Shown here: positions 1-64,000 of the stretch, one piece after another | Layout: the number at the start of each line of letters is the position of its first letter | How positions within the stretch are numbered: the first letter of the stretch is position 1 | Assembly (NCBI RefSeq): GCF_011045215.1 | Contig: NZ_CP049201.1 | DNA length: 64,000 nt | Origin: Escherichia coli | GTDB taxonomy: Bacteria > Pseudomonadota > Gammaproteobacteria > Enterobacterales > Enterobacteriaceae | Strand: one strand, 5' to 3' | Notes under the pieces: generated by a model | What the model was told of the DNA's origin: nothing | The model's database searches: none | What the model saw: the letters and a program-made list of their open reading frames with translations, nothing else | Program-made: the position numbers and the translations under genes

Positions 1-503
1 GTAACAGTAGGAAGCGGATCACTGGAATTCAGGTTGATCTGCATCGATGCCGTGGTGGTAGTTTTCGCTGCCATCAGGGTATTCGGGATCGAAATATTGG
101 TCGGATTCGCCCCTTGCTGAATAGTCGGCGGCGTACCGGTTGCCGGGTAACCCGTCAGCTGTAAACCTTGCATATTCACCAGGTTACGGTTTTCATCCAG
201 CTTAAATTGTCCGTTACGGCTGTAGAACACCGAACCGTTGCTGTCTACCAGACGGAAAAAACCGTTCTGGCTGATAGCAACGTCCAGACCTCGCCCGGTG
301 TTGGTGGTCGTGCCATCGGTAAAGTCCTGAGTGATACCGGCAACTTTTACCCCCAGTCCCACTTTCGAACCGGCAAACATATCGGCAAAAGAGGCCGTGC
401 CTGATTTAAAGCCGTAGGTGGCGGAGTTGGCGATATTGTTGCCAATAACATCGAGGTTGGTGGCGGCAGCGTTTAATCCGCTAACCGCTTGAGAAAAGGC
501 CAT
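1..503 (-). CDS. flgE: Flagellar hook protein FlgE, N-terminal part (gene continues past window start)
   Basis: Reverse-strand ATG at 503-501 reads MAFSQAVSG..., the conserved hook/rod N-terminus. It follows flgD in flgBCDE order. It is absent from the ORF track because no stop lies in the window. Confidence 0.9.
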   Translation of the reverse strand, partial: MAFSQAVSGLNAAATNLDVIGNNIANSATYGFKSGTASFADMFAGSKVGLGVKVAGITQDFTDGTTTNTGRGLDVAISQNGFFRLVDSNGSVFYSRNGQFKLDENRNLVNMQGLQLTGYPATGTPPTIQQGANPTNISIPNTLMAAKTTTTASMQINLNSSDPLPTV

Positions 504-527
504 GACTGACTCCTGAAATGTGAAGGC

Positions 528-1223
528 TTAAATTATCTGCCGTACTTCGTCGAGGGTGGTGGTGCCGTAAGTGCCGAGATCCAGCGTATTACCGCTGTTG
601 CCGCGGATCACACCCTGCACCAGAGCAAACTGCAGCGGCTGGGCAACCAGTTGTGTACCACCGTTACTGGCGCTAATCGCTACATTGTAAGAACCGTTCG
701 GCGCAGTGCTGCCGTCAGTCAACGTACCGTCCCAGGTGAAACTGTGAACTCCGGCGGTCAGTTCACCAATATCAATGGTGCGCACAACCGCACCATTTTT
801 ATCGGTGATGGTGGCCGTAACTTTGTCTGCCGCCTGTTGCAGCTCAACACCAAACGGCGTGGTCGTGGTCACAGCTCCTTCTTCACTGCCGGTTCCCGCA
901 AGAACAGTGGTGCCGGGGATCATCACGCCGTGACCGATCAGGTTACTGGCCTGTAACGACTGGCTGTTATCAATCTGTCCGGAAATAGATCCGAGTGTGG
1001 TATTGAGTTTTTCAATCCCGCTGACCGTGCTGATTTGTGCCAATTGCGACGTCAGCTCGTTGTTTTCCATTGGATTGGTCGGGTCCTGGTTTTTCAGCTG
1101 CGCCACCAGCAAAGTCAGAAAACTGCTTTGTAAATCTGCGGCGTTGCTGCCCGTGAGCGAACTACTGCTGGTGGTACTGACGCCGGTATTTGTCGGATCG
1201 GTGGTGGTTACCGCAATGGACAT
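528..1223 (-). CDS. flgD: Flagellar hook assembly/capping protein FlgD
   Basis: 231 aa, MSIAVTTTDPTNTG...LTLLVAQLKNQDPTNPM motif. Position is between flgC and flgE. Confidence 0.95.
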   Translation of the reverse strand: MSIAVTTTDPTNTGVSTTSSSSLTGSNAADLQSSFLTLLVAQLKNQDPTNPMENNELTSQLAQISTVSGIEKLNTTLGSISGQIDNSQSLQASNLIGHGVMIPGTTVLAGTGSEEGAVTTTTPFGVELQQAADKVTATITDKNGAVVRTIDIGELTAGVHSFTWDGTLTDGSTAPNGSYNVAISASNGGTQLVAQPLQFALVQGVIRGNSGNTLDLGTYGTTTLDEVRQII

Positions 1224-1234
1224 AGCTTTCTCCT

Positions 1235-1639
1235 TTATTGACCGAGCGTAAGGGTTTTCAGCATCATGCTTTTCACCGTGTTGAGCACTTCAACGTTGGC
1301 CTGATAGCTGCGTGACGCCGACATGGTGTTAACCATCTCCCCGACGACATCAACGTTCGGCATTTTTACGTAGCCCTTTGCATCTGCCAGCGGATTACCC
1401 GGTTCATAAACCAGTTTGTCCGGGGCCTGACTTTCTATAACATCGGCAACCTTTACGCCGCCTGTCGCAGCACCTGGTGCAGCGTTAACCTGGAATACCA
1501 CCTGTTTTGCCCGATATGGCTGTCCATCAGGACCGGTCACGCTATCAGCATTTGCCAGATTACTGGCCGCCACGTTCAGGCGCTGGGACTGGGCAGTTAA
1601 CGCCGACCCGGCGATATCAAAAATATTCAGCAGTGCCAT
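1235..1639 (-). CDS. flgC: Flagellar basal-body rod protein FlgC
   Basis: 134 aa, [31 protein letters not shown] rod-protein N-terminus. Confidence 0.95.
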
Positions 1640-1642
1640 CCG

Positions 1643-2059
1643 TTAATTTCCGCTCTGTAAAACGTTCATCATGCCTTTGATTTGCCCGCTCAACGCGCTA
1701 AGGCTCATCTGGTATTGCAGGCTGTTATCGGCAAACTGGGTGCGTTCGCGATCCATATCGACGGTATTACCGTCAAGCGAAGGCTGGTCCGGAATACGGT
1801 ATTGCAGTTCTGCGGTAGGAGGCGTCAGCGCCTGCGCCGGGATGTGTTGCGTTGAGGTCATCGTCAGTGCAACCACACTGGTTGCATCCCGTCCACGTTG
1901 CATGACTTTTTTAAGTTCACTGGCAAAATCGATATCGCGCGCCTGATAACCAGGGGTATCGGCATTGGCGATGTTTGCTGCCAGCACTTCCTGACGCTGG
2001 GCGCGCAGATTGAGCGCCTCTTGTTGAAAACGTAAGGCGGCGTCGAGCTTATCGAGCAT
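1643..2059 (-). CDS. flgB: Flagellar basal-body rod protein FlgB
   Basis: 138 aa, [38 protein letters not shown]. First gene of the flgB operon. Confidence 0.95.
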
Positions 2060-2214
2060 ATCTCCTCCGCAGGTATCAAAATTCTGCCATCAGCTTAAAT
2101 GCCTTTACGCGCGCGTTATCGGCGGAATAAACGCAAAATGGGTCGCTATTTATGCCGTTGATGACCATTGCGGACAGGTACAATTTACGTTGTAGAAATG
2201 GCTGGGGGGCGAAA
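2060..2214. promoter_or_regulatory. Divergent flgB / flgA promoter region (class 2 flagellar promoters expected)
   Basis: 155-bp gap between divergently oriented flgB and flgA. The function is assigned from the known K-12 arrangement. I did not map individual boxes. Confidence 0.5.
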
Positions 2215-2874
2215 ATGCTGGCAATAAAACGTAGCGTGGCGATCATTGCGATACTGTTCAGTCCGTTAAGTGCGGCGAGCAATCTCACATCGCAATTGCA
2301 AACCTTTTTTAGCGCCCAGCTCGCGGGGGTAAGTGATGAGGTTCGTGTTTCTATTCGTACAGCGCCCAATCTACTACCGCCGTGCGAGCAGCCATTGCTT
2401 TCGATGAGCAATAATTCCCGCCTGTGGGGCAATGTGAATGTGTTGGCACGCTGCGGTAACGACAAACGATATTTACAGGTTAATGTACAGGCCACAGGAA
2501 ATTTTGTGGTTGCCGCGATGCCCATTGCGCGGGGAGGAAAGCTGGAAGCTGGCAATGTCAAACTGAAACGCGGACGGCTGGATACCCTGCCACCGCGTAC
2601 GGTGCTGGATATCAATCAACTTGTTGATGCCATTAGCCTGCGCGATCTATCACCCGATCAACCAATCCAGTTAACCCAGTTTCGCCAGGCATGGCGGGTA
2701 AAAGCGGGACAACGCGTCAATGTGATCGCCAGCGGTGATGGGTTTAGCGCCAACGCAGAAGGTCAGGCGCTGAACAATGCAGCCGTCGCACAGAATGCGC
2801 GGGTGCGCATGGTATCGGGACAGGTAGTCAGCGGCGTTGTTGATGCAGATGGGAATATTCTTATAAACCTGTAA
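2215..2874 (+). CDS. flgA: Flagellar P-ring assembly chaperone FlgA
   Basis: An internal Met of the 240-aa ORF gives the 219-aa MLAIKRSVAIIAILFSPLSAASN... protein, which has a signal peptide and matches the K-12 FlgA length. Confidence 0.9.
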   Translation: MLAIKRSVAIIAILFSPLSAASNLTSQLQTFFSAQLAGVSDEVRVSIRTAPNLLPPCEQPLLSMSNNSRLWGNVNVLARCGNDKRYLQVNVQATGNFVVAAMPIARGGKLEAGNVKLKRGRLDTLPPRTVLDINQLVDAISLRDLSPDQPIQLTQFRQAWRVKAGQRVNVIASGDGFSANAEGQALNNAAVAQNARVRMVSGQVVSGVVDADGNILINL

Positions 2875-2949
2875 GCTGTTAAAGATTACCCGTCCCTTGC
2901 CGATAAATAAGCAACACATGATAAAAGCGCCCTCAATGAGGAATAAACC

Positions 2950-3243
2950 ATGAGTATTGATCGCACTTCGCCTCTGAAGCCTGTAAGCACCGTTCAACCG
3001 CGCGAAACCACTGACGCGCCGGTAACGAACACCCGAGCGGCAAAAACAACAGCCTCCACCAGCACCAGTGTGACGTTAAGCGACGCGCAAGCAAAACTGA
3101 TGCAACCCGGCAGCAGTGATATCAATCTTGAACGTGTCGAAGCGTTAAAACTGGCGATTCGTAACGGTGAACTAAAAATGGACACCGGCAAAATTGCCGA
3201 TGCGCTGATCAACGAAGCGCAGCAAGACTTGCAGAGTAACTGA
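2950..3243 (+). CDS. flgM: Anti-sigma-28 factor FlgM
   Basis: 97 aa, [25 protein letters not shown]... Confidence 0.95.
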
Positions 3244-3247
3244 TCGT

Positions 3248-3664
3248 ATGACACGTCTTGCAGAGATCCTCGACCAGATGTCCGCTGTGCTTAACGATCT
3301 CAAAACGGTAATGGATCAAGAACAGCAACATCTCTCTATGGGGCAGATCAACGGCAGCCAGTTGCAATGGATTACAGAACAAAAAAGCTCACTGCTGGCG
3401 ACGCTGGATTACCTCGAACAGTTACGCAAGAAAGAACCCAATACAGCAAATAGCGTTGATATTAGTCAACGCTGGCAGGAAATTACTGTGAAAACGCAGC
3501 AACTACGCCAAATGAATCAACATAACGGCTGGTTACTGGAAGGACAGATTGAGCGCAATCAACAGGCGCTGGAAATGTTGAAACCGCATCAGGAACCGAC
3601 GCTATATGGGGCGAACGGTCAGACCTCAACAACCCATCGCGGCGGTAAAAAGATTTCGATCTGA
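3248..3664 (+). CDS. flgN: Flagellar export chaperone FlgN
   Basis: 138 aa, MTRLAEILDQMSAVLNDLKTVMDQEQQHL. Follows flgM after a 4-nt gap. Confidence 0.95.
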   Translation: MTRLAEILDQMSAVLNDLKTVMDQEQQHLSMGQINGSQLQWITEQKSSLLATLDYLEQLRKKEPNTANSVDISQRWQEITVKTQQLRQMNQHNGWLLEGQIERNQQALEMLKPHQEPTLYGANGQTSTTHRGGKKISI

Positions 3665-3703
3665 ATATTATCTCCGGCCTGCACTGCAGGCCGGAATGCA
3701 TTG

Positions 3704-5326
<1,623 letters not shown>

Positions 5327-5348
5327 CTACCGCCAGATGTTACAGGGT

Positions 5349-6272
5349 TTATTCACTCATCGCATCGCGCCAGATCTTGTCAACGATACGTTGCGCCAGC
5401 ACGGCCTGTTCGCCGGCGGTTTGCGGAACTGTCTGATTTTGCACACATTCAATGAAGTGCCGCGCACAGCCGACAAATCCACGTTGTTCAAGAGTGCTCT
5501 GCCAACCAGGAATCGGTTTATGCACTACGCCCTGCCCGCGCTCCTCACGCCATTCGCGCATATCCGTAATGTCGATGAGCGCACCGTCAGTCACGGCCTG
5601 CACGGTTTCACGCTGACTTCCGGCACGGCGATGCATACAGGTGGTGATCTGCAAAGGACCAGCCGAAAAATGGTGCTCGGCAAACAGCATTTCGCCAGCG
5701 TCGTTAGTCAGTAGCGTACCGCCATCCAGAGAGGCTTTGCCACCCGACAACCACAGCGCGGTATCCACCACATGCAGATAATCATCCAGCAACGTGAAAT
5801 AAAGATCGTGTGGCCCGACGCTATTGCTACGATGTTTATCCATTCTTAGCGAAGCTGCGGTGGCGAGTTGCGTTTTTAACTCTCCGTAGAGTGGTGCGAA
5901 ACGACGGTTAAAACCGACCATCAACGTCAGTTTTTTCCGCGCCGCCAGTTCCACCAGCCGTTCAGCATCGCGCAGATTTTCTGCCAGCGGTTTATCGACA
6001 CAGACATGTACCCCCGCATTGAGTAACGTACTGACCACGTCAAAGTGGCTGGCGGTGCTGGAATGCACAAAAACCGCATCGCAACTGGCGGCAAGGCTGG
6101 ATAACGAATCGGCATAAGGAATGCGCCAGCTTTCACAAATTGGCAGGGCTTTCGCGCGCGTAGGCGACCAGGCTCCTTGTAACATCCAGTCAGACGCTGC
6201 CGCCAGCACCGGTAACCACGCTTTTTGCGCAATGCCGCCTAATCCCACAACGCCGATACGTAATTTTTTCAC
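5349..6272 (-). CDS. yceM: Predicted NAD(P)-dependent oxidoreductase YceM (MviM), Gfo/Idh/MocA family
   Basis: (V)KKLRIGVVGLGGIAQKAW Rossmann N-terminus. A GTG start gives 307 aa. The start lies next to the yceH stop. Confidence 0.85.
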   Translation of the reverse strand: MKKLRIGVVGLGGIAQKAWLPVLAAASDWMLQGAWSPTRAKALPICESWRIPYADSLSSLAASCDAVFVHSSTASHFDVVSTLLNAGVHVCVDKPLAENLRDAERLVELAARKKLTLMVGFNRRFAPLYGELKTQLATAASLRMDKHRSNSVGPHDLYFTLLDDYLHVVDTALWLSGGKASLDGGTLLTNDAGEMLFAEHHFSAGPLQITTCMHRRAGSQRETVQAVTDGALIDITDMREWREERGQGVVHKPIPGWQSTLEQRGFVGCARHFIECVQNQTVPQTAGEQAVLAQRIVDKIWRDAMSE

Positions 6273-6273
6273 T

Positions 6274-7516
<1,243 letters not shown>

Positions 7517-7751
7517 TCTATACCTACTCCTTCCCGTAACGTCTTTAATACGCTGTAAGTATTACTATACCTGCGCAACCAGACCCTGTGAAAAGTCCAA
7601 AATGCCATTTTCTGCATTATTCACATATTTGATAAAAACTCTCTATCAAAGCGACGTTTTGATAAAAAAATATTGTCCCCTAAGTGATGGGAAAAGTCTT
7701 AGCGGCAATGCAGAATAGAAAGTGCTCATCTTTTATTTCCCGGGAGGGGAA

Positions 7752-8960
7752 ATGTCCCGCGTATCGCAGGCGAGGAACCTGGGTAAATATTTCCTGCTCA
7801 TCGATAATATGCTGGTCGTGCTGGGGTTCTTTGTTGTCTTCCCGCTGATCTCTATCCGCTTCGTTGATCAAATGGGCTGGGCCGCCGTCATGGTCGGTAT
7901 TGCTCTCGGTCTACGCCAGTTTATTCAGCAAGGTCTGGGTATTTTCGGCGGCGCAATTGCCGACCGCTTTGGTGCCAAACCGATGATTGTTACCGGTATG
8001 CTGATGCGCGCCGCCGGATTCGCCACAATGGGTATCGCCCACGAACCGTGGCTATTGTGGTTTTCATGCCTGCTCTCGGGACTCGGCGGCACGTTGTTTG
8101 ATCCGCCGCGTTCGGCGCTGGTGGTGAAACTAATCCGTCCACAACAACGTGGTCGTTTTTTCTCGCTGTTGATGATGCAGGACAGTGCCGGTGCGGTCAT
8201 TGGCGCATTGTTGGGGAGCTGGCTGTTGCAATACGACTTTCGCCTGGTCTGCGCCACAGGGGCCGTTTTGTTTGTGCTGTGTGCGGCGTTCAATGCGTGG
8301 TTGTTACCGGCATGGAAACTCTCCACCGTACGCACGCCCGTTCGCGAAGGCATGACCCGCGTGATGCGTGACAAGCGTTTTGTCACCTATGTCCTGACGC
8401 TGGCGGGTTACTACATGCTGGCTGTACAAGTGATGCTGATGCTGCCAATTATGGTCAACGACGTGGCTGGCGCACCCTCTGCCGTTAAATGGATGTATGC
8501 CATTGAAGCGTGTCTGTCGTTAACGTTGCTCTACCCTATCGCCCGCTGGAGTGAAAAGCATTTTCGTCTGGAACACCGGTTGATGGCTGGGCTGTTGATA
8601 ATGTCATTAAGCATGATGCCGGTGGGCATGGTCAGCGGCCTGCAACAACTTTTCACCCTGATTTGTCTGTTTTATATCGGGTCGATCATTGCCGAGCCTG
8701 CGCGTGAAACCTTAAGTGCTTCGCTGGCGGACGCAAGAGCTCGCGGCAGCTATATGGGGTTTAGCCGTCTGGGTCTGGCGATTGGCGGCGCTATTGGTTA
8801 TATCGGTGGTGGCTGGCTGTTTGACCTGGGCAAATCGGCGCACCAGCCAGAGCTTCCGTGGATGATGCTGGGCATTATTGGCATCTTCACTTTCCTTGCG
8901 CTGGGTTGGCAGTTTAGCCAGAAACGTGCCGCGCGTCGTTTGCTGGAACGCGACGCCTGA
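7752..8960 (+). CDS. mdtH: MFS multidrug efflux transporter MdtH (YceL)
   Basis: 402 aa from the internal Met [25 protein letters not shown]. 12-TM MFS pattern. Confidence 0.9.
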
Positions 8961-9023
8961 TTTGATACTCCCCCCTGACTCCTCCATACTGAAAGTGAAC
9001 TGACAGCCAAATGGAGGAGTCAC

Positions 9024-9671
9024 GTGAAGCTATACATTTACGATCACTGCCCTTACTGCCTCAAAGCCCGCATGATTTTCGGCCTGAAAAATATCCCCGT
9101 CGAATTACATGTTCTGCTCAACGACGACGCAGAAACACCCACCCGGATGGTCGGTCAAAAACAGGTTCCCATTCTGCAAAAAGATGACAGCCGCTATATG
9201 CCAGAAAGCATGGATATCGTTCACTATGTCGATAAACTCGACGGCAAACCGTTACTGACCGGCAAACGTTCCCCTGCAATTGAAGAGTGGCTGCGCAAGG
9301 TCAATGGCTACGCCAACAAACTGCTGTTGCCGCGTTTTGCCAAATCGGCATTTGATGAGTTTTCTACTCCCGCCGCGCGCAAATATTTCGTCGACAAGAA
9401 AGAGGCCAGCGCGGGTAATTTTGCCGACCTGCTGGCCCACTCTGACGGTCTGATTAAGAATATCAGCGATGATTTACGTGCGCTGGACAAACTGATCGTC
9501 AAACCGAACGCCGTGAATGGCGAACTTTCGGAAGATGATATTCAGCTATTTCCACTACTGCGTAATCTGACGCTGGTAGCCGGAATCAACTGGCCAAGCC
9601 GCGTTGCTGATTACCGCGATAATATGGCGAAACAGACACAAATCAATTTGTTATCCTCAATGGCGATTTAA
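9024..9671 (+). CDS. grxB: Glutaredoxin 2
   Basis: 215 aa, MKLYIYDHCPYCLKARMIFGL with the CPYC active site. GTG start at 9024. Confidence 0.95.
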   Translation: MKLYIYDHCPYCLKARMIFGLKNIPVELHVLLNDDAETPTRMVGQKQVPILQKDDSRYMPESMDIVHYVDKLDGKPLLTGKRSPAIEEWLRKVNGYANKLLLPRFAKSAFDEFSTPAARKYFVDKKEASAGNFADLLAHSDGLIKNISDDLRALDKLIVKPNAVNGELSEDDIQLFPLLRNLTLVAGINWPSRVADYRDNMAKQTQINLLSSMAI

Positions 9672-9804
9672 TCCTGACCCGCCGCGGCAGCCTGTATTCG
9701 CGGGTTGCCGCCGTTTTCAGTTTTTTCTGCTGGCGAGTTTATCGCTGGTGACACATGCTGCGTTGTGTCAGGATATTGACGCAGATTTCATGTCGAGGAC
9801 TACC

Positions 9805-10365
9805 ATGAACAAGTTTTTATTTGCCGCTGCATTGATCGTCAGTGGCCTGCTCGTTGGCTGTAATCAACTCACCCAATACACCATCACCGAACAAGAAATT
9901 AACCAGTCGCTTGCGAAACATAATAATTTCTCAAAAGATATCGGTTTACCCGGCGTGGCTGACGCCCATATTGTTCTGACAAACTTGACCAGCCAAATTG
10001 GTCGCGAAGAGCCGAATAAGGTTACCCTAACCGGAGACGCCAATCTGGACATGAACTCCCTGTTCGGTAGTCAGAAAGCGACCATGAAACTGAAGCTGAA
10101 AGCGCTGCCCGTGTTTGATAAAGAAAAAGGTGCGATCTTCCTGAAAGAGATGGAAGTGGTCGATGCGACGGTACAACCGGAAAAAATGCAAACGGTGATG
10201 CAAACGTTGCTTCCCTATTTGAACCAGGCATTACGCAATTACTTTAACCAGCAACCTGCTTACGTCCTGCGCGAAGATGGCAGTCAGGGCGAAGCAATGG
10301 CGAAAAAACTGGCGAAAGGCATTGAAGTGAAGCCAGGCGAAATTGTCATTCCGTTTACGGATTAA
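9805..10365 (+). CDS. yceB: Lipoprotein YceB
   Basis: 186 aa from ATG 9805, MNKFLFAAALIVSGLLVGC lipobox. The longer 253-aa ORF start was rejected. Confidence 0.9.
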   Translation: MNKFLFAAALIVSGLLVGCNQLTQYTITEQEINQSLAKHNNFSKDIGLPGVADAHIVLTNLTSQIGREEPNKVTLTGDANLDMNSLFGSQKATMKLKLKALPVFDKEKGAIFLKEMEVVDATVQPEKMQTVMQTLLPYLNQALRNYFNQQPAYVLREDGSQGEAMAKKLAKGIEVKPGEIVIPFTD

Positions 10366-10370
10366 TGACG

Positions 10371-10396
10371 AGGGCGCATTCGCGCCCTTTATTTTT
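10371..10396 (+). terminator. Rho-independent terminator after yceB
   Basis: AGGGCGC-attc-GCGCCCT stem followed by TTATTTTT. Confidence 0.7.
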
Positions 10397-10401
10397 CGTG
10401 C

Positions 10402-10421
10402 AAAGGAAAACGTTTCCGCTT
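10402..10421. promoter_or_regulatory. PurR operator upstream of pyrC
   Basis: Palindromic GGAAAACGTTTCC core fits the PurR box (ACGCAAACGTTTTC-like). pyrC is a known PurR target. Confidence 0.6.
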
Positions 10422-10431
10422 ATCCTTTGTG

Positions 10432-10458
10432 TCCGGCAAAAACATCCCTTCAGCCGGA
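10432..10458 (+). promoter_or_regulatory. pyrC leader hairpin that can sequester the Shine-Dalgarno
   Basis: TCCGGC ... GCCGGA inverted repeat whose 3' arm overlaps the GGAG just before ATG 10471. This is the known pyrimidine-dependent start-site/translation control. Confidence 0.6.
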
Positions 10459-10470
10459 GCATAGAGATTA

Positions 10471-11517
10471 ATGACTGCACCATCCCAGGTATTAAAGATC
10501 CGCCGCCCAGACGACTGGCACCTTCACCTCCGCGATGGCGACATGTTAAAAACTGTCGTGCCGTATACCAGCGAAATTTATGGACGGGCTATTGTAATGC
10601 CCAATCTGGCTCCGCCCGTGACCACTGTTGAGGCTGCCGTGGCGTATCGCCAGCGTATTCTTGATGCCGTACCTGCCGGGCACGATTTCACCCCATTGAT
10701 GACCTGTTATTTAACAGATTCGCTGGATCCTAATGAGCTGGAGCGCGGATTTAATGAAGGCGTGTTCACCGCTGCAAAACTTTACCCGGCAAACGCAACC
10801 ACTAACTCCAGCCACGGCGTGACGTCAATTGACGCAATCATGCCGGTACTTGAGCGCATGGAAAAAATCGGTATGCCGCTACTGGTGCATGGTGAAGTGA
10901 CACATGCAGATATCGACATTTTTGATCGTGAAGCGCGCTTTATAGAAAGCGTGATGGAACCTCTGCGCCAGCGCCTGACTGCGCTGAAAGTCGTTTTTGA
11001 GCACATCACCACCAAAGATGCTGCCGACTATGTCCGTGACGGAAATGAACGGCTGGCTGCCACCATCACTCCGCAGCATCTGATGTTTAACCGCAACCAT
11101 ATGCTGGTTGGTGGCGTGCGTCCGCACCTGTATTGTTTACCCATCCTCAAACGCAATATTCACCAACAGGCATTGCGTGAACTGGTCGCCAGCGGTTTTA
11201 ATCGAGTATTCCTCGGTACGGATTCTGCGCCACATGCACGTCATCGCAAAGAGAGCAGTTGCGGCTGCGCGGGCTGCTTCAACGCCCCAACCGCGCTGGG
11301 CAGTTACGCTACCGTCTTTGAAGAGATGAATGCTCTGCAGCACTTTGAAGCATTCTGTTCTGTAAACGGCCCGCAGTTCTATGGCTTGCCGGTCAACGAC
11401 ACATTCATCGAACTGGTACGTGAAGAGCAACAGGTTGCTGAAAGCATCGCACTGACTGATGACACCCTGGTGCCATTCCTCGCCGGGGAAACGGTACGCT
11501 GGTCCGTTAAACAATAA
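10471..11517 (+). CDS. pyrC: Dihydroorotase
   Basis: 348 aa, [26 protein letters not shown] with the HxH metal motif. Confidence 0.95.
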
Positions 11518-11551
11518 AAATCGTAGCTTCCTGTTGTCATTAGGTTATTTT

Positions 11552-11571
11552 ACCTGTATAAATAACCAGTA
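11552..11571. promoter_or_regulatory. LexA (SOS) box of dinI
   Basis: ACCTGTATAAATAACCAGTA has a perfect CTG-N10-CAG core 20 bp upstream of the dinI ATG. Confidence 0.75.
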
Positions 11572-11590
11572 TATTCAACAGGGGGCTATT

Positions 11591-11836
11591 ATGCGAATTG
11601 AAGTCACCATAGCGAAAACTTCTCCATTGCCAGCTGGGGCTATTGACGCCCTGGCTGGCGAACTTTCCCGCCGTATTCAGTATGCGTTTCCTGATAATGA
11701 AGGCCACGTATCGGTACGTTATGCCGCAGCGAATAATTTATCGGTTATTGGCGCAACAAAAGAAGATAAACAGCGCATTAGCGAAATTCTCCAGGAAACG
11801 TGGGAAAGCGCCGATGACTGGTTTGTCAGCGAATAA
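11591..11836 (+). CDS. dinI: DNA damage-inducible protein I
   Basis: 81 aa from the internal Met, MRIEVTIAKTSPLPAGAIDALAGELSRRI. Confidence 0.95.
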   Translation: MRIEVTIAKTSPLPAGAIDALAGELSRRIQYAFPDNEGHVSVRYAAANNLSVIGATKEDKQRISEILQETWESADDWFVSE

Positions 11837-12125
11837 TATGCAGTGATTTTTGTTTTTGCCGGGTCGCCCCGGCTTTTTTATTTTACTTACAAATTTTGAG
11901 TACAAAATTTCTACACTTCCTCAAAATAATTGCACAATATGCTAAAAAAATATGAATGACATGCTGTTTTATTGTTCATATAAATCTTAAAAGCAGAAAT
12001 TTATCTGTTCCCCCCTTTAAAAATTCGGTGAATACCCTTACTTATTGGTATACTGAAGTTGCTTCAGATAAAAACGCATTGAACCTCGAATAACGTTGTC
12101 TAGTAACACGAATTAGGGGGCCATG

Positions 12126-12380
12126 ATGGAAAAAAATAATGAAGTCATTCAGACTCATCCGCTCGTAGGGTGGGACATCAGCACCGTTGATAGCTATGAT
12201 GCGCTGATGTTGCGTTTGCACTACCAGACCCCAAATAAGTCCGAGCAGGAAGGGACTGAAGTTGGTCAGACGCTCTGGTTAACCACTGATGTTGCCAGAC
12301 AATTTATTTCGATATTAGAAGCAGGAATCGCCAAAATTGAATCCGGTGATTTCCCGGAAAACGAGTATCGGCGTCATTAA
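12126..12380 (+). CDS. bssS: Biofilm regulator BssS
   Basis: 84 aa, MEKNNEVIQTHPLVGWDISTVDSYDALMLRLHYQ. Confidence 0.9.
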   Translation: MEKNNEVIQTHPLVGWDISTVDSYDALMLRLHYQTPNKSEQEGTEVGQTLWLTTDVARQFISILEAGIAKIESGDFPENEYRRH

Positions 12381-12494
12381 CATGACATGACCATCCACCC
12401 AAAAGGCACCTCACCGGTGCCTTTACCATTTCTGGGTTGTATATCTGCATTCAGTTAATTACTCTGCTTAAACCATGAGAGCAGAGAGAAAAAA

Positions 12495-13613
12495 ATGAAA
12501 TACGATCTCATCATTATTGGCAGCGGTTCCGTAGGCGCTGCCGCCGGGTATTATGCAACCCGCGCCGGTTTAAACGTGCTAATGACCGACGCCCATATGC
12601 CACCGCATCAACACGGCAGCCACCATGGCGATACGCGATTAATTCGCCATGCTTATGGTGAAGGCGAAAAGTATGTCCCGCTGGTCCTCCGCGCGCAAAC
12701 GCTGTGGGATGAACTTTCCCGCCACAACGAAGATGATCCCATTTTTGTACGCTCTGGTGTCATTAACCTCGGCCCGGCTGACTCCGCATTTCTCGCCAAC
12801 GTCGCCCACAGCGCCGAACAGTGGCAACTCAACGTTGAAAAGCTCGATGCGCAAGGGATTATGGCCCGCTGGCCAGAAATACGCGTCCCGGACAACTACA
12901 TCGGCTTATTTGAGACTGATTCCGGTTTTTTGCGCAGCGAACTGGCGATTAAAACCTGGATCCAACTGGCGAAGGAAGCGGGCTGTGCGCAACTGTTCAA
13001 CTGCCCGGTCACCGTAATTCGTCATGACGATGATGGCGTAACTATTGAAACGGTTGACGGTGAGTATCAGGCGAAAAAAGCGATTGTCTGCGCGGGAACA
13101 TGGGTAAAAGACCTGCTCCCGGAGCTGCCTGTCCAGCCCGTACGTAAAGTATTTGCCTGGTATCAGGCCGATGGCCGCTATAGCGTGAAGAATAAATTCC
13201 CGGCGTTTACCGGTGAACTGCCCAATGGCGATCAATATTATGGTTTTCCGGCAGAAAACGACGCGTTGAAGATTGGCAAACATAACGGAGGCCAGGTTAT
13301 CCATTCAGCGGATGAACGTGTTCCGTTTGCGGAAGTGGTCAGCGATGGTTCGGAAGCCTTCCCGTTCTTGCGCAATGTATTGCCGGGTATCGGTTGCTGC
13401 CTGTACGGCGCTGCCTGCACCTATGATAATTCGCCTGACGAAGATTTTATTATCGATACCCTACCCGGCCACGATAATACACTGCTCATTACCGGCCTGA
13501 GTGGGCACGGTTTTAAATTTGCGTCAGTTTTAGGGGAAATAGCTGCCGATTTTGCGCAAGACAAAAAAAGCGATTTTGATTTGACGCCATTCAGGCTTTC
13601 CCGCTTCCAATAA
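12495..13613 (+). CDS. solA: N-methyl-L-tryptophan oxidase
   Basis: 372 aa, [28 protein letters not shown]-binding GxGxxG N-terminus. Confidence 0.95.
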
Positions 13614-13622
13614 TCATCATTA

Positions 13623-13647
13623 CGGCCTCCAGAATGAGGCCGTTTTT
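13623..13647 (+). terminator. Rho-independent terminator after solA
   Basis: CGGCCTC-cagaat-GAGGCCG stem followed by TTTTT. Confidence 0.7.
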
Positions 13648-13660
13648 ACAGGAGTATTTA

Positions 13661-13774
13661 ATGCGTCGGCTGTTGCACTATCTCATCAATAATATTCGCG
13701 AGCATCTGATGCTTTATCTTTTTCTCTGGGGATTGTTGGCAATTATGGATCTGATCTATGTGTTTTATTTTTAG
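13661..13774 (+). CDS. yceO: Small hydrophobic protein YceO
   Basis: 37-codon [40 protein letters not shown], read by hand. It is below the ORF-track cutoff. Position matches K-12 yceO. Confidence 0.5.
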
Positions 13775-14034
13775 TTTTCCGCACTGACATAAACTGACAA
13801 ATATTTAATCTCCCTTTCATTTGGCGTGAAAAATTGAATGAGATTATTCCTGCTTCTACAGCACTCACCAGACATCTCTGATGCTGAACCCACTAAACTT
13901 ATGAAGATTCTTTCATTATTAATTCAAAATTATTGAAATAAAAATAAATATCATTCAATTTGTTATTTTTGTGTTGCAATTCATTCTCCGACACGCCATT
14001 TTCTTTCTCTCGCAAATTCGTATTGGATGCACTT

Positions 14035-14601
14035 ATGTCATTCACAAATACCCCTGAACGCTATGGTGTTATATCTGCGGCCTTCCATTGGCTAAGCGCA
14101 ATTATTGTCTACGGCATGTTTGCTTTAGGTCTGTGGATGGTCACGCTCAGTTATTACGATGGCTGGTATCACAAAGCACCCGAACTGCATAAAAGCATCG
14201 GTATTTTGTTAATGATGGGGCTGGTTATTCGCGTTCTGTGGCGTGTCATATCTCCACCGCCGGGTCCGCTGCCGAGTTATTCGCCCATGACTCGTCTTGC
14301 CGCAAAGGCTGGACATCTCGCATTGTACCTATTGCTGTTCGCCATCGGCATCAGCGGCTATCTGATCTCAACTGCCGATGGTAAACCGATCAGCGTTTTT
14401 GGCTGGTTTGACGTCCCCGCGACCCTTGCCGACGCTGGCGCACAGGCAGACTTTGCCGGTGCCCTGCATTTTTGGCTCGCGTGGAGCGTCGTAGTACTGT
14501 CCGTTATGCACGGATTTATGGCCCTGAAGCATCATTTCATCGATAAAGACGACACTCTGAAGCGCATGCTGGGAAAGTCGTCATCTGACTATGGAGTATA
14601 A
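14035..14601 (+). CDS. yceJ: Cytochrome b561 family protein YceJ
   Basis: 188 aa from the internal Met MSFTNTPERYGVISAAFHWLSAIIVYGMF. Four TM helices with conserved His residues. Confidence 0.9.
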   Translation: MSFTNTPERYGVISAAFHWLSAIIVYGMFALGLWMVTLSYYDGWYHKAPELHKSIGILLMMGLVIRVLWRVISPPPGPLPSYSPMTRLAAKAGHLALYLLLFAIGISGYLISTADGKPISVFGWFDVPATLADAGAQADFAGALHFWLAWSVVVLSVMHGFMALKHHFIDKDDTLKRMLGKSSSDYGV

Positions 14602-14604
14602 AAA

Positions 14605-15180
14605 ATGAAAAAAAGCCTGCTTGGTTTAACCTTCGCGTCCCTGATGTTCTCTGCCGGTTCAGCGGTTGCCGCCGATTACAAAATTGACAAAGAAGGTCAG
14701 CACGCCTTTGTTAATTTCCGCATCCAGCACCTTGGCTATAGCTGGTTATACGGCACCTTTAAAGATTTCGACGGTACTTTTACCTTTGACGAAAAAAATC
14801 CGGCTGCAGATAAAGTGAATGTGACAATTAACACCACCAGCGTCGATACTAATCACGCCGAACGCGATAAACATCTTCGCAGTGCAGATTTCCTCAATAC
14901 CGCAAAATATCCACAGGCAACATTCACCTCCACCAGCGTGAAGAAAGACGGTGACGAACTGGATATTACCGGCGATCTGACGCTGAATGGCGTAACCAAA
15001 CCCGTCACGCTGGAAGCGAAATTAATTGGTCAGGGCGACGACCCATGGGGTGGTAAACGTGCAGGCTTCGAGGCCGAAGGCAAAATTAAGCTCAAGGACT
15101 TCAATATCAAGACAGATTTAGGTCCAGCTTCTCAGGAAGTGGATCTGATTATTTCAGTGGAAGGCGTACAGCAGAAGTAA
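14605..15180 (+). CDS. yceI: Periplasmic polyisoprenoid-binding protein YceI
   Basis: 191 aa with signal peptide [22 protein letters not shown]. Follows yceJ after a 3-nt gap. Confidence 0.95.
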
Positions 15181-15190
15181 GAGTGAAATG

Positions 15191-15214
15191 TTGCCGGATG
15201 GCACGCATCCGGCA
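15191..15214. terminator. Bidirectional hairpin between convergent yceI and trhO
   Basis: TTGCCGGATG-gcac-GCATCCGGCAA stem. Confidence 0.6.
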
Positions 15215-15221
15215 ATGATAT

Positions 15222-16274
15222 TTATTCCGTTGGATCAGGAATGCCCAGTGTTGTATTCAGACGTCCACGAGACTTATTAAAGATCTTATTGCCATTTTCA
15301 CGTCCTGCCCGACGGCGTCGCTGTTCTTCTGGCGGTAACGCGCTTTCTTCGCAGCAAATCTCACTACAACAACCTTTGTATTTTTCCGCACATACTGGAC
15401 ACTGAATAAACAGCAGGTGGCAGCCATCATTTTTACAGTTGGTATGGCTGTCGCACGGCGCGCCGCACTGGTGGCAATGCGCGATAATCTCATCCGATAT
15501 ACGTTCGCCCATCCGCTCGTCAAAAACAAAATTTTTGCCAATAAAACGCACCGGCAAGCCCTGCTCGCGCGCCTTACGGGCGTATTCAATAATTCCGCCC
15601 TCGATATGCCAGACTTTGTTGAATCCGTTATGTTTCATCCAGGCACTGGCCTTTTCACAACGAATGCCGCCGGTGCAGTACATGACGATTTTTTTATCTT
15701 TATGTGCCTGCATCATCTCGACTGCTTTTGGCAGCTGCTCACGGAAGGTATCTGCCGGAATTTCGAGCGCGTTTTCAAAGTGCCCCACTTCATACTCATA
15801 GTGGTTACGCATGTCGATAAATAGTGCATCGGGATCGTCAAGCATGGCGTTCACTTCCGCCGCTTGCAGATACTCACCAACATTGCTGGCATCAAAGTGA
15901 GGATCGTCAATACCGTCGGCAACAATGCGATCGCGTACCTTCATGCGCAGTACCCAGAAAGATTTCCCGTCATCATCCAACGCGATATTCAGGCGTAAAC
16001 CCTCTAAAGCCGGGTCGAAGGCATAGAGCTGCGCGCGAAATGTTTCAACATTGCTCGCAGGTACGCTGATTTGCGCGTTAATGCCCTCATGCGCCAGATA
16101 CACTCGCCCAAAAACATTCAGCGCGGTAAACAGCTGATATAAAGCGTCACGGGTCGCCTTAGGATCGGCGATGTGGAAATACTTGTAAAACGAAATGGTG
16201 GTTCGCGGTTCGCTCTCAGCCAACATTTTGGCTTTTAGCGCGTCGTTGGAAATGCGGTTGTGTAACACTGGCAT
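15222..16274 (-). CDS. trhO: tRNA uridine(34) hydroxylase TrhO (YceA), rhodanese domain
   Basis: 350 aa from the internal Met [18 protein letters not shown], with the CTGGIRCEK rhodanese loop. Confidence 0.9.
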
Positions 16275-16498
16275 GGTGTACGGTTCCTGCGAGATGGGAA
16301 AGTAAAAATCCGCGGCATGATATAGCAATTATCGATAATTAACATCCACACATTTTACGCTACATTTGCGCATTAAAAATTATTTGTTATTTACAAGCGC
16401 GGCAATTTCGCCCAGTCTTCAGCCACAAATTTTGGTTGCGGGCGAAAAAATGCGACAATACATACAATTGCCCGAATAGGTTGAAAAACAGGATTGAT

Positions 16499-17419
16499 AT
16501 GACGAATCTACCCAAGTTCTCCACCGCACTGCTTCATCCGCGTTATTGGTTAACCTGGTTGGGTATTGGCGTACTTTGGTTAGTCGTGCAATTGCCCTAC
16601 CCGGTTATCTACCGCCTCGGTTGTGGATTAGGAAAACTGGCGTTACGTTTTATGAAACGACGCGCAAAAATTGTGCATCGCAACCTGGAACTGTGCTTCC
16701 CGGAAATGAGCGAACAAGAACGCCGTAAAATGGTGGTGAAGAATTTCGAATCCGTTGGCATGGGCCTGATGGAAACCGGCATGGCGTGGTTCTGGCCGGA
16801 CCGCCGAATCGCCCGCTGGACGGAAGTGATCGGCATGGAACACATTCGTGACGTGCAGGCGCAAAAACGCGGCATCCTGTTAGTTGGCATCCATTTTCTG
16901 ACACTGGAACTGGGCGCGCGGCAGTTTGGTATGCAGGAACCGGGGATTGGCGTTTACCGCCCGAACGATAATCCACTGATTGACTGGCTACAAACCTGGG
17001 GCCGTTTGCGCTCAAATAAATCGATGCTCGACCGCAAAGATTTAAAAGGCATGATTAAAGCCCTGAAAAAAGGCGAAGTGGTCTGGTACGCACCGGATCA
17101 TGATTACGGCCCGCGCTCAAGCGTTTTCGTCCCGTTATTTGCCGTTGAGCAGGCTGCGACCACGACCGGAACCTGGATGCTGGCACGGATGTCCGGCGCA
17201 TGTCTGGTGCCCTTCGTTCCACGCCGTAAGCCAGATGGCAAAGGGTATCAATTGATTATGCTGCCGCCAGAGTGTTCTCCGCCACTGGATGATGCCGAAA
17301 CTACCGCCGCGTGGATGAACAAAGTGGTCGAAAAATGCATCATGATGGCACCAGAGCAGTATATGTGGTTACACCGTCGCTTTAAAACACGCCCGGAAGG
17401 CGTTCCTTCACGCTATTAA
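16499..17419 (+). CDS. lpxL: Lipid A biosynthesis lauroyltransferase LpxL (HtrB)
   Basis: 306 aa from the internal Met [22 protein letters not shown]. Confidence 0.95.
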
Positions 17420-17427
17420 ATCTCCCC

Positions 17428-17456
17428 TGCCGGATGCTTCAGAATGGCATCCGGCA
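17428..17456 (+). terminator. Hairpin after lpxL (weak terminator)
   Basis: TGCCGGATGC ... GCATCCGGCA stem. The T-run is poor. Confidence 0.45.
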
Positions 17457-17590
17457 TTACCACAGCAAATCCCCCTGATTTAGCGATAAAAGCTCTCTGG
17501 ATTGCGCCCCCTGGAAGTCGGGCGCATAATTAGTGTGCTTATCTTTTCTTCTTATGTTCACCGCGCCTGGCGCACCAACAGCGGATTGCT

Positions 17591-18817
17591 ATGTCACCCT
17601 GTGAAAATGACACCCCTATAAACTGGAAACGAAACCTGATCGTCGCCTGGCTAGGCTGTTTTCTTACCGGTGCCGCCTTCAGTCTGGTAATGCCCTTCTT
17701 ACCCCTCTACGTTGAGCAGCTTGGCGTTACCGGTCACTCCGCCCTGAATATGTGGTCCGGTATTGTCTTCAGCATTACATTTTTATTTTCGGCCATCGCC
17801 TCACCGTTTTGGGGTGGACTCGCCGACCGTAAAGGCCGAAAACTCATGCTATTACGCTCTGCCCTCGGCATGGGCATCGTGATGGTGTTGATGGGACTGG
17901 CACAAAATATCTGGCAGTTTTTGATCCTACGGGCGCTTCTTGGGTTACTTGGCGGATTTGTCCCCAACGCTAATGCTCTTATCGCCACACAAGTACCGCG
18001 TAATAAAAGCGGCTGGGCGCTGGGTACGCTCTCCACAGGCGGCGTTAGTGGTGCGTTGCTCGGCCCAATGGCTGGCGGCCTGCTCGCCGATAGCTACGGC
18101 TTACGTCCGGTATTCTTTATTACCGCCAGTGTGCTCATACTCTGCTTTTTCGTCACCCTGTTCTGCATCAGAGAAAAATTCCAGCCGGTCAGCAAAAAAG
18201 AGATGCTGCACATGCGGGAAGTGGTGACATCACTTAAAAACCCGAAACTGGTACTCAGCCTGTTTGTCACCACGTTAATCATCCAGGTGGCGACAGGCTC
18301 AATTGCCCCCATTCTGACGCTGTATGTCCGCGAACTGGCGGGTAACGTCAGTAACGTCGCCTTTATCAGTGGCATGATCGCCTCGGTGCCAGGCGTGGCG
18401 GCTCTGCTAAGCGCACCACGACTCGGCAAACTTGGCGATCGAATCGGACCCGAAAAGATCCTGATTACAGCGCTGATCTTTTCTGTACTGCTGTTGATCC
18501 CAATGTCTTACGTTCAGACGCCATTGCAACTTGGGATTTTACGTTTTTTGCTCGGTGCCGCCGATGGTGCACTACTCCCCGCCGTACAGACACTGTTGGT
18601 TTACAACTCGAGCAACCAGATCGCCGGGCGTATCTTCAGCTATAACCAATCGTTTCGTGATATTGGCAACGTTACCGGACCATTGATGGGAGCAGCGATT
18701 TCAGCGAACTACGGTTTCAGAGCGGTATTTCTCGTCACCGCTGGCGTAGTGTTATTCAACGCAGTCTATTCATGGAACAGTCTACGTCGTCGTCGAATAC
18801 CCCAGGTATCGAACTGA
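17591..18817 (+). CDS. mdtG: MFS multidrug efflux transporter MdtG (YceE)
   Basis: 408 aa, [38 protein letters not shown]. Confidence 0.95.
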
Positions 18818-18899
18818 TTTTTCGCCTTTCATACTTGCAAAAGCGGAGAATCAGCTATCCTTTTCCCTGAAACCTCATCAACTCAAAGGGAGAATCGTG

Positions 18900-19274
18900 A
18901 TGACCATGTACGCAACGCTTGAAGAAGCCATTGACGCTGCACGCGAAGAATTTCTTGCAGACAACCCCGGCATCGACGCCGAAGATGCGAATGTGCAACA
19001 GTTCAATGCCCAAAAATACGTTTTGCAGGACGGCGACATCATGTGGCAAGTTGAGTTTTTTGCCGACGAAGGGGAAGAAGGTGAATGTTTACCTATGCTT
19101 AGCGGTGAAGCCGCGCAAAGTGTTTTTGATGGCGACTATGATGAGATAGAGATACGCCAGGAGTGGCAGGAAGAGAATACATTACATGAATGGGACGAGG
19201 GGGAATTTCAGCTTGAGCCACCGCTGGATACCGAGGAAGGACGCGCAGCAGCTGATGAGTGGGATGAACGTTAA
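18900..19274 (+). CDS. msyB: Acidic protein MsyB
   Basis: 124 aa, MTMYATLEEAIDAAREEFLADNPG. Extremely rich in D/E. Confidence 0.9.
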   Translation: MTMYATLEEAIDAAREEFLADNPGIDAEDANVQQFNAQKYVLQDGDIMWQVEFFADEGEEGECLPMLSGEAAQSVFDGDYDEIEIRQEWQEENTLHEWDEGEFQLEPPLDTEEGRAAADEWDER

Positions 19275-19502
19275 TCACTCATACGGGCCATGATGAATGT
19301 CGATCGGCAGCAGTAAAGTATCAAAAACCAGAGAGAATGGCAGATCAAGGATCGTGACATAACGCCAGGCGGAGTCACGCACATCCCATTGCACACCGGG
19401 ATAATATTGGTTGCCATGCCCCTGCCCCGGTATAGTGCGACTAATAATGCTGCCACAGCCACTCAGCAAGGTCACCATGATGCTCACCACAATTAAACGC
19501 AT
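19275..19502 (-). CDS. yceK: Lipoprotein YceK
   Basis: 75 aa, MRLIVVSIMVTLLSGC lipobox. Convergent with msyB. Confidence 0.85.
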   Translation of the reverse strand: MRLIVVSIMVTLLSGCGSIISRTIPGQGHGNQYYPGVQWDVRDSAWRYVTILDLPFSLVFDTLLLPIDIHHGPYE

Positions 19503-19518
19503 TTGATACCTCTTTCGT

Positions 19519-19550
19519 AAAAAAATACCGGCATAACGCCGGTATTTTTA
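19519..19550. terminator. Bidirectional rho-independent terminator (ends the opgGH transcript upstream of yceK)
   Basis: ATACCGGC-ataac-GCCGGTAT stem flanked by an A-run and a T-run. Confidence 0.7.
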
Positions 19551-19566
19551 TTGGCTCGTTGTTTTT

Positions 19567-19665
19567 GCCGGATGCGGCGTGAACGCCTTATCCGACCCAC
19601 AAAATCTTGCAAAATCAATAAATTGCAGGAACGATGTAGGCCTGATAAGCGTAGCGCATCAGGCA
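19567..19665. repeat. REP/BIME element (two inverted REP units)
   Basis: GCCGGATGCGGCGTGAACGCCTTATCCGAC and GTAGGCCTGATAAGCGTAGCGCATCAGGCA are canonical E. coli REP sequences. Confidence 0.75.
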
Positions 19666-19674
19666 ACTACGTTT

Positions 19675-23857
<4,183 letters not shown>

Positions 23858-24139
23858 TCAGCACGCTGGCTCATGGATTAAGCACCTGATTGCAACCGTT
23901 TTCACTTTCCGTGCTTCTCCTAAAGACAGAAGCATCGACTTCGTGTAGGGTTTGCCAGCAATTTTATTTATCAACCGTCTTACAGACGCTTCCATTCTGG
24001 TTAGTGGTAGCGATGATGCTATGCATAAAAACCTTGAAGCCTGCGCCTGGCGCGGTCAGGTCGGTGTCGCTATGGCAACAAGCCTAAAGGCATAACCCGA
24101 CAGGGATAAGACGAAAAATCCGAGATTAGTTAACCATAT

Positions 24140-25297
24140 ATGAATCCAGTACCCGCGCAACGTGAATATTTCCTCGACTCCATCCGCGCCTGGCTGATGT
24201 TGTTAGGGATCCCTTTTCATATTTCTTTAATCTATTCGAGCCATACATGGCATGTGAATAGCGCCGAACCGTCATTGTGGCTGACCCTTTTTAATGACTT
24301 CATCCACTCGTTCCGCATGCAGGTATTTTTCGTTATATCCGGCTACTTTTCCTACATGCTTTTTTTACGCTATCCCTTGAAAAAATGGTGGAAAGTACGT
24401 GTCGAACGTGTAGGTATCCCGATGTTAACAGCCATCCCCCTACTGACATTGCCGCAATTTATTATGCTGCAATACGTCAAAGGGAAAGCGGAAAGTTGGC
24501 CTGGGCTGTCATTGTATGACAAATATAATACGTTGGCCTGGGAATTAATATCACACCTGTGGTTTTTACTGGTGTTAGTAGTCATGACGACGCTGTGCGT
24601 ATGGATATTTAAACGCATCAGAAATAATTTAGAAAATTCTGATAAAACGAATAAAAAATTCTCGATGGTAAAACTATCGGTGATTTTTTTATGCCTCGGC
24701 ATCGGCTATGCGGTAATAAGAAGAACGATTTTTATTGTGTATCCGCCCATTCTGAGTAATGGCATGTTCAATTTTATTGTCATGCAAACGCTATTTTATT
24801 TGCCGTTCTTTATCCTCGGTGCACTGGCTTTCATTTTCCCTCATCTTAAAGCCTTGTTTACCACGCCGTCTCGTGGCTGTACCCTTGCAGCAGCATTGGC
24901 ATTTGTCGCTTATTTACTCAACCAGCGCTATGGCAGTGGCGATGCCTGGATGTACGAAACCGAGTCGGTGATCACCATGGTCCTCGGTCTGTGGATGGTG
25001 AATGTGGTCTTCTCCTTTGGCCACCGTTTGCTTAACTTCCAGTCAGCGCGGGTGACTTACTTTGTTAACGCATCGCTATTTATCTATCTGGTTCACCACC
25101 CGTTAACGCTGTTTTTCGGCGCATACATTACACCGCACATCACCTCCAACTGGCTTGGTTTTCTCTGTGGCCTGATATTCGTAGTAGGGATTGCGATAAT
25201 TCTGTATGAAATTCATTTACGCATCCCGTTACTGAAGTTTTTGTTTTCTGGTAAACCGGTTGTTAAGCGTGAGAACGATAAAGCACCAGCCCGTTAA
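24140..25297 (+). CDS. opgC: OPG succinyltransferase OpgC (MdoC)
   Basis: 385 aa acyltransferase-3 family membrane protein, [27 protein letters not shown]. Confidence 0.95.
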
Positions 25298-25304
25298 GCC
25301 ACAT

Positions 25305-26735
25305 TTACAATAACCATTCCACGGGCAATATCGACGCCAGTCTGACCATAACCCGCTTCCAGAAACTGGTGGCGGGTTCTTTTTTGAGAATAATCTCTTT
25401 CTTTGCATGACGATCAACCCAGTTGATCCGTCCCCACCTGTCCAGACGGAGCTGCCAGGCCGCATCATACTGGCTCTGAATAAAGCGTTTATCAATTAAC
25501 TGTGCCAGCGTTTCGCTCTCTATCACGAAGCCCATTTCAGTATTGAGCAATGTTGAACGCGGATCGAAATTGAAAGAGCCGATAAACACCGTTTTACCAT
25601 CGATGCTAAAGGTTTTAGCATGCAGGCTGGCTCCGGAATTACCGGTTATGCCGCGATCGTGTAACGTACTACTTTGTTCACGCGTCGGCTTGAGTTCATA
25701 TAATTCCACGCCATAGCGGAGCAATTTTTTGCGCCAGCGCGCGTATCCGGCATGGACGACAGCAACATCGTTAGCGGCAAGAGAATTGGTTAGGATCGCA
25801 ATCTTTACCCCTTTTCTCACCATCCGTAAGAGTTGCGCCACACCTGCGCGTGTCGGTACAAAATAGGAAGAGATAATATCGATGCGTTCACTGGGTGAGC
25901 CCATGATATCGAACAGGCGCTGCGGTAACAGTGAATGCCGTTTTGCCTTGCCCTCCCCTTTCGCCGGATCATCACTTAATAAACGTGTTTTCGCCCAGAT
26001 AAGCGGCAACGTTCCATCAACCAGATGATTTATAAACGGACTGGATTCCATTTTGCGTAAGTAACGATGCGTCATAGCATCGTTATGCCAGGAGGCGGGT
26101 AACTCGATGCGATCCGCCATTTCACCTTCCGGGACATCCAGCACTTGCTGTAAGGGTGAAACCGATTTGCAATACCAGTAGCGGGCGAAATCATCGGCAA
26201 CGTCCTCTACCACGGGCCCTATTGCCATAACATCTAAATCCGAAAAAAGTGGCTCTTCCCCTGCCCCAAAATAGGCATCACCAATATTTCGCCCCCCTAC
26301 CAGCGTCACCACGCCATCGACAGTGAAACTTTTATTGTGCATACGGCGATTGAGACGGGAAAAGTCGGTGATATAACCAAGCGGACGCAGCAAGCGAAAC
26401 GAGAAAGGATTAAAAAGCCGGACTTCAATGCGGGGATGGCTGTCAAGCAAGCGTAAAATGTCGTCAAGTCCGGGCGTATTGTTGTCGTCCAGCAACAAAC
26501 GGACGCGAACGCCACGCTTTGCTGCGGCTAACAGGGCGGAAAACAGTAACCGACCCGACATATCGTCCTGCCAGATGTAATACTGAACATCCAGCGTATG
26601 CTCTGCCATTTCGGCCAGACGATACCGGGCGGCAAACGCATCCAGACTTTTCTCCAGAGGGAAAAGACCACACTGACCGGGATGTTGCGAACACAGTGGC
26701 AGCACCGCGCTCGCCAGCCGGGGCAAATCATTCAT
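25305..26735 (-). CDS. clsC: Cardiolipin synthase C (YmdC), two HKD motifs
   Basis: PLD-family HxK motifs ([20 protein letters not shown]). ATG 26735 overlaps the ymdB 3' end. A TTG three codons downstream is an alternative start. The 565-aa extended ORF was rejected. Confidence 0.85.
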
Positions 26736-27261
26736 CTCCTTGTTGGGTAAGGAGTCTTTCGTAGAGGTGGGCGTTTTCTTCATCATAACAGACAAAGTAT
26801 ACCTGTTCGGGTAAAGCGTGACGGGTAATAAATTCTGAAACGGTTTTAACTGCGATTTCAGCCGCTGCCGCACGAGGGTAACCATAAACCCCAGTACTGA
26901 TTGCAGGAAAAGCCACTGACGTATAGCTGTTTGCCGCCACCAGTCGTAGGCTATTGAGATAGGCATCCTGCAAAAGCTGGTCTTCGTTTTGTTCACCACC
27001 ACGCCAGACTGGCCCGACGGTGTGCACTACGGCTTTAGCGGGAAGAGCGCCTGCAAGCGTAATAACGGCATGCCCCGTAGGGCAATCGCCCTGCTGTTGC
27101 CTGACTTTTAAACAGGCATCCAGCAGGGCCGGACCCGCTGCGCGATGAATGGCCCCATCGACGCCGCCGCCTCCCATTAATGACGGATTAGCCGCATTCA
27201 CAATCACATCAACGGCCAGTTTGGTAATATCACCCTGCACAACATGAATACGCGTTTTCAT
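26728..27261 (-). CDS. ymdB: Macrodomain O-acetyl-ADP-ribose deacetylase YmdB
   Basis: 177 aa, [39 protein letters not shown] macro-domain signature. Confidence 0.95.
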
Positions 27262-27355
27262 AACGCCTCCTTACACCTTCTTGTTTCTTAAGTGTACAGC
27301 AGGCTTTTTGGTTAAATCGCATTTTTCTGCTCAGCAACGTGCGTTGTTCAGAAAC

Positions 27356-28120
<765 letters not shown>

Positions 28121-28178
28121 ATTCTTCTCCCGAAAAAAAACAGGGCTTGCGCCCTGTTTCTGTAATACAAATGATGTA

Positions 28179-28634
28179 TTAGTACTGATGAGCGGTCGCG
28201 TTGTTACCAAAGCCAACCTGAGTCACGTTGACGGAGGAGTTAGATGCAGTCTGGTCAACTGCAGCACCGTTGCCACCACCGAACTGTTTAACCGTCATTT
28301 CAGAATTTTTGCCGTTCCACTGATCAAGAGTGGCGCTGTTACCGAAGCCACGTTGGGTCAGATCGATTGAGCTGTCATCTGAGCCCTGACCTACATCTGC
28401 ACCATTACCACCGCCATGCTGGGTAATAGTCAAGTCAGAGTTACGGGCATCAGTTTGCAGAGCAAGTGCAGAGTTACCGCCACCGTACTGGTAAATGTTC
28501 AGCTCTGAATTTGGGCCGCTATTATTACCGCCACCACCGTGGTTACCGCCGCCGCCGTACTGAGGAACAACACCTGCCAGAGCGCTACCGGAGAATACGA
28601 TTGCTGCAATTGCTGCTACTTTTAAAAGTTTCAT
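28179..28634 (-). CDS. csgA: Major curlin subunit CsgA
   Basis: 151 aa with five imperfect S-x5-Q-x-G-x-G-N-x-A-x3-Q amyloid repeats. Confidence 0.97.
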   Translation of the reverse strand: MKLLKVAAIAAIVFSGSALAGVVPQYGGGGNHGGGGNNSGPNSELNIYQYGGGNSALALQTDARNSDLTITQHGGGNGADVGQGSDDSSIDLTQRGFGNSATLDQWNGKNSEMTVKQFGGGNGAAVDQTASNSSVNVTQVGFGNNATAHQY

Positions 28635-28674
28635 GTAAAACCCCCATCGGATTGATTTAAAAGTCGAATGGAAA

Positions 28675-29130
28675 TTAACGTTGTGTCACGCGAATAGCCA
28701 TTTGCGACTGTCTCTGCACTACAATTGCCGTTTTTTGAGTACCATACTGTGTAATATTTGCTTTATTACCAGAACCTTTCTGGATAATCATCGCAGTATT
28801 ACCATAAGCACCTTGCGAAATACTGGCATCGTTGGCACTGCCCGCCTGATCAATATATGCAAGGTTATAATCTCCTGTCTGGTCAATCTTTGCCCGGTTG
28901 CTACTACCTTCTTGCGCAACAACCGCCAAAAGTTTTGAGCCTCCCTGCCGTAACTGAGCACTATTATTCGTCCCAGCTTGACCAATTATGGCTGCCTGAT
29001 TAAATGAAGACTTACTCAATTCATTTACCGCGAAGTTATATTCTGAATTAGCTAAATCATAACCTGCTGCGGCTGCAATCCCAGGCGCACCCAGTATTGT
29101 TAACATCATAAATAACAATTTGTTTTTCAT
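28675..29130 (-). CDS. csgB: Minor curlin / nucleator CsgB
   Basis: 151 aa from the internal Met MKNKLLFMMLTILGAPGIAAA. Curlin repeats present. Confidence 0.95.
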   Translation of the reverse strand: MKNKLLFMMLTILGAPGIAAAAGYDLANSEYNFAVNELSKSSFNQAAIIGQAGTNNSAQLRQGGSKLLAVVAQEGSSNRAKIDQTGDYNLAYIDQAGSANDASISQGAYGNTAMIIQKGSGNKANITQYGTQKTAIVVQRQSQMAIRVTQR

Positions 29131-29883
29131 GTTGTCACCCTGGACCTGGTCGTACATTTAAGAAATTAAATCATTTCAACTTGGTTGTTAACGCAACCTG
29201 TATTTTGTTAACGCTGCGTTACGATGGAAAGTATGTCTGCGGAAATATTTTTAATAACTCACCCGCGCGTTGTATTTTTCTTTTTTTGTTCATACCAAAG
29301 TATTAAAACCCACGTAAATACGCTGTTATCTACGCAAAAAATATTTTGTTTTCTTTTAAATCTCCGTTTTCCGCTATCAAAAATCACCAGACAGTCATTT
29401 TTCTTGCCCGTCGCTGATTGCTGCGATATGTCTTGCGCACAAGCCGTGACAAACCTCGTCTTTTTGCAGTAAAAAATTGTCCACGGAGGTGCGGAGAAAA
29501 AACAAGAACGTTTCACATGACGAAAGGACTACACCGAAATATTTTTTATATGTATTATTAGTAAGTTATCACCATTTGTATGATTTTTTAAAATTGTGCA
29601 ATAAAAACCAAATGTACAACTTTTCTATCATTTCTAAACTTAATAAAACCTTAAGATTAACATTTTAATATAACTAGTTACATTTAGTTACATGTTTAAC
29701 ACTTGATTTAAGATTTGTAATGGCTAGATTGAAATCAGATGTAATCCATTAGTTTTATATTTTACCCATTTAGGGCTGATTTATTACTACACACAGCAGT
29801 GCAACATCTGTCAGTACTTCTGGTGCTTCTATTTTAGAGGCAGCTGTCAGGTGTGCGATCAATAAAAAAAGCGGGGTTTCATC
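29131..29883. promoter_or_regulatory. csgBAC / csgDEFG divergent intergenic control region with the long csgD 5' UTR
   Basis: 753-bp AT-rich ORF-poor gap between divergent csgB and csgD. It is known as a multi-regulator hub (RpoS, OmrA/B and other sRNAs on the csgD leader, OmpR, CpxR, IHF, MlrA). I did not map individual sites. Confidence 0.8.
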
Positions 29884-30534
<651 letters not shown>

Positions 30535-30538
30535 AGCC

Positions 30539-30928
30539 ATGAAACGTTATTTACGCTGGATTGTGGCGGCAGAATTTCTGTTCGCCGCAGGGAATCTTCA
30601 CGCCGTTGAGGTAGAAGTCCCGGGATTGTTAACTGACCATACTGTTTCATCTATTGGCCATGATTTTTACCGAGCCTTTAGTGATAAATGGGAAAGTGAC
30701 TATACGGGTAACTTAACGATTAATGAAAGGCCCAGTGCACGATGGGGAAGCTGGATCACTATAACGGTCAATCAGGACGTTATTTTCCAGACTTTTTTAT
30801 TTCCGTTGAAAAGAGACTTCGAGAAAACTGTCGTCTTTGCAATGATTCAAACTGAAGAAGCACTAAATCGTCGCCAGATAAATCAGGCGTTATTAAGTAC
30901 GGGCGATTTGGCGCATGATGAATTCTAA
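30539..30928 (+). CDS. csgE: Curli secretion specificity factor CsgE
   Basis: 129 aa, [22 protein letters not shown] signal peptide. Confidence 0.95.
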
Positions 30929-30952
30929 ATAAAAAATTGTTCGGAGGCTGCA

Positions 30953-31369
30953 ATGCGTGTCAAACATGCAGTAGTTCTACTCATGCTTATTTCGCCATTA
31001 AGTTGGGCTGGAACCATGACTTTCCAGTTCCGTAATCCAAACTTTGGTGGTAACCCAAATAATGGCGCTTTTTTATTAAATAGCGCTCAGGCCCAAAACT
31101 CTTATAAAGATCCGAGCTATAACGATGACTATGGTATTGAAACACCCTCAGCGTTAGATAACTTTACTCAGGCCATCCAGTCACAAATTTTGGGTGGGCT
31201 ACTGTCGAATATTAATACCGGCAAACCGGGCCGCATGGTGACCAACGATTATATTGTCGATATTGCCAACCGCGATGGTCAATTGCAGTTGAACGTGACA
31301 GATCGTAAAACCGGACAAACCTCGACTATCCAGGTTTCGGGTTTACAAAATAACTCAACCGATTTTTAA
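30953..31369 (+). CDS. csgF: Curli assembly protein CsgF
   Basis: 138 aa, [19 protein letters not shown] motif. Confidence 0.95.
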
Positions 31370-31395
31370 GCCCCAGCTTCATAAGGAAAATAATC

Positions 31396-32229
31396 ATGCA
31401 GCGCTTATTTCTTTTGGTTGCCGTCATGTTACTGAGCGGATGCTTAACCGCCCCGCCTAAAGAAGCCGCCAGACCGACATTAATGCCTCGAGCTCAGAGC
31501 TACAAAGATTTGACCCATCTGCCAGCGCCGACGGGTAAGATCTTTGTTTCGGTATACAACATTCAGGACGAAACCGGGCAATTTAAACCCTACCCGGCAA
31601 GTAACTTCTCCACTGCTGTTCCGCAAAGCGCCACGGCAATGCTGGTCACGGCATTGAAAGATTCTCGCTGGTTTATACCGCTGGAGCGCCAGGGCTTACA
31701 AAACCTGCTTAACGAGCGCAAGATTATTCGTGCGGCACAAGAAAACGGCACGGTTGCCATTAATAACCGAATCCCGCTGCAATCTTTAACGGCGGCAAAT
31801 ATCATGGTTGAAGGTTCGATTATCGGTTATGAAAGCAACGTCAAATCTGGCGGGGTTGGGGCAAGATATTTTGGGATCGGTGCCGACACGCAATACCAGC
31901 TCGATCAGATTGCCGTGAACCTGCGCGTCGTCAATGTGAGTACCGGTGAGATCCTCTCCTCGGTGAACACCAGTAAGACGATACTTTCCTATGAAGTTCA
32001 GGCCGGGGTTTTCCGCTTTATTGACTACCAGCGCTTGCTGGAAGGGGAAGTGGGTTACACCTCAAACGAACCCGTTATGCTGTGTCTGATGTCGGCTATC
32101 GAAACAGGGGTCATTTTCCTGATTAATGATGGTATTGACCGTGGTCTGTGGGATTTGCAGAACAAAGCAGAACGGCAGAATGACATTCTGGTGAAATACC
32201 GCCATATGTCGGTTCCACCGGAATCCTGA
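31396..32229 (+). CDS. csgG: Curli secretion channel lipoprotein CsgG
   Basis: 277 aa, MQRLFLLVAVMLLSGC lipobox. Confidence 0.97.
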   Translation: MQRLFLLVAVMLLSGCLTAPPKEAARPTLMPRAQSYKDLTHLPAPTGKIFVSVYNIQDETGQFKPYPASNFSTAVPQSATAMLVTALKDSRWFIPLERQGLQNLLNERKIIRAAQENGTVAINNRIPLQSLTAANIMVEGSIIGYESNVKSGGVGARYFGIGADTQYQLDQIAVNLRVVNVSTGEILSSVNTSKTILSYEVQAGVFRFIDYQRLLEGEVGYTSNEPVMLCLMSAIETGVIFLINDGIDRGLWDLQNKAERQNDILVKYRHMSVPPES

Positions 32230-32234
32230 CAGAT

Positions 32235-32265
32235 AAAAAAGCCGGAATTATCATCCGGCATTTTA
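32235..32265. terminator. Bidirectional terminator between csgG and ycdZ
   Basis: A-run, GCCGGA-attatca-TCCGGC stem, then ATTTT. Confidence 0.7.
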
Positions 32266-32292
32266 CTGCTTAAGCGAAAGCGTGAGTGCCCC

Positions 32293-32784
32293 TCACGCTT
32301 TATTTTTGATTTCCTGCTCACGGTGCGCCGTCTTTGCACTACGCGCCGCCAGCCACAGGCCGCTGTTTTTCATTGCGTAACCAAATATCAGCCCAAGCGC
32401 CAGCGAAGGTAACACCAGTTTCCAGTCACCCTGCCCGGCAAACGTCGCGCATGCGCCTATAAACGTCCCCGGAACAAATGAAAGCAGCAGCTGTTTGGCC
32501 TGAATACACATCAGAAACGCGACAATACCGGTTATGACATAACCGAGAATTTCCAAATGTGGCGTCAGTGCACTACCGTAAATAATGACCATCGCCCACA
32601 CCACGCCACTAAGCAGGGTTGCAGCGGAGATCGCCAGCCCTTTCAGCCCACCTTGCGGGCAGGCAAAGTAGGCCGTACAGCCCAGGAAGCCCGCCCAGCT
32701 TAGTAAGCCCAGGGAAACAGCCACCCATCCCCAGATACCGGAGAGAATGCCTGTTGTGATTGCAATAGAGAGAAGTATGTTCAT
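32293..32784 (-). CDS. ycdZ: Inner membrane protein YcdZ (DUF1097)
   Basis: 163 aa from the internal Met MNILLSIAITTGILSGIWGWVAV. Confidence 0.9.
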   Translation of the reverse strand: MNILLSIAITTGILSGIWGWVAVSLGLLSWAGFLGCTAYFACPQGGLKGLAISAATLLSGVVWAMVIIYGSALTPHLEILGYVITGIVAFLMCIQAKQLLLSFVPGTFIGACATFAGQGDWKLVLPSLALGLIFGYAMKNSGLWLAARSAKTAHREQEIKNKA

Positions 32785-32885
32785 GCCGCGCATGATAGCA
32801 GAAAACGCGGCCATGAATGAGATCGAGCACACATTTTATGCAACAACAAATTATCTGTTGCAGTTATGAGTGACGATGATCACAT

Positions 32886-33440
32886 TTACTCTTCAGAATC
32901 TTCTTCCAGCTCGTCCCACATTGCACTAATGGCATCACGGGTTAGCGGTGCCATGGTGCGCCAGAAAGGCGTGGTTGCATGGGCCTCCACTTTGCCGAGG
33001 AACGCACCACACCAGGGTAACAGATACTCACTGAACAGTGTTTCCAGTGCTTCGCTCTCATCTTCCGTTGACTGATCTTCCAGCCAGGAAGCCGCAAGCA
33101 GCAATGTGCCGATGTGATCGGCTGGCGTATCCGCCAGTGGCATCCCTCGTTCGGAAAGAAAAGCGCGCACTTCCGCTTCCGTTGCGTCCTCAACCCATGC
33201 GCTACGATATGGCGGCACGGCACATTCATCGCCGATAAACAACGCATTGTAATCGGCAGAGACTTGCGCCATATCACAGCTTTTCTGTAAACGCGTCAGT
33301 AACTCATCCTGCTCCAGTGGCCAGTTCGCAGCCAGTTTCCCCTCACGAATCAGGGTAAACAGCGGCACCAGTAAAGGATCTTGCGGTTGGCGGTAATAGA
33401 GCGAACCCAGCACACGACAGAGGATAGAAAACTCGTTCAT
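32886..33440 (-). CDS. ycdY: TorD-family chaperone YcdY
   Basis: 184 aa, MNEFSILCRVLGSLYYRQPQDPLLVPLF. Confidence 0.9.
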   Translation of the reverse strand: MNEFSILCRVLGSLYYRQPQDPLLVPLFTLIREGKLAANWPLEQDELLTRLQKSCDMAQVSADYNALFIGDECAVPPYRSAWVEDATEAEVRAFLSERGMPLADTPADHIGTLLLAASWLEDQSTEDESEALETLFSEYLLPWCGAFLGKVEAHATTPFWRTMAPLTRDAISAMWDELEEDSEE

Positions 33441-33463
33441 TAATATATTTCCATTACTAGTAA

Positions 33464-34201
33464 TTAAAGGTCTGCAAATTCCGCAATCGGTGCCATACCG
33501 CGAGATTCAAGGAAGTTCAGTAAGCGGCGCGGCGAAACATTCAAAATGCGCTCTGGCGGAAAATCTACCGCGTCGAGGATTTTAAGACACTCTTCAAATT
33601 CCCCCATGGTAAACGCGGTGTGAGAATCCGAGCCTAATGCCACCCAACCTCCAGCATCACGTACCGCTGCGGCTACCGCACGACAGTTGTCTTCACTGCC
33701 CTTACGTGAGTGTAAAAATGAAGAATTATTGATTTCCAGCGCCACCTGATGTTTCGCGGCTGCTTCAGCAACGGCTTTCACATCTATTTCATATTTGGGA
33801 TTTCCGGGATGGCTTATTATATGCACATTGCCGCTGGCGATAGTGGCGATCATCGCTTGTGTATTGGTCGCTTTGTCATGTGGTGCAAAAACCGGCTCAT
33901 GAAAACCGGCAATAATCAGATCCAGCGAGTCAAACATTTTACCGCTGCAATCAATTTCACCATCAACATTTTTAATGTTAGCTTCGATGCCGCGCAGGAT
34001 CCCTACCCCATCAACCACTCGCGGCCAGATACGCATGTTAATGAAGTGCCAGTGATGCGGAGCATCTTCCATATCCGGGCCATGATCGGTGATCGCAAAA
34101 AGTTTAATGCCCTTTTGTTTGGCCTGGGCAATGTAATCACTCAATGTGCTATATGCATGTGTGCTGGCAACGGTATGCATATGAAGGTCGACGGGATACA
34201 T
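33464..34201 (-). CDS. ycdX: PHP-domain zinc phosphatase YcdX
   Basis: 245 aa, [23 protein letters not shown] motif. Confidence 0.95.
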
Positions 34202-34255
34202 AACTCTCTCCTGTATTCAATTCCCGCCAAGGATAGCAGGAATCCTGATGCTTTA

Positions 34256-35233
<978 letters not shown>

Positions 35234-35427
35234 TTATCGTTATGATCTACAAAGACCACCAGCATAACAAATCCGTGGTCGGTGGCAAAAAAAGCAGATT
35301 TCGCTTATTAAAACCACATATTGATTGAAGTTTGAATAAACGCGCGATTTTTTAAAAAAGTTTGTTGACCTCAGGTCATGATTTCCCTAAATTAGCGCCC
35401 GTTCCAGCAAGACAGGAACGACAATTT

Positions 35428-35515
35428 GGTGAGGTGTCCGAGTGGCTGAAGGAGCACGCCTGGAAAGTGTGTATACGGCAACGTATCGGGGGTTCGAATC
35501 CCCCCCTCACCGCCA
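35428..35515 (+). tRNA. serX: tRNA-Ser (GGA anticodon), serX
   Basis: GGTGAGGTGTCCGAGTGGCTGAAGGAGCACGCCTGGAAAGTGTG...GGTTCGAATCCCCCCCTCACCGCCA. It has a long variable arm, a CT-GGA-AA anticodon loop and an encoded CCA. Confidence 0.95.
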
Positions 35516-35521
35516 GATTAT

Positions 35522-35559
35522 AAGCGCATGTTATTGTTTAACATGCGCTTTTTTATTTT
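35522..35559 (+). terminator. Rho-independent terminator of serX
   Basis: 12-bp stem AAGCGCATGTTA / TAACATGCGCTT followed by TTTTATTTT. Confidence 0.8.
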
Positions 35560-35664
35560 CCCTTTCAGACAGTATGCCATCGGGTATGCCATCTGAAACC
35601 GGTTTATATGCCCCGCGATCATATCTTATCGGACAATTTCCGATCTTTGAGCATACTGGCAAAG

Positions 35665-36507
35665 CTATACTGCCAGCATATCAGGATAGTGTTTTGCGAT
35701 AATATCATTCAGTCTGTCAACCAGTTCTGGTTTTCTGAACGTGATATGCGCGGAGCCCTTCTTAAAGTATCTGATGCTGAACATCTCATCTTCATAGCTC
35801 TCTTTACCCTGAACAGACTGAATGTGATCATCCAGACGAAGGGTGATGTTTCCCCGGTTGTCGGGGATTGGTTTACCGCTGAACAGGTGCAACATTCTTT
35901 CCAGATCGGCGAGTCGATCTGCCTGTTGCCCGGTGATAAGGTGAAATCCCCACCGGTCCCACCTCACCAGGTTGTTGACGATAATTTTACTGCCAAATTT
36001 GCAGGGGCAATTGGTTTTGTAATTCCAGTTCAATCCTCTGAAGACGTTGATCACCCCTCGCTCAAACACCTCATCCTTATTCTGGTGCAGTTGTTCAAAT
36101 GTGCTCAGAATGTTCGCTTCGCTGATTTCCGGAAAATTATCGTACTCCAGTGACCGGTACCATGTATCACGGGCCTGCGTATCCATTAATGACAGCATCC
36201 CGGAACGTTGCATCAGGTCACGCCAGATTTCGCGATCAAGATTCCGGGTAATGGCTTTCATTGCTGTTTCGGGTTTCTCCATCAGCCAGCAACCGCAGCG
36301 AAAATCCTGTTTCATGGCCCAGTCCGGGGCAGTTTTACCTCCGATGCTTTCCGTCAGCACCGAGATTTCAGCCAGTTGTCGGATAAGTGTGTCGATTTGC
36401 AACAGTGTACTCTTTCGTACAGCCAGAATGTGGCGAATGCTGGTTGAGCAGATAACGTCCGTATGCCCGTTGACCACTTCCGGACGGGAGATTGTGATAT
36501 CTGACAT
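35665..36507 (-). CDS. DUF4942-type protein (last gene of CP4-like modules)
   Basis: 280 aa, MSDITISRPEVVNGHTDVICSTSIRHILAV.... I recognise it as the conserved protein that follows the cbtA-family region in E. coli CP4-type islands. The family name is from memory. Confidence 0.75.
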   Translation of the reverse strand: MSDITISRPEVVNGHTDVICSTSIRHILAVRKSTLLQIDTLIRQLAEISVLTESIGGKTAPDWAMKQDFRCGCWLMEKPETAMKAITRNLDREIWRDLMQRSGMLSLMDTQARDTWYRSLEYDNFPEISEANILSTFEQLHQNKDEVFERGVINVFRGLNWNYKTNCPCKFGSKIIVNNLVRWDRWGFHLITGQQADRLADLERMLHLFSGKPIPDNRGNITLRLDDHIQSVQGKESYEDEMFSIRYFKKGSAHITFRKPELVDRLNDIIAKHYPDMLAV

Positions 36508-36591
36508 AATCGATATTCCTTTTTGCAGATAAATGAAAACGCCAGCCCTGTTCAGGCTGGCGTCAGAGGAATGAAGTCTGGTGAGTGAGCT

Positions 36592-36789
36592 TCACCGGTT
36601 CTGGTGCAGAAGCTGCAGATGACGCAGGGTACGGACATCCTCCCGGGCCTGTTCGATACAGGGCAACAGTGCTGCTGAATCCGTTTTATCCTCATCGTTG
36701 TCAAAGATAATTCCCGATCCGCAGTCGATATTGTCCTGCAGCCACGCAATCAGAATATCCAGCGCTGTTTCCGTGGTTAATGATTTCAT
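36592..36789 (-). CDS. Small DUF957-type protein (YkfH/YpjJ-like)
   Basis: 65 aa from the internal Met MKSLTTETALDILIAWLQDNIDCGSGIIFDNDEDKTDS. Family name from memory. Confidence 0.65.
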   Translation of the reverse strand: MKSLTTETALDILIAWLQDNIDCGSGIIFDNDEDKTDSAALLPCIEQAREDVRTLRHLQLLHQNR

Positions 36790-36800
36790 GTTGTTTCTGG

Positions 36801-37289
36801 TTACCAGTCGAAAGTGGGTAAACCCGGCAGGCATTCAGCGCTGGCATCCAGATGAATGAGACTGACGCCATAACGTCGGGTAAGTGTGACAACCAGACGA
36901 CGGAACGTTTTTGACAGGCCCAGGCGCTTAAGCCGCAGAACCGGGTATGACCACGCATCGGTACGTAACAGATATCCGCTACCTGTGAAATGAATCCATT
37001 CTGATTCGCCGGTGTCATTCGTCTGATGTGACAGCGAGTACAGCCAGGCGTTGTCCTTTTCCGTGATATGTGCGGTACTGCAGCGTATGCCGGTAAGGGC
37101 AGCAAATGGTGGCGTGCAGTCTGCTGAGGTCCGGTCAGATTCATCAACAACACGAAGGGAGTAGCCGTTATCGCAGACCATGTTAATCAGTTCAGCGAGC
37201 TCAATACCATCAACGTCAACGACAATGCGCCCCATGTTCAGTGCCTGCACGTTAATGCTGTCGGCTTCCAGCGTCAGGGCCAGTTTCAT
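36801..37289 (-). CDS. DUF5983-type protein (YeeW-region protein)
   Basis: 162 aa. Its start overlaps the cbtA-like stop (ATGA). It has the conserved position after the toxin gene. Confidence 0.65.
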   Translation of the reverse strand: MKLALTLEADSINVQALNMGRIVVDVDGIELAELINMVCDNGYSLRVVDESDRTSADCTPPFAALTGIRCSTAHITEKDNAWLYSLSHQTNDTGESEWIHFTGSGYLLRTDAWSYPVLRLKRLGLSKTFRRLVVTLTRRYGVSLIHLDASAECLPGLPTFDW

Positions 37290-37663
37290 TGTTTCGCCCC
37301 CGGATGTTTACCCAGGGTAATGTTATTTACCGTTCTGTAGTTGTCGCGTGTCATCAGGCCGGTTGCCCGGCGTGCCCGGAGGATATCAATACTGTTTATT
37401 AACTGAGAACGGGTACAGGCGCTGAATCCCGGCTGGTCGGTACGCACCAGTGCGTATTTTTCAACGAGAAAGTTCACCGCATTGCACAGTGAAATGCCTG
37501 CCTCAATATGCTGCTCAATCACACGTTCATCAGCGAACGGTGTGTCATTCAGTGTGAGACCGTAATGCTGGTCCAGCAGTCGGGTGAGCAGTGTCTGCCA
37601 GATGGTGACGGGAGACGGGCAGCGCGATGCCTCCCGTACGTGTGTGTCAGGTAATGTTTTCAT
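37286..37663 (-). CDS. cbtA: CbtA/YeeV/YkfI-family type IV toxin (cytoskeleton inhibitor)
   Basis: 125 aa from the internal Met MKTLPDTHVREASRCPSPVTIWQTLLTRLLDQHYGLTLNDTPF, typical of the CbtA family. The exact paralogue is not determined. Confidence 0.85.
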   Translation of the reverse strand: MKTLPDTHVREASRCPSPVTIWQTLLTRLLDQHYGLTLNDTPFADERVIEQHIEAGISLCNAVNFLVEKYALVRTDQPGFSACTRSQLINSIDILRARRATGLMTRDNYRTVNNITLGKHPGAKQ

Positions 37664-37709
37664 CTTAAGTTCTCTGTAACTGGTAGTGCTAAAGGTGAGA
37701 TATTCGGGG

Positions 37710-38084
37710 TTATGAGGTGGTTGCGGGTGCCAGTGTCGAATAAACAGCCATATAAACGTAACCACAGCTGCCGAGGGTGTCGGCTTCGCAGGTCAGCCCT
37801 CTGGCATACAGCGTGACGGTATGCTGATGGCGGGGATTCAGTTCACCGCTGGTGAGCATGAGTTCCAGTTGTTTCATCAGCAGCGGAAAGGCCTGGTCCA
37901 GATGGTACGCATCCGCGTCGCTGAACCGGCCTCTGATACCGGCGCGGTCTGCAAGGTAATGCAACCGGTTACCCTCCTGCACCAGACGTGCTCCGAAACA
38001 AGGTGTCACGGTACAGGGCAGTCCCCACCAGGGGCGGCCGCGATTGTCGTCGGGATGAGTTGTCTCATGGAGTGTGTCTGACAC
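37710..38084 (-). CDS. cbeA: CbeA/YeeU/YafW-family type IV antitoxin
   Basis: 124 aa, ...WGLPCTVTPCFGARLVQEGNRLHYLADRAGIRGRFSDADAYHLDQAFPLLMKQLELML. Lies immediately upstream of the toxin. Confidence 0.85.
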   Translation of the reverse strand: MSDTLHETTHPDDNRGRPWWGLPCTVTPCFGARLVQEGNRLHYLADRAGIRGRFSDADAYHLDQAFPLLMKQLELMLTSGELNPRHQHTVTLYARGLTCEADTLGSCGYVYMAVYSTLAPATTS

Positions 38085-38158
38085 AATAAAATCCTCACAA
38101 AAAATCAGTTAAGAATGGTCCGGTGGCAGCGATAATTCTGCTCATCATTTCTCCTGAC

Positions 38159-38380
38159 TCAGTTCAGAGTGACGCTCATCAGCCGGACATACGGGCCAAA
38201 ACTGTCCTTACGGCGTTCTGCAAACACGGCCAGCACACCGGGAATATCCTGCACTTCACGACCGGTATACGCCTCAGCACTGCCGTGCCAGCGGTATTTG
38301 CCGGTACAGAACGGAAAAAGACGGGATGCAGGATGTTGTTGGTGAATACGCATGGCTTCACCACGGGTGATAATTTTCAT
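38159..38380 (-). CDS. DUF987-type protein (YeeT-like)
   Basis: 73 aa, MKIITRGEAMRIHQQHPASRLFPFCTGKYRWHGSAE. Confidence 0.7.
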   Translation of the reverse strand: MKIITRGEAMRIHQQHPASRLFPFCTGKYRWHGSAEAYTGREVQDIPGVLAVFAERRKDSFGPYVRLMSVTLN

Positions 38381-38448
38381 GGTGGGATACCTCTGAAGAC
38401 AGAAGATAAAAGTGAAAACAGGTGTGATGTGGTTGTGACGGTGACGGG

Positions 38449-38922
38449 TTAAAGCAGACCGTGTTCCGCAAAGGAGAAAACCTGGTTGCCTCCGACTATC
38501 AGATGGTCCGGCACCCGGATGTCCACCAGGGCCAGCGCCTGTACCAGACGTTCGGTGATAAGCCGGTCTGCCTTACTGGGTGTGACTTCACCGGACGGAT
38601 GATTGTGTGCCAGCACCACGGCTGCGGCATTGTGATACAGGGCGCGTTTAATCACTTCCCGGGGATGGACTTCCGTGCGGTTGATAGTGCCGGTGAAGAG
38701 GGTTTCACCGGCAATCAGCTGATTCTGGTTATTCAGATACAGCACCCGGAATTCTTCACGCTCCAGTCCCGCCATGTTCAGAATCAGCCATTCCCGTGCC
38801 GCATGCGTGGAGGTGAAGGCCACGCCGGGTTCATGAAGATGGCGGTCCAGGGTTTTCAGGGCCCGCTGAATGAGACTGCGCTCGCCGGGCGTCATCTCTC
38901 CGGGCAGAAAGGAAAGCTGTTG
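38449..38922 (-). CDS. RadC-like JAB/MPN domain protein (YeeS/YkfG/YfjY family)
   Basis: 157 aa from the internal Met MQQLSFLPGEM. JAMM motif AHNHPSGEVTPSKAD. Confidence 0.85.
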   Translation of the reverse strand, partial: QQLSFLPGEMTPGERSLIQRALKTLDRHLHEPGVAFTSTHAAREWLILNMAGLEREEFRVLYLNNQNQLIAGETLFTGTINRTEVHPREVIKRALYHNAAAVVLAHNHPSGEVTPSKADRLITERLVQALALVDIRVPDHLIVGGNQVFSFAEHGLL

Positions 38923-38940
38923 CATTGCCCCTGCCTCCAT

Positions 38941-39426
38941 TCAGTCGATGATGCGCATAATGGCGCTGCATTCCGGATGTTGCAGGGCGTAATCCCGCAA
39001 CCGATAATAATGGACCGTCATGGCATAACACTCCGTACGACAGGCATGATGACTGTACGTCATCAGACAGGCGGCAATGCCGGCGGCTTCCGGACTCATT
39101 TCAGCGCGGTTACCGTTCATGGCATTGAACAGTACCCATGTTTCGTCATCATCGTCATCCGGTTCGGGTGCCATAAATGCCCCGCCGTTGTTCAGGGTGT
39201 ACAGATTCCAGATACCACCGCAGTAGTCTTCGCACAGACGGTCCATCCAGCCGAAGACACGGGGTTCCAGGGTCACCCACTGTGGAATGAGGCCAAAGTG
39301 CTGCGGCCAGAAGCTGATGCGCTGTTCATCAGGGACGGGAGTGGCAACCAACTGAGACTGGTTATTCCCTGATGCAGTAGTTACGGAAACAGAAGGTGTG
39401 GTGGAGCTATGCGAAAAGGTTGTCAT
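38941..39426 (-). CDS. Antirestriction protein (YfjX/YafX, ArdB/KlcA-like)
   Basis: 161 aa, ...FWPQHFGLIPQWVTLEPRVFGWMDRLCEDYCGGIWNLYTLNNGGAFMAP. Confidence 0.8.
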   Translation of the reverse strand: MTTFSHSSTTPSVSVTTASGNNQSQLVATPVPDEQRISFWPQHFGLIPQWVTLEPRVFGWMDRLCEDYCGGIWNLYTLNNGGAFMAPEPDDDDDETWVLFNAMNGNRAEMSPEAAGIAACLMTYSHHACRTECYAMTVHYYRLRDYALQHPECSAIMRIID

Positions 39427-39517
39427 GAGATGATTCCTTATAAAAAGTAAATGAATGGAAGAATGCCTGGGGATTGGTACAGACGTGAGTCAGGGCTGCA
39501 CTTTCAGGGAAACAGCA

Positions 39518-40336
39518 TTAGCGCATGCTCTCCAGCAGCGTTTCTGCCATCACCCACAATGCGCGATTGAGCTTAATGTCCGTGTCGATGCTGTGAATGG
39601 CACGGGTGTGGATACGTTTTCCTTTAGCGCTGCGACCGGAAATTCCGCCTTTCAGCATATTCTCCTGAATGGTCTGATAAGCACTCCACAGGTCCTTACC
39701 GTAATCCTCCCTGCGTCGTGGTGTCAGAATGTCGGCGGTGGTGACGGGCTGATGTTCGTCACCATAACGGTAAGTCAGTGCCGCCTGTGCCAGCGCCTGG
39801 TGTGCCGGTGGCGGCAGAATCAGCGACTGCATGGCATCACGCTTTTCCTCAATCCGGTCAAAAACGCCCACCACTTCGTAAGCCCCTTCAATAACTTTCT
39901 CCACCACGTCTCCCCGGTGCGGAACACGCACCTCTCCCAGAGACTGACCGCAGACGCACCCGTTCTGACAAACGAATCTGAAGTAACCCGGCAGCATCTG
40001 GTAGCTGGAGGTACCGTCATGGGAATTGAGCAGGATGATTTCCGGGACATGCTGTCCGTTTATCTCTCCGGCCCGCCGCAGACGCAGCATGTGTTTGGTA
40101 TACCCCCGGCGGCCCGGGTCACGTACGCGGGTCTGGCAGGCGAAGAAGGGCTGAAAGCCCTCCCGCTGCAGACTTTCCAGCACGGTGATGGTGGGGATAT
40201 ACGTATAGCGTTCACTGCGGGAGGTATGCCGGTCTTCCCCAAAAATACCGGGTACATAGTGCATCAGCTCTTCATGTGTCAGCGGACGGTCACGGCGTAT
40301 CTGGTTCGCATAACCAAAACGACTTGCTAATCGCAT
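39518..40336 (-). CDS. DUF932 protein (YfjQ/YafZ family)
   Basis: 272 aa, MRLASRFGYANQIRRDRPLTHEELMHYVPGIFGEDRHTSRSERYTYIPT. Confidence 0.8.
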   Translation of the reverse strand: MRLASRFGYANQIRRDRPLTHEELMHYVPGIFGEDRHTSRSERYTYIPTITVLESLQREGFQPFFACQTRVRDPGRRGYTKHMLRLRRAGEINGQHVPEIILLNSHDGTSSYQMLPGYFRFVCQNGCVCGQSLGEVRVPHRGDVVEKVIEGAYEVVGVFDRIEEKRDAMQSLILPPPAHQALAQAALTYRYGDEHQPVTTADILTPRRREDYGKDLWSAYQTIQENMLKGGISGRSAKGKRIHTRAIHSIDTDIKLNRALWVMAETLLESMR

Positions 40337-40551
40337 GATCTGCTCCTTATGAATGATTAAGCGGTATAAATGAAAAAGCCGCAGCTCCCGGAGAAGACGC
40401 GGCCTGATGGATGATGTTTATTGTCTGAGGTACCCTTCACGGGCGGGCCACGCATTAAGCTGTTATGACAGCAACCGCCTGCCCGTATGAGAAAGATCCT
40501 TCAGCCAGGACATACTCTGTGTAACCCGGCATATCTGTTTTCTCCTGATAA

Positions 40552-40586
40552 ATAAAAAGCCTCTGCCACGCGTTGTGACAGAGGCT
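40552..40586 (-). terminator. Rho-independent terminator after the IrmA-like gene
   Basis: On the minus strand, GCCTCTG ... CAGAGGC stem followed by TTTTTATTTAT. Confidence 0.7.
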
Positions 40587-40610
40587 GAAGCATGAAACTG
40601 ACTTCAGGGA

Positions 40611-41066
40611 TCAGTTAACGTTTTTTCCGGAAACGGTAATTAGCAGTGGATGGTAGTCCTGGGGATCGAAAACCGATAACGGCAGACTGACACGATGGCC
40701 GTTACTTTCTTCAGTTGCTTTAATGATTTCGGTTGTGGCGACATTTTCCACGCACTCCGTTTCCAGAAATGCGTCTGTGGTTCGCGTGGCATCACTGTCA
40801 CCAAAGGCTTCCGTTTCCATTTTTCTGGTCACCAGCCTCTGACCATATTTGTCTTTGAGTTGCAGAGTGATGGTGAGGGGGCCAAATCCTTCTCCGTTTC
40901 CGCCATTATCCAGCCGGAACTGGTAAGCACAAATATTTCCCGGGAGCCATATCGTATCTGTATTGCGTATACTGATGTAACGTTGATCCTGTGCCCGGAG
41001 TGGGGCAGACCACGTTAACCCCAGAATGACGCCGGTAATAATGCAGGTTTTGAACAGGTGAATCAT
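40611..41066 (-). CDS. Small secreted protein, possibly IrmA-like
   Basis: 151 aa with signal peptide MIHLFKTCIITGVILGLTWSAPLRA. It sits after ag43-yeeR. The IrmA assignment is from remembered genomic context only. Confidence 0.6.
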   Translation of the reverse strand: MIHLFKTCIITGVILGLTWSAPLRAQDQRYISIRNTDTIWLPGNICAYQFRLDNGGNGEGFGPLTITLQLKDKYGQRLVTRKMETEAFGDSDATRTTDAFLETECVENVATTEIIKATEESNGHRVSLPLSVFDPQDYHPLLITVSGKNVN

Positions 41067-41141
41067 GGTATTTACCTCTCTGAGTCATGACGATGACACT
41101 GACAAATCAGGTGATAAAACGTAAAAGGTGCAGAATACTCG

Positions 41142-43664
41142 TTATGCCGGTAACTCCGGGGGTAATGCTTCTTCCAGCCGGTTAACCATATTGCCGAGAT
41201 GGGATGCATCATATTCCATGACGGGGCGTTGCCTGATGATACTGACCACCAGTGGTTTGATTAACATATTGGTCGCGGCCCGTTGTTGTATACCGGCGGC
41301 GAAAATGATCTCCAGAGCATTCTGATCGATAACACGGGCCAGATTCGCGTTCAGATTTTCTGTTTCATGTCCGGTCAGCAGGAAACTGCCGGCAAGCCAT
41401 GTCACCTGTTCCTGAATCATTGCCAGAATTTTGACGCGATCTTCTTCAACCAGCGCTCCGGCAATTTTTCCTGATACAGCGGAGGCAATCATTCCCCCCA
41501 GAACACCGCCAACCACACGCCCTGTCAGTGCACCAAATGGTCCCAGTGGACTGAACAGTATCCCGCCCGCCACTGACCCGACAGCTCCACCTGCCACACC
41601 GGAAGATGCCACGGCAAGATTCCTGATGAACTGCGTACCGGAGATCCGTCCCCGCAACATTTTGATCATGTCAGGGCCGGTTGTGACAGCTACCAGTGCC
41701 AGAGATGTCACCAGCGTACCCTTCATCACTTTGTTCAGGGCACTGATATTTCCTGCACCGGTCCCCTTCTGAAGAGCCAGTCGGACAGTCGGGCTGGCAG
41801 TCGAAAAATCAATGTGCTTCAGCATACCCTGAACAACACTGAGCCGGTGGAGTTGCTGGGTTGTGACGTAGACAGCCAGTGTGCGGGTGAAGGTTTTTCC
41901 TGCCTGGACAGCAGCTGTCTGCAGAGCAGCATCGCGATCGCCGGTGCTGAGCCAGAAGACCGATGCCGTCAGGGCAAAACTGATCCCTCCGGCCGCCAGA
42001 CTGACAACCGAACCCTCGGCAATATCATAAGTGACCGATTCGATGGTCCCGAACCGGGTGATATTACGGGCCTGAGTATAAGTCAGATGTCCCCGACGAA
42101 TCAGCCGGGACGCTTCTGCGGGATCGATTACACCGGGTACTTTACCTTCGCGGATCTTATTCCTCATGGTTTCAACAGCGCCGGCATACTGATCACGGGG
42201 GACTTCCAGTTGCATGGGGCCATTATTTCCCATGTAACGATACTGTCCGTTTTGTCCGTCGAATGCCGCACCGACGCTACGGGCTGCAGTTGAACAATAT
42301 TTCGTCTGGATTTCTGTTCCGCTGACCAGTCTGTCTGCTCCATTTCTGGCATTATTATCACCGAGGATCCGTGCGTTTTTCAGACGGATTCTGTCGACAA
42401 TATGGTTTCCCCGTTCAGCGGCAAACCCATGTCCCTGCCCTCCGGAAGCAAACATTTTCTCATTTGTACTCCAGGTTTCCGGCAGTTTCATGAGAATCAG
42501 ACCATTCGCCGTTGCATCGGAAATAAAACTGTTGTAGGGGCGTTCATAAATTTCCTGACACAGTGTTTCTGTTTCGCGACAAAGAGAGGAGCAGTACCAT
42601 TCCGGATCCGGCTTATGATTTTCCGGGGCATGATGTACTTCTGTCAGCCCGCAGGAGGCACAGACACGAAGCTCATCCACGTGATGGAATGATACAAAAC
42701 GGCGACCTTCTGAAAAGGGATACCAGTCACCGCCGTCCAGGCAACGATCGAGAAAATCGTCATTCGCTTCCGGTGATAAATTCAGGCGGTTCCGGAAGAG
42801 TGTTTTCAGTTCATCAGGTGTGAATGACAGGTTCTCTTTCAACTGTTCGTTAAACCCTGCCATGTTTCTTTCATACCAGGCATTGTTCAGTAACCAGTTT
42901 CCGTCTGCCAGTTCAAATTCCCTCAGCTCTCCCCGGGAAATCCGTTGAGAAATAAGCGTCAGCCAGATGCGCTCCGTCAGTGAGTCAGGAAGGCTGTAAT
43001 CGTTTTGCAAACTGGTCAGCCACGATTTACTGTTGAGCACCGGTTGTTCTTCCAGTGTCTGGCTGATGGCACAGGTCAGTTTTTTCAGCGCCTGGATTTG
43101 GCTGGCCGCCCATAGCAGCGTCACTAATGCAGCCAGCCAGTACAACAACCCGCCCCACCACATCAGTGACGGTGAAATATCGTACTGTAACGCGATCAAT
43201 GGTGCGCATGCAGAACAAGCCATAAGGAAAAAGGCAGTATAAAAACAGCAGTAATATCCGTTAATTTCCTTGCTGATATCTTCTGGTGTGATCCCGTTCT
43301 GCTGAATGTTTTTGATCTGCAGGGGAACAGCCAGCAGACCACCGGCGAGAGCGGTGGTCAGAATAAATTTCACGGAGTCAAAGGTGTGAGACTCCAGCGC
43401 AATATGTTTACCATCAAGTCCCCACATGAAGCTGATGATCATTCCGGCAATCGTCAGAAATACGCCTGCCAGCCAGCGAATATGGAACAACCGGGTTATG
43501 CGTTCGGTGATATAGCCAGCCAGTAAGGCCGGGCCGAACAGACACAGCAATATGAGCCCTGCCAGCGCAGAAGCCGTGCTGATTAATGCTCTGAACAAAA
43601 GGCGAAGAATGGCAAATCCTGCGATCAGCAGGATCAGCGCGCCGACTATCTGTAACATAGTCAC
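41142..43664 (-). CDS. Large YeeR-like inner membrane protein
   Basis: 840 aa. It has N-terminal TM helices, a CxxC...CxxxC cysteine cluster and a glycine-zipper-rich C-terminal hydrophobic region. Its position after ag43 matches yeeR in CP4-44. Confidence 0.8.
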   Translation of the reverse strand: MTMLQIVGALILLIAGFAILRLLFRALISTASALAGLILLCLFGPALLAGYITERITRLFHIRWLAGVFLTIAGMIISFMWGLDGKHIALESHTFDSVKFILTTALAGGLLAVPLQIKNIQQNGITPEDISKEINGYYCCFYTAFFLMACSACAPLIALQYDISPSLMWWGGLLYWLAALVTLLWAASQIQALKKLTCAISQTLEEQPVLNSKSWLTSLQNDYSLPDSLTERIWLTLISQRISRGELREFELADGNWLLNNAWYERNMAGFNEQLKENLSFTPDELKTLFRNRLNLSPEANDDFLDRCLDGGDWYPFSEGRRFVSFHHVDELRVCASCGLTEVHHAPENHKPDPEWYCSSLCRETETLCQEIYERPYNSFISDATANGLILMKLPETWSTNEKMFASGGQGHGFAAERGNHIVDRIRLKNARILGDNNARNGADRLVSGTEIQTKYCSTAARSVGAAFDGQNGQYRYMGNNGPMQLEVPRDQYAGAVETMRNKIREGKVPGVIDPAEASRLIRRGHLTYTQARNITRFGTIESVTYDIAEGSVVSLAAGGISFALTASVFWLSTGDRDAALQTAAVQAGKTFTRTLAVYVTTQQLHRLSVVQGMLKHIDFSTASPTVRLALQKGTGAGNISALNKVMKGTLVTSLALVAVTTGPDMIKMLRGRISGTQFIRNLAVASSGVAGGAVGSVAGGILFSPLGPFGALTGRVVGGVLGGMIASAVSGKIAGALVEEDRVKILAMIQEQVTWLAGSFLLTGHETENLNANLARVIDQNALEIIFAAGIQQRAATNMLIKPLVVSIIRQRPVMEYDASHLGNMVNRLEEALPPELPA

Positions 43665-43778
43665 TCCGTGATGAATATCATGTTATTGTTAATGCCAGCG
43701 AATGTGGCGTTGAATATCCGTTGCGCCGGTCCGGGTCCCGATCATGATGACCGGGACCACAGAGAGGCGATGGTTCTG

Positions 43779-46628
43779 TCAGAAGGTCACATTCAGCGTG
43801 GCCTGACCGTTATAGCCTTCGGCGCTGTTGCCGCTGACACTGTGGGCATAACCGGCCTGAACGCCCAGGGTGATATTTTCCCGGACACGGGCTTCCAGTC
43901 CGGCCTGCAGGTCCAGTGACGTGCCATTCCGGGACGGTGAAAACGTCATGTTACTGCCGGCGGCGGCTGTACCCATGCTCATGTCACCCCGGGAGCTGAA
44001 AGTGCGGATAACAGAAGGCTGTACCCACCAGTTCACCGGCAGTTCACTCACACGGTGTTTTGCACTGTCGCGCAGAGTGTCACGGGATGAGGTGCCTTCG
44101 CCAAAAGTCATATCGTTGTGGCTGCCCAGACGGAAGCCGGCACGCACATGTTGTGCACTGCCATGCCCGAACTTCACATAACCGGCGTTATCCTGGCCGT
44201 CATCCAGGGAGAGCCCCTGCCAGGTGTACTGCAGTTGTGGCTCCAGCATCAGGTTGTCAGTGATACTGAAGGGCAGACCGGTTTCCAGTGAGCCCAGCCA
44301 GCCCCAGCCCCGGGCGCGGAAGTCGTTATTGTCCGATGACGCTTTCATGCTGTGGCGGGTTCCCTGGGCCACAATGTCAGCCCACAGGCCGGAGGACGTG
44401 TGTACCAGATTCAGGTATCCGCCCAGGCTGCCGGCATCATCCCGGACCGTGCCGGCACGGGAGCCGTCATCATCCTTAACATCAACGGAAGAATGGCCAG
44501 CAGCACCATACACTCCTGTCGTCAGTGACATACCGGCAACCTCTGTTCTCAGCAGGTCACCCTCCAGACGGACGAGGCCATAGCTGCCGCTGCTTTCCGG
44601 CGTGGCCCCACGGGCAATACCACCGTTGTTATCGTGCCCGAGATGACCGCCCTGAATGCTGAGACGGACGCTGTTATTTTCACCGCTTACACCGGTCTGA
44701 TGGCTGCGGGAACCTGCCAGAATCCGGTCATAGTCCATTGCCTGTGTCAGCATGGAGGCATACAGGGGGACTTCAGCACGATAAGCATTTTCACTGCGCA
44801 GGTACCAGTCTTCATCGCTGTCACGGTTCAGGGTGTAGTTAAAGGCGCCGGCCTGAAGCGGGCGACTCAGGGCAAACGCACCTTCTTCTGTGGTAGCACC
44901 ATTCTGTGCATCCACAACCCGGATACCCTGTCCGGAGGTTGCCACCCCGAGGTTACTGTTTCCGACATTTGTAAACGCAAGCCAGGTTTTGCCGGTTGCC
45001 TGACCACCATTAATCACCAGCTGGTCAGAGGCATTACTGCCATCAAGGCTGACACGCATATTGATGGTGCCGCCCTGGCCGGTGAGGTTCGTGGTGGTTA
45101 GTTTATGGAACGTTACCGGGGAGTTACTTTTTGCAACAGCACGGCTCAGCGCGGCATCCGGTGTCGTCTGATTATCAAAGTGAATCTCTCCTGCGTTAAT
45201 AATATCGCCGGTACTGACCACATCACCATTCAGTACCATACTGGCGCCTTTACTGAGCTGTGTTCTGCCACTCAGACTTCCCCCGGCAGCCAGCGTCAGT
45301 GTTCCACGATGTCCGACAGTGGTGTTGCTGGCCAGTCCTCCGGCATTAACCGTAAAGCTGCCGCCATTTTCCAGCAGCAGGCCGCTGGCCTGACCGGATA
45401 TGCCATCAATACTGAACTTACCGCTGGCATTGGTCCCCTCAACAGTGGCACCACTGTCTGCAATCAGGGCACCACCGGATGTCATGGTGACATCTGTTGC
45501 CTTACCACCGGCAGACACTGCCAGGGTACCGCCGTCATCCACCAGTGTTTTCCAGGCTGAATGGCCCTCCAGTACATCCAGGCGACCGCCGGACTCCAGA
45601 ACAACGCCGTCAGCCTTACCGTTTTCCACTGTGAAATTCCCCAGGCGGTTTGTGCCGGTGACAGTTGCAGCAGTACTGGTAACCAGTGCACCGCCCGTGT
45701 TCTGGGTGACTGCAGTGGCTTCCCCGCCGGCATGTACCCTCAGTTCACCGTTCTGATTTATGGTGGTGTTACCGGCAGCGCCACCGGCCTTAACAACCTG
45801 CCAGCCCCCCTCGTTAATTACCGTGTTCAGCGCCAGTCCGTCCTTGTGCACATACTGGTAACCGCCATTCAGTGTGGTATTCAGGGCCCTTCCGTGTACC
45901 GACTGGTCACCACCTGCGTAAATGAGAGTGTCACGGGCTATCCCGGAAGATAAGATAATCTGCCGTCCATTTTTGTTGATGGTGGTGGATTCTGCTGTTC
46001 CCTGGACCTTCTGACCCGTGTACGAGTTGTCAGAATCCGGGCCGCCTTCTGCGCCGGTGTTGATGATGGTTCCTGTTGCCAGCCCGCCACTTTTAACGCT
46101 CTGGTAACCGTCGCGGTTGATAATTGTACCGGTGGCAACCCCGCCCTCATGAACCCACTGCTCGCCTCTGTTATTCAGCGTGGTGTTCACCGCCAGCCCG
46201 TTCAGGCTCTGTCCCCCGCCGTCACGAATAACCGTATCACTGGCTGTTCCCCCCTCCAGCACGACCTGACGACCATTTGTGGTGACAGTGGTGTTTCCGG
46301 CTATCCCGCCATTCTGTATCCATTGCCCACCGGTGTTTTCTTCACTGTCCGGCCCCAGTTCCAGCCCGGTACTGATGGTCATTCCGTTGGCCGTACCGAG
46401 GACAATCTGGTTGTCATGATTTGTCAGTGTTCCGCCGCTCATGGTTTCTCCCGCCTGTACAACCGTGTCAGCAGCCAGTGCCGGGACTGACGTGACAGCA
46501 GCAAGAGACAGCGCAACCGCCACACCGGTGCGTTTTCCCCGTGAGCGGGCCAGTTCGGAGGCCACCACCAGGGTGCCCGTAATGTGATTCCATACCAGCC
46601 TGTAGCTGGTGTTCAGATGTCGTTTCAT
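43779..46628 (-). CDS. flu: Antigen 43 / Cah-type self-associating autotransporter adhesin
   Basis: 949 aa from MKRHLNTSYRLVWNHITGTLVVASELARSRGKR (extended signal peptide). It has a repetitive beta-helix passenger and a C-terminal barrel ending ...ATLNVTF. Confidence 0.93.
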   Translation of the reverse strand: MKRHLNTSYRLVWNHITGTLVVASELARSRGKRTGVAVALSLAAVTSVPALAADTVVQAGETMSGGTLTNHDNQIVLGTANGMTISTGLELGPDSEENTGGQWIQNGGIAGNTTVTTNGRQVVLEGGTASDTVIRDGGGQSLNGLAVNTTLNNRGEQWVHEGGVATGTIINRDGYQSVKSGGLATGTIINTGAEGGPDSDNSYTGQKVQGTAESTTINKNGRQIILSSGIARDTLIYAGGDQSVHGRALNTTLNGGYQYVHKDGLALNTVINEGGWQVVKAGGAAGNTTINQNGELRVHAGGEATAVTQNTGGALVTSTAATVTGTNRLGNFTVENGKADGVVLESGGRLDVLEGHSAWKTLVDDGGTLAVSAGGKATDVTMTSGGALIADSGATVEGTNASGKFSIDGISGQASGLLLENGGSFTVNAGGLASNTTVGHRGTLTLAAGGSLSGRTQLSKGASMVLNGDVVSTGDIINAGEIHFDNQTTPDAALSRAVAKSNSPVTFHKLTTTNLTGQGGTINMRVSLDGSNASDQLVINGGQATGKTWLAFTNVGNSNLGVATSGQGIRVVDAQNGATTEEGAFALSRPLQAGAFNYTLNRDSDEDWYLRSENAYRAEVPLYASMLTQAMDYDRILAGSRSHQTGVSGENNSVRLSIQGGHLGHDNNGGIARGATPESSGSYGLVRLEGDLLRTEVAGMSLTTGVYGAAGHSSVDVKDDDGSRAGTVRDDAGSLGGYLNLVHTSSGLWADIVAQGTRHSMKASSDNNDFRARGWGWLGSLETGLPFSITDNLMLEPQLQYTWQGLSLDDGQDNAGYVKFGHGSAQHVRAGFRLGSHNDMTFGEGTSSRDTLRDSAKHRVSELPVNWWVQPSVIRTFSSRGDMSMGTAAAGSNMTFSPSRNGTSLDLQAGLEARVRENITLGVQAGYAHSVSGNSAEGYNGQATLNVTF

Positions 46629-46845
46629 CAGCTTTTCCTTACAGAGGGTGAATAAAAAAGCCGGTACCCACAAATGTGGATACCGGCAGGTACAAAACAG
46701 CATGGTCAGATAAAGTGGTTTTTCCCGGACATAAATGCTTCCCCTCTCTCATCCGCCAGAGAAGTATCAGTCCGTTGTGTGCAATTCCGTTCTGCATGAT
46801 GAAGAGATTCAGCTGCCTTTTCGCAGGCCATTAACCACTACAAAC

Positions 46846-46881
46846 GATCGATACTAACGATCGATACCTGTTTTATCGATC
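46846..46881. promoter_or_regulatory. Dam/OxyR phase-variation switch of ag43 (three GATC sites)
   Basis: GATC at 46846, 46859 and 46878, embedded in CGATCGAT repeats about 220-250 bp upstream of the ATG. This matches the known agn43 switch layout. Confidence 0.8.
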
Positions 46882-46999
46882 GTTTTATTCTATTGATAGC
46901 AGGGCAGTCACGCAAGAGAAACAGGAGGGTATGAGGGGTTTGTATCATGTTTTCAGTTGGTTAACGCAATGTAATCAGGCATTTCCCCTGGCAGAGTGT

Positions 47000-47872
47000 T
47001 CAGAAGAAAATCCAGTTCCATACCGCACGGGCAACAGAGACCACCGTGTCACGAACAGCGCGCAGGGCCGTACGGACAACAGAGGCAACACAGACGCTCT
47101 CCGCTGTGTCAAATATCCGGTCCACCGCACCGGTAAACTGTTCACGGGCCTGAGAGCGGACAGATTCCGTGCGCAGCTCGTCCTGCAGTCGGGTCATCAG
47201 GGGACTGGCGGCATGGTCGGGAAGCGCTGTCATGAGCGCACTGACCAGCGTATCCAGTTCCCAGCCGGTGCGGGCCGATACGGCCACAACCGGATGTGCG
47301 GGCCGGAACAGACGGAATACCGCCTCCGTTTTTTCGCGAATGTTCCGTGCCTGTGCGGGAGAGGGCTGAATGCCGGCCATATCCCATTCATGGCAGGGCT
47401 CCGTTTTGTCGGCCTGCGTCACCACAAACAGCACCTGCTGATGTCCCCGGTGCAGGATGTGTCGCCAGAAATACTCATCCACAGACAAGGCACGGTCATC
47501 GGCTTTAATCAGCCACAGTACCAGGTCCAGTTCAGGCAGAATGTCACGGTACAGGGCTTCATACTCTGCATCCCTGTCCCGACTCTCGCCCACCCCGGGC
47601 AGGTCAGTAATAACCATGCTGTGACCGTGGCCACTCAGACGGAAGCGCCGCACTTCCCGGGTGCCGGCGTGAACATCACTGACCGGTGTGACCTCTCCCT
47701 GAAACAGGGCATTACAGAGTGAGGATTTACCGGCCCCGCTTTTCCCCATAATGCCAATCACGGGTTCGTGACTGGTGAGTTTGCGCAGATGTTCCAGGAT
47801 GTGACGGGAAAGTGAGTAAGGCAGGGAGGAGAGCGGTTTTTCAATTGCCTCAATGGCATCAGACGGATTCAT
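47000..47872 (-). CDS. YeeP/YkfA/YfjP-family GTPase
   Basis: 290 aa from the internal Met MNPSDAIEAIEK. Walker A GIMGKSGAGKSS, DLPGVGE and TQADK motifs. Confidence 0.85.
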   Translation of the reverse strand: MNPSDAIEAIEKPLSSLPYSLSRHILEHLRKLTSHEPVIGIMGKSGAGKSSLCNALFQGEVTPVSDVHAGTREVRRFRLSGHGHSMVITDLPGVGESRDRDAEYEALYRDILPELDLVLWLIKADDRALSVDEYFWRHILHRGHQQVLFVVTQADKTEPCHEWDMAGIQPSPAQARNIREKTEAVFRLFRPAHPVVAVSARTGWELDTLVSALMTALPDHAASPLMTRLQDELRTESVRSQAREQFTGAVDRIFDTAESVCVASVVRTALRAVRDTVVSVARAVWNWIFF

Positions 47873-48087
47873 ACATGTATTCCCGGTGAAAAAAGACAAA
47901 ACCCCGCGCACCGGAAAAGTGGCGGGGGACTCACGGAGATAATATCTGCCTAAAATTATTTGGAATGCAGGTATATGCAGCTAATTTGTATCGGCTCATT
48001 AGTACAGAACTAAACCTCATCTGACAGTCCGCTCTGTGCCAAGAGCGGACTTTGCAAAATGGGGGTTATTTCAATCAAAACGTAACG

Positions 48088-49032
48088 TCACAACCAGCCG
48101 ACGCTCTCTCGCCATTTATAATTAGTAACTTTATCATTTTCGCTTATTTTTTTAGATATAGAGCGCGGCTCTCTTCCTAGATACTCAGATATTTCTATCG
48201 GGGACAAATCAAAATCGACAAGCATGACTCTAAGTTTTTCCATTTCCTTTAAAGTCCAAGGCTTGCCATAATTTTCATAAAGAGATACCTTATGCTCCCT
48301 GATAGTTCGCTTTCTCTGAGTTTCACTTTCCCTCTGAAAAATCTCGCTTTTAAATTGTGAACGGAACTCTTTACAGAAGTTGTTATCAGTTTTTTTGTTA
48401 TATAGATTGCTAAAAATAAGCTGGGATGCCGGGTCTAAATCAGGTGTGTTAATAATGAAAACTTTGACCTTTTCCATATAGGGATATTCAATTTTACCCA
48501 ATATGCTTAATTGCTTTATATTAAAAAAACCTCTCAAATCAAAAGATTTAATGAGCTTTGATTGGATTACACTTTCAATCCTGCTTGCATTTGAATAACA
48601 GTACTTTGCCATTGGAAGGGCCCATACTACCAGTTGAGGAATATATTTTTCTAATGCAATGCTCTGCCAATCAGTATCAAAGGTTTGGCTTTTTGCTAGC
48701 ATGTTTTTCGGCAAATCAGAATACATTGTGGTAGATGCCCATATCTTATAATCATTCGCCAAGGCTTGATAGTATTTTGTGTGGTTATGAATTTTATAAG
48801 CTGACATGAAGCGATAAACGTCTTCGTCGTGACCAGCGTCGTAAATTGTTCGATTTCCTCTAAGATAACCGTCGTAATGTTCGGTTATCCTTCTACCTAC
48901 ATTACAACTTACCCCAACGTAAACCACACGACTGAAAAGTCCTTTATGGACAATAAGATAAACTCCGCTACAGCCAGATTTCCTGGCCTCTGATAGAGAA
49001 CCTAAAAATCTCCATTCCATAATTAAATCCAT
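48088..49032 (-). CDS. Orphan GIY-YIG-like nuclease domain protein with a C-terminal Myb/SANT-like HTH
   Basis: 314 aa. N-terminal GVYLIVHKGLFSRVVYVGVSCNVGRRITEHY fits GIY-(10)-YxG...R..EH. Later RIESVIQ/FFN are candidate Glu/Asn. C-terminal KPWTLKEMEKLRVMLVDFDLSPIEISEYLGREPRSISKKI. The gene is markedly AT-rich. Confidence 0.7.
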   Translation of the reverse strand: MDLIMEWRFLGSLSEARKSGCSGVYLIVHKGLFSRVVYVGVSCNVGRRITEHYDGYLRGNRTIYDAGHDEDVYRFMSAYKIHNHTKYYQALANDYKIWASTTMYSDLPKNMLAKSQTFDTDWQSIALEKYIPQLVVWALPMAKYCYSNASRIESVIQSKLIKSFDLRGFFNIKQLSILGKIEYPYMEKVKVFIINTPDLDPASQLIFSNLYNKKTDNNFCKEFRSQFKSEIFQRESETQRKRTIREHKVSLYENYGKPWTLKEMEKLRVMLVDFDLSPIEISEYLGREPRSISKKISENDKVTNYKWRESVGWL

Positions 49033-49494
49033 AATTATTGCTACTGTTTTTGTTTATCATTATTTTCGTGAAACTTCAACAATTTTATCCAAAAGCTAAG
49101 GGCAAAGACTTATATAATTATACTTGTCATCGTTAGCGATTATATAGAGTAGTGGCGCTGACCTGCTCCCTGGTGATTCACACAGAATGCTGTTAGTAAT
49201 GTCCGTTCCTCGCTCAAAGCAGACCATTCGCTCAGTTAACGCATCAGTGTCGTGCTAAAAGTAGACGTGGTTAACAACAATGTGAGTTAATCAACGGAGA
49301 GCAGGTCAACTCTAACCTGTATCAAAAAAACAAATGTGTCACAAAGATGCCGCATGCCTTAATTTGAGTATAATTGAGACGGAAGTAGACGGTTTATGGC
49401 TAAATATTGTTGATATATAGCTATTTGAAGAGTTGTAGCGCAAGTGTATAGCCCAAACTAATAACGCTACGCCCCTTACCTTTGACGCGTCTTA

Positions 49495-49803
49495 TCAAAG
49501 AGCGGCGATGATGCACAGCCCGCACGAGGCAATATTCGCACAAGAATCAGGTTCAGAAATAACCTGATCTGGCATGGTGGGGAGAGTATCACTGAGCAGG
49601 CTTTCGGTAAAATGCGGCGGGATGAGGTCGGCGTGGGTTGCAGCAGTACAATGTCGCCCGCAGAGGGTAAGCCACAGCGCGGGATCCTCGGTTTCTATCA
49701 GGGATTCGACGAAGTGGGCGCAGTTGTCGACCAAGGCGGTGAAATCCATAGTGACATTATAAGGAAACGAACAATAGATCGAGTAAATCGCAGTCAGGGA
49801 CAA
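49495..49803 (-). CDS. Hypothetical protein (doubtful ORF)
   Basis: 102-aa ORF with a TTG start, or 84 aa from MDFTALVDNCAHF. No recognisable SD or family. Confidence 0.25.
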   Translation of the reverse strand: MSLTAIYSIYCSFPYNVTMDFTALVDNCAHFVESLIETEDPALWLTLCGRHCTAATHADLIPPHFTESLLSDTLPTMPDQVISEPDSCANIASCGLCIIAAL

Positions 49804-49981
49804 GGATTGTAGTCATAGAGAAGTCTCCTGTAACGGTTTTCAGGAAGCTAATCCCGACGCCTGATTTTGCAGGCGCGGAAGGAGAAGATACTGCGGCCAT
49901 TAATCCGCCACAAGGCATTTACGTGCATAAATCGCGCAGTCAAATCCGACTCCCACTGTAGTTCTTGAACCTGATACCACA

Positions 49982-49999
49982 TTTAGCTAATTTAGCTAA
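49982..49999. promoter_or_regulatory. Tandem 9-bp repeat, each unit containing the palindrome TTAGCTAA (operator-like)
   Basis: TTTAGCTAA-TTTAGCTAA lies directly upstream of a TATTAT -10-like hexamer (50006-50011) and 26 bp before ATG 50025. Confidence 0.4.
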
Positions 50000-50024
50000 C
50001 TTATCTATTATACCAGTGGTTGCC

Positions 50025-50270
50025 ATGAATATGAATGAAGACGAGATTTATCGCCATATCCGGCAGGCACTTTCCAGTGCGCCTCGTAACCAGTACACCG
50101 TCGAGCTGCACCTGCAAATGATTAAATATGCCGACAAACTGGAACACATTACGGCAAAAGCCTTTTGCGAAGGCACTGGTCTGAACCAGAGCCTCGGTAC
50201 CGAATTCAGCAAAATGCGTAACTTAACCCATCGGTTAAAGGCCGCCGGTCTGAATACCGATCTGCTGTAA
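50025..50270 (+). CDS. Small protein preceding hsdM, possible HTH regulator
   Basis: 81 aa, MNMNEDEIYRHIRQALSSAPRNQYTVELHLQMIKYADKLEHITAKAFCEGTGLNQSLGTEFSKMRNL. The HTH call is a guess from the A-x3-G-like turn. Confidence 0.55.
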   Translation: MNMNEDEIYRHIRQALSSAPRNQYTVELHLQMIKYADKLEHITAKAFCEGTGLNQSLGTEFSKMRNLTHRLKAAGLNTDLL

Positions 50271-50309
50271 CCGACTTACGGCACATTATCGCGCAAAACG
50301 AGATATTTA

Positions 50310-52748
50310 ATGGCTATCAAAAAAACCGAACTCTATTCTTCCCTGTGGGCAAGCTGCGACGAACTGCGTGGCGGGATGGACGCCAGCCAGTACAAAGACT
50401 ATGTACTGACCCTGCTGTTTATGAAGTACGTTTCCGATAAGTATAAAGGCGATCCTTACGGGATGATCGTGATACCCAAAGGAGCCAGCTTTGACGATAT
50501 GGTTGCGCTGAAAAATGACAAAGAGATCGGCGACAAAATCAACAAAATCATCCACAAGCTGGCGGAAGAGAACGGCCTGAAGGGCGTCATCGACGAAGCC
50601 GACTTTAACGACGAAGATAAGCTCGGCAAAGGCAAGGAAATGATTGACCGCCTGAGCAAGCTTGTCGGTATCTTTGAAGGGTTAAATCTCTCCAGCAACC
50701 GGGCCGAAGGCGACGATCTGCTGGGCGATGCCTATGAATATCTGATGCGTCACTTCGCAACCGAATCCGGTAAGAGTAAAGGGCAGTTTTACACTCCAGC
50801 GGAGGTGTCACGTATTCTGGCGAAGGTGATTGGTATTACTCCCGATACTCCGCAAGATGCAACGGTTTATGACCCAACCTGTGGCTCTGGTTCGCTGCTG
50901 TTGAAAGTGAATGATGAAGCCCGGCGCGGACTGTCGATTTTCGGCCAGGAGATGGATAACGCTACCAGTGCGCTGGCGCGGATGAACATGATTCTGCATA
51001 ACAATGCCACCGCGAAAATCTGGCAGGGCAATACGCTGAGCGATCCGCAGTGGAAAGAGGCGAACGGCAAACTGAAAGCCTTCGATTTTGCCGTGGCGAA
51101 CCCGCCTTTTTCCAATAAAAACTGGACCAACGGGCTGACGCCGAAAAAAGATCCGTTTGAACGCTTCGGCTGGGGTATTCCGCCGGAAAAAAACGGCGAT
51201 TATGCTTTTTTGTTGCATATCATTAAAAGCCTGAAAAGTACCGGCAAAGGCGCGGTGATCCTGCCCCACGGCGTACTGTTTCGCGGTAACGCCGAAGCGA
51301 ATATCCGTGAAAATCTAATCAAGCAGGGCTATATCAAAGGCGTTATTGGTTTGCCAGCCAACCTGTTTTACGGCACCGGCATCCCGGCGTGCATCATTGT
51401 GATTGATAAAGAGCACGCCCACAGCCGCAAAGGCATTTTTATGATCGACGCCAGCCGGGGCTTTATCAAAGATGGCAACAAGAACCGCCTGCGTAGCCGA
51501 GATATTCACCGCATTGTGGACGTGTTCAACCATCAGCGAACGGTACCTGGCTACAGCCGGATGGTGCCCTCCAGCGAGATCGCCGGAAATGATTACAACC
51601 TGAATATTCCTCGCTATATCGAGAGCGGCGAGCCGGAAGATTTACACGATCTGACCGCGCACTTACAGGGCGGTATTCCGGCACGCGATGTGGATGCTTT
51701 GCAAGATTACTGGCGGGTATTCCCTGCCCTGCGCAACGTGCTGTTTGCTGACGACCGTCCCGGTTACTGTCGGGCGCAGGTGAACGCGCAACAGGTGAAA
51801 CCGACCATTCTGGCGCATCAGGAGTTTAAGGATTTTGCCACCCGCAGCCTGCTACCGTTTAAAGCGTGGGTGAAAGAGGCAAGTCTGGAAGAGATTCGCA
51901 AAGGTGATAAACCCAAAGCGCTAATCCACGATATCAGCGAAATGCTATTGGCGCAGTACGCCAACAGTGAGTTGCTGAACAAATACAGCGTGTACCAGAT
52001 CCTGATGGATTACTGGACTGATGTCATGCAAGACGATGTGTATGCGATTATGCAGGATGGCTGGCAAGCCGCCGCGCAAATCCGCGAGCTTCAGCCGGTG
52101 AAAGGCAAAGATGGCAAAAACATCTGGAAAGAAACGCACGATTTCGAGTTTACCAAACGGCGCTACAAGGCCGATGTGCTGCCCCGTTCGCTGGTGGAAA
52201 TTCGCTGTTTCCCGGAACTGCTGGATGCGCTGAACCGCGCGCAGGAGCGCAGTGAAGAAGCCAGTCGTCAGCTAGTGGAATTCATCGAGGAGCAGGCAGG
52301 TGAAGAGGATCTGCTGGCCGAGGCGAAGAACGATAAAGATAAGGTGACGCAAAAGCTGGTGAATGCCCGTCTAGCACAGTTAAAGAAAACCACTGCCGGC
52401 CCAGATGAGCTGGCAGTGCTGAACCGCTGCCTGGCGCTAATTAAGGCCGAAGCCAGTGCGAAAAAAGCGCTGAAAGCCGCACAAGAAGCGCTGGATCGGG
52501 CGGTGTTTAAACATTATCCCACGCTGGATGAAGCAGCGATTAAAACGCTGGTAGTGCAGGATAAGTGGCTGGCAACGTTGCAGGCAGGGATCAAGGCGGA
52601 GATTGAGCGTATTACCCAGCAACTGGCGTCGCGCGTAAAGGAGCTGGAAGAGCGTTATGCTGAACCGTTGCTAGCGCTTGAAGCCTCCGTTGAGGCGTTG
52701 AGCGAGAAAGTGGCCGGGCATTTGCGGGCGATGGGGCTGGAGTGGTGA
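50310..52748 (+). CDS. hsdM: Type I R-M DNA methyltransferase subunit HsdM with a long C-terminal coiled-coil extension
   Basis: 812 aa. AdoMet motif DPTCGSGSLLL and catalytic NPPF (AVANPPFSNKNW). The last ~300 aa are E/K/A/L-rich. Confidence 0.92.
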   Translation: MAIKKTELYSSLWASCDELRGGMDASQYKDYVLTLLFMKYVSDKYKGDPYGMIVIPKGASFDDMVALKNDKEIGDKINKIIHKLAEENGLKGVIDEADFNDEDKLGKGKEMIDRLSKLVGIFEGLNLSSNRAEGDDLLGDAYEYLMRHFATESGKSKGQFYTPAEVSRILAKVIGITPDTPQDATVYDPTCGSGSLLLKVNDEARRGLSIFGQEMDNATSALARMNMILHNNATAKIWQGNTLSDPQWKEANGKLKAFDFAVANPPFSNKNWTNGLTPKKDPFERFGWGIPPEKNGDYAFLLHIIKSLKSTGKGAVILPHGVLFRGNAEANIRENLIKQGYIKGVIGLPANLFYGTGIPACIIVIDKEHAHSRKGIFMIDASRGFIKDGNKNRLRSRDIHRIVDVFNHQRTVPGYSRMVPSSEIAGNDYNLNIPRYIESGEPEDLHDLTAHLQGGIPARDVDALQDYWRVFPALRNVLFADDRPGYCRAQVNAQQVKPTILAHQEFKDFATRSLLPFKAWVKEASLEEIRKGDKPKALIHDISEMLLAQYANSELLNKYSVYQILMDYWTDVMQDDVYAIMQDGWQAAAQIRELQPVKGKDGKNIWKETHDFEFTKRRYKADVLPRSLVEIRCFPELLDALNRAQERSEEASRQLVEFIEEQAGEEDLLAEAKNDKDKVTQKLVNARLAQLKKTTAGPDELAVLNRCLALIKAEASAKKALKAAQEALDRAVFKHYPTLDEAAIKTLVVQDKWLATLQAGIKAEIERITQQLASRVKELEERYAEPLLALEASVEALSEKVAGHLRAMGLEW

Positions 52749-54088
52749 TGGTGGATTTAATGGTGAATGAGCAACGGTCGAGTACGGCGGGGAAAGATGT
52801 GCCTGCGGGGTATAAACTGACTGAGGTGGGCGTGATTCCTGAGGATTGGGATTGCGTACCATTTGGTAATCTGTTTAAAACAAACACAAAGAAAAAAAAA
52901 GTCAGCGATTATGAGCTAGTTTCATTTATTGGGATGCAGGATGTTAGTGAAGATGCACAATTAAAAAATAATACTCAACTTCCTTTTAAAGAAGTTAAAA
53001 GTGGTTTTACTTACTTTGAAAAAGGGGATGTTTTATTAGCTAAAATAACCCCTTGTTTTGAAAATGGAAAAGGATGTCATACCGCTGATTTACCTACTAA
53101 TGTAGGTTTTGGGAGTACGGAATTTCATGTATTAAGGGAAAATGAAGACTCCGATTCTCGCTTCATCTATTTTTGGACAACTGATAAAAAATTCAGAGCA
53201 TCACTGGAATCTGAAATGGTGGGAAGTGCGGGACACCGTCGTGTGCCGCTAGTTGCTATAGAAAAATATTTGATTCCATGTCCCCCAAATTTGCAAGAGC
53301 AAAGTGCTATTGCTGATTCATTATCTGATATTAATAATTTTATTCTAGCTCTAGAAAAGCTTATCGTTAAAAAACAAGCCATTAAAACCGCTACTATGCA
53401 GCAACTACTGACGGGTAAAACCCGTTTGCCACAGTTTGCGTTACGCAAAGATGGCTCTGCTAAGGGATATAAAAAGAGCGAGTTGGGGGCGATTCCTGAA
53501 GATTGGGTAGTCACAAGCATTGGACAATTTACTGACTGCTGTGCTGGTGGAACTCCGAGTACTAAAATTTCAGCATATTGGGGAGGAACTCATCCTTGGA
53601 TGAGTTCCGGCGAATTACACTTAAAACAAGTGTATGCTGTAGCCGATTATATAACCGACGAAGGGCTTGTTAACTCCAGTACAAAGTATGTGCCTAAAAA
53701 TTCTGTATTAGTCGGATTGGCAGGACAAGGAAAGACTCGAGGGACTGTAGCAATTAATCGCATTGAATTATGTACTAATCAGTCTATTGCTGCGATTTTC
53801 CCCAGCAAACATCATTCCACAGAATTCCTGTTCTATAACCTCGACAGTCGTTATGAGGAACTGAGAAGTTTATCTACTGGTGATGGGGGGCGTGGTGGGT
53901 TGAATCTTACTATTATCAGGAAATTACATCTTGCATTTCCGCCAAAAGAAGAACAAGCCGCCATCGCCGCCATCCTCTCCGATATGGACAAGGAAATCCA
54001 GATCCTGCAACAGCGTCTGGACAAAACCCGCCAGCTTAAGCAAGGGATGATGCAGGAACTGTTAACCGGGAAAATCCGCTTAATATAG
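52748..54088 (+). CDS. hsdS: Type I R-M specificity subunit HsdS
   Basis: Two TRDs, each opened by ..IPEDW..., and two conserved helices ending QQLLTGKTRLP / QELLTGKIRL. ATG 52748 overlaps the hsdM TGA. An in-frame GTG at 52742 is an alternative start. Confidence 0.92.
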   Translation: MVDLMVNEQRSSTAGKDVPAGYKLTEVGVIPEDWDCVPFGNLFKTNTKKKKVSDYELVSFIGMQDVSEDAQLKNNTQLPFKEVKSGFTYFEKGDVLLAKITPCFENGKGCHTADLPTNVGFGSTEFHVLRENEDSDSRFIYFWTTDKKFRASLESEMVGSAGHRRVPLVAIEKYLIPCPPNLQEQSAIADSLSDINNFILALEKLIVKKQAIKTATMQQLLTGKTRLPQFALRKDGSAKGYKKSELGAIPEDWVVTSIGQFTDCCAGGTPSTKISAYWGGTHPWMSSGELHLKQVYAVADYITDEGLVNSSTKYVPKNSVLVGLAGQGKTRGTVAINRIELCTNQSIAAIFPSKHHSTEFLFYNLDSRYEELRSLSTGDGGRGGLNLTIIRKLHLAFPPKEEQAAIAAILSDMDKEIQILQQRLDKTRQLKQGMMQELLTGKIRLI

Positions 54089-54100
54089 AAGGGAAAGCAC

Positions 54101-54757
54101 ATGGCTTATGATTACAGCGCCAGCCTCAACCCGCAAAAAGCTCTGATCTGGCGTATCGTCCATCGGGACAATATCCCGTGGATTCTGGATAACGGGCTGC
54201 ACTGCGGCAACAGTCTGGTGCAGGCGGAAAACTGGATCAATATCGGCAACCCGGAGCTGATCGGCAAGCGTGCCGGGCATCCGGTACCTGTCGGAACGGG
54301 CGGGACACTGCATGACTATGTGCCGTTTTATTTTACCCCCTTCTCGCCAATGCTGATGAACATCCACAGCGGGCGCGGCGGCATTAAGCAACGCCCCAAT
54401 GAGGAGATCGTTATTCTGGTCAGCAACTTGCGGAACGTGGCAGCACACGACGTGCCCTTCGTGTTTACCGACAGCCATGCTTACTATAACTGGACCAACT
54501 ACTACACCAGTCTGAATAGTCTGGACCAGATCGACTGGCCCATTTTGCAGGCACGGGACTTTCGCCGCGATCCAGACGATCCGGCTAAATTTGAACGCTA
54601 TCAGGCAGAGGCGCTAATCTGGCAACACTGCCCGATCTCTCTGCTGGATGGGATAATTTGTTACAGCGAAGAGGTCAGGTTACAATTAGAGCAATGGCTG
54701 TTTCAGCGTAATCTAACAATGTCCGTTCACACACGGGCTGGATGGTACTTCTCATGA
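54101..54757 (+). CDS. darT: DarT-like (DUF4433) DNA ADP-ribosyltransferase toxin
   Basis: 218 aa. Motifs [29 protein letters not shown] and YQAEALIW, ending AGWYFS. These closely parallel DarT as I remember it. Confidence 0.85.
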
Positions 54758-55821
54758 TCACATATACACAAGGCAATTTACTGGACGCACCGGTGGAAGC
54801 TCTGGTGAATACGGTTAATACCGTCGGTGTCATGGGGAAAGGCATCGCGTTGATGTTTAAAGAGCGCTTCCCCGAAAATATGAAAGTCTATGCCCTCGCT
54901 TGCAAACAAAAGCAGGTGATCACCGGCAAAATGTTCATTACCGAAACCGGGGAACTGATGGGACCGCGCTGGATTGTTAATTTTCCGACCAAACAGCACT
55001 GGCGCGCTGATTCCCGCATGGAGTGGATTGAAGATGGCTTGCAGGACTTACGCCGCTTTTTGATTGAAGAGAACGTGCAGTCCATCGCCATTCCACCACT
55101 GGGCGCAGGCAACGGTGGTTTGAACTGGCCGGACGTTCGGGCGCAGATTGAATCTGCCCTTGGCGACCTTCAGGACGTTGATATCCTGATTTACCAACCG
55201 ACTGAAAAATACCAGAACGTTGCCAAAAGCACTGGCGTAAAAAAGCTCACTCCCGCCAGAGCCGCCATCGCTGAACTGGTGCGTCGCTACTGGGTATTGG
55301 GGATGGAGTGCAGCCTACTGGAAATCCAGAAACTGGCCTGGCTGTTACAACGCGCCATTGAGCAGCATCAACAGGACGATATCCTCAAACTGCGGTTTGA
55401 AGCTCACTATTATGGCCCCTATGCGCCCAATCTGAACCATCTGCTTAATGCGCTGGACGGCACCTATCTAAAAGCCGAGAAACGCATCCCGGACAGCCAA
55501 CCGCTGGATGTGATCTGGTTTAACGATCAAAAAAAAGAACACGTTAATGCGTATCTGAACAACGAAGCCAGAGAGTGGCTACCTGCGCTGGAGCAGGTCA
55601 GCCAGTTAATTGACGGCTTTGAATCGCCGTTTGGTCTGGAGTTGCTGGCAACCGTAGACTGGTTGCTGAGCCGTGGCGAATGTCAACCAACGCTGGATTC
55701 CGTTAAGGAAGGACTGCACCAGTGGCCTGCGGGCGAACGCTGGGCCAGCCGTAAGTTGAGGCTGTTTGATAATAATAATCTGCAATTTGCCATTAACCGC
55801 GTAATGGAGTTCCATTGCTGA
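54754..55821 (+). CDS. darG: DarG-like macrodomain antitoxin (ADP-ribosyl-DNA glycohydrolase)
   Basis: 355 aa from [40 protein letters not shown] (macrodomain) plus a C-terminal domain. Its ATG overlaps the darT stop as ATGA. Confidence 0.85.
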
Positions 55822-55839
55822 GGGTTTAAGGAGCGCCTT

Positions 55840-58800
55840 TTGAGTACCGTGGGCCAGCGCGAACGCGCCACACAGCAGCGTCTGATTCAGTTTTTTGTTG
55901 AAGATTTAGGATACCGCCATCTGAGTCACCGCACCGGGTACACCGGGAACAGCAACATCGACACTAATATACTGAGCGCGTGGCTAAAACGGCGCGGCGT
56001 TAATGATACGTTGATCACCCGGGCGTTGCGGCAACTGGATTCCGCCGCCGCCCTGGGCGAAGGCAAAAAACTCTATTACGCCAATAAAGAGGTCTATCGC
56101 CTGCTGCGTTACGGCGTGAAAGACAAAGAAGGTGCAGGCGAGCAGAACCAAACCGTGTGGCTGATTGACTGGGCCAACCCACAAGCCAATGATTTCGCCA
56201 TCGCCGATGAGGTGACGGTCAAAGGCGAGTACTGCAAGCGCCCGGATCTGGTGCTGTACGTTAACGGCATTGCGCTGGGCGTGATTGAACTTAAGCGTTC
56301 GTCAGTGCACGTCAGCGAAGGTATCCGGCAGAATCTCGATAATCAAAAGAAAACCTTTATCCGCGATTTCTTCACCACTATGCAGTTAGTGATGGCAGGC
56401 AACGATACGCAGGGCCTGCGCTACGGCACCATCGAAACCCCGGAAAAATACTATCTGGAGTGGAAAGAAGATAATCCAGGCGACTATACACATAAACTCG
56501 ACTTTCATTTAAGTCGTCTGTGTAGCAAATCCAGGCTGTTGGATATCGTCCATAATTACATTGTCTTTGATGTCGGGGTGAAAAAACTCTGCCGCCATAA
56601 TCAGTTCTTCGGCGTCGAGGCGGCTAAGCAACATATTGCCCGTCGTGAAGGCGGTATTATCTGGCACACACAGGGATCGGGTAAAAGCCTGACGATGGTC
56701 TGGCTGGCGAAGTGGATCCGTGAAAATGTGCCAAACTCCCGCGTGTTGATTGTGACTGACCGCACCGAACTGGATGAACAGATCGAAAGCGTGTTTATGG
56801 GCGTGAATGAAGATATTTATCGCACCTCCAGCGGCAACGATCTTATCGCAACGCTCAATCATCCTAACCCGTGGCTTATTTGCTCGCTGGTGCATAAATT
56901 TGGTTGTCGCAGCGAAGCTGAAGACAATGCGGCTACCGACGCCTTTATCACCGAATTACAGCAGTCCCTGACGAAAACATTCCGCGCCAAAGGCGATCTG
57001 TTTGTTTTTGTGGACGAGTGCCACCGCACACAATCCGGCAAGCTGCATAACGCCATGACTGCCATTCTGCCGGACGCCCTGTTTATCGGTTTTACCGGCA
57101 CACCGCTGATGAAGAAAGATAAGAAGAAGTCGGTTGAGGTGTTCGGCCCTTATATCCATACCTATAAATTTGATGAAGCGGTGGCCGACGGTGTGGTGCT
57201 GGATCTGCGCTACGAGGCGCGCGATATTGACCAGTATCTGACATCAGAGAAAAAGGTCGATGACTGGTTTGAAGCCAAGACTCGCGGTTTGTCGAATTTA
57301 GCCAGGACCCAGCTTAAGCAAAAGTGGGGATCAATGCAGAAGCTGCTCTCCAGCAAGTCGCGGCTGGAGCAGATCGTTAACGACATTTTGCTGGATATGG
57401 ATACCCGTCCACGCCTGATGGACGGGCGCGGCAACGCCATGCTGGTATGCAGCAGTATCTATCAAGCCTGCAAGGTTTACGAGATGTTCAGCCAGACCGA
57501 GCTGGCAGGAAAAGTAGCGATTGTGACCAGCTATCGCCCCGATGCCGCCAGCATCAAAGGCGAAGAAACGGGCGAAGGGTTAACGGAGAAACTCTCTAAA
57601 CACGCCACCTATCGTAAAATGTTGGCTGACTATTTTGAACAAAGTGAAGAGAAGGCCGCCGCACGCATTACCGAGTTCGAGCGGGAAGTGAAACAACGTT
57701 TTATTGAAGAGCCGGGGCAAATGCGCCTGCTTATCGTGGTGGACAAGCTGTTGACTGGCTTTGACGCGCCGTCCGCCACCTATCTCTACATTGATAAAAC
57801 CATGACCGACCATACGCTGTTTCAGGCGATTTGTCGGGTGAACCGGCTGGACGGTGAGGATAAAGAGTATGGCTATATTATCGATTATAAAGATCTGTTC
57901 CGTTCGCTGGATAAAGCGATTACCGATTACACCACGGGCGCGTTTGATGATTACGATCGGGACGATGTGGCCGGGTTGCTGAAAGACAGGCTGGAGCAGG
58001 CGCAACTGGATCTCGACAGCGCGCTGGAGATGGTTCGCAGCTTATGTGAGCCCGTCAAAACCCCGCGCAGCCTGCAGGACTATCAGCACTATTTTTGCGG
58101 TAAATCAGGAGAGAATCAGACTTCGTTAAACGAAAAAGAGGCGCTGCGCCTGACATTTTACCAGTGCGTCGCCCGTCTGCTACGCGCTTATGCCAGCATC
58201 GCCAATGAAATGCCGGAAGCAGGCTACACTGCCGAAGAGGTAGAGAGCATTCGCGCCGAAGTCGCTGAATTCGAAAAACTGCGCTATGAGATTAAGCTGA
58301 CCAGCGGCGATCTTCTGGATATGAAGCGCTTTGAACCCGCTATGCGTCATTTACTGGATATGTATGTTCGCGCCGATGGTAGCGAAGTGCTGATGGATTT
58401 TGAAGAGTTAAGTCTGATTGAACTGATTGTCGAGAAAGGCTTGGCGGCGACCGTCGCCCTGCCGGATGATATCCGTAATAATCAGGATGCGATGGCGGAA
58501 ACCATCGAAAACAACGTGCGCAAAACCATCGTGGATGAAAACCCGGTTAACCCAAAATACTATGGACGCATGTCGCAGCTGCTGGATGAACTGATTACCC
58601 TTCGCCGACAAAATGCGCTCAATTATCAGCAGTATCTGGAACGTATCCGCGATTTGTGTAAACAGGTCATCCGCCCGGAGCAAACCGCCGGAGCGTGCTA
58701 CCCTGCCACCATGGATACACAAGCAAAGCGCGCCTTCTATGACAACTTCGGCCACGACGAGGTACTGGCGACCCGCATAGATACGACAATTCGCTATACC

Positions 58801-58935
58801 AAAAGGGCAGAGTGGATTGGCGATCGTTTTAAAGAACGGGAAATTGCCAACGCATTACGTGAAGAGACCGCCAGCTATAATATTGATATTGATGAGGTGA
58901 TAGCGCTTGCCCGTCAGCAGAAGGAATATCACTGA
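55840..58935 (+). CDS. hsdR: Type I R-M restriction/translocase subunit HsdR
   Basis: 1031 aa. PD-(D/E)xK nuclease RPDLVLYVNGIALGVIELK, helicase motif I HTQGSGKSLTM and motif II FVDECHRTQ. TTG start preceded by AAGGAG. Confidence 0.93.
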   Translation: MSTVGQRERATQQRLIQFFVEDLGYRHLSHRTGYTGNSNIDTNILSAWLKRRGVNDTLITRALRQLDSAAALGEGKKLYYANKEVYRLLRYGVKDKEGAGEQNQTVWLIDWANPQANDFAIADEVTVKGEYCKRPDLVLYVNGIALGVIELKRSSVHVSEGIRQNLDNQKKTFIRDFFTTMQLVMAGNDTQGLRYGTIETPEKYYLEWKEDNPGDYTHKLDFHLSRLCSKSRLLDIVHNYIVFDVGVKKLCRHNQFFGVEAAKQHIARREGGIIWHTQGSGKSLTMVWLAKWIRENVPNSRVLIVTDRTELDEQIESVFMGVNEDIYRTSSGNDLIATLNHPNPWLICSLVHKFGCRSEAEDNAATDAFITELQQSLTKTFRAKGDLFVFVDECHRTQSGKLHNAMTAILPDALFIGFTGTPLMKKDKKKSVEVFGPYIHTYKFDEAVADGVVLDLRYEARDIDQYLTSEKKVDDWFEAKTRGLSNLARTQLKQKWGSMQKLLSSKSRLEQIVNDILLDMDTRPRLMDGRGNAMLVCSSIYQACKVYEMFSQTELAGKVAIVTSYRPDAASIKGEETGEGLTEKLSKHATYRKMLADYFEQSEEKAAARITEFEREVKQRFIEEPGQMRLLIVVDKLLTGFDAPSATYLYIDKTMTDHTLFQAICRVNRLDGEDKEYGYIIDYKDLFRSLDKAITDYTTGAFDDYDRDDVAGLLKDRLEQAQLDLDSALEMVRSLCEPVKTPRSLQDYQHYFCGKSGENQTSLNEKEALRLTFYQCVARLLRAYASIANEMPEAGYTAEEVESIRAEVAEFEKLRYEIKLTSGDLLDMKRFEPAMRHLLDMYVRADGSEVLMDFEELSLIELIVEKGLAATVALPDDIRNNQDAMAETIENNVRKTIVDENPVNPKYYGRMSQLLDELITLRRQNALNYQQYLERIRDLCKQVIRPEQTAGACYPATMDTQAKRAFYDNFGHDEVLATRIDTTIRYTKRAEWIGDRFKEREIANALREETASYNIDIDEVIALARQQKEYH

Positions 58936-59651
58936 TGCCAATCATGCAAATAGGCTCGTTACACTTGCTGGTCAACCGTAAGGCGATTAAGAATCTGCAT
59001 ATCAGCGTGCTGCCGCCTGATGGCAAAGTCCGCGTTTCAGCGCCGGAACATATGACGGAGACGGCGATTCGTATGGCGGTTGCTTCACGCTTTCGCTGGA
59101 TCAGAAAACAGCAGCAGGATTTCGCCAGACAGCCTCGTCAATCAGAGAGGGAAATGGTCAGCGGAGAGTGCCACTATCTTTGGGGCCGAAGATATCGCCT
59201 ACTTGTGATTGAGCGTCACGGGCGTCACGAAGTAAAAGTTGCGGGAAATAATAAGCTCCAGCTTTATGTTCAACCGGGAACCCGTGATGAAAATAAGGCA
59301 TTGGCGTTAAGTGAATTTTATCGACATGAACTAAAACAGCAGGTGGCTAAGCTTCTACCTGAATGGCAAGACCGAATCGGTGTTCCCCTAACATTCTGGG
59401 GCATCAAAAAGATGAAAACCTTTTGGGGCACCTGTAACACTACAACAAAACGAATCTGGCTCAATCTGGAGCTAATTAAGAAGCCGCCGGAGTGTCTGGA
59501 GTATATTCTGGTGCATGAACTGGTTCATCTTCTGGAACGTCACCATAATGCTCGCTTCCGGTTGCATATGGATCGGTTTATTCCTGACTGGCGTGAGCGT
59601 CGGGATTTGTTAAATAATATGCCGTTAGCGTTTGAGGCATGGGAGTATTGA
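58935..59651 (+). CDS. M48/DUF45 (YgjP-like) zinc metallopeptidase
   Basis: 238 aa with HEXXH in ILVHELVHLLERHHN. Its ATG overlaps the hsdR TGA (TGATG). Confidence 0.85.
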   Translation: MPIMQIGSLHLLVNRKAIKNLHISVLPPDGKVRVSAPEHMTETAIRMAVASRFRWIRKQQQDFARQPRQSEREMVSGECHYLWGRRYRLLVIERHGRHEVKVAGNNKLQLYVQPGTRDENKALALSEFYRHELKQQVAKLLPEWQDRIGVPLTFWGIKKMKTFWGTCNTTTKRIWLNLELIKKPPECLEYILVHELVHLLERHHNARFRLHMDRFIPDWRERRDLLNNMPLAFEAWEY

Positions 59652-60184
59652 TTGAGCCTGTAACTGTTTTTTGTCCATAAATTAACCTTCATTTGATGCT
59701 GGATAGAACATATCAAAATCAGACAATTACACAAATCTATGTACAGGCTCAACTCCTGCCATGGAACGTAGTACTCACCAATAAGTAAGCATCAATACGG
59801 CGCTCCGTTAACGCTTACTAGCATGGTTATCTCCTTAAAAAATTGAGGCGACAACTATGCTGACACAGGGGGTTACTCACCGATCTCCTTCACGGTAATA
59901 CGCAGTTCTTCAGAACCCGCCTCCGATACCAGCCTGGCGGTCGCCCCGGCGCAAGCAAAATAAATCGACCATTGTCAGACTGCGATCGTTCGGATGCCCC
60001 GCCACCGACGCATCAGTATGAGTTAACCGAAACGATACAAAATTGCCTGAGAATCATTACGCTGGCTGATGGAAGGCACACCAAAAGCCTCTGCACAGAA
60101 CGATGTTCGGCAACAACAGAAACATGATTGCGTTCATGGCAATAGTCATTCGTACCGTTACAGGCGGTATTGATTTATTACAGA

Positions 60185-60210
60185 CAAGCGGTACATATAT
60201 GTACCGCTTG
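60185..60210. repeat. Perfect 26-bp palindrome
   Basis: CAAGCGGTACATA|TATGTACCGCTTG, 50 bp downstream of the minus-strand OMP gene stop. No clear T-run on either strand. Confidence 0.6.
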
Positions 60211-60258
60211 GTTAAGTAAAAAAACAGATATGAACGCTATTATGTTCATTCTACTTTA

Positions 60259-60816
60259 TTAAAAGCGATAACCCACGCCAATATTGAATCCATTAATGGA
60301 ATAATTATCGCCAAGTTTTGCTCTGGTTCCTTCATATCCGGCATTAATTGTAATATTACTTGTCGGATTGATCATTACCCCGGCAGCATAAGCAAAAGAT
60401 GTGGATTTTTTCGAAATATTTTCTCTGGCGAAATAACCATCAACGTTTGTCCATGCTGTTTTACCATCAGCTTTAACATGCGCCACGCCGCCAGCCGCAT
60501 ACAGTGACATATAATCGTTAATGCGCCATACGGGGCCGGTCAGTAAGGAATAATATTTTGCATCAACCTGGTTTTTAATTGAATCGCCATATGAATGATA
60601 TTCCTGATTACCATCCCCTTTCATCCAGGAGAAACTGCCCATAATACTGACCGGGGAGTCCCATTCATACCTGTACTGCAGGTTTACCCCTCTAATATTC
60701 TTGAAGTTCTGAATTTTACTCTGTGCATAACCGACAGAAAACGAATGGTTGTCAGCCAGCACGGAACCGCTTGCCACTGATAATATGATGGCTGAAAGAA
60801 CTGACAGTTTTTTCAT
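60259..60816 (-). CDS. Ail/Lom/OmpX/PagC-family 8-stranded outer membrane protein
   Basis: 185 aa, signal peptide MKKLSVLSAIILSVASGSVLA, SVGYAQSK start and ...GFNIGVGYRF C-terminal beta-signal. Confidence 0.85.
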   Translation of the reverse strand: MKKLSVLSAIILSVASGSVLADNHSFSVGYAQSKIQNFKNIRGVNLQYRYEWDSPVSIMGSFSWMKGDGNQEYHSYGDSIKNQVDAKYYSLLTGPVWRINDYMSLYAAGGVAHVKADGKTAWTNVDGYFARENISKKSTSFAYAAGVMINPTSNITINAGYEGTRAKLGDNYSINGFNIGVGYRF

Positions 60817-61081
60817 TTTATTATCTCCATTGTTAATGAGAGTTATTTGATGAAATAATGATGCTAATATTTCTATCTGATGTCAATCACTCTGAGGGTG
60901 GTTGATACGTCAGAGGAACAACAGCTACATTAATATGCTATTTCAACCGGTTATCAGCATTAATTACAGCATACTTGTTCTGAATATCTCCGCATTCACG
61001 ATCAGCTTTACGACAGACAGTCATTTCTCTGTCAAAAGCATGTACCTCGTCGTAGCTGAGGTAGTTATTCTCAACAACATT

Positions 61082-61315
61082 TCAGAACCCCTTAACTTTC
61101 ATGATATGCAACAAACCAATACCCAAGCCTAAGATCCCCCCCCCATACACACTCATTTTTAACAGTCTAGAAAACTGAAAAACTTCAAATGATATTGGGG
61201 CATTCAAATAAAAATACATAAATATCTTCAGAAGAAGATAAAAAATCGAACCGACTATAAACAAACCAAATATGCATACAGTCATTAATAAGACAACAAT
61301 AAGAAGGTTCTTCAT
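61082..61315 (-). CDS. Small polytopic membrane protein, candidate CdiI-type immunity protein
   Basis: 77 aa, almost entirely hydrophobic (2-3 TM helices). Its ATG overlaps the stop of the upstream toxin fragment as ATGA. Confidence 0.65.
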
Positions 61316-62343
61316 TTCCCAGCCTCCATTGCATCTTTCTTTTTCTGGATAATGGAGCTTCCAAACTCAGATGATAAACTACCACCCGCATTACCCACAG
61401 CACCAGGGATCTTACTCGGTACCATTTCTTTAGATAGACCTAACTGCCCTTTAACTTCAGTATATTTTAGTAGAGTCGGATCGAATTTAGGATTCCAGCC
61501 ACCGGTTATCCATTTACCGATTGTATTTGCAGCAGGCTTGACCACATAATTGCCAACCCCATATCCAAACCCGGCCCCCGCTCCATTTGTAATCGCCCCA
61601 GTAAGAGGATCATCTCCGTTTATGGCGTTGGTTAATGCTCCACCTGCCGCATTCCAGGCTATTGTCCCTTTCCAGCCCTGCCCCATGGTGATTACATTGA
61701 CCCATCCTGCAATGATTGCATTTTCAGGATCAACTGAACTATCTACCATGTAACCAATTCCTGCATTTGCACCTGTGCCAAGAGCCCACATGGCCTGAGC
61801 ACCGCCAGGTAAGAGAGCTACACTACCAGTGGCCAACGCTCCGGCATACGCTTTATTGACTGCTTCTCCTCGCTTACAGGCTTCACCGCCTGGGGCATCG
61901 TTACAGGAAAGTACATCTGCGCCATGCGTCTGAGCAGCTTTGCTCTGCTCGGACTCTGTGCCACCAACCAAGTTATTCTCAGCAATGTTCTTCCCAACAC
62001 CAGCCCCTGCAGCCGCGCCAGCCACATCGCCACTGGCAATGCCGCCAGCCATACCCGCTGACAGCGTTGCCAGCGTGCTTATCGTCTGCTTCTGCTCTTC
62101 ACTGAGGTCTGACTGTTTCACGCCCGGATACAGCATTCCGATCGCTCTGGCTGCCAGCTCTCCCGTTGCTGCGCCTGCTGCACCAGCAGCAACATTATTA
62201 CTCTGCATTGCCGCTACTGCACCGCCCAGAATGGCGTGAGCAATGGCCTTTACTGCCGGGTCTTTTTCTGTTGATTTCAGCAGGTATGCCAGTTCCGGAG
62301 CCGAAGCTCCCGCCAGTACTGCACCAACGTCACCACCTGCCAG
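61312..62343 (-). pseudogene. cdiA: Orphan cdiA-CT module: start-less 3' fragment of a CdiA/haemagglutinin-type exoprotein (pretoxin region plus Gly-rich toxin tip)
   Basis: The frame is open from the in-frame TAG at 62344-62346, with no plausible start. It reads ...[79 protein letters not shown]...GKNIAENNL. That is the CdiA pretoxin region ending in a VENN-type (AENN) motif, followed by a ~215-aa glycine-rich C-terminal domain. Confidence 0.75.
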
Positions 62344-63048
62344 CTATGGCTGGAGATGGTGGATGTTACCGATAATCAAGAAGCCTTAGATATAAGGCAA
62401 TGTTTTATCTTTCTTTCATACGAAAACCAGTGCTGCCATACTAGCCCTTTTCCTGTGACATCTAAGCGAGCTCATGTTTATCGGGAAGGGTGTTAGATCA
62501 TTGTTAATCATACACAGGTAATTATGCAGCGGTTATGCATAACTTCATTTCGAGCGTGTGATAACGCCAACACAATCACCAGAATTATAAAATAAAATCA
62601 CAAAACCTGAGAACATGTCACATTTTATCACATTAATAATTTTTCTTTATGATTTCATAACTATTTACAGCCTTTTATTAAGCCAAAAAAAGTTAAATTG
62701 CAATTATTGCATAATTATTCGCGCTACAGTTTTTTTACTTTTAAAATCATATAATATATAATCACCTTAAAACAGCAAACTCCACAAAATAATAACAAAT
62801 AGAAATATTTCCACCCAAATAATGATTATCTATTCATGAGCTGACATTATGAAATTAATCATTATTTGATGCAAATAACACAAATTAAAACAAACACCTT
62901 AATATCCATTCTTGTGTGAATCTCATCACAATAATGTTTATTTTACCGCCTAGTATGAACCACGAAATCAATTGAACTTAGCCGCCATGAAATTAAATAC
63001 ACAACATGGCGCATACCTTTTTATTCTGAAAAAATTAAAGGAATAATT

Positions 63049-64000
63049 ATGGAAAAGCATTACGTCGGTTCTGAAATTGGTCAATTGCGTAGTGTTATGC
63101 TGCACCGCCCAAATTTAAGTCTGAAACGTTTGACACCATCGAATTGTCAGGAACTGCTTTTCGATGATGTACTCTCGGTTGAACGGGCAGGTGAAGAGCA
63201 TGACATCTTCGCAAATACGCTGCGCGATCAGGGGGTGGAAGTCCTGCTGTTAACAGACCTCCTGACACAAACCCTTGATATTAAAGAAGCGAAAACCTGG
63301 CTACTGGAGACGCAAATTTCTGACTACCGCCTCGGACCTACCTTTGCGGGCGATGTGCGCAGCTGGCTGGCGGACATGCCGCACCGTGAACTGGCGCGAA
63401 GATTAAGCGGCGGATTAACTTACGGTGAAATTCCGGCTGCCATTAACAATATGGTGGTGGATACCCACACGTCTAATGACTTTATTATGAAGCCGCTACC
63501 GAATCATTTATTTACCCGCGATACCTCCTGCTGGATTTATAACGGTGTTTCTATTAACCCGATGGCCAAACCAGCCCGTCAACGTGAAACCAATAACCTC
63601 CGGGCAATATATCGCTGGCACCCGGCATTTGCCGACGGCGATTTTATTAAGTATTTCGGCGACGAAAATATTTATTACGACCACGCCACTTTGGAAGGTG
63701 GCGACGTATTAGTGATTGGTCGTGGGGCGGTATTGATCGGCATGTCTGAACGCACAACACCGCAGGGCGTGGAGTTCCTCGCCAACAGCCTGTTCAAACA
63801 TCGTCAGGCCGAGCGAGTGATCGCCGTTGAGCTGCCAAAACACCGCTCCTGTATGCACCTTGACACCGTCATGACCCACATCGACGTTGACACTTTCTCC
63901 GTTTACCCGGAAGTGGTGCGCAAAGACGCCCAGTGCTGGACGCTCACTTCGAACGGACGCGATGGCCTACAACGGACCCAGGAAACCGACCTGTTGCACG
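63049..64000 (+). CDS. arcA: Arginine deiminase, N-terminal ~317 aa (runs off window end)
   Basis: ATG 63049 after [47 protein letters not shown]...[10 protein letters not shown]...[10 protein letters not shown]...CMHLDTV are ADI family motifs. Absent from the ORF track because there is no stop. Confidence 0.9.

Follow-up and report, generated by a model that had tools for sequence, protein, structure and literature searches.

The serX-proximal part of an Escherichia coli genomic island as the probable attL side of an OI-48/SRL PAI-family element in normal orientation

Positions 35516-64000 of the window, a 64,000-nucleotide stretch of the E. coli contig NZ_CP049201.1, very probably (about 90%) constitute the attL side, that is, the side of the intact tRNA gene, of an island of the family that includes SRL PAI, OI-43/OI-48 (SpLE1, TAI) and PAI-CFT073-serX, inserted in the normal orientation. 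The layout of the island, the defence cassette and the hotspot in which it resides are all already known. As in the other members of this family, the insertion is at the 3' end of serX, the tRNA gene has been rebuilt with the core CCCCCTCACCGCCA followed by island-specific sequence, and the backbone is transcribed towards the tRNA. The features found at the junction are the following:

35428..35515, plus strand: serX, tRNA-Ser(GGA), intact, forming attL with the island (ARAGORN)
35502..35515, plus strand: 14-bp att core CCCCCTCACCGCCA, the final 14 nt of serX
35522..35560, plus strand: terminator-like hairpin with a T tract, supplied by the island in place of the native sequence downstream of serX
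35572..35592, plus strand: two GTATGCCAT 9-mers at a distance of 12 bp from each other, which may serve as arm-type integrase sites

The identity of serX was established from the ghrA flank, which is 98.6% identical to the K-12 serX locus, and the alignment of attL, attB and attR reveals that divergence from K-12 begins directly after the CCA. The 14-bp core is identical to the direct repeat published for OI-43/48 and SRL PAI (PMC3064760). The 9-mer GTATGCCAT occurs three times in the window versus 0.46 expected, and two of these copies are those at 35572-35592. In MLI114, a genome bearing a related island at serX, the same two 9-mers, equally spaced, are found beside the start of the integrase gene, and these pairs probably represent arm-type integrase sites. 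A previous reading made from the sequence alone had placed the stop of the first island gene about 150 bp from serX, and this distance has been confirmed (149 bp, between the tRNA at 35428-35515 and the DUF4942 ORF at 35665-36507).

The island genes next to serX make up a CP4-type module (DUF4942...CbtA/CbeA...RadC...Ag43...GTPase) transcribed towards the tRNA. Gene calls are based on Pfam matches throughout, with the exception of the YeeR-like ORF, which was assigned by annotation transfer:

35665..36507, minus strand: DUF4942 protein, outermost backbone gene of the island (PF13708, E=9e-69)
36801..37289, minus strand: DUF5983 protein (Pfam)
37286..37765, minus strand: CbtA-family type IV toxin (PF06755, E=1e-62), ORF taken from the first possible start, the annotated homologue having 124 aa
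37710..38084, minus strand: CbeA/YeeU antitoxin (PF06154)
38449..38940, minus strand: RadC-like JAB protein (PF04002)
38941..39426, minus strand: antirestriction protein (PF03230)
39518..40336, minus strand: DUF932 protein (PF06067)
40611..41066, minus strand: IrmA-family protein (PF18673)
41142..43664, minus strand: YeeR-like protein of 840 aa, annotation transferred from collinear genomes, lacking a strong Pfam match
43779..46703, minus strand: Ag43/Cah autotransporter adhesin (Pfam AIDA, Autotransporter and ESPR domains)
47000..47911, minus strand: YeeP/YkfA-type GTPase, innermost gene of the conserved tRNA-proximal backbone (Pfam MMR_HSR1)

The genes for the GTPase, DUF932, antirestriction and RadC-like proteins, DUF987 (this last ORF by annotation transfer only) and a CbeA/CbtA-type toxin-antitoxin pair form the CP4-type gene set, all of which is present. 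According to the sequence-only reading, elements of this type start with an integrase at the tRNA, and the module would therefore point the wrong way. CP4-6 of K-12 contradicts the first of these statements, as it is arranged thrW | TA...GTPase...intF | thrW fragment: toxin/antitoxin, RadC, antirestriction, DUF932 and GTPase genes lie beside the intact tRNA in the same order and orientation as in the window, and intF is located at the far end, adjoining a 3' fragment of thrW. Nucleotide identity between the window and CP4-6 is 66-75% over four backbone segments, and the GTPase gene is 71% identical to ykfA, both genes being oriented alike with respect to the tRNA. The two islands differ in the tRNA used, in the integrase (IntF is distant from that of the serX islands) and in the absence from CP4-6 of Ag43 and of DUF4942 except as the ykfN remnant. 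CP4-57, on the contrary, holds its integrase beside the tRNA (ssrA-intA). An integrase beside the intact tRNA is absent from the window and, since it is a feature of CP4-57 and not of CP4-6, it cannot be regarded as a defining trait of CP4-type elements. Neither is the integrase to be expected just past the GTPase gene, as had been assumed: in CP4-57 the two are separated by about 10 kb that include the defence genes abpAB and rnlAB.

Within the family itself, OI-48 (SpLE1, TAI) of O157:H7, with OI-43 at serW, shares with the window the integration site, the 14-bp core and an attL junction that is 99.8% identical. Its DUF4942, CbtA/CbeA, RadC, antirestriction, DUF932, Cah/Ag43 and GTPase genes are also beside the tRNA, in the same orientation. 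Differences affect the cargo (ter, ure and iha, versus RRDM, orphan CDI genes and an arginine deiminase operon in the window, which ends before the distal end of the island) and part of the backbone, where patatin, RdcB and dynamin genes replace IrmA and the YeeR-like gene. In OI-48 the integrase gene Z1559 is at the ycdU end and the final gene, Z1664, at serX, between 14-bp direct repeats, and excision of OI-43/48 has been measured (PMC3064760). SRL PAI, which is compared here with the window through publications, uses the same serX/serW target and 14-bp direct repeats, and its integrase matches the OI-48 enzyme at about 99% identity (PMC3064760); what sets it apart is a cargo of antibiotic-resistance genes and the fec operon. 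Precise excision that depends on int and restores serX has been demonstrated for OI-43/48 and for SRL PAI (PMC3064760; PMC7545054). The order dgcT-int...GTPase-Ag43-YeeR-like-IrmA-DUF932-antirestriction-JAB...CbtA-DUF5983-DUF957-DUF4942-serX is found in PAI-CFT073-serX, with which the PAI-UTI89, PAI-RS218 and PAI-IHE3034 islands at serX are grouped. The backbone variant of PAI-CFT073-serX, with IrmA and the YeeR-like gene, is that of the window, and a partial hsdS remnant adjoins its GTPase gene; however, that island spans 113 kb, carries S-pilus and salmochelin genes, has a backbone marked by IS insertions and pseudogenes, and lacks an intact RRDM. O157 TR01 and O111:H21 15A exhibit the same tRNA-proximal layout.

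A search of 5426 complete E. coli genomes with the junction 35330-35900 (at least 80% coverage) revealed the serX/serW|DUF4942 arrangement in 1351 of them, including CFT073 and, at 99.8% identity, O157:H7. This order is thus the standard one at serX/serW, as it also is in the OI-48-type islands, in PAI-CFT073-serX and in the published OI-43/48 and SRL PAI, and the module does not point the wrong way. The proposal that an inverted CP4-type module gave rise to an old composite, in which a proper int-att arrangement was lost or was never present, is derived solely from the expectation of an integrase beside the tRNA, as in CP4-57 (ssrA-intA) and in a tRNA-Phe island. It is hardly tenable against an orientation that is common to every serX/serW island examined as well as to the 1351 genomes, attL and attR that are direct repeats around one collinear element, paired GTATGCCAT 9-mers on both the island-side flank of attL and the integrase-side flank, an identical polarity in CP4-6 in spite of its distantly related integrase, and intact synteny of the flanking chromosome. 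A standard order in serX islands had been named in the sequence-only reading as the observation that would refute an origin by inversion or successive accretion, and it does so.

The direct repeat of the serX 3' end and the integrase anticipated in that reading are known from related islands and not from the window. The serX 3' end and its att core are present only once in the window, a mismatch-tolerant search of 35516-64000 revealed no further copy, and this interval contains no tRNA fragment when mismatches are allowed. Both elements are present at the distal end of the islands of MLI114 and N1131. The window is collinear with MLI114 between 35300 and 59750, at 92-99.5% identity, and collinearity stops at 59750. 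The MLI114 island extends over about 80 kb and terminates in an intact 400-aa P4-type integrase (Arm-DNA-bind_3, Phage_int_M and Phage_integrase domains); CCCCCTCACCGCCA reappears about 160 bp past the integrase start, followed by the DNA native to the downstream region of serX. In N1131 the same element occupies serW, between clpA and infA, and encodes an integrase identical in protein sequence to that of MLI114. Both islands share the left 24 kb with the window and are single elements between direct repeats.

Islands of this family integrate through a P4-type tyrosine integrase, which recombines the core CCCCCTCACCGCCA of attP with the final 14 nt of serX, or of its identical paralogue serW. 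Because the attP core points away from int, integration leaves int at the end far from the intact tRNA, beside the displaced serX 3' copy (attR, cryptic ser'X, on the ycdU/dgcT side), while the opposite end of the element, with the DUF4942...GTPase backbone, abuts the rebuilt tRNA and supplies its new terminator. Variable cargo is accommodated in a slot between the two conserved backbones, filled in this strain by a GIY-YIG gene, RRDM (RptR, type I RM, DarTG2 and M48), Ail/Lom, an orphan CDI toxin and the arginine deiminase operon, and the integrase end would lie beyond the window.

The island of this strain probably still ends in int and attR. The int and attR junction of MLI114 was identified in 1259 of the 5426 genomes, a number similar to the 1351 with attL, indicating that int has been retained in the majority of these islands. 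It is nevertheless possible, although less likely, that an island of this same family and orientation has lost its integrase end here, becoming fixed in the chromosome, as in the immobilised island of the sequence-only reading, but by truncation and not by inversion. A precedent is 21AH126, which shares the left 24 kb, from serX to RRDM, and lacks int, attR, ycdU, dgcT and part of pgaA owing to an IS3-associated deletion (serX...RRDM, then IS600'-EspI'-IS5'-IS3-'pgaA). IS scars at 59654-59997 in the window, draft contigs with the same cargo that break soon after the arc operon, and the frequent IS-mediated internal deletions of OI-48 (PMC3064760) point in the same direction. Against such a deletion, besides the similar counts, full-length relatives are known at serX and at serW, and the window itself shows no sign of truncation.

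Beyond the GTPase gene, the window contains the following cargo:

48088..49032, minus strand: GIY-YIG nuclease family gene, 314 aa, low GC (homologues named GIY-YIG, a few with PF01541)
49984, 49993 and 50002, plus strand: RptR operator repeats, TAGCTA at the first two positions and TATCTA at the third, read from the sequence
50031-50270, plus strand: rptR (Pfam HTH_73, E=3.5e-28)
50310-52748, plus strand: hsdM, type I RM (PADLOC MTase_I, 1426 bits)
52742-54088, plus strand: hsdS, type I RM (PADLOC Specificity_I)
54101-54757, plus strand: darT, inside the RM operon (PADLOC DarT, E=2e-74)
54742-55821, plus strand: darG, inside the RM operon (PADLOC DarG, E=1.5e-127)
55840-58935, plus strand: hsdR (PADLOC REase_I)
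58935-59651, plus strand: M48/YgjP-like metallopeptidase, end of the RRDM cassette (Pfam YgjP-like)
59654..59997: pieces of IS1414, ISEc23 (IS66 family) and IS3-family elements in a patchwork, none longer than 100 bp, at a cargo module boundary
60259..60816, minus strand: Ail/Lom family outer-membrane protein (PF06316)
61082-61315, minus strand: 77-aa ORF downstream of the CdiA fragment, putative immunity gene
61312-62208, minus strand: orphan CdiA C-terminal toxin fragment with a VENN motif (Pfam PT-VENN; neighbouring CDI annotation in related genomes)
63049..64000, plus strand: arcA (arginine deiminase), of which the window includes only the 5' part

The defence genes previously noticed past the GTPase gene are thus hsdM, hsdS, darT, darG and hsdR, with PADLOC matches, plus the M48/YgjP peptidase identified with Pfam. 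Judging from their sequence, the genes at 49965-59651 are the RRDM island of enteropathogenic E. coli (EPEC): the seven ORFs rptR-hsdM-hsdS-darT-darG-hsdR-M48 and the TAGCTA repeats in the promoter agree with the published cassette, in which RptR and its TAGCTA site have been described (PMC12255303). The copy of EPEC E2348/69 agrees with that of the window in all seven ORFs and in their order, with the repeats upstream of the small HTH gene, and it is for the EPEC copy that anti-phage activity has been demonstrated experimentally (PMC12255303). The copy in MLI114 corresponds to the DarG accession named in that paper, and those in EC5654 and 21AH126 to its M48 accession (PMC12255303). RRDM copies differ in the variable region of hsdS, and the segment 53506-53947 of the window is not collinear with MLI114. 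The space between ghrA and ycdU at tRNA-Ser(GGA), for which use as a defence hotspot had rightly been suggested, is already catalogued as hotspot #25 (Hochhauser et al. 2023; PMC10121019 supplement); its ghrA side and the tRNA are within the window, and its ycdU side lies beyond.

The sequence-only reading also held that the region contains no integrase, transposase or IS. Between serX and 64 kb, neither an integrase nor a transposase gene is present in intact form, according to the RefSeq annotation of the collinear MLI114 for 35.5-59.75 kb and to Pfam for the remaining ORFs, but the fragments at 59654-59997 are remnants of IS. Its view of a composite island has been borne out for the cargo region, which is a mosaic with GC steps at 48-50, 53-54 and 60-63 kb, IS scars, and cargo partly common to islands adjoining tRNA-Phe and nfeF. 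These GC steps and scars, together with several extra att-core copies in RtT-like repeats of the K-12 empty site that could permit tandem integrations, might suggest that the serX-side backbone is a remnant and that everything from RRDM rightward is a second element inserted at an internal att copy. This is very unlikely, given the absence of a second att core or tRNA fragment in 35516-64000 even with mismatches allowed, the conservation of the backbone-RRDM junction in at least 193 genomes, among them cases of full-length elements located at two different tRNA genes, and the assignment of the low-GC patch in hsdS to its variable segment (53506-53947).

To the right of 59750, the cargo is unlike that of every complete relative examined, and none of the 5426 complete E. 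coli genomes, a set that does not include the source genome, covers at least 80% of 56000-64000. The only extension found past the window end is of 4.7 kb; in a 99.9% identical contig the arc operon goes on with arcC, OTCase, a DcuC-type transporter and ArgR, and draft contigs with the same cargo end shortly past this operon. Since the GIY-YIG gene, RRDM, Ail/Lom, the orphan CDI toxin and the arginine deiminase operon are contiguous at serX in 0 of the 5426 genomes, this combination might be a recently reassembled variant, possibly without integrase; together with the idea that the GIY-YIG gene is a stand-alone anti-phage gene, this two-part reading is doubtful.

On that reading, the conserved GIY-YIG gene, located between the backbone and RRDM, would be an anti-phage gene missing from current defence catalogues. 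Its 314-aa protein yields no match in Pfam, PADLOC or NCBIfam, and homologues are found widely on gammaproteobacterial mobile elements.

The significance of this region as the attL side of a normally oriented island is mainly that of a correction: the SRL/OI-48/PAI-serX family and CP4-6 demonstrate that the integrase need not lie beside the tRNA, since in both the attP core points away from int, which is consequently left at the junction distant from the intact tRNA. At serX/serW, scans that call integrase-less, tRNA-adjacent islands degenerate or inverted would misclassify about one E. coli genome in four. In addition, the window provides a further natural context for RRDM, which here belongs to the cargo of a mobile island moving between serX and serW.

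The island borders the only tRNA that ARAGORN detects in the window, a tRNA-Ser(GGA) that is identified as serX because ghrA lies upstream and the locus matches that of K-12 serX at 98.6%. The features that define this end are the following:

35428-35515, plus strand: tRNA-Ser(GGA), serX
35665-36507, minus strand: ORF for a DUF4942 protein (Pfam, E=9e-69), the first ORF 3' of the tRNA
47000-47911, minus strand: YeeP/YkfA-type GTPase gene

The DUF4942 stop lies 149 bp from serX, in agreement with the ~150 bp estimated from the sequence alone. Behind it, the minus strand encodes, in this order, DUF5983, the CbtA toxin, the CbeA/YeeU antitoxin, a RadC-like JAB protein, an antirestriction protein, DUF932, IrmA, an 840-aa YeeR-like protein, an Ag43/Cah autotransporter, and the GTPase. 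Beyond the GTPase gene, a low-GC gap is followed on the plus strand by hsdM, hsdS, darT, darG, hsdR, and an M48/YgjP peptidase gene. The sequence-only reading, whose observations were largely right, had also described this DNA as free of integrase, transposase, and IS. This holds for intact integrase or transposase genes, none of which was found in the window, but not for IS, as fragments of IS1414, ISEc23, and IS3-family elements lie at 59654-59997.

The same reading considered the orientation of the island, with the DUF4942 gene beside the tRNA, to be anomalous and attributed it to inversion or successive accretion. This layout is, however, the normal and already published architecture of serX/serW islands, for which neither process is needed. 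In a set of 5426 complete genomes, in which presence was defined as at least 80% coverage, the attL junction (the intact-serX side, 35330-35900) occurs in 1351 genomes, while the integrase plus attR junction (the far side, with a displaced copy of the serX 3' end) of the related strain MLI114 occurs in 1259. The attL junction of O157:H7 is 99.8% identical to that of the window, and O157:H7 strains also appear among the matches to the integrase and attR. The DUF4942-beside-tRNA arrangement was read directly in four more genomes (O157:H7 TR01, O111:H21 15A, N1131, and CFT073), and PAI-CFT073-serX shows the order dgcT-int...GTPase-Ag43-YeeR-like-IrmA...CbtA...DUF4942-serX. For OI-43 and OI-48 of EDL933, Bielaszewska et al. 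2011 (PMC3064760) located a P4-family integrase (Z1559) at the clpA/ycdU end, where it adjoins a cryptic ser'W/ser'X, and placed Z1664, the last gene, beside the intact serW/serX; both islands are bounded by 14-bp direct repeats without mismatch, TGGCGGTGAGGGGG. Read on the opposite strand, this repeat equals the core in the window, which corresponds to the last 14 nt of serX (35502-35515). The OI-43/OI-48 integrase shares 99% identity with the SRL PAI integrase, and complete excision per cell has been reported at ~2e-3 for OI-43 and ~2e-4 for OI-48 (PMC3064760). A review includes the SRL PAI, PAI-CFT073-serX, and others among the islands at serX, and states that precise excision of the SRL PAI requires int (PMC7545054). 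Tandem accretion is also improbable: a search of the window for internal att copies, or for any repeat of the serX 3' end, gave none even with up to 3 mismatches allowed.

The distal end of the island can be read in relatives. Positions 35300-59750 are collinear with MLI114 at 92-99.5% identity, the variable part of hsdS excepted, and at least 193 complete genomes contain at least 80% of this stretch in a single place. In MLI114, the island continues with ~80 kb of IS-rich cargo and a YfjI / Gp2 / AlpA-like block, and terminates in an intact 400-aa tyrosine integrase, encoded on the minus strand and transcribed into the island, whose domains (Arm-DNA-bind_3, Phage_int_M, and Phage_integrase) correspond to a P4-type architecture. 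About 160 bp past the integrase start sits CCCCCTCACCGCCA, followed by tctttaaagaagagctcgtacgaaggtacgggctttttttt, which is the sequence found after serX in the empty K-12 site. Hence, the direct repeat of the serX 3' end and the integrase that the sequence-only reading proposed to look for at the far end are both present in this relative. In a three-way alignment of the window attL, the K-12 attB (the empty site), and the MLI114 attR, attL consists of the tRNA and island DNA, and attR of island DNA, the 14-bp core, and native DNA, which shows a textbook single integration. In addition, the same element is inserted at serW in strain N1131, where clpA and infA flank it and its integrase protein is the same as in MLI114. 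That an element with an unchanged integrase can occupy either of these two tRNA genes, which are identical, indicates that it moves as a unit. The island side of attL supplies serX with a new terminator-like hairpin and holds two GTATGCCAT 9-mers 12 bp apart; an identical pair with equal spacing flanks the integrase start of MLI114, and these paired 9-mers are candidate arm-type integrase sites.

The empty K-12 serX site (10980-11580, minus strand, in the K-12 record L002; 9265-9540 in a further record, L005) exhibits three extra ~178-bp tandem repeats downstream, annotated in other genomes as the RtT sRNA. Each of them includes the last 19 nt of serX and, with these, one more 14-bp att core, and MLI114 retains one native copy behind attR. 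These repeat-borne cores could be secondary attachment sites or relics of past integrations.

The expectation that CP4-type elements hold int beside the tRNA is not borne out as a rule in K-12. CP4-6 reads thrW(+), ykfI-yafW-ykfH-ykfG-yafX...yafZ-ykfA (all -) ... intF(-), and a 3' fragment of thrW, with its toxin-antitoxin end at thrW and intF at the far end. This polarity equals that of the window, four backbone segments of which match CP4-6 at 66-75% with their orientation relative to the tRNA unchanged. In CP4-57, the integrase adjoins ssrA, and among the genes in the ~10 kb between it and the GTPase gene are the defence genes abpAB and rnlAB, a K-12 precedent for such genes in the slot beyond the GTPase gene. 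CP4-type elements thus show both polarities, int adjoining the att core in both, and an integrase directly past the GTPase gene, where the sequence-only reading had expected one, is unexpected in either type. The two types differ in how the core is oriented with respect to int in attP, which decides at which junction int remains. The relationship between IntF and the serX-island integrase is only distant and gives no ground for assigning distal-int polarity to a single integrase lineage.

The suggestion that the island serves as a defence hotspot agrees with previous work, in which both the hotspot and its cassette have been described. A survey of E. coli defence islands lists the ghrA-ycdU interval, with its tRNA-Ser(GGA), as hotspot #25 (PMC10121019 supplement), and positions 49965-59651 match the seven-ORF RRDM island of EPEC E2348/69 (RptR, HsdM, HsdS, DarT, DarG, HsdR, and M48), which protects against several phages and is repressed via RptR binding to TAGCTA repeats (PMC12255303). 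A small 79-aa HTH gene (HTH_73, Pfam) with TAGCTA, TAGCTA, and TATCTA upstream at 9-bp spacing (49984-50270) matches, at the sequence level, this published repressor and operator. DarG or M48 accessions named in PMC12255303 recur in the collinear copies of MLI114, EC5654, and 21AH126. The centre of hsdS (53506-53947) is low in GC and non-collinear with the MLI114 cassette, otherwise 96-99% identical, which suggests that the target-recognition domain has been exchanged and, with it, the restriction-modification specificity. PAI-CFT073-serX holds a partial hsdS pseudogene directly adjoining the GTPase gene (L026, 2000-2108), suggesting that a type I restriction-modification or RRDM-like cassette was formerly in the same slot.

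Relatives show two outcomes beyond this cassette: full-length islands bearing int, as in MLI114 and N1131, versus truncation, as in 21AH126. In the latter, an IS3-associated deletion after RRDM has removed int, attR, ycdU, dgcT, and part of pgaA (L014, 44981-49901, where IS600', EspI', IS5', and IS3 follow the M48 gene and are joined to the truncated pgaA), and this island is a natural immobilised derivative. The window ends before the distal end, and a similar truncation in its own strain seems rather unlikely.

The remaining features belong to a mosaic cargo with two low-GC patches, one at 48-50 kb (GC 0.37-0.44) and one at 60-63 kb (GC 0.40-0.45):

48088-49032, minus strand: 314-aa GIY-YIG-family nuclease gene (~37% GC), in the first low-GC patch
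60259-62208: Ail/Lom outer-membrane gene, then an orphan CdiA-CT (VENN) fragment and a 77-aa downstream ORF, in the second patch
from 63049: arginine deiminase gene, running off the window end

The 314-aa ORF, located between the island backbone and RRDM, has a GIY-YIG-like N terminus and owes its name solely to a homologue search, which returned 72 clusters under the name "GIY-YIG nuclease family protein" from Enterobacterales, Vibrio, Aeromonas, and other groups; Pfam, PADLOC, and NCBIfam gave no match for this ORF or for those of 102 and 77 aa. Its Brenneria homologue sits among ICE-type genes (ArdC, TrwB-like), and the gene may be an uncatalogued defence gene. Neither cdiB nor a full cdiA accompanies the CdiA-CT fragment in the window. 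An exact-protein look-up, which recovered short draft contigs only, extended the sequence by at most 4.7 kb with the arc operon; a 99.9% identical contig goes on with arcC, OTCase, a DcuC-type transporter, and ArgR. In complete genomes, the arc/CDI cargo is found in islands elsewhere, by tRNA-Phe (strain 08-00022, where the Ail/Lom gene and orphan CDI pieces recur) and by nfeF (mip270_22), and is therefore uninformative on the end of this island. None of the 5426 complete genomes contains 56000-64000 or 59600-64000 contiguously, and the closest core flanks, from phylogroup-B1-like strains at 99.6% identity, adjoin different cargo.

Collinearity with MLI114 and N1131 stops exactly at 59654-59997, where the IS1414, ISEc23 (IS66 family), and IS3-family fragments, each of at most 100 bp, form a patchwork that resembles a scar left by repeated exchange of cargo through IS elements. 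Since pieces of the cargo are found at other sites in other strains, the cargo slot has been reshuffled, probably via IS elements, and such reshuffled cargo is ordinary for the serX/serW island family.

Follow-up and report, generated by a model that had tools for sequence, protein, structure and literature searches.

Single-gene anti-phage systems built on a GIY-YIG nuclease have been published as PD-T4-3 (now CMoRE), PD-lambda-1 and Uzume, which bears out the statement of the first-pass annotation of the present locus that such systems exist. Uzume and PD-lambda-1 are one-gene systems reported to have a GIY-YIG-like domain (bioRxiv 10.1101/2024.10.26.620412). CMoRE, a type IV restriction enzyme of E. 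coli encoded by one GIY-YIG gene, is characterised by the motif GIYxY-YIG, by an acidic loop that is inhibitory and by a sensor for 5hmC/5ghmC at the C-terminus, the fold of which is novel (PMC12923530). The protein described here has a new architecture among GIY-YIG nucleases on mobile elements and falls outside every characterised defence family tested; a full-text search for the family accessions and the architecture found no literature on the family. Our preferred reading, to which we give a probability of roughly one half, is that it is a stand-alone DNA endonuclease, tethered by a helix-turn-helix (HTH) domain and serving defence or exclusion for the element that carries it.

The window, a stretch of 64,000 nucleotides of E. 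coli DNA, carries the gene as an open reading frame of 314 codons on the minus strand (48088-49032, stop codon 48088-48090), as first annotated. Since most homologues start at what is codon 5 of this ORF (MEWRFLG in the alignment of the family), the ATG at 49020 (residue M5) is the likelier start. The AT-richness ascribed to the gene is real: the G+C content of the ORF is 0.364 versus 0.498 for the window, and in 400-nt windows it is 0.33-0.40 over 48000-49400, 0.55-0.61 in the flanking Ag43/YeeP genes and 0.47-0.56 in the restriction-modification (R-M) operon. The placement between a CP4-type module and a type I R-M/DarTG operon agrees with the RefSeq annotation of a 98.9% identical E. coli chromosomal locus (NZ_CP042903), where the corresponding position is annotated as a CDS. 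The CP4-type island there is located at a tRNA-Ser gene and also carries CbtA/CbeA, YeeS/T, Ag43 and a YeeP-type GTPase. There the GTPase is followed by the GIY-YIG gene, a small hypothetical ORF, an HTH-like gene, the type I R-M operon and an M48 peptidase.

The description of the gene as standing in ORF-free DNA holds only roughly, given that the YeeP-type GTPase gene (47000-47872) lies 176 nt downstream and a small annotated hypothetical ORF (49495-49749, minus) about 460 nt upstream, the HTH-like gene (50031-50270, plus) being found on the same upstream side. The type I R-M operon extends over ~50310-58000 (22411-31746 in locus L001) and is composed of hsdM, hsdS, darT, darG and hsdR, followed by the M48 metallopeptidase gene, so that darT and darG are embedded between hsdS and hsdR. 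The coding strand of the GIY-YIG gene showed no promoter of the sigma-70 type, and no Rfam match to a known RNA was found within 48027-49266. A 43-aa upstream ORF (49096-49227) was rejected as a partner or leader peptide on account of a 49-nt insertion inside it in three orthologous modules and of a Vibrio cassette too short to hold such an ORF. Further upstream, just ahead of the small hypothetical ORF, positions 49815-49889 (minus) give sub-threshold Rfam matches to isrK, an RNA that binds Hfq (42.3 bits against a gathering score of 50, E 3e-7), and to the antisense targets c4-a1b1 (40.9 bits against 46.7, E 2e-8), and may represent an antisense-RNA control region of the island.

The protein is composed of three parts, all encoded on the minus strand: an extended GIY-YIG nuclease module (residues 1-207, 48412..49032), a variable helical linker with a long helix at 228-251 (residues 208-251, 48280..48411), and a three-helix HTH resembling the Myb/SANT and GcrA DNA-binding domains (residues 256-303, 48124..48267), in which W259, E265, L267, R268 and R287 are invariant and which is followed by a conserved tail, NDK...WR...WL. 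Both peptides quoted at first pass are present; the first, GVYLIVHKG...GRRITEHY, occupies residues 23-53 and is near the N-terminus rather than at it, and the second, KPWTLKEMEKLRVML...SISKKI, corresponds to residues 257-296 of the 314-aa protein. Within the module, the GIY...YIG...R...H segment (residues 22-62, 48847..48969, with Y25, Y38, G40, R48 and H52) is followed by an insert that is conserved in this family and specific to it, and that separates helix 1 from strand 3 of the core (residues 59-133, 48634..48858); it is defined by the secondary structure of the model plus conservation (G59, D71, Y73, W98 and W122 at least 90% conserved). Next comes a segment with the third core strand, a helix in which the putative catalytic residue Glu153 lies (IESVIQ), residue N171 and the motif L178-G179-K180, which is conserved (residues 134-182, 48487..48633). 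In the structure model, strands 23-30 and 34-42 and helix 45-58 precede the insert of about 75 residues, and strand 134-140 and helix 146-164 with E153 come after it, which together give the three-stranded sheet with flanking helices of the GIY-YIG fold.

Profile matches of the window protein itself are all below threshold, with Pfam GIY-YIG (PF01541) at E 0.017 and 15.8 bits (gathering cut-off 22.6), the group I intron endonuclease model TIGR01453 weakly at E 0.017 and PADLOC PDC-S14 at E 0.0075. All three span residues ~12-63, and the GIY...YIG...R...H segment is the part matched by Pfam, TIGR01453 and PADLOC PDC-S14/UzuA; the Pfam match stays weak and covers the first half of the domain alone because the insert splits the domain. 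Across the family the assignment is firmer, as Pfam GIY-YIG matches all 30 aligned members (E up to 0.1, best 7e-6), and with the predicted fold and the conserved Tyr/Tyr/Arg/Glu set this supports the catalytic core proposed at first pass. The proposed Myb/SANT-like C-terminus likewise stands, the three-helix HTH being matched, in isolated C-terminal domains, by Myb_DNA-bind_6 in 7/20 (best E 7e-5) and by HTH_38 in 5/20. Foldseek found no significant full-length match in PDB (best E 0.63) and no significant match among the BFVD viral models (best E 1.5e-3, TM about 0.2). Many distant relatives consist of the nuclease module alone (about 205 aa, the range of stand-alone proteins being ~205-230 aa), and for this reason we regard the HTH as accessory. 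Two proteins from the representative search are built differently: P0074 (451 aa) has an extra domain of ~128 residues N-terminal to the complete GIY-YIG-HTH architecture, while in P0095 (515 aa) the nuclease module continues instead into a long C-terminal extension that is unrelated.

Like CMoRE, the window protein is a single gene product with an N-terminal GIY-YIG domain, a C-terminal domain predicted to read DNA and an extra core segment, and it is encoded in E. coli accessory DNA. Unlike CMoRE, it reads GVYLIVH in place of GIYxY, with Ile two positions after Y25, and ends in a Myb/SANT-type HTH instead of a 5hmC/5ghmC sensor. With Uzume (UzuA), PD-lambda-1 and the PADLOC candidate PDC-S14 it shares the one-gene organisation and the GIY-YIG-like domain; however, family members match only ~45 of the 277-320 profile positions of UzuA/PDC-S14 (E 1e-5 to 1e-2, best 2.7e-5), and the UzuA motif is at profile positions 154-198, in the C-terminal half, whereas that of the window protein is near the N-terminus. 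In the PADLOC search that had been suggested, none of the 30 members matched PD-T4-3 or PD-lambda-1, and PDC-S14/UzuA matched over ~45 residues. R.Eco29kI-type type II enzymes and T4 endonuclease II differ in that no cognate methyltransferase accompanies the gene, the adjacent type I R-M being a complete separate operon, and no similarity to them was found at the sequence level. From Myb/SANT and GcrA DNA-binding domains the C-terminus differs as a single repeat joined to a nuclease, with no Pfam GcrA match, and a Myb/SANT-type fold is too small and common for specificity to be deduced from it.

Among the 30 sequences of the close family (38-85% identical to the query) Y25, Y38, G40, R48, H52, E153 and N171 are invariant. 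Distant relatives were collected by a profile search of 1.84 billion representatives, which gave 139 clusters (E up to 1e-3). Among 39 proteins that reach as low as ~20% identity, Y25, Y38, G40, R48 and E153 stay at least 90% conserved, as do the family-specific W7, G59, D71, Y73, W98, W122, L178 and G179. The conservation of H52 and of N171, the Asn after the Glu helix, is lost in this wider family, where L178-G179 is conserved instead of N171. The superfamily set of Tyr (GIY), Tyr (YIG), Arg and Glu is thus present as Y25, Y38, R48 and E153, the last of which is, judged from conservation and position, the probable catalytic Glu. Overall dN/dS is 0.07-0.18 (Nei-Gojobori, pairs with dS 0.18-1.8), and by part it is 0.07-0.20 in the nuclease, 0.11-0.30 in the linker and mostly 0.05-0.11 in the HTH, so that purifying selection acts on all three parts. 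As the HTH is the most constrained of them, and as phage satellites have domesticated regulators derived from endonucleases (PMC8096241), the protein might be a catalytically inactive, domesticated nuclease acting through its HTH as a transcription regulator; we consider this very improbable in view of the Tyr/Tyr/Arg/Glu set being conserved family-wide, even in relatives that have no HTH.

The gene does have relatives and is to that extent no orphan. The family contains 72 clusters at 90% identity, nearly all of 309-314 aa, from Enterobacterales, Vibrio, Photobacterium, Aeromonas, Plesiomonas, Pseudoalteromonas, Thalassotalea and Undibacterium (Betaproteobacteria), to which a genome scan adds Pseudomonas oryzihabitans and Rugamonas; many members are already named 'GIY-YIG nuclease family protein' at NCBI. 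In E. coli the ORF is present in 288/5,426 complete genomes (~5%), in 286 of them at 99% identity or more. It is on 4/72,556 plasmids and, by tblastn, in 0/50,697 phage genomes. Seven matches in IMG/VR are copies 78-100% identical, four of which share a lambdoid-prophage arrangement, as judged by a small recombinase at the same offset. Disrupted copies recur, including an IS903B insertion, an internal stop, a split gene in a Pantoea MAG and truncated Klebsiella forms.

The DNA common to copies in unrelated contexts forms a mobile one-gene module (48027..49241, minus), which is 79-99% identical in Salmonella, Enterobacter, Citrobacter, Pantoea, Serratia, plasmids and other E. coli sites, and in which homology ends at nearly the same points across copies (about 48004/48027 to 49215/49241). 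On the upstream side is a 66-nt junction unit (49201..49266, minus) of three parts, a degenerate palindrome (49243-49266), an 18-nt linker (49225-49242) and the palindrome GTCTGCT-N10-ACGGAC (49201-49224); on the downstream side is the palindrome GTCCGCTCTTGGCACAGAGCGGAC (48027..48050, minus) with a 10-bp stem, which is the first half of the next junction unit. The two junction sites in the window are both at module ends, shuffles predicting 0.6. In the same island of another E. coli genome, genes for proteins of 459 and 172 aa (L061, 4231-5610, plus, and 5747-6265, minus) replace exactly 48049-49195, with the breakpoint falling inside the downstream palindrome, and both cargos are flanked by 24-nt palindromes GTCCGCT-N10-AGCGGAC. 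The lambdoid-prophage slot likewise carries alternative cargo in place of the module. The 459-aa and 172-aa proteins have no Pfam or PADLOC match and the prophage-slot occupants (L060, 4138-6267) only weak similarity to GNAT (E 9e-4) and to a HEPN/RES N-terminal domain (E 2e-4); all of them are candidate accessory or defence genes.

Junctions aligned from five genera resolve into one unit of ~66 nt, made of a palindrome, the 18-nt linker AnGTTAACTGAGCTGAAG and a second palindrome, with sequence divergence beginning immediately past it. In Citrobacter, Pantoea, Enterobacter and Salmonella such units divide arrays of 0.6-3 kb segments with one to three genes each; loci with junctions besides the window are L015 6510-14141, L007 1228-10984, L019 9809-15161, L056 7767-8983 and L061 4022-6443. 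The unit is present in 635/5,426 E. coli genomes in 1-3 copies each, a copy number which rules out a dispersed REP-type repeat. Two phages of 33.8 kb have it as well, at a site flanked by the genes for tail sheath and tail-fibre assembly: Escherichia phage 899 (PV533660; L062 5001-5069), where it lies between two hypothetical genes, and Yersinia phage GMG73. The phage 899 site differs from the P2 defence hotspot that Rousset et al. 2022 studied, which is the gpA-gpQ (old/tin) locus.

A tyrosine recombinase of ~202 aa (for example WP_023147793), FimB/FimE-sized and annotated as 'site-specific integrase', is found near many junction loci, within a few kb of junctions and of the GIY-YIG module; it is often degraded, often to a pseudogene. 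Of the 5,426 E. coli genomes 848 have it; the window lacks it. Copies are at L056 5184-5792 (minus), L059 7170-7772, L002 9170-9776, L007 4415-5019, L042 736-1341, L063 2857-3459 and L064 7126-7728. Among 33 proteins encoded in junction-bounded segments there is one PADLOC match (PD-T7-1), the rest being GNATs, FMN reductases, LysE/LysR, ArsB/ArsC, MFS, a colicin domain and AsnC regulators. This mixed cargo speaks against the arrays being defence cassettes as such, and membership of an array therefore carries no weight as evidence for defence. A chimeric query of the two flanks of the window slot had no contiguous match in the 5,426 E. coli genomes, so that no empty slot, and hence no direct sign of precise excision, was found there.

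From these observations an Enterobacteriaceae cassette-exchange platform with 66-nt junctions can be proposed, in which the associated ~202-aa recombinase would shuffle segments of 0.6-3 kb among plasmids, CP4-type islands and prophages, both lambdoid and P2-sized. The mixed cargo and the lack of an empty window slot call for caution on this point. That the GIY-YIG gene is one cassette of such a platform and its product at the same time a new stand-alone defence family is a compound proposal that we hold to be unlikely. The title of Nilsson et al. 2004 (Mol Biol Evol 21:1) suggests related observations in P2-like phages. No published description of the platform was found, and two recent papers on P2/P4 defence hotspots make no mention of the junction repeats.

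A selfish mobile endonuclease, cutting a target so as to promote the copying or retention of its own ~1.2-kb module in a homing-like manner and with no benefit to the host, would fit several of these data. The order of an N-terminal catalytic domain, a linker and a C-terminal HTH is that of GIY-YIG homing endonucleases (I-TevI, I-BmoI, Seg proteins), the TIGR01453 match points weakly the same way, the discrete one-gene module keeps the same ends in many contexts at 89-99% identity across genera, and in Kosakonia it is a lone insertion between housekeeping genes. However, unlike homing endonucleases, the family is absent from the phage genomes and viral models searched and was never seen in an intron or intein, it has the ~75-aa insert in its catalytic domain, and it is devoid of NUMOD, IENR and zinc-finger modules (Pfam, E up to 10). 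The flanks are unrelated between loci and thus offer no common homing site or insertion target, the same junction motifs bound unrelated cargo and explain mobility better than the nuclease does, and all parts are under strong purifying selection while many copies are fixed in lineages. We therefore rate selfish homing as a rather doubtful explanation.

The junctions also bear on a role as accessory DNA-processing enzyme of the mobile element, in recombination, repair or resolution at the junction palindromes and not in defence. Conserved palindromes flank the module, the recombinase is often nearby, the neighbouring cassettes are functionally mixed, and GIY-YIG enzymes include repair and structure-specific nucleases such as UvrC and Slx1. 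Most junction-bounded segments nevertheless lack the gene (junction in 635 genomes, gene in 288), and neither the junctions nor the recombinase occur near the copies of Vibrio, Aeromonas, Thalassotalea and Undibacterium, which makes this role improbable.

In an all-against-all ORF comparison of 26 loci the GIY-YIG gene was the sole shared cluster, with no conserved neighbour. Its carriers are genomic islands, ICEs, plasmids, an integron and accessory slots of prophages, and the flanks differ from one to the next without being related. The larger upstream genes of Brenneria (513 aa), Salmonella (603 aa, with phage tail collar and shufflon domains) and Undibacterium (668 aa) are mutually unrelated and were rejected as partners. 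In Vibrio parahaemolyticus the copy is a one-gene integron cassette (L031, gene 9619-10548) in an array of same-strand cassettes, between attC-type repeats of ~123 nt at 9477-9611 and 10554-10688, of which there are 16 copies in 17 kb; the contig carries no integrase gene, and the array probably belongs to the chromosomal integron.

Known defence genes are within 10 kb in ~11 of ~21 distinct contexts (raw count). They include the type I R-M with DarTG in the window and, next to a distant homologue of a marine gammaproteobacterium (L021), a type I R-M hsdM/hsdS pair homologous to that of the window; ThsA/ThsB/TIR in an integrase-relaxase island of Salmonella; AbiH 88 nt downstream in Aeromonas; BrxR in Thalassotalea; TerB, a BrxC/BrxD-type ATPase and a helicase in an ICE of Brenneria; RES, HNH and AAA-protease genes in Undibacterium; PifA on a Serratia plasmid; and, in E. 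coli, an adjoining NACHT protein, PD-T7-1 (E 7e-157) adjoining the gene in a lambdoid prophage, and a restriction endonuclease in a second CP4-type island. No known defence gene is near the lone Kosakonia insertion, which has housekeeping genes on both sides, on two plasmids, in a prophage remnant beside another GIY-YIG gene, or in the Citrobacter/Pantoea/Enterobacter arrays, where the other cargo comprises GNATs, reductases, LysE/LysR, arsenic resistance and transporters. Proximity by chance being common for accessory genes on mobile elements, the defence neighbourhood of ~11/21 contexts is at most suggestive.

Two of these contexts contain further genes of note. In Thalassotalea (L040 3242-9961) the BrxR-type regulator points away from an operon of four genes (269, 991, 468 and 180 aa) which ends 40 nt upstream of the GIY-YIG gene and has a Pfam match in its last gene only (MksE); it may be an uncharacterised SMC/Mks-like defence system. 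The second, different GIY-YIG gene of the prophage-remnant context (L055 6554-7327 and L058 9362-10135) follows a junction palindrome and is annotated as 'LEM-3-like GIY-YIG domain-containing protein'.

As accessory cargo of these elements, a tethered defence endonuclease would work without a partner protein. Most likely the HTH would hold the enzyme to double-stranded DNA, close to which the nuclease module would nick or cut, a layout as in I-TevI, and the protein would most likely protect the host or the element through cleavage of DNA that enters from phages or other foreign sources. Host DNA could be spared if activity required a DNA modification or structure that the insert or the HTH reads, if the target sequence were rare in hosts, or if expression were tightly controlled. 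The conserved insert is most likely the place of substrate discrimination or autoinhibition, its analogues being the R.Eco29kI insertions and the CMoRE loop, and the Myb-type HTH argues for reading of a sequence or groove feature rather than base flipping. Against this defence reading count the lack of a methyltransferase or immunity partner, which leaves the self-protection of a lone active nuclease unexplained, the validated defence models, which match only the superfamily motif of ~45 residues, and the contexts, about half of which have no known defence gene. The missing sigma-70-like promoter and the loss of N171 and H52 conservation in the wider family count against it as well. Of the first-pass proposal of a defence or selfish endonuclease the domains are thus upheld, and the function is plausible and unproven, with defence neighbours in about half of the contexts.

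The missing partner would be accounted for if the protein were an effector of the abortive-infection type, silent or autoinhibited until infection is sensed, then degrading cellular and phage DNA and killing the cell. AT-rich genes in E. coli, of which this is one, are usually held at low expression by H-NS silencing, and repeated pseudogenisation suggests a cost. The family has its large conserved insert, and CMoRE provides the precedent of a GIY-YIG defence enzyme with an autoinhibitory loop in the core (PMC12923530). We consider such an effector unlikely, since there is no recognisable sensor domain and the HTH suggests direct targeting of DNA; no sequence feature separates it from direct cleavage of foreign DNA, which remains our preferred reading.

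Should the protein not be defensive, it is one more uncharacterised accessory nuclease. The junction element and the small recombinase, if they truly mediate exchange, would help to explain how single genes, for defence and other accessory functions, move between unrelated mobile elements. If the protein is defensive, about 5% of E. coli as well as Salmonella, Yersinia, Serratia, Vibrio and others would possess a nuclease system of a single protein, compact at ~0.95 kb, whose architecture lies outside the defence-finder models tested. Its insert and HTH would then pose the question of how a lone nuclease tells foreign DNA from self, and CMoRE sets the precedent for turning enzymes of this kind into tools that read DNA modifications.

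Follow-up and report, generated by a model that had tools for sequence, protein, structure and literature searches.

The stretch of Escherichia coli DNA that we analysed (64,000 nucleotides of contig NZ_CP049201.1, referred to as the window) carries a locus that, judged by its sequence, is a near-identical allele of RRDM (RptR-RMS-DarTG2-M48), the phage-defence island published for EPEC E2348/69 (Zhang et al., Nucleic Acids Res 2025; PMC12255303). The toxin-antitoxin genes darT and darG lie between hsdS and hsdR of a type I restriction-modification (R-M) operon. This architecture is already known, and the preliminary description of the locus, which treated the layout as the source of a new hypothesis, had been preceded not only by the RRDM report of 2025 but also by the observation in 2016 that DarTG insertion into type I R-M operons is frequent (Jankevicius et al. 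2016, PMC5179494) and by a 2024 survey of genes embedded in type I R-M loci (Payne et al., bioRxiv 10.1101/2024.01.29.577857, considered here in part). We think it probable that the island represents co-regulated, layered but autonomous defences, with DarTG as self-sufficient cargo in a slot that can be reused. The embedding as such does not imply that the restriction complex masks DarT in a PrrC-like manner.

The island comprises seven genes on the + strand, in the RRDM order rptR-hsdM-hsdS-darT-darG-hsdR-M48. Six of these are closely packed and co-oriented between positions 50310 and 59651: hsdM (50310-52748), hsdS (52748-54088), darT (54101-54757), darG (54754-55821), hsdR (55840-58935) and a gene for a YgjP-like/M48 peptidase (58935-59651). 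The preliminary description had listed these six, and strong domain and profile matches bore out every one of its gene identities, while direct reading of the sequence reproduced its coordinates and all five junctions. The TGA of hsdM overlaps the ATG of hsdS in a TGATG (52746-52750); the stop codon of hsdS (54086-54088) is followed after 12 nt (AAGGGAAAGCAC) by the ATG of darT at 54101; darT and darG have an ATGA in common (54754-54757); between the stop codon of darG (55819-55821) and the TTG of hsdR at 55840 lie 18 nt that contain AAGGAG; and the TGA of hsdR overlaps the ATG of the peptidase gene in a further TGATG (58933-58937). In near-identical E. coli loci NCBI annotates the same gene starts. 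The close, operon-like packing is confirmed, and the spacing suggests that the junctions may be translationally coupled. What had been missed were the promoter and operator (49965-50007) and the first gene of the island, rptR (50031-50270), which encodes an HTH-like repressor of 79 aa (Pfam HTH_73, 3.5e-28) and is oriented like hsdM, 39 nt upstream of it.

The three hsd genes encode the subunits of a type I R-M system. HsdM is a methyltransferase subunit of the long form (812 aa), which was recognised by its N6_Mtase (6.7e-104) and HsdM_N (2.4e-17) domains, by TIGR00497 (282.8 bits; cut-off 242.75) and by a full-length match to PADLOC MTase_I PDLC03027. It has a C-terminal helical extension of ~370 aa that was modelled at pLDDT 89 and for which no fold match was found in the PDB. 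The specificity subunit HsdS (446 aa) contains two Methylase_S stretches, in keeping with two target-recognition domains, and matches PADLOC Specificity_I PDLC03098 over its full length (1.4e-127). In the restriction/translocase subunit HsdR (1031 aa, TTG start) both the nuclease and the SF2 translocase were found (HSDR_N 2.9e-41, SWI2_SNF2 1.8e-69, T1R_D3-like 2e-38 and ResIII), and the TIGR00348 score of 546 bits lies far above the cut-off of 284.55. The last gene of the island encodes a zinc metallopeptidase of 238 aa (PF01863 1.4e-61, with a weak SprT-like match), a type of protein that the NCBI pipeline names 'M48 family metallopeptidase'.

The embedded pair is a complete DarTG2 toxin-antitoxin module that, with its catalytic residues kept, appears catalytically intact. 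DarT (218 aa), annotated as a single-stranded DNA thymidine ADP-ribosyltransferase toxin, matches PF14487 (2.3e-53) and the equivalog NF048013 (262.9 bits; cut-off 150), and its catalytic glutamate E170, which is invariant across 20 homologues, falls, in the alignment with Thermus DarT (7OMV), on the mutated E160 position. DarG (355 aa), the macrodomain ADP-ribosylglycohydrolase antitoxin, matches Macro (2.8e-21) and NF048014 (451 bits; cut-off 250). Its residues 1-152 correspond to the macrodomain of Thermus DarG (5M31, 4.2e-55), with K80 conserved, and its residues 183-351 to chain B in the structure of the DarT-DarG complex (7YK3, 5.4e-13). The C-terminal part is thus a DarT-binding domain and not a NADAR domain, as is characteristic of DarTG2. 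The catalytic-Glu DarT, the macrodomain DarG with K80, the DarT-binding C-terminus, the toxin-first gene order and the ATGA overlap are all common to the DarTG2 described earlier (PMC5179494), whereas the sequence differs from the E. coli DarTG2 allele with which the LeRoux laboratory works, as the primer for that allele finds no match here. Given the identity to the EPEC proteins and the published biochemistry of the family, DarT would be expected to ADP-ribosylate thymidines specifically in single-stranded DNA and DarG to reverse this. Phage defence by DarTG2 is treated in several studies (PMC11257639, PMC13309987, bioRxiv 10.1101/2025.11.20.689424), and other DarTG2 systems, cloned alone without hsd genes, defend E. 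coli and P. aeruginosa.

Expression of the island most likely proceeds as one unit from an RptR-repressed promoter upstream of rptR, which would yield a single transcript. In EPEC, GFP reporters and EMSA defined a single active promoter, located upstream of rptR and repressed by RptR, from which hsdM mRNA, the sole mRNA assayed, rises more than 15-fold upon phage infection (PMC12255303). Such a promoter is recognised by at least two 6-bp palindromic RptR sites, TAGCTA or allowed variants such as TATCTA, that overlap the -10 region (PMC12255303). Reading of the sequence and of the motif positions in the window revealed a matching promoter on the + strand: a -35 element TTGAAC (49965-49970) is followed by three operator sites at 9-bp spacing that overlap the -10 region, namely TAGCTA (49984-49989), TAGCTA (49993-49998) and TATCTA (50002-50007), where EPEC has three TAGCTA sites. 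A search for internal promoters gave no site that stood out above chance, and inside hsdS it gave none at all on the + strand; with 12 nt between hsdS and darT there is no intergenic room for a promoter of darT itself.

The comparison with EPEC extended to all seven genes, their order, the junctions and the promoter, which are all shared. DarG (355/355) and the M48 peptidase (238/238) are 100% identical to their EPEC counterparts, followed by HsdR (1027/1031, 99.6%), DarT (216/218, 99%), HsdM (794/812, 97.8%) and RptR (76/79, 96%, with respect to WP_000343040.1, for which the repressor function has been demonstrated in EPEC; PMC12255303). HsdS alone diverges: it represents a different allele with 304/453 identical residues (67%), and the recognition sequence therefore probably differs. 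This variation bears on the idea, raised in the 2016 DarTG paper (PMC5179494), that the N6-adenine methylation by Hsd and the thymidine ADP-ribosylation by DarT are coordinated, for instance with methylation steering DarT or DarG. Co-expression in one operon, presumably on a single transcript, would suit such crosstalk. However, the hsdS alleles vary freely (67%) on a backbone with constant DarT and DarG (99-100%), which indicates that DarTG is not matched to the recognition sequence, and about half of the DarTG loci occur without any R-M genes; we found no supporting experiment in the literature and regard crosstalk of this kind as highly improbable.

The genomic setting of the island was considered with respect to a possible role in stabilisation. 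The flanks differ from those in EPEC: here a CP4-type island lies on one side and Ail/Lom with a cdiA fragment on the other, whereas IS elements flank the island in EPEC. Among 5426 complete E. coli genomes, about 246-248 carry the island: darTG is present in 248, and 246 have 80% or more of the locus, the copies being about 99% identical. A near-complete state in almost every carrier, together with a tRNA-Ser-linked, CP4-type mobile setting with flanking IS elements, would fit the view that darTG serves mainly to prevent loss of the R-M operon and the mobile island by post-segregational killing, with phage defence as a secondary effect, an alternative already proposed by Jankevicius et al. 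2016 (PMC5179494). Yet, since the copies are about 99% identical, the intactness reflects recent spread and not a demonstrated stabilisation. Moreover, type I R-M systems already resist loss by themselves, whether poorly or well, the same slot also takes cargo that is not of the toxin-antitoxin type, and DarTG2 systems are demonstrated phage defences. Addiction is compatible with a defensive passenger and does not exclude it, but as the main role of darTG it seems improbable to us.

To place the locus we surveyed the genetic context of the closest DarT clade (the best 80 of at least 524 relatives), using ORF-based gene calls and profiles seeded from the window. The toxin-then-antitoxin gene pair was kept in 80/80 loci. 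In 24 of these it was embedded in a type I R-M operon, in 11 it was adjacent to R-M genes but not embedded, in 31 there was no type I R-M system within 10 kb and the flanks consisted of housekeeping genes, and 14 were unclassifiable, so that about 36% of the 66 classifiable loci were embedded and about 47% were free of R-M. A second DarT paralogue upstream of darT, absent from the locus studied here, occurs in about a quarter of the related loci. The presence of type I R-M within 10 kb in 35 of the 66 loci is far above the expectation for random placement and makes some functional benefit of the linkage, possibly a mechanistic one, likely. Embedded and standalone copies are intermingled in the tree of DarT and DarG, with 13 or more switches between the two states. 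Standalone copies share 87-93% identity with embedded copies, which are equal to them in length and have no added domain, and no embedded-specific residues survive 12 phylogenetically independent contrasts.

These data weigh on the reading put forward in the preliminary description, namely that contact with HsdMSR keeps DarT, or DarT-DarG, latent and that inhibition of restriction by Ocr, ArdA or Stp-like proteins releases DarT as a second-line effector. The positional analogy on which it was built holds: darT-darG (54101-55821) occupies the hsdS-hsdR interval that prrC occupies in EcoprrI. Several guards of R-M have been described (PrrC, PARIS, Ronin, retrons), PrrC and Ronin, in which RonA acts with HsdMS, being backup defences against restriction-inhibiting phages whose effector genes lie in or beside the type I hsd operon, and the strong enrichment of DarTG within and beside type I R-M, noted in 2016 (PMC5179494), would agree with such a role. 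PrrC and RonA, however, come without a cognate antidote, and it is Hsd proteins that mask them, whereas DarT has a dedicated antidote with two modes of action, DarG with its DarT-binding domain, encoded directly downstream. PrrC is also almost exclusively embedded, a property by which Payne et al., in the part considered, separate dependent from independent systems (bioRxiv 10.1101/2024.01.29.577857). In contrast, embedding applies to about 36% of the classifiable loci of the present DarTG clade: the 24 embedded, 11 adjacent and 31 R-M-free copies interleave, the family as a whole is not tied to R-M (31/66 without it; standalone copies 87-93% identical to embedded ones), and the embedded copies stand apart neither by an additional domain nor by their length nor by any robust residue signature. 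In addition, DarTG2 systems cloned in the absence of hsd genes still protect, the slot is also occupied by genes for which a guard mechanism is unnecessary (GmrSD-like type IV nucleases, for example), and the CP4-type element that carries the island itself encodes an Antirestriction-family protein, which would make a general anti-restriction sensor hazardous. In the literature searched we found neither a paper testing a PrrC-like guard for DarTG nor a report of physical association of DarT or DarG with HsdM, HsdS or HsdR, so that the earlier remark that such a relationship had not been shown holds for that literature. The comparative evidence thus weakens the guard reading, which we consider unlikely, and we favour autonomous action of DarTG.

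Autonomy also fits the variety of genes found at the same position. The backbone belongs to a distinct type I R-M family, recognisable by the length of its HsdM (about 800-960 aa) and by a YgjP/M48 gene that overlaps the end of hsdR, and its hsdS-hsdR junction serves as a cargo slot for further defence genes, here DarTG2. The long HsdM is present in all 24 embedded cases, and the M48 gene follows hsdR in 22 of the 24, and in every one with a contig that runs past hsdR, as well as in a relative with DUF262 cargo (L002). Other occupants of the slot include GmrSD_N+DUF7834 and GmrSD_N+GmrSD_C pairs, NERD, RES, an AAA_15/21 ATPase, a Zeta-toxin-like kinase and DUF1810, and these frequently accompany DarTG. 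The spacing is tight across genera, with -8 to +12 nt from hsdS to darT and mostly 9-37 nt from darG to hsdR. The co-oriented, nested defence cassette and the cargo types resemble those of the 'guilt-by-embedding' analysis of type I R-M, BREX, DISARM and Hma loci (Payne et al., bioRxiv 10.1101/2024.01.29.577857), which, in the part considered, reports that embedding in type I R-M is common and 96.7% co-oriented, lists GmrSD-like genes as frequent cargo, and proposes co-regulation and complementary targeting as its purpose; DarTG has 0 mentions in the parts covered.

That DarTG, where embedded, is confined to the backbone with long HsdM and M48 was observed here and was not found in the covered parts of Payne et al. 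(bioRxiv 10.1101/2024.01.29.577857). The restriction to one backbone family runs against autonomy, as a backbone-specific interaction would fit it too, and the ~370-aa extension in the HsdM model is a conceivable docking surface for a guard. EcoprrI is a type IC system with an HsdM of normal length and differs in this respect from the long HsdM plus M48 backbone of the present locus. It is conceivable, though we doubt it, that on this particular backbone the embedded DarTG2 is coupled to the restriction complex or to the regulator, and that inhibition of HsdMSR by anti-restriction proteins, or else RptR de-repression or M48 activity in the course of infection, shifts the DarT:DarG balance so that DarT is released. 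If so, a toxin-antitoxin module that is otherwise autonomous would have been turned into a guard layer.

In the favoured reading of parallel layers, HsdM2S1 would methylate the host DNA and, together with HsdR, cut incoming unmodified DNA, while DarT, as soon as its neutralisation by DarG (through reversal by the macrodomain and sequestration by the C-terminal domain) ends during infection, would ADP-ribosylate thymidines in the single-stranded DNA of phage and host. The two layers would act in parallel and, as we infer, independently, and embedding would provide co-regulation, co-transfer and a complementary range that extends to phages able to inactivate type I restriction, T7 with its Ocr among them. 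Plasmid-borne RRDM, as a whole island, protects against the phages Trib, Baz, TB34, lambda-vir and T7, the last of which is restricted 1000-fold (PMC12255303). T7 encodes Ocr, a blocker of R-M, and its restriction therefore fits a non-R-M layer that covers anti-restriction phages; a guard released by Ocr would also account for it, and autonomous action of DarTG explains it equally well.

The six ORFs of the operon were recovered on the + strand at the coordinates of the preliminary description, and direct reading of the sequence bore out every junction claimed there: hsdM and hsdS overlap in TGATG (52746-52750), hsdS (stop codon 54086-54088) is followed after a 12-nt spacer by the ATG of darT (54101), darT and darG share ATGA (54754-54757), an 18-nt spacer containing AAGGAG precedes the TTG start of hsdR (55840), and hsdR overlaps the peptidase gene in TGATG (58933-58937). 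The start codons are identical to those in the NCBI annotation of near-identical E. coli loci. The six gene identities were likewise right, with Pfam, NCBIfam and PADLOC concordant and scores far above the curated cut-offs. The catalytic glutamate of DarT is kept (E170, aligned to E160, the residue mutated in the Thermus structure), as is K80 of the DarG macrodomain, and the DarT-binding chain in the 7YK3 complex is matched by DarG residues 183-351. A seventh gene had been missed, however: rptR (50031-50270, + strand), encoding a 79-aa HTH_73 protein, lies 39 nt upstream of hsdM and is preceded by a -35 box (TTGAAC, 49965, + strand) and by three predicted operator sites with 9-bp spacing (TAGCTA, TAGCTA and TATCTA at 49984, 49993 and 50002). 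A scan for promoters and terminators gave matches at or below chance level, and hsdS contained no promoter-like site on the + strand. A candidate promoter upstream of darG (54658-54686, a 9/12 match) was rejected as not distinguishable from chance.

The locus is not new: the window carries an allele of RRDM, which has been published and studied experimentally (PMC12255303). In the paper by Zhang et al. (Nucleic Acids Res 2025, PMC12255303) RRDM is an island of seven ORFs in EPEC E2348/69; besides a type I R-M system, whose hsdS and hsdR genes enclose DarTG2, it encodes RptR and an M48-family peptidase. The whole island on pBR322 protects E. coli >10^7-fold against Trib and Baz, ~10^4-fold against lambda-vir and TB34 and ~10^3-fold against T7; infection raises hsdM mRNA >15-fold, and a single promoter was mapped, upstream of rptR, which is repressed by binding of RptR to TAGCTA-type palindromes (PMC12255303). 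Comparison of the window proteins with those of an E2348/69-derived genome yielded the following identities: DarG 355/355, M48 238/238, DarT 216/218, HsdR 1027/1031, HsdM 794/812, RptR 76/79 and HsdS only 304/453, on account of which the window HsdS is a different specificity allele from that of EPEC. HsdS (52748-54088) shares 67% identity with its EPEC counterpart and 71% with the one in strain EC5654, against 98-100% for the flanking genes, and the GC content is 0.41-0.43 across hsdS versus ~0.51 in its neighbours; the divergence of HsdS shows target-recognition-domain swapping on a constant backbone. The RptR operator differs from that of the EPEC island in one 9-bp repeat, with three predicted sites still present in the window. 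Of 5426 complete E. coli genomes, ~246-248 carry the island with ~99% identity, EC5654 being the closest (99.8%). Identity with the DarTG2 allele of the LeRoux laboratory was ruled out, their cloning primer having no match in the window at up to 3 mismatches.

That DarTG is known beside type I R-M genes, as the preliminary description held, is confirmed by the 2016 paper that defined DarTG, in which insertion into type I R-M operons was remarked upon (PMC5179494). Two suggestions published there bear on the arrangement. A stabiliser role for DarTG seems to us quite improbable, and crosstalk between Hsd methylation and DarT modification very improbable indeed: between the window and EPEC hsdS varies freely while DarTG is constant, which argues against it.

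The contexts of DarTG were surveyed by scanning a single genome for each species, which recovered at least 524 relatives, the best 80 DarT loci (63-88% identity) being kept; neighbours were classified by iterative profiles seeded from the window proteins, with genes approximated by the longest ORFs. Among these best 80 of at least 524, darTG lay embedded between the hsdS and hsdR genes in 24 loci, had a type I R-M system nearby but not around it in 11 (mostly hsdM-hsdS-hsdR-darTG), and was without type I R-M genes within 10 kb (here called standalone) in 31; the flanks of the other 14 were too short for classification. A Pfam scan of 124 flanking ORFs from the 31 R-M-free loci returned housekeeping families as the most frequent, none of them R-M. 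In the tree of DarT plus DarG the embedded and other contexts are intermixed (parsimony requires at least 13 changes); identity between standalone and embedded pairs reaches 87-93%, and a standalone Phytobacter DarTG nests within the embedded enterobacterial clade. The median lengths of DarT and DarG are equal in the embedded and standalone classes, and no alignment column of either protein separates the two. DarG positions 54 and 94 were considered as an embedded signature, since they exceeded label permutation, but were dropped because they were not outstanding in 12 phylogenetically independent pairs (5:0, equal to several other columns). A search within E. coli for the hsd backbone without darTG showed the island to be clonal (~99%; darTG in 248 genomes, hsdR at ≥90% identity in ~252), and so this species by itself gives no information here, the exception being relatives of ~74% identity that carry DUF262 cargo.

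Besides DarTG, other defence cargo was recovered in the hsdS-hsdR slot of the backbone concerned. Where DarTG is embedded, HsdM is 804-958 aa long wherever a complete hsdM fell within the locus examined, versus ~500-520 aa for short HsdM, and in 22 of the 24 loci, i.e. in all those whose contig continues past hsdR, the hsdR stop has a YgjP/M48 gene overlapping or abutting it; in the non-embedded R-M neighbours HsdM is mostly short and the M48 gene is present in none. In the related E. coli AL.H8 locus L002 (NZ_CP082349.1, 4664-12665) the slot holds two DUF262/GmrSD-like genes on a backbone with M48 and a 74% identical hsdR; here too a 12-nt gap follows hsdS, and the junctions overlap. The cargo in other genera comprised: GmrSD_N+DUF7834 and GmrSD_N+GmrSD_C pairs, a NERD nuclease, RES/HEPN_RES_NTD1, an AAA_15/21 ATPase with DUF3696, a Zeta-toxin-like kinase and DUF1810 (slots with other cargo in the compared loci: L015, 4002-9780; L075, 2825-9380; L048, 414-3614; L054, 11700-12281), often alongside DarTG and often several genes at once, and the tight spacing of the junctions is kept across genera. 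In two loci (L052 and L060) a YhcG PD-(D/E)xK nuclease lies between hsdM and hsdS. The cargo slot is thus a property of the backbone; the embedding of DarTG is facultative and confined to one backbone type, whose slot is common to many other cargos. In EcoKI, hsdR and hsdMS are separate expression units, and the hsdS-hsdR boundary would therefore be where the operon is naturally permissive; by analogy this may offer a neutral explanation for prrC and darTG sharing this position. A second type of cargo at the same place was reported by Zhang et al. (PMC12255303), who considered it a potential hotspot. Our survey matches the general picture in the preprint by Payne et al. (bioRxiv 10.1101/2024.01.29.577857), where embedding in type I R-M operons is frequent (96.7% co-oriented), GmrSD-like genes are common cargo, and co-regulation and complementary targeting are proposed.

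Two features of the backbone deserve mention. The C-terminal extension of HsdM (~370 aa; residues 441-812, 51630-52745) is found in every cargo-embedding backbone with a complete hsdM in the locus examined and is absent from most non-embedded neighbours; its AlphaFold model (pLDDT 89) predicts long helical hairpins and a small beta subdomain, and searches of Pfam, NCBIfam and PDB sequences gave no match and Foldseek against PDB only coiled-coil noise (best E 0.14). The peptidase gene (58935-59651; in L002 11952-12665) is YgjP-like/M48 and weakly SprT-like. All the cargo-slot backbones observed have it at the hsdR stop, irrespective of their cargo, while RptR occurs in only 7 of the 24 embedded loci, so M48 tracks hsdR and not the repressor. 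The peptidase could serve to turn over HsdR, to alleviate restriction or to remove stalled complexes; a literature search for a link between M48/YgjP and hsdR returned the RRDM paper alone.

Guards of restriction are an established class (PrrC, PARIS, Ronin, retrons), and DarT had been proposed to be held latent by HsdMSR and freed by a phage anti-restriction protein; in agreement with the statement that such a relationship had not been shown before, we found no paper testing it in the literature searched. The most likely reading, which we hold to be probable, is a different one: restriction and DarTG would be co-regulated and complementary layers, presumably independent in action. Transcription of the island would probably start from the RptR-controlled promoter, as shown for hsdM in EPEC, and we infer the same for the rest of the island because of the tight spacing and the lack of a promoter-like site above chance. 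HsdMSR would restrict unmodified DNA, and DarTG would act as elsewhere, by thymidine ADP-ribosylation in ssDNA after control by DarG lapses in infection. T7 encodes Ocr, which blocks R-M, and is still restricted 1000-fold by RRDM, consistent with complementary layers; an independent DarTG layer could explain this, so that no sensing of R-M inhibition is needed. A PrrC-like coupling of DarT to the restriction complex is unlikely on the comparative evidence: in Payne et al. (bioRxiv 10.1101/2024.01.29.577857) PrrC is almost exclusively embedded in type I R-M systems and occurrence outside the host system marks independent defence, whereas DarTG is embedded in 24 and R-M-free in 31 of the best 80 of at least 524 loci, its contexts interleaving on the tree. 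Moreover, DarT has its own two-mode antidote, DarTG2 from other strains defends when cloned without hsd genes (PMC11257639, PMC13309987, bioRxiv 10.1101/2025.11.20.689424), and neither a sequence column nor length distinguishes embedded from standalone DarTG. We nevertheless leave the coupling some probability because the enrichment of DarTG near type I R-M is large (35 of 66 classifiable loci among the best 80 of at least 524), and because the embedded copies are confined to one backbone, which bears the uncharacterised HsdM extension. Were the coupling real, a DNA-modifying toxin-antitoxin pair would join the short list of systems sensing restriction inhibition (PrrC, PARIS, Ronin and some retrons) and would show how an autonomous module is recruited as a guard. 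The comparative result narrows the expectations for experiments on DarTG and HsdMSR, for which the locus, a natural allele of a cloned, phage-protective island, is a ready system.

In 21 of the 80 related loci (about a quarter; best 80 of at least 524), among them embedded, R-M-adjacent and standalone ones, a gene for a divergent second DarT directly precedes darT, making a three-gene module darT'-darT-darG (for example L004 and L005, both 9423-9998; L075, 9421-9996; L048, 3611-4204). This second DarT is ~190 aa long, matches PF14487 with 70-78 bits and has its catalytic Glu preserved within an 'AEC' motif; no description of it was found in the literature searched. The window lacks this paralogue, the hsdS-darT gap being 12 nt (54089-54100).

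Upstream of the operon, a minus-strand integrative island of the CP4 type comes after tRNA-Ser(GGA) (35428-35515; tRNA and island together 35428-47911). The island contained: a DUF4942 gene, the CbtA toxin (37286-37765), RadC (38449-38940), an Antirestriction-family gene (PF03230, KlcA/ArdB-like; 38941-39426), DUF932 and IrmA genes, an Ag43-like autotransporter (43779-46703) and a GTPase (47000-47911). The mobile element carrying the R-M/DarTG genes therefore also encodes an anti-restriction protein. Two low-GC (0.37) minus-strand ORFs without Pfam match, just upstream of the RRDM promoter (48088-49032 and 49495-49803), are hypothetical proteins in related E. coli annotations. Downstream, on the minus strand, lie a gene for an Ail/Lom-family outer-membrane protein (60259-60816) and an ORF (61312-62208) that contains a PT-VENN pre-toxin domain and is probably a fragment of cdiA (contact-dependent inhibition); in EC5654, the closest genome, the corresponding position holds a frameshifted cdiA.

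Follow-up and report, generated by a model that had tools for sequence, protein, structure and literature searches.

A DarTG2 toxin–antitoxin module between hsdS and hsdR in Escherichia coli: very probably an allele of the RRDM anti-phage island of EPEC E2348/69

INTRODUCTION

DarTG2 is a known and named toxin–antitoxin system that has been structurally and biochemically characterised and is routinely annotated. The two classes of DarT have different partners, DarT2 being accompanied by a macrodomain antitoxin and DarT1 by a NADAR antitoxin (PMC11543638). In 2016, DarTG was noted to lie within type I restriction operons (PMC5179494), an arrangement that was dissected in 2025 (PMC12255303). For EPEC, the DarTG pair itself has been described by Lawaree et al. 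(2020; PMC7003065), and the RRDM island by Zhang et al. (2025; PMC12255303).

EPEC DarT ADP-ribosylates single-stranded DNA (ssDNA) at TTT/TCT; it stalls replication and increases RecA levels, with induction of the SOS response (PMC7003065). An E170A derivative, pBAD33_darT E170A, was built and assayed beside the wild type (PMC7003065), and E170A is an inactivating substitution in EPEC DarT (PMC13368585). The cognate DarG de-ADP-ribosylates ssDNA, and rescue is afforded both by its macrodomain alone and by its C-terminal domain alone, the latter binding DarT (PMC7003065). The Thermus structures show the ADP-ribose joined to N3 of thymine, with both R51 and E160 being required (PMC9967889, PMC11543638).

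In the EPEC island, a single upstream promoter is repressed by RptR dimers, which bind to TAGCTA palindromes overlapping the −10 box; a pair of sites is enough, and TATCTA is one of four site variants that the authors hold to be competent (PMC12255303). With the whole island cloned under its own promoter, several phages plate 10^3- to 10^7-fold less well, and hsdM is induced >15-fold upon infection (PMC12255303).

Here, we consider a stretch of 64,000 nucleotides from E. coli (RefSeq assembly GCF_011045215.1, contig NZ_CP049201.1), referred to as the window, and compare it gene by gene with the EPEC reference locus (O127:H6 E2348/69; NC_011601, 1150268–1159908).

RESULTS

Gene content and organization of the island

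The locus, in which an intact DarTG2 module lies between hsdS and hsdR, is very probably an allele of RRDM, the anti-phage island of seven genes from EPEC E2348/69. The features are as follows.

49966–50008, plus strand: putative RRDM promoter/operator, with the −35 box TTGAAC at 49966–49971, two TTTAGCTAA repeats and CTTATCTAT; read from the sequence, its function having been shown for EPEC (PMC12255303)
50031–50270, plus strand: rptR, 79-residue HTH-like repressor of the island promoter (Pfam HTH_73, E = 1.7e-28; position as in the RefSeq annotation)
[quoted passage not shown]
52748–54088, plus strand: hsdS, specificity subunit, 446 residues, ATG start (Pfam Methylase_S, E = 7.9e-36)
54101–54757, plus strand: darT (DarT2 class), predicted ssDNA thymidine ADP-ribosyltransferase toxin, 218 residues (profile matches, identity to EPEC and catalytic residues)
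54754–55821, plus strand: darG, predicted antitoxin, 355 residues, with an N-terminal macrodomain DNA ADP-ribosyl glycohydrolase (about 1–152) and a C-terminal DarT-binding domain (about 183–351) (profiles, PDB matches and identity to EPEC)
55840–58935, plus strand: hsdR, type I restriction endonuclease/translocase subunit, 1031 residues, TTG start (Pfam HSDR_N, SWI2_SNF2 and T1R_D3-like; NCBIfam TIGR00348, 546.4 bits versus 284.55)
58935–59651, plus strand: M48/YgjP-like zinc metallopeptidase, 238 residues, the last gene of the island (Pfam YgjP-like, E = 1.4e-61; SprT-like, E = 1.8e-06)

All seven genes are intact, and they follow one another on one strand in the order rptR–hsdM–hsdS–darT–darG–hsdR–M48, as in NC_011601. 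They are tightly packed, with overlaps of 1–4 nt and gaps of 12–39 nt: the hsdM stop codon and the hsdS ATG share 1 nt (junction TGATG), the darG ATG at 54754 overlaps the darT TGA by 4 nt (ATGA), and the start of the M48 gene overlaps the hsdR stop codon by 1 nt. The TTG start of hsdR is preceded by an AAGGAG ribosome-binding site. For hsdS, the open reading frame as delimited mechanically opens at a GTG at 52742; with the ATG at 52748, the exact HsdS sequence is known from only 20 contigs. The spacing of the genes suggests that all seven would be read as one transcript. A consensus scan for promoters and terminators across 49600–60300 returned sites that were no more numerous than in shuffled sequence; it, therefore, gave no sign of an internal terminator and is uninformative as to internal promoters or terminators.

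Upstream, the island follows a tRNA-Ser(GGA) gene (35428–35515) adjoining ghrA, with a CP4-44-like module between the tRNA gene and rptR. The surrounding region is mobile, IS-rich and tRNA-Ser-linked; in related strains, pseudogenes and fragments of IS elements are numerous in the island around these genes.

The type I restriction operon that encloses the toxin–antitoxin pair was absent from the initial annotation, which had been made from the sequence alone and dealt with darT and darG; as the RRDM island (PMC12255303), it is biologically important context.

The toxin

That the 218-residue protein belongs to the DarT/DUF4433 family had been proposed on the strength of a few sequence blocks, and all of these could be located: the first two span residues 67–85 and 118–127, and YQAEALIW spans residues 167–174. 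The family assignment is borne out by the profile searches that had been put forward as a check. The match to Pfam PF14487 (E = 2.3e-53; 181.4 bits versus a cut-off of 22.5) extends over profile positions 1–201 of 201, and that to the NCBIfam equivalog toxin_DarT (NF048013; 262.9 bits versus a cut-off of 150) over positions 1–204 of 204, the equivalog scores of both toxin and antitoxin being far above their cut-offs. The PADLOC DarT model is matched with E = 2.2e-74. Among solved structures, the protein aligns with Thermus DarT (PDB code: 7omv; E = 2.9e-26) and with the DarT chain of a Mycobacterium tuberculosis entry (7yk3_A; E = 9.9e-15). The tetrapeptide GWYF, given earlier as the C-terminus, does occur at residues 214–217, although the protein in fact ends in GWYFS.

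The alignment with 7omv allows the functional residues to be placed. Residues R51, H65, Y71, M78, H119 and E160 of Thermus DarT (listed in PMC9967889) correspond, respectively, to R57, H71, Y77, M84, H126 and E170 in the window, all of which are present. The crystallized 7omv chain carries the substitution E160A, and that alanine aligns with E170. The glutamate within YQAEALIW, which had been singled out as the candidate catalytic residue, is this same E170, and it is the position mutated in the dead EPEC enzyme, E170A (PMC7003065, PMC13368585). Moreover, the residues of EPEC DarT that have been studied experimentally, namely, G49, R57, M84, M86, R92, R166, E170 and R193, are all kept; the published set of catalytic and DNA-binding residues is, thus, complete.

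Overall, the toxin is 99.1% identical to EPEC DarT, the differences being Q97R and A213S (window residue first). Neither position 97 nor position 213 is a known functional residue. The exact sequence is on record on about 1000 contigs. A GAAGGGAAAG stretch was seen upstream of darT.

The antitoxin

The start of darG needs to be corrected. The mechanically delimited open reading frame begins at 54742 (359 residues; MVLLMITY...), whereas both the RefSeq annotation of near-identical loci and the EPEC protein begin at 54754 (355 residues; MITYTQG...). The 355-residue start gives a numbering equal to that of Thermus DarG. The 'K54' of the EPEC paper would fit K80 if the old numbering ran from Met27, the start of a gene model of roughly 330 residues.

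The proposal that this protein opens with a macrodomain holds: the quoted blocks are present, and the region matches both Pfam Macro (E = 2.8e-21) and, without gaps, the macrodomain of Thermus aquaticus DarG (PDB code: 5m31; E = 3.3e-55). The six residues tested in T. aquaticus DarG (N22, K29, K80, H82, W83 and G119; PMC5179494) are all found here, so that this TARG1-like macrodomain has both the catalytic lysine (K80) and the substrate-binding residues N22, K29 and G119. The NCBIfam equivalog antitoxin_DarG (NF048014) is matched with 451.1 bits (cut-off, 250), over positions 1–337 of 338, and the PADLOC DarG model with E = 1.5e-127. Besides Macro, the only Pfam match is a weak one to SocA_Panacea, below the cut-off; the NADAR family does not feature among the Pfam matches of the protein.

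A C-terminal domain of ~190 residues had been suggested as a possible binder of the toxin. The size is rather ~200 residues, although the suggestion as to its role stands: residues 187–355 (in the 359-residue numbering) match chain 7yk3_B from M. tuberculosis ('DNA ADP-ribosyl glycohydrolase'; E = 5.5e-13), and binding has been shown for the identical EPEC protein. PDB entry 7yk3 also holds the DarT chain, 7yk3_A. Indeed, DarG of the window is 100% identical to EPEC DarG, and its exact sequence is found on about 1000 contigs, in an entry that bears the UniProt name DARG_ECO27.

The promoter and operator

The 9-bp direct repeats TTTAGCTAA lie at 49982–49990 and 49991–49999, overlapping the −10 box AGCTAATTT, and each contains an RptR site, TAGCTA (49984–49989 and 49993–49998). 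The next 9-bp unit, CTTATCTAT, holds the variant TATCTA (50002–50007) in phase, such that the spacing is 9 bp throughout. Hence, at least two RptR palindromes, counting TAGCTA and its allowed variants, overlap the −10 box. A search with the operator pattern found four matches in the window versus 0.45 expected.

Three perfect TTTAGCTAA repeats, as seen in EPEC, are not present in the window, which has two. This form is shared with strains EC5654 and MLI114, and three of the four loci compared differ from the EPEC reference. Since two sites suffice for repression, the two-repeat form is an allelic difference and gives no ground for excluding the locus from RRDM.

Distribution in E. coli

Of 5426 complete E. 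coli genomes, 248 (about 4.6%) carry the 1721-bp darTG stretch at ≥95% identity, and RefSeq always annotates it there as darT/darG; the wider region 35400–60000 is covered to 80% or more in 193 genomes. Among the megablast matches listed, the best identity is 96.7% for 35400–60000 and 99.8% for the darTG stretch; no record identical to the window over either of these is among the best matches listed. In E. coli, the DarTG system is an accessory element carried by a minority of strains, though not a rare one. The description of the pair as unusual cargo for an E. coli island has to be given up: it is a named and annotated system at the above frequency.

DISCUSSION

The pair at 54101–55821 is DarT/DarG of E. 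coli, which has been studied in depth before, and there is nothing new in finding it. The experiments that had been recommended (growth arrest and SOS induction by the toxin, rescue by the antitoxin and loss of toxicity in the glutamate mutant) are already published for a pair that is 99.1% (DarT) and 100% (DarG) identical to this one (PMC7003065, PMC13368585). The identity of the genes, the conservation of their residues, the architecture of the operon and the operator sites are read directly from the window. The annotation can be regarded as settled, the appropriate label being darT/darG (DarTG2) in a type I restriction island of the RRDM type. No counter-evidence to the DarTG2/RRDM assignment was seen in the sequence.

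Because of these identities, the window pair can be credited, with high confidence, with the activities that have been measured for its EPEC counterparts. With 216 of its 218 residues in common with EPEC DarT, the toxin is expected to carry out NAD+-dependent thymidine ADP-ribosylation of ssDNA and to be toxic; more generally, the literature on the near-identical EPEC proteins suggests what the enzymatic activities, toxicity, regulation and contribution to phage defence are likely to be here. Drawing on that work and on Thermus DarT, a mechanism may be outlined. The seven genes would be read from one promoter upstream of rptR, at which RptR dimers would repress by occupying the TAGCTA palindromes over the −10 box; phage infection would then de-repress the operon. 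Using NAD+, DarT would place ADP-ribose onto N3 of the second thymidine in TTT/TCT (5'-TYTN-3') of ssDNA, a modification that would block DNA polymerases such that replication stalls. DarG would counteract the toxin in two ways: its macrodomain, with Lys80 as the catalytic residue, would hydrolyse the thymidine–ADP-ribose bond, whereas its C-terminal domain would bind and sequester DarT. Were the protection by DarG to fail, DarT would modify both phage and host ssDNA and abort the infection, while the restriction enzyme would meanwhile cut the unmethylated phage DNA.

A different emphasis is possible, in which the DarTG module is mainly an addiction (stabilising) cassette that retains the type I restriction operon and the island, rather than an anti-phage effector. 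Such a role for DarTG in type I restriction operons was raised by Jankevicius et al. (PMC5179494); it would suit an island in a mobile, IS-rich, tRNA-Ser-linked region, and the published protection figures for RRDM cover the whole island, with DarTG2 and restriction taken together. Nevertheless, DarTG of both classes, when expressed alone, defend E. coli from phages, according to the introduction of PMC12255303 and a V. cholerae study, and the whole island, which confers 10^3- to 10^7-fold protection, is induced by infection (PMC12255303). We, therefore, regard a mainly addictive role as unlikely, although addiction and defence are not mutually exclusive.

A functional coupling within the island might also be imagined, in which the terminal M48/YgjP-like peptidase serves as the switch. 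Upon a block of the restriction complex or a takeover of the cell, it could conceivably cleave RptR or DarG, albeit this is a speculation to which we give little credence. If it were true, the failure of restriction would be the very moment at which DarT is set free, as a second line of defence, and the operator with two repeats and the exchanged HsdS domain would be natural tuning variants of the circuit.

The remaining alternatives fare worse. A decayed, non-functional remnant might be anticipated given the abundance of pseudogenes and IS fragments around the island in related strains, yet this is contradicted by the intact open reading frames: both are full length, their functional residues are complete, each exact sequence is known from about 1000 contigs, and the other genes of the seven-gene operon are likewise undamaged. 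We consider decay very improbable.

Some database names of the identical macrodomain protein, such as 'O-acetyl-ADP-ribose deacetylase (regulator of RNase III)' and 'Appr-1-p processing protein', together with the label 'RNase III inhibitor' on PDB entry 5m3i, could be taken to mean that it is a YmdB-like O-acetyl-ADP-ribose deacetylase and RNase III regulator, unrelated to the upstream DUF4433 protein. This is refuted by the profile scores, with 30.5 bits against a cut-off of 246 for the NCBIfam ADP-ribose-binding protein model versus 451.1 against 250 for antitoxin_DarG, and by the identity of the protein to an enzyme, EPEC DarG, with proven ssDNA de-ADP-ribosylation activity (PMC7003065). 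Moreover, the real ymdB of the close relative MLI114 is annotated ~8 kb away, on the ghrA side of the tRNA-Ser gene. There is next to no likelihood left for this proposal. Equally negligible is a guanosine-modifying system of the DarTG1 type: DarT1 and DarT2 do share one Pfam family, but the domain content of the antitoxin, a two-domain macrodomain protein as opposed to the single-domain NADAR partner of DarT1, refutes it, and the toxin is 99.1% identical to the thymidine-modifying EPEC DarT2.

Given that EPEC DarT2 has been used for CRISPR-guided 'append editing' (PMC13368585), natural DarT alleles such as Q97/A213 are of some practical interest.

Comparison with known systems

The EPEC RRDM island has the same seven genes in the same order, and the same −35 box, 5' −10 box, TAGCTA repeats and ATGA overlap between darT and darG. 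Similarity between the two loci varies along the operon. The M48 peptidase is 100% identical to EPEC WP_001122107.1, with no differences. HsdR is 99.6% identical (V242A, C356R, R382C and T821A; window residue first), HsdM is 97.8% identical, with 18 substitutions, and RptR is 96.2% identical to B7UP23/WP_000343040.1 (N2D, N52S and H67R; window residue first).

HsdS shows only 67% identity overall: its N-terminal recognition domain is replaced, the divergence covering roughly residues 35–200. This target-recognition domain differs among the window, EPEC and EC5654, whereas the central and C-terminal parts are identical. The exchange of the N-terminal domain is an instance of the domain shuffling that is usual among type I specificity subunits. 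With that domain replaced, one half of the restriction target should, therefore, differ from that in EPEC.

In the operator, the two TTTAGCTAA repeats and phased TATCTA of the window stand against three perfect repeats followed by TATCCA in EPEC. The flanks also differ: the window locus sits in a tRNA-Ser island containing a CP4-44-like module, and its EPEC counterpart is bordered by IS100, IS3 and IS66. These local differences from EPEC are minor.

The DarTG systems of T. aquaticus and Thermus sp. 2.9 (PDB codes: 7omv–7on0 and 5m31; PMC5179494) have the same fold family and catalytic set. Over the DarG macrodomain, the alignment is ungapped, with K80, N22, K29 and G119 retained in the window. 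The DarT match is distant (E = 2.9e-26), Thermus sp. 2.9 and EPEC DarT2 sharing 34% identity (PMC13368585). H13 and T15 of Thermus DarT are replaced by R18 and V20 in the window, and the sequence preference differs, being TNTC for Thermus DarT and TTT/TCT for DarT of the EPEC type (PMC7003065).

[quoted passage not shown] This system is described as a regulator of growth and transcription in stationary phase, and not as a member of a restriction operon (PMC12170906).

Finally, DarTG1, as exemplified by DarT1 of E. coli C7, resembles the window system in being a phage-defence toxin–antitoxin pair whose toxin is an ADP-ribosyltransferase of the same family, with ssDNA as its target (PMC11543638). 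However, DarT1 modifies guanine, and the modification is reversed by a single-domain NADAR protein, whereas the antitoxin of the window combines a macrodomain with a toxin-binding domain (PMC11543638).

Target recognition by HsdS

52748-54088: hsdS, encoding the type I restriction specificity subunit; N-terminal target-recognition domain at about residues 35-200

The N-terminal target-recognition domains of HsdS from the window, from the reference RRDM locus of E. coli O127:H6 E2348/69 (EPEC) and from strain EC5654 are mutually unrelated, whereas the remainder of the protein is identical in all three; a different half-site is, therefore, predicted for both restriction and methylation. The exact window HsdS is on record for only 20 contigs, compared with about 1000 for DarT, DarG and the M48 peptidase.

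The darG start codon

54742-54753: alternative in-frame ATG for darG, 12 nt 5' of the accepted start

Translation from the upstream ATG would give a product of 359 aa (MVLLMITY...), and this longer model is used in at least one deposited O127:H6 annotation. The accepted start (355 aa) yields ATGA coupling, and its numbering agrees with that of the Thermus protein.

Flanks of the island

35428-35515: tRNA-Ser(GGA), island boundary
47000-47911 (-): GTPase ORF, part of the tRNA-to-rptR stretch
48088-49032 (-): 314-aa ORF, a hypothetical protein in the annotation of related genomes
60259-60816 (-): Ail/Lom-family outer-membrane protein ORF
61082-61315 (-): 77-aa ORF
61312-62208 (-): orphan VENN pre-toxin (CdiA-CT-like) ORF

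In MLI114, a close relative, the gene directly ahead of tRNA-Ser is ghrA, and the tRNA-to-rptR stretch (window counterpart 35516-49900) contains a CP4-44-like module. Besides a GTPase and an Ag43 autotransporter, this module encodes an antirestriction protein and a CbtA/YeeU toxin–antitoxin pair. The 314-aa ORF, for which there is no Pfam match, lies within a low-GC stretch (about 37% GC), immediately upstream of the RRDM island.

Downstream of the island, the 77-aa ORF abuts that of the VENN pre-toxin, for which it could be the immunity gene. For the best-scoring complete E. coli genomes among those listed, the matches cover only 62042-64000, and do not extend over 59600-62040.

Comparison with the EPEC locus

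49966-50008: rptR promoter/operator, with two perfect TTTAGCTAA repeats and a TATCTA unit
58935-59651: M48/YgjP-like (SprT-like) zinc peptidase gene, its start overlapping the hsdR stop by 1 nt

There are two perfect TTTAGCTAA operator repeats in the window, compared with three in EPEC. The 9-bp unit that follows the window repeats, and is in phase with them, contains TATCTA, counted as an allowed variant of the RptR site, whereas EPEC has TATCCA at this position; EC5654 and MLI114 share the operator form of the window. The M48/YgjP-like peptidase is 100% identical to that of EPEC.

Follow-up and report, generated by a model that had tools for sequence, protein, structure and literature searches.

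The gene that directly follows hsdR in the stretch of Escherichia coli DNA analysed here (the window, 64,000 nucleotides of contig NZ_CP049201.1, assembly GCF_011045215.1) encodes a zinc metallopeptidase and is effectively the fourth core gene of the type I restriction-modification family to which the window's system belongs. For some sixty years, work on type I restriction enzymes has treated them as machines of three subunits. In every sampled member of this family hsdR is followed by a fourth gene, the product of which has an intact protease site. Members lie on chromosomes, on conjugative plasmids and in a prophage, and the genomes that carry them span more than ten phyla. The reading we prefer, tentatively and with a probability of about 0.38, is that the peptidase is a built-in protease that would restrain or remove HsdR.

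The peptidase gene (58935..59651, + strand) was delineated as an open reading frame of 238 aa and begins inside the end of hsdR (55840..58935, + strand), which encodes the 1031-aa restriction subunit. The hsdR stop codon TGA occupies 58933-58935 and the peptidase ATG occupies 58935-58937, the two meeting in a TGATG (58933..58937, + strand) with one base in common, just as the earlier note had read this junction. A Shine-Dalgarno-like AAGGAA lying within the last hsdR codons (58921..58926, + strand) is the candidate ribosome-binding site for the peptidase, and a promoter scan of the junction revealed no promoter-like site near it. From this layout the peptidase gene is placed in the same transcription unit as hsdR, on the same strand, and would be co-transcribed with it; since its start overlaps the hsdR stop, the peptidase should be made whenever HsdR is made. 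The translational coupling to the end of hsdR that had been proposed is upheld by this overlap of start and stop. The zinc site that had been described as intact is indeed so: HELVH covers aa 194-198 (nt 59514-59528) within the longer motif HELVHLLERHH (59514..59546, + strand), and translation and alignment together give H194, the catalytic E195, H198 and, as the third His, H204, in an HExxHx5H arrangement.

In Pfam the protein matches PF01863 (YgjP-like, the former DUF45) with an E-value of 1.4e-61 and 208.5 bits against a gathering cutoff of 26, and aa 25-228 align to profile positions 5-206 of the 207. A weak match to the SprT-like profile PF10263 (E 1.8e-6) was the only other one in a Pfam scan at E <= 0.001, which returned no match to the Peptidase_M48 profile. 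NCBIfam, PADLOC and PHROGs contained no model for the peptidase, and a PDB sequence search with it gave marginal matches only. The family is large, with 20,196 representative clusters at E <= 0.001. The protein has the zinc site of YgjP-like proteins, comprising HExxH, the catalytic Glu and a downstream third ligand, together with the profile and fold of SprT-like enzymes. In an alignment of 145 sequences E195, M160, W164 and W219 are invariant, H194, H198 and H204 are conserved at 98-99%, and G165 and C167 at 95-97%. Also conserved is MKxRWGSC, the upper-rim strand motif that marks SprT-type peptidases, and 66 of the 67 full-length copies in the HsdR-anchored sample described below keep HExxHx5H intact. 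The metallopeptidase site is under selection, and judged by its residues the enzyme looks active.

An AlphaFold model from the single sequence (pLDDT 36.5) was superseded by one built with the 145-sequence alignment (pLDDT 93.7). This model predicts a catalytic domain of the minigluzincin, Wss1 and SPRTN type joined to a very basic N-terminal domain; the N-terminal ~115 residues are modelled as beta-rich with two helices, and the structure search found no solved structure that matches them. The closest folds to the model are proven peptidases. True M48 enzymes scored 6-7 in this comparison, ArdC 5.7, CapP 5.0 and IrrE 4.8, and the BFVD viral structures gave weak SprT-like catalytic-domain matches only. 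The median pI is 9.9 for the peptidase and 10.0 for the N-domain, a hint that the protein may bind DNA. The fold belongs with small soluble proteases, a few of which have DNA-bound proteins as their substrates, and the peptidase is most likely a soluble, cytoplasmic zinc metallopeptidase.

These features bear on the name of the protein. M48 enzymes have a gluzincin site whose third ligand is a Glu on a later helix, and they work in a membrane or periplasmic setting. The MEROPS M48 label (Ste24, HtpX, BepA) that RefSeq attaches to the peptidase was therefore rejected, as the protein has no match to the profile and neither the gluzincin site nor the membrane or periplasmic setting was found. The earlier description as a DUF45/M48-like metallopeptidase survives in its first half, given the PF01863 match, and not as true M48, given the lack of a Peptidase_M48 match and the structural scores above. 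The accurate label is a YgjP-like / SprT-like metallopeptidase of the minigluzincin type. Minigluzincins themselves (selecase MJ1213, proabylysin and projannalysin) share with it a catalytic domain of ~100 residues, HExxH and a His third ligand, but they come from archaea, consist of one domain of about 105-110 aa, become latent through a C-terminal tail of their own or through oligomerisation, and are not linked to restriction genes; the peptidase has the extra basic N-domain of 115 residues. Wss1 and SPRTN, SprT-like proteases that depend on DNA and clear away DNA-protein crosslinks, have the SprT-like profile and fold in common with the peptidase; the latter differs in being bacterial and operon-linked, in having an unrelated N-domain and in carrying no SUMO, ubiquitin or p97 motifs.

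The gene and its position are already known, having been published and named by annotation pipelines. [quoted passage not shown] The published work demonstrates phage protection by the island of seven genes and includes a characterisation of its repressor, RptR; the EPEC island has been cloned in functional form on a plasmid, pBR322-RRDM. For the peptidase the paper gives a name only, and no function, deletion, mutation or discussion of its role (PMC12255303). The literature searched contained no functional study of the peptidase family that adjoins hsdR, so the earlier statement that no role had been assigned agrees with both. Matches on 'DUF45' together with 'type I restriction' were discarded, as those papers concern DUF450. 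COG1451 is reportedly described as adjoining type I systems in Makarova's 2011 paper on defence islands. What we did not find in the literature searched is how strict the linkage is, that it does not depend on DarTG or RptR, that it reaches a second HsdR lineage carried by Klebsiella plasmids, and the corrected family label.

The operon of the window runs rptR (HTH_73)-hsdM-hsdS-darT-darG-hsdR-peptidase, each gene on the + strand. The first gene of the island encodes the RptR-type repressor (50031..50270; HTH_73 profile match; PMC12255303). It is followed by hsdM (50310..52748), for an unusually long methylase subunit of 812 aa with a 360-aa C-terminal extension, and by hsdS (52742..54088), for the specificity subunit, the start of which is uncertain (52742 GTG or about 52748). 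The toxin gene darT (54101..54757) and the antitoxin gene darG (54742..55821; RefSeq start at about 54754) are variable cargo between hsdS and hsdR. The gene upstream of the peptidase is assigned to HsdR by TIGR00348 (E 1e-163). Its product is nearest to the EcoR124I type IC lineage, and distantly so (E 1e-35 over residues 101-696), and its C-terminal 334 aa have no match in Pfam or PDB; the same searches found no match for the 360-residue extension of HsdM. By these comparisons the type I system of the window forms a distinct lineage.

The linkage was measured in two locus samples, each consisting of the best-scoring 80 of larger sets (540 and 596). The HsdR-anchored sample comprises 80 metagenomic loci collected through HsdR alignment, blind to the peptidase, in which HsdR is 48-81% identical; the peptidase-anchored sample comprises 80 genome loci with peptidase relatives 33-59% identical. 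Among the best 80 HsdR-anchored loci the peptidase is the next gene after hsdR in 75/75 that have at least 100 nt remaining downstream, and this figure of 100% covers relatives whose HsdR is about 48% identical or more; in the remaining 5 loci the sequence stops within 38 nt of the hsdR stop. Viewed from the peptidase, 55 of the 78 informative loci, drawn from those 80 plus four fetched earlier, have a close relative of the window HsdR directly upstream on the same strand, against ~0.02 of 78 expected if hsdR were one gene in a few thousand. The peptidase-anchored loci come from Proteobacteria, Cyanobacteria, Chloroflexi, Firmicutes, Actinobacteria, Bacteroidota and Verrucomicrobia, with Planctomycetes, Elusimicrobia, Helicobacter and others besides, more than ten phyla in all. 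The recurrence of such peptidases downstream of type I hsdR genes, put forward in the earlier note, thus lies far above chance in the co-occurrence statistics of both samples. The loci without hsdR mostly fall in a separate grade of the tree, a paralogous branch set among housekeeping genes, where no one neighbour recurs (mutS/amiC, sbcB, a sulfatase, metE and transporters).

The two genes overlap at 58 of 74 HsdR-anchored junctions, by 14 nt in 9 cases, 11 nt in 31, 8 nt in 1, 4 nt in 2 and 1 nt in 15; the non-overlapping junctions have a gap of 0-16 nt in 15/74 and of 41 nt in 1/74. In the class that overlaps by 11 nt the peptidase start codon is formed from the HsdR x-E codons (NAT-GAG), and the purine-rich codons of the HsdR tail double as the ribosome-binding site of the peptidase. 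The end of HsdR, ...(L/I)VKxQxEY, is conserved, with a nearly invariant terminal Tyr, and some of this conservation is due to the embedded start codon and ribosome-binding site. Part of the peptidase family has a C-terminal W-x-Y tail, and 41 of the 145 aligned sequences end in Y. We considered whether this tail and the ...KxQxEY of HsdR form a common docking or degron motif and set the idea aside, as the conservation of the HsdR tail comes largely from overlapping coding and W-x-Y is present in under a third of the homologs.

The pair is also kept when the rest of the operon is rearranged. In one locus (L022) hsdR and the peptidase gene lie ahead of hsdM-hsdS, and in an H. pylori locus (L071) hsdM is divergent while the hsdR-peptidase pair is retained. 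Cargo insertion in the sampled loci is always in the hsdS/hsdR interval and never in the hsdR/peptidase interval. The cargo of this slot is DarTG in the window and in one other locus (L092), a Zeta-toxin-like gene in Methylomonas, AAA_21 + SLFN_AlbA_2 or GmrSD-like genes in V. cholerae, YecA with a cold-shock protein in Klebsiella, and DUF6119 in Mameliella. Release of the toxin by processing of DarG, one of the roles suggested for the peptidase in the earlier note, is not supported as a conserved function: with one E. coli copy of the island set aside, DarTG is found in only 1/165 other loci (L092), as interchangeable cargo, and the peptidase is always there. HTH_73/RptR lies upstream of hsdM in 2 of the 34 loci where a complete hsdM and its upstream sequence are visible, and no other regulator is conserved upstream of hsdM in the same 34. 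RptR is accordingly an unlikely conserved target, present in so few loci while the peptidase is in all of them. Since the cargo varies, DarTG is rare and RptR is seldom present, the conserved partner of the peptidase is HsdR, and not DarG or RptR; nor is it the long HsdM.

This last point comes from plasmids, on which the pairing extends to a second, distant type I lineage beyond the HsdR family of the window. Klebsiella accounts for 347 of the 471 matching plasmid records, and the sampled Klebsiella plasmid copies carry a peptidase homolog that is 30.7% identical. In the one Klebsiella IncF plasmid inspected, this homolog overlaps the end of hsdR by 4 nt, HsdR is 32% identical to that of the window with a C-terminus that cannot be aligned, and HsdM is of normal length (507 aa). 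The same hsdR-peptidase pairing is present on Mameliella and Proteus plasmids. The C-terminal extension of HsdM was rejected as the conserved target, as the Klebsiella-type system pairs the peptidase with a normal HsdM. The pairing does not extend to the type I system of V. cholerae VPI-2, which has the Zorya genes VC1761-64 next to it and not this peptidase (PMC11411939).

The linkage amounts to a functional tie to HsdR, and does not give its direction, that is, whether HsdR is the substrate, the partner or the guardee of the peptidase. Control or clearance of HsdR fits best with the linkage seen from both genes, the retention of the pair through rearrangement, its presence in a second lineage and the conserved catalytic residues. 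The peptidase would bind HsdR and/or DNA and would cut HsdR when it is in an unwanted state, whether unassembled, stuck on DNA after cutting, or translocating along host DNA that lacks the modification, be it upon arrival in a new host or following DNA damage. HsdR is the dangerous subunit, needing restraint in an unmodified host or when damage yields unmodified sites, and a mobile system found in many phyla could gain from a protease of its own made in step with HsdR. Such a system would thereby acquire its own host-independent restriction alleviation or turnover, as ClpXP provides for EcoKI-type enzymes, and by analogy with Wss1 and SPRTN the peptidase would become active on DNA and there remove stalled or dead-end HsdR. 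In the EcoR124I type IC lineage, the nearest to this HsdR, restriction alleviation is not known to depend on ClpXP. For EcoKI, alleviation by ClpXP-dependent degradation of HsdR is cited as established in PMC12255303, and we propose it as the functional analogue, in which HsdR proteolysis protects unmodified host DNA; ClpXP, however, is a host AAA+ serine protease that is not encoded with the restriction system, whereas the peptidase gene is encoded with hsdR. If control of HsdR is the true role, two things would be accounted for, namely that these mobile systems can settle in a new host and leave it alive, and that they manage without ClpXP; the peptidase would then be a bacterial protease of the Wss1/SPRTN type that clears a DNA-bound motor.

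Some points weigh against control of HsdR. A protease made in step with HsdR needs a regulatory switch, and none is visible in the sequence. The mirror-tree correlation of distance matrices, moreover, does not favour HsdR over HsdM (r 0.78 vs 0.76). Nor is the fold dedicated to restriction enzymes, given that the paralogous branch sits in housekeeping contexts without hsdR. A metalloprotease domain with a tie to type I systems is known from ArdC of plasmid R388, which has a SPRTN-like domain and counters HsdRMS; its protease activity is dispensable for this, and so it is a weak precedent.

A rather unlikely alternative is that the peptidase is a maturation or assembly factor, which trims HsdR or another subunit once, or is itself a stoichiometric subunit, and is needed for restriction. 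Coupled translation is characteristic of subunits that belong to a single complex, and this reading would also suit the presence of the peptidase in 100% of the sampled family and a family-specific HsdR C-terminus of 334 aa with a near-invariant terminal Tyr. The Klebsiella-type HsdR argues the other way, having an unalignable C-terminus and yet the same peptidase partner, and the 507-aa HsdM of that system indicates that the HsdM extension is dispensable; the conservation of the HsdR tail is in part that of the embedded start codon and ribosome-binding site.

The strict tie to hsdR could also reflect a guard or second-line effector, in which HsdR keeps the peptidase latent and a phage anti-restriction protein frees it to cut a host or phage target, a reading we regard as unlikely. 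The Lit zinc protease, which cleaves EF-Tu, is a precedent for an effector of the guard type. A likeness of the same kind is PrrC with EcoprrI, PrrC being activated by Stp as cited in an embedded-defence preprint, and type I loci of the window's family act as platforms for second-line defences (the cargo here; PMC11411939). In rare oral-metagenome loci, furthermore, one polypeptide combines the peptidase with an ImmA/IrrE-type sensor protease and an HTH domain, and the fusion lies directly after hsdR with a 1-nt overlap; this is a hint of a link to sensing or regulation, and it keeps the ideas of a guard and of a regulator alive. Against a guard, the peptidase has no known toxin-like behaviour, its close paralogs sit in housekeeping contexts, the sequence points to no target, and the island cloned in E. 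coli grew like the control in infected cultures at an MOI of 1 (PMC12255303). The more specific form, with a latent effector made one-for-one with HsdR, held inactive, released when a phage protein disables or strips the complex and then cleaving a host or phage protein to stop infection, is in our estimate decidedly unlikely; if true, it would make the whole of a very widespread type I family a two-layer sense-and-respond system, with the peptidase as the protease counterpart of PrrC.

Counter-counter-defence, in which the peptidase degrades anti-restriction proteins of phages or plasmids (the DNA mimics Ocr and ArdA, for instance) before they block the type I enzyme, would likewise account for the type I linkage and the intact protease site, and a protein this basic could have as much affinity for acidic DNA mimics as for DNA. 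The RRDM island also partially protects against T7, which encodes Ocr (PMC12255303), although DarTG could account for that partial protection. DNA mimics bind the methylase core and not HsdR, while the gene follows hsdR and not hsdMS, and we consider this role improbable.

It is quite improbable that the enzyme is not a protease at all but a metal-dependent hydrolase of small molecules or nucleotides, tuning, for example, the nucleotide pools for the ATP-driven motor. E. coli K-12 YgjP, the namesake of PF01863, is reportedly listed in UniProt as a weak UTP pyrophosphatase and is otherwise labelled a 'putative metal-dependent hydrolase'. YgjP shares the Pfam family and the HExxH...H site with the peptidase, but it is only 167 aa long, is 29% identical over 100 aa, has no N-domain and adjoins rlmG in a housekeeping setting. 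By these measures YgjP is not an ortholog of the peptidase, and because it is short, distant and without the N-domain, its annotations do not transfer. The proven peptidases among the closest folds and the conserved SprT-type MKxRWGSC motif also argue against a hydrolase of this sort. A regulator protease that cleaves RptR or another repressor and so switches the island on, in the way that CapP cleaves CapH and ImmA cleaves ImmR, merits very little credence given the scarcity of HTH_73/RptR (2/34 loci) beside a peptidase found in all, and the lack of any other regulator conserved there.

Of 5,426 complete E. coli genomes, 248 carry the peptidase DNA at 99-100% identity, under the RefSeq name 'M48 family metallopeptidase', and hsdR was found in 262 genomes. 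The two genes share identity bands of at least 95%, with 245 records at >=99% and 4 at 95-99%. The gene family is present in EPEC as well as in the clinically common IncF plasmids of Klebsiella. It is nearly absent from phages, with 4 of 50,697 records, the best of which contains the entire four-gene unit.

The gap between hsdS and hsdR (54101-55821 in the window) is a slot for cargo whose contents differ from locus to locus. Comparison of its gene content with that of the corresponding gaps in the retrieved loci L002-L006, L092, L172 and L174 revealed DarTG, a Zeta-toxin-like gene with 23S_rRNA_IVP, AAA_21 with SLFN_AlbA_2, GmrSD-like genes, YecA with a cold-shock-domain protein, and DUF6119. 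The junction between hsdR and the peptidase gene held no cargo in any locus seen. L171 (IMGVR 15682261, human feces), 64 kb long and deposited as the complete genome of a phage, contains the entire hsdM-hsdS-hsdR-peptidase unit near one end (16-7735), with all four genes annotated as encoding hypothetical proteins.

In three human oral metagenome loci (L168-L170) the gene following hsdR (8001-10565) encodes an 854-aa protein in which the YgjP-like peptidase is fused to a Peptidase_M78 domain of the ImmA/IrrE type as well as a Cro/C1 HTH; the start of this gene lies 1 nt within the hsdR stop. Next come genes for DUF4357, two helicases (one DEAD, one NERD/UvrD-like) and an ADP-ribosylglycohydrolase.

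The C-terminal third of HsdR (334 aa, 57931-58932) matched nothing in Pfam or the PDB. It finishes in a conserved ...VKxQxEY end, of which the final Tyr is near-invariant; this conservation arises in part because the peptidase gene's ribosome-binding site and start codon overlap the same stretch. HsdM from the window is 812 aa long, and its final ~360 residues (codons ~451-812, 51660-52745) likewise gave zero matches to Pfam or to any solved HsdM structure. The long form is kept across this type I family (~800-890 aa), whereas HsdM of the distant, plasmid-borne Klebsiella-type system is only 507 aa and lacks it.

YgjP-like homologues also occur without hsdR. Eight loci (L036, L076, L044, L062, L065, L068, L039 and L080) belong to a paralogous branch set in housekeeping surroundings, namely mutS-amiC, sbcB, sulfatase, aminotransferase, metE, glycosidase and transporter genes, and no neighbour is shared among the eight. 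On two plasmids, from Picosynechococcus (L173) and Deinococcus (L175), the incomplete gene tables list no adjoining hsdR, and a pseudogenised copy may therefore lie beside the peptidase homologue. Both plasmids have genes for a UvrD-type helicase and a CoiA-family protein in its vicinity.

The island is flanked downstream, on the (-) strand, by a gene for an Ail/Lom-type outer-membrane protein (60259-60816) and by an ORF (61312-62208) that encodes a PT-VENN pre-toxin domain and is a fragment of a CdiA-type contact-dependent inhibition system. The upstream side, also on the (-) strand, carries genes for an AIDA-type autotransporter adhesin (43779-46703) and a small GTPase-like protein (MMR_HSR1/dynamin-like, 47000-47911), together with a 314-aa ORF (48088-49032) for which Pfam gives no match. 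In the E. coli relative L001, the side corresponding to the downstream flank contains a cdiA with a frameshift, along with a cdiB-like gene.

Follow-up and report, generated by a model that had tools for sequence, protein, structure and literature searches.

A probable group 6 orphan cdiA-CT/cdiI cassette beside the arc operon in a tRNA-Ser(GGA) island of Escherichia coli

Close to the end of the stretch of Escherichia coli DNA analysed here (64,000 nucleotides, hereafter the window), a reading frame on the minus strand encodes the end of a CdiA protein, and a small hydrophobic protein is encoded behind it. What kind of element is this, from which parts was it assembled, and which of them could still work? 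The original prediction had called it an orphan CDI toxin tip (cdiA-CT) with a coupled membrane immunity gene, stranded far from any cdiB or cdiA. Our reading, to which we give a probability of about 85%, is that the region is a group 6 orphan cdiA-CT/cdiI cassette at the decayed orphan-array end of a cdi locus within a tRNA-Ser(GGA) island, in which the toxin is silent and cdiI is the working part. The features are listed in Table 1.

Reading frame and domains of the toxin fragment

As predicted, the frame opens right after a TAG with no start codon. It is open from 62343 through to the TGA (343 codons), and the first start-type codon is the ATG at 62208, with no in-frame ATG, GTG or TTG upstream of it. 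A signal peptide, a TPS region and a filamentous-haemagglutinin body are all missing from the fragment. The pretoxin portion comprises about 120 aa, and the conserved CdiA pretoxin that had been recognised from the sequence alone was recovered both as a PT-VENN match in Pfam (aa 78-125, E 1.6e-12, 47.8 bits against a cut-off of 20.3) and by the DNA identity to the M11 pretoxin. The tip after the AENN motif is 219 aa long, close to the ~215 aa first estimated, and contains 17% Gly and 15% Ala. A GxxxGxxxG glycine zipper occupies CT residues 134-144, and G134, G140 and Y141 were invariant across 44 homologs of the tip. The AlphaFold2 monomer of the tip, obtained with the 44-sequence alignment, was almost all helical, but with a pLDDT of 43 and a pTM of 0.28.

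PT-VENN was the only Pfam match at E ≤ 1, and NCBIfam gave none. A profile search against pore families had been proposed as a check of the tip; no Pfam or NCBIfam model covered the tip or CdiI, and no colicin, microcin or Ntox25 (PF15530) model fitted the tip. An Rfam scan of 59000-64000 found nothing.

Table 1. Features of the cassette and its flanks, and identities of its segments to M11 (DNA) and to the O103:H2-type orphan of strain 2015C-3163 (amino acids).
Feature	Position	Strand	Remarks	Identity to M11	Identity to 2015C-3163 orphan
arcA 5' part (arginine deiminase), first gene of arc operon	63049..64000	+	runs off window end		
Non-cdi spacer, orphan to divergent arcA	62347..63048	.	small hairpin 62383-62398; promoter-like site on minus strand 62613-62584		
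In-frame TAG	62344-62346	-	5' junction of orphan fragment; M11 cdiA homology begins directly after		
Pretoxin region, cdiA-derived, without start codon	62087..62343	-	same block as arcA junction common to many E. coli	~96%	
Pre-VENN linker + entry domain	62086-61681			~65%	
AENN, VENN boundary-motif variant	61972..61983	-	same GKNIAENN in full-length CdiA of EcPF14		
Entry (membrane-targeting) domain	61663..61971	-	O103:H2-orphan / EcPF14 subtype		107/107
Ionophore domain + cdiI	61680-61082			~98.7%	
Ionophore domain with Gly-zipper, M15 subtype	61315..61662	-	TGA stop 61312-61314		57/118
cdiI, 77-aa hydrophobic immunity protein	61082..61315	-	ATG overlaps toxin stop (ATGA)		24/77
G9 homopolymer inside cdiI	61136..61144	-	encodes Gly58-60		
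Downstream flank	below 61081			unrelated	
Second, truncated orphan stub	60938..61081	-	starts one codon past cdiI stop; reads NVVENNYLSYDEVHAFDREMTVCRKADRECGDIQNKYAVINADNRLK*		
Ail/Lom-family outer-membrane beta-barrel gene	60259..60816	-	Pfam Ail_Lom E 3.5e-23		

Relationship to the M15 ionophore and mosaic structure

Complete E. coli genomes were searched by DNA with the tip and the immunity gene. M6, M9, M11, M15, M19 and other strains have both, at ~90% DNA identity, at the 3' end of a full-length cdiA. The cdiA gene of M11 encodes 3131 aa, adjoins cdiB and carries the same tip, and the 77-aa ORF behind it is unannotated; M15 is identical to M11 across the tip/cdiI region. Because the ionophore half and the immunity gene match the 3' end of these full-length genes so closely (Table 1), the toxin frame is, by sequence comparison, no chance ORF. 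At the protein level, 113 of 116 residues of the ionophore half are identical to CT-M15/M11 (97%), one of the three substitutions lying inside the Gly-zipper, and CdiI is identical to CdiI-M15/M11 at 75 of 77 residues, with R3N and E30K as the two differences. The entry half is identical to that of CT-M15 at 72 of 107 residues (67%).

Among the group 6 CDI ionophores, M15 serves as the prototype (Halvorsen et al. 2024, PLoS Genet, PMC11630599). In that work CT-M15 depolarised target cells, cdiI-M15 protected, and killing required DtpA or DtpB; CT-O91:H8, with a divergent group 6 entry subtype, still used DtpA/DtpB with a stronger preference for DtpA. The glycine zipper was the sole feature common to CDI ionophores, whose models consist of an entry domain and a five-helix ionophore bundle, and their immunity proteins were two-helix hairpins of 72-100 residues (PMC11630599). 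Judging from the identities given above, the tip belongs to these published group 6 CDI ionophores. The original prediction had guessed at a membrane-depolarising toxin, and the guess agrees with the 97% identity of the ionophore domain and CdiI to a pair that is experimentally depolarising and protective, CT-M15/CdiI-M15 (PMC11630599). The novelty that it implied was overstated: orphan modules (Poole et al. 2011, PLoS Genet, PMC3150448) and Gly-zipper CDI ionophores with 72-100-aa immunity proteins (Halvorsen et al. 2024) had both been published. The cassette is a well-described kind of element, ordinary though correctly spotted, and the ORF labelled "VENN motif pre-toxin domain-containing protein" is better read as a group 6 ionophore tip followed by an unannotated cdiI. 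In annotation pipelines, full-length relatives of this ORF are mislabelled as tRNA nucleases.

A first protein search, in which all homologs were short (≤378 aa), had raised the idea that the tip exists only as an orphan. This was rejected, as full-length cdiA genes with the tip are present in M11/M15, NCTC5923 and an Erwiniaceae genome; the bias towards short homologs arises because the clustering of full-length CdiA proteins follows their conserved body and hides their tips. Homologs of the tip are common across Enterobacterales. When species-representative genomes were scanned, the tip turned up both in open frames of 3296 aa and at least 3508 aa and in many orphans. Behind the toxin, a hydrophobic ORF of 61-84 aa ending in ...VKGF was present at 14 of 20 loci, with its start overlapping the toxin stop at 11 of these 14.

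The identity to M11 differs from segment to segment of the cassette (Table 1), and the closest relatives of the segments differ as well. The pretoxin, continuous with arcA, was most similar to that of the mip270_22 orphan (99.6% identical). The DNA of the entry domain recurred at 99.3% identity in ~21 genomes and at 96.6% on full-length cdiA genes. One of its carriers is the orphan of strain 2015C-3163, which adjoins IS66 and the o11 module. Because the entry half is identical over its whole length to this different group 6 orphan and the ionophore half is of the CT-M15 type, the tip is, on these alignments, a natural recombinant of two group 6 subtypes. The crossover lies in a conserved segment between the entry and ionophore domains, which fits the modularity of both domains shown by experiment. 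The exact entry/ionophore hybrid was in no complete E. coli genome searched, and the exact 298-aa product counted from ATG 62208 was found in seven contigs, all with the same orphan context.

The original prediction had taken AENN for a variant of VENN, and this holds: since the motif is present with the same entry domain on full-length CdiA of EcPF14, H22 and SCU-101, it is a normal VENN variant on presumably working effectors. An identical entry domain preceding o11 in an O103:H2 strain had also prompted the question of whether the entry domain is of the o10-EC869 (SecY) type; this was ruled out by the EC869-like O157:H7 strain FRIK944, in which the orphan at the o10 position is a different protein.

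Taken together, the sources of the patchwork would be the arcA-linked pretoxin, an O103:H2-type entry domain, an M15-type ionophore domain with its cdiI, and a right flank made of the VENN stub and the Ail/Lom gene. It most probably arose by homologous recombination or deletion among the pretoxin, inter-domain and VENN repeats in an orphan array. Recombination through pretoxin and VENN homology had been proposed at the outset, and the mosaic structure fits it. As the borders of the modules show, the shuffling that diversifies CDI toxins takes place at three fixed seams, namely at the pretoxin, between the entry and ionophore domains, and from VENN to VENN.

Flanks of the cassette and the junction with the arc operon

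On the 3' side, an (A/V)ENN-coding direct repeat is present at 61971-61985 and 61063-61077, 908 nt apart. The second copy belongs to a second VENN stub, which the original prediction had overlooked. The stub and the Ail/Lom gene (61075-60100) matched, at 99.7% DNA identity, the region that borders the strain C5 cdi locus on its 3' side, and the same pair lies downstream of cdiA and of orphans in ETEC1716 and 08-00022. Farther away, the first 35 kb of the window are core chromosome (murJ, mdoGH and tRNA-Ser(GGA) at 35428-35515). The island starts at this tRNA gene. Among its contents are CP4-44-like genes, Ag43, YeeR, and a type I R-M system that has DarTG and an M48 peptidase embedded in it; as far as ~59.8 kb, its identity to islands of other E. 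coli is 97%.

On the 5' side, 1.66 kb separate the fragment from the end of the window, which falls inside arcA (ATG 63049). The possibility that the frame is in fact continuous with a full cdiA body, and only appears interrupted through an assembly or annotation artefact, is certainly excluded: it is contradicted by the present sequence, in which the upstream region is not cdiA. The segment 62043-64000, comprising the 5' part of the pretoxin, the 700-bp spacer and arcA, was 99% identical to many E. coli. When the junction itself (62300-63100) was used as the query, 361 E. coli genomes gave a match of any kind and 356 a match at ≥80% coverage; the sites were 66 chromosomal and 299 on plasmids. 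At the same junction, 10035210-2 carries the o11 DNase tip and mip270_22 that of a non-specific endonuclease. Because the TAG and the non-cdiA sequence upstream of it are identical in the window, 10035210-2 and mip270_22, this appears by comparison of the three to be one ancestral junction that now bears at least three different tips.

The arc operon spans ~5.5 kb (arcA, arcC, argF, yfcC and argR), and what lies beyond it differs among the relatives. In mip270_22 a full cdiA with cdiI follows directly beyond argR. APEC 102026 retains an intact cdiB together with a 75-aa 5' scrap of cdiA and an IS66 fragment, and 10035210-2 a cdiB pseudogene. Beyond the arc operon of LR-24, in which the fragment is truncated by IS3, nothing recognisable was found, and plasmid AR_0014 has only a truncated VENN scrap, adjoining repA. 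Since these states range from full cdiA through cdiB and pseudogene to nothing or scrap, the relatives place the arc operon inside a cdi locus, between cdiBAI and the orphan array, and the cdiBA part beyond it appears to have decayed to differing degrees among them. The description of the cassette as stranded, far from cdiB and cdiA, therefore holds only as far as the window reaches: it contains neither gene, but it stops in arcA, and relatives with the same junction have cdiA with cdiI, cdiB or only remnants beyond the arc operon.

This raises the alternative that the cassette is not stranded at all and is the ordinary first orphan of an active, arc-split CDI locus, whose intact cdiB-cdiA-cdiI would lie ~5.5-7 kb past the window end. 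It is suggested by mip270_22, the closest pretoxin match, and by the intact cdiB of APEC 102026. However, the arc|cdiI|cdiA arrangement of mip270 was held at ≥80% by only 7 of 5426 genomes, and other carriers of the junction have a cdiB pseudogene only, have nothing, or are plasmids. We consider this alternative rather unlikely. The sister contig L030 (same genotype, 99.88% identity) covers the whole arc operon, argR included, but stops at a 51-bp repeat short of the region in question.

Immunity gene, proposed function and known relatives

The predicted coupling of the orphan cdiA-CT to a hydrophobic 77-aa membrane immunity gene was supported in each respect. The two genes overlap in ATGA, a GGAGG is located 7 nt upstream of the cdiI ATG, and CdiI has a GRAVY of 1.43, hydrophobic segments at residues ~4-36 and 55-73, and a GxxxGxxxG of its own. 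The G9 tract of cdiI occurs elsewhere as a G8 allele, which is a frameshift giving a 61-aa product; this allele is present in L030, in strain 08-00022 and in the locus of NCTC5923. In M11 the tract has the interrupted form GGGGGAGGG. The frameshift in the sister contig L030 hints that immunity may not always be maintained.

The G8 alleles of L030 and 08-00022 also bear on a second alternative, namely that the whole is a neutral decaying remnant carried along passively by the arc operon and the island, with neither the toxin nor the immunity gene under selection. The 299 plasmid places of the junction, with a truncated VENN scrap alone in the example examined, and the IS3 truncation in LR-24 are consistent with it, and the hybrid toxin half could be a by-product of deletion. 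Against this, 343 and 77 codons are intact without a stop or frameshift, the ribosome-binding site and ATGA coupling of cdiI are preserved, and the identity to the functional M15 module is ~98.7%; furthermore, orphan modules were found to be functional and transcribed by Poole et al. (2011, PMC3150448). On this evidence neutral decay seems to us rather unlikely.

We return to the reading of a silent toxin beside a working cdiI. Because the toxin fragment is without a start codon, signal peptide, TPS region or filamentous-haemagglutinin body, it would be neither exportable nor deliverable, and we infer that it is silent in the source strain. A promoter scan gave 13 sites against 9.0 ± 3.2 by chance, that is, no excess, and the sole sigma-70-like site upstream on the minus strand was a consensus match at 62613-62584. 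Transcription reading through from a cdi operon is blocked by the divergent arc operon.

A third alternative assumes that the 298-aa ORF from ATG 62208 is made in the cytosol and, together with cdiI, stabilises the island in the manner of a toxin-antitoxin-like addiction module. This start is the one chosen by PGAP and other gene callers, and CT-EC93 and some trimmed ionophores are toxic if produced in the cytosol. Yet no recognisable Shine-Dalgarno sequence precedes ATG 62208, and CT-M15 carrying VENN or any unprocessed N-terminal residue was non-toxic in the cytosol, whereas 75 extra residues precede AENN in the present ORF. Since any such N-terminal extension made CT-M15 non-toxic, a product translated from ATG 62208 in the cytosol would, by analogy, probably do no harm, and an addiction module is very improbable. 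The identity of the element is unchanged under all three of these alternatives.

If the tip stood on a full-length CdiA, cleavage near AENN would follow in the periplasm of the target cell. The N-terminal entry domain of the tip would then dock on an inner-membrane transporter, for which DtpA/DtpB are candidates by analogy with CT-M15 and CT-O91:H8; the receptor is only a candidate because the entry half is just 67% identical to that of CT-M15. The C-terminal Gly-zipper helical domain would insert in the inner membrane, where it would dissipate the membrane potential. All these steps have been demonstrated for CT-M15, and the 97% identity to its ionophore domain suggests them for the present tip. 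CdiI, if transcribed, would form a two-helix hairpin in the membrane and bind and neutralise the ionophore domain. The most probable main role of the cassette would be to keep the strain permanently immune to M15-type ionophores deployed by neighbours, since cdiI has its own ribosome-binding site. A secondary role may be that of a recombination stock for new CdiA tips, moved at the pretoxin and VENN repeats. A different version, in which the cassette itself is the working part, seems to us decidedly unlikely. It would be an in-situ array-recombination hybrid retained for immunity alone, with slippage of the cdiI G9 tract switching its expression; since the arc-linked cdi junction is carried by hundreds of IncF-type plasmids, scraps of this kind could, on that version, seed recombination elsewhere. 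The locus also shows that a gene for immunity to a characterised ionophore can be retained where no delivery system is visible.

Among known systems, pore-forming colicins and microcins have no sequence relationship to the cassette but work by the same logic: there too, depolarisation of the inner membrane is blocked by a small integral-membrane immunity protein. The combination of a depolarising CDI toxin and a two-helix membrane immunity protein is shared with o10 of EC869 (group 2, SecY-dependent) and with CT-EC93 (group 1, AcrB-dependent), but in the o10-type orphan of O157:H7 FRIK944 the entry domain is unrelated and CdiI is 91 aa long. The O103:H2-type orphan of 2015C-3163 and the CdiA proteins of EcPF14, H22 and SCU-101 have AENN and an identical or near-identical entry domain, whereas their ionophore halves (48% identity) and CdiI (31%) are of other specificity types. 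CT-M15/CdiI-M15 resembles the cassette in the Gly-zipper, in the ATGA-coupled 77-aa immunity gene and in the NVVENN of the next orphan directly after cdiI. It differs in that the tip of the cassette is detached from CdiA, has AENN instead of VENN and carries the entry domain of another group 6 subtype, and in that the G9 tract of the cassette cdiI is uninterrupted.

Finally, the orphan cdiA-CT/cdiI modules of Poole et al. (2011, PLoS Genet, PMC3150448), such as o1-EC93 and o1-o11 of EC869, are built in the same way: a 3' fragment of cdiA with pretoxin and VENN but without start signals is followed by an immunity gene, and the whole is a cassette bounded from VENN to VENN (PMC3150448). The O157:H7 orphan array of the EC869 type is situated in an equivalent tRNA-Ser island. 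Unlike those modules, the present cassette is parted by the arc operon from wherever cdiBAI is or was, and of an array only one complete orphan and a stub are left. It involves no new principle, and it agrees with the published view of orphan modules as an immunity repertoire and a toxin reservoir.

Spread of the arcA/pretoxin junction

The junction between arcA and the cdiA pretoxin (window 62300-63100; loci L035 and L036) was present in 361 E. coli genomes, most often on large plasmids, with 299 placements on plasmids versus 66 on chromosomes. In plasmid AR_0014, a truncated repA directly adjoins the VENN scrap. It looks as though the arc operon and part of a cdi locus were mobilised together, with IS66 close by. 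The hairpin upstream of the junction TAG was scored as terminator-like for both strands in a scan.

Features located in the window
Feature	Position	Strand	Remarks
tRNA-Ser(GGA)	35428-35515	(+)	adjoins mdoGH/ymdC
Toxin-antitoxin genes for DarT (218 aa) and for DarG/Macro (359 aa)	54101-55821	(+)
M48/YgjP-like peptidase gene	58935-59651		3' of the DarT/DarG region
Truncated second orphan stub	60938-61081	(-)	starts one codon past the cdiI stop
Uninterrupted G9 tract	61136-61144	(-)	within cdiI; codes for Gly58-60
Hairpin GCCTTATATCTAAGGC	62383-62398		perfect 6-bp stem, then T-rich run; ~40 nt upstream of the junction TAG

Surrounding island and second stub

A genomic island starts at the tRNA-Ser(GGA) and reaches the window end; a near-identical island lies at the other tRNA-Ser, beside infA, in RIVM_C029670 and FRIK944. 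A type I restriction-modification operon has the DarT and DarG/Macro genes embedded between its hsdS and hsdR.

The original prediction described the cassette (61082-62343) and left unmentioned the second orphan stub, which reads NVVENNYLSYDEVHAFDREMTVCRKADRECGDIQNKYAVINADNRLK up to a stop codon. The stub contains two Cys and in this resembles the beginning of a further entry domain.

Annotation of related genes

Full-length cdiA genes with the same ionophore tip (locus L024, 5221-14616; matches H58, H63, and H71-H77) are named "contact-dependent inhibition effector tRNA nuclease" in RefSeq, which is a systematic misannotation, and the 77-aa cdiI behind them is unannotated. Furthermore, the IS66 tnpC frame of strain 2015C-3163 (L038, 4743-6773) continues in frame into an orphan pretoxin and ionophore tip; the annotated 676-aa "transposase" is a fusion ORF.

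Length variation of the cdiI G tract

G8 frameshift alleles of cdiI, giving a 61-aa product, were observed in the sister contig of the same genotype (L030), in strain 08-00022 (L002), and in NCTC5923 (L006), where the allele sits 3' of a full-length cdiA. Either slipped-strand switching of immunity or a sequencing error in the homopolymer could account for the G8/G9 difference. At the tract position, cdiI of strains M11 and M15, which carry full-length cdiA, reads GGGGGAGGG, whereas that of the window has the uninterrupted G9.
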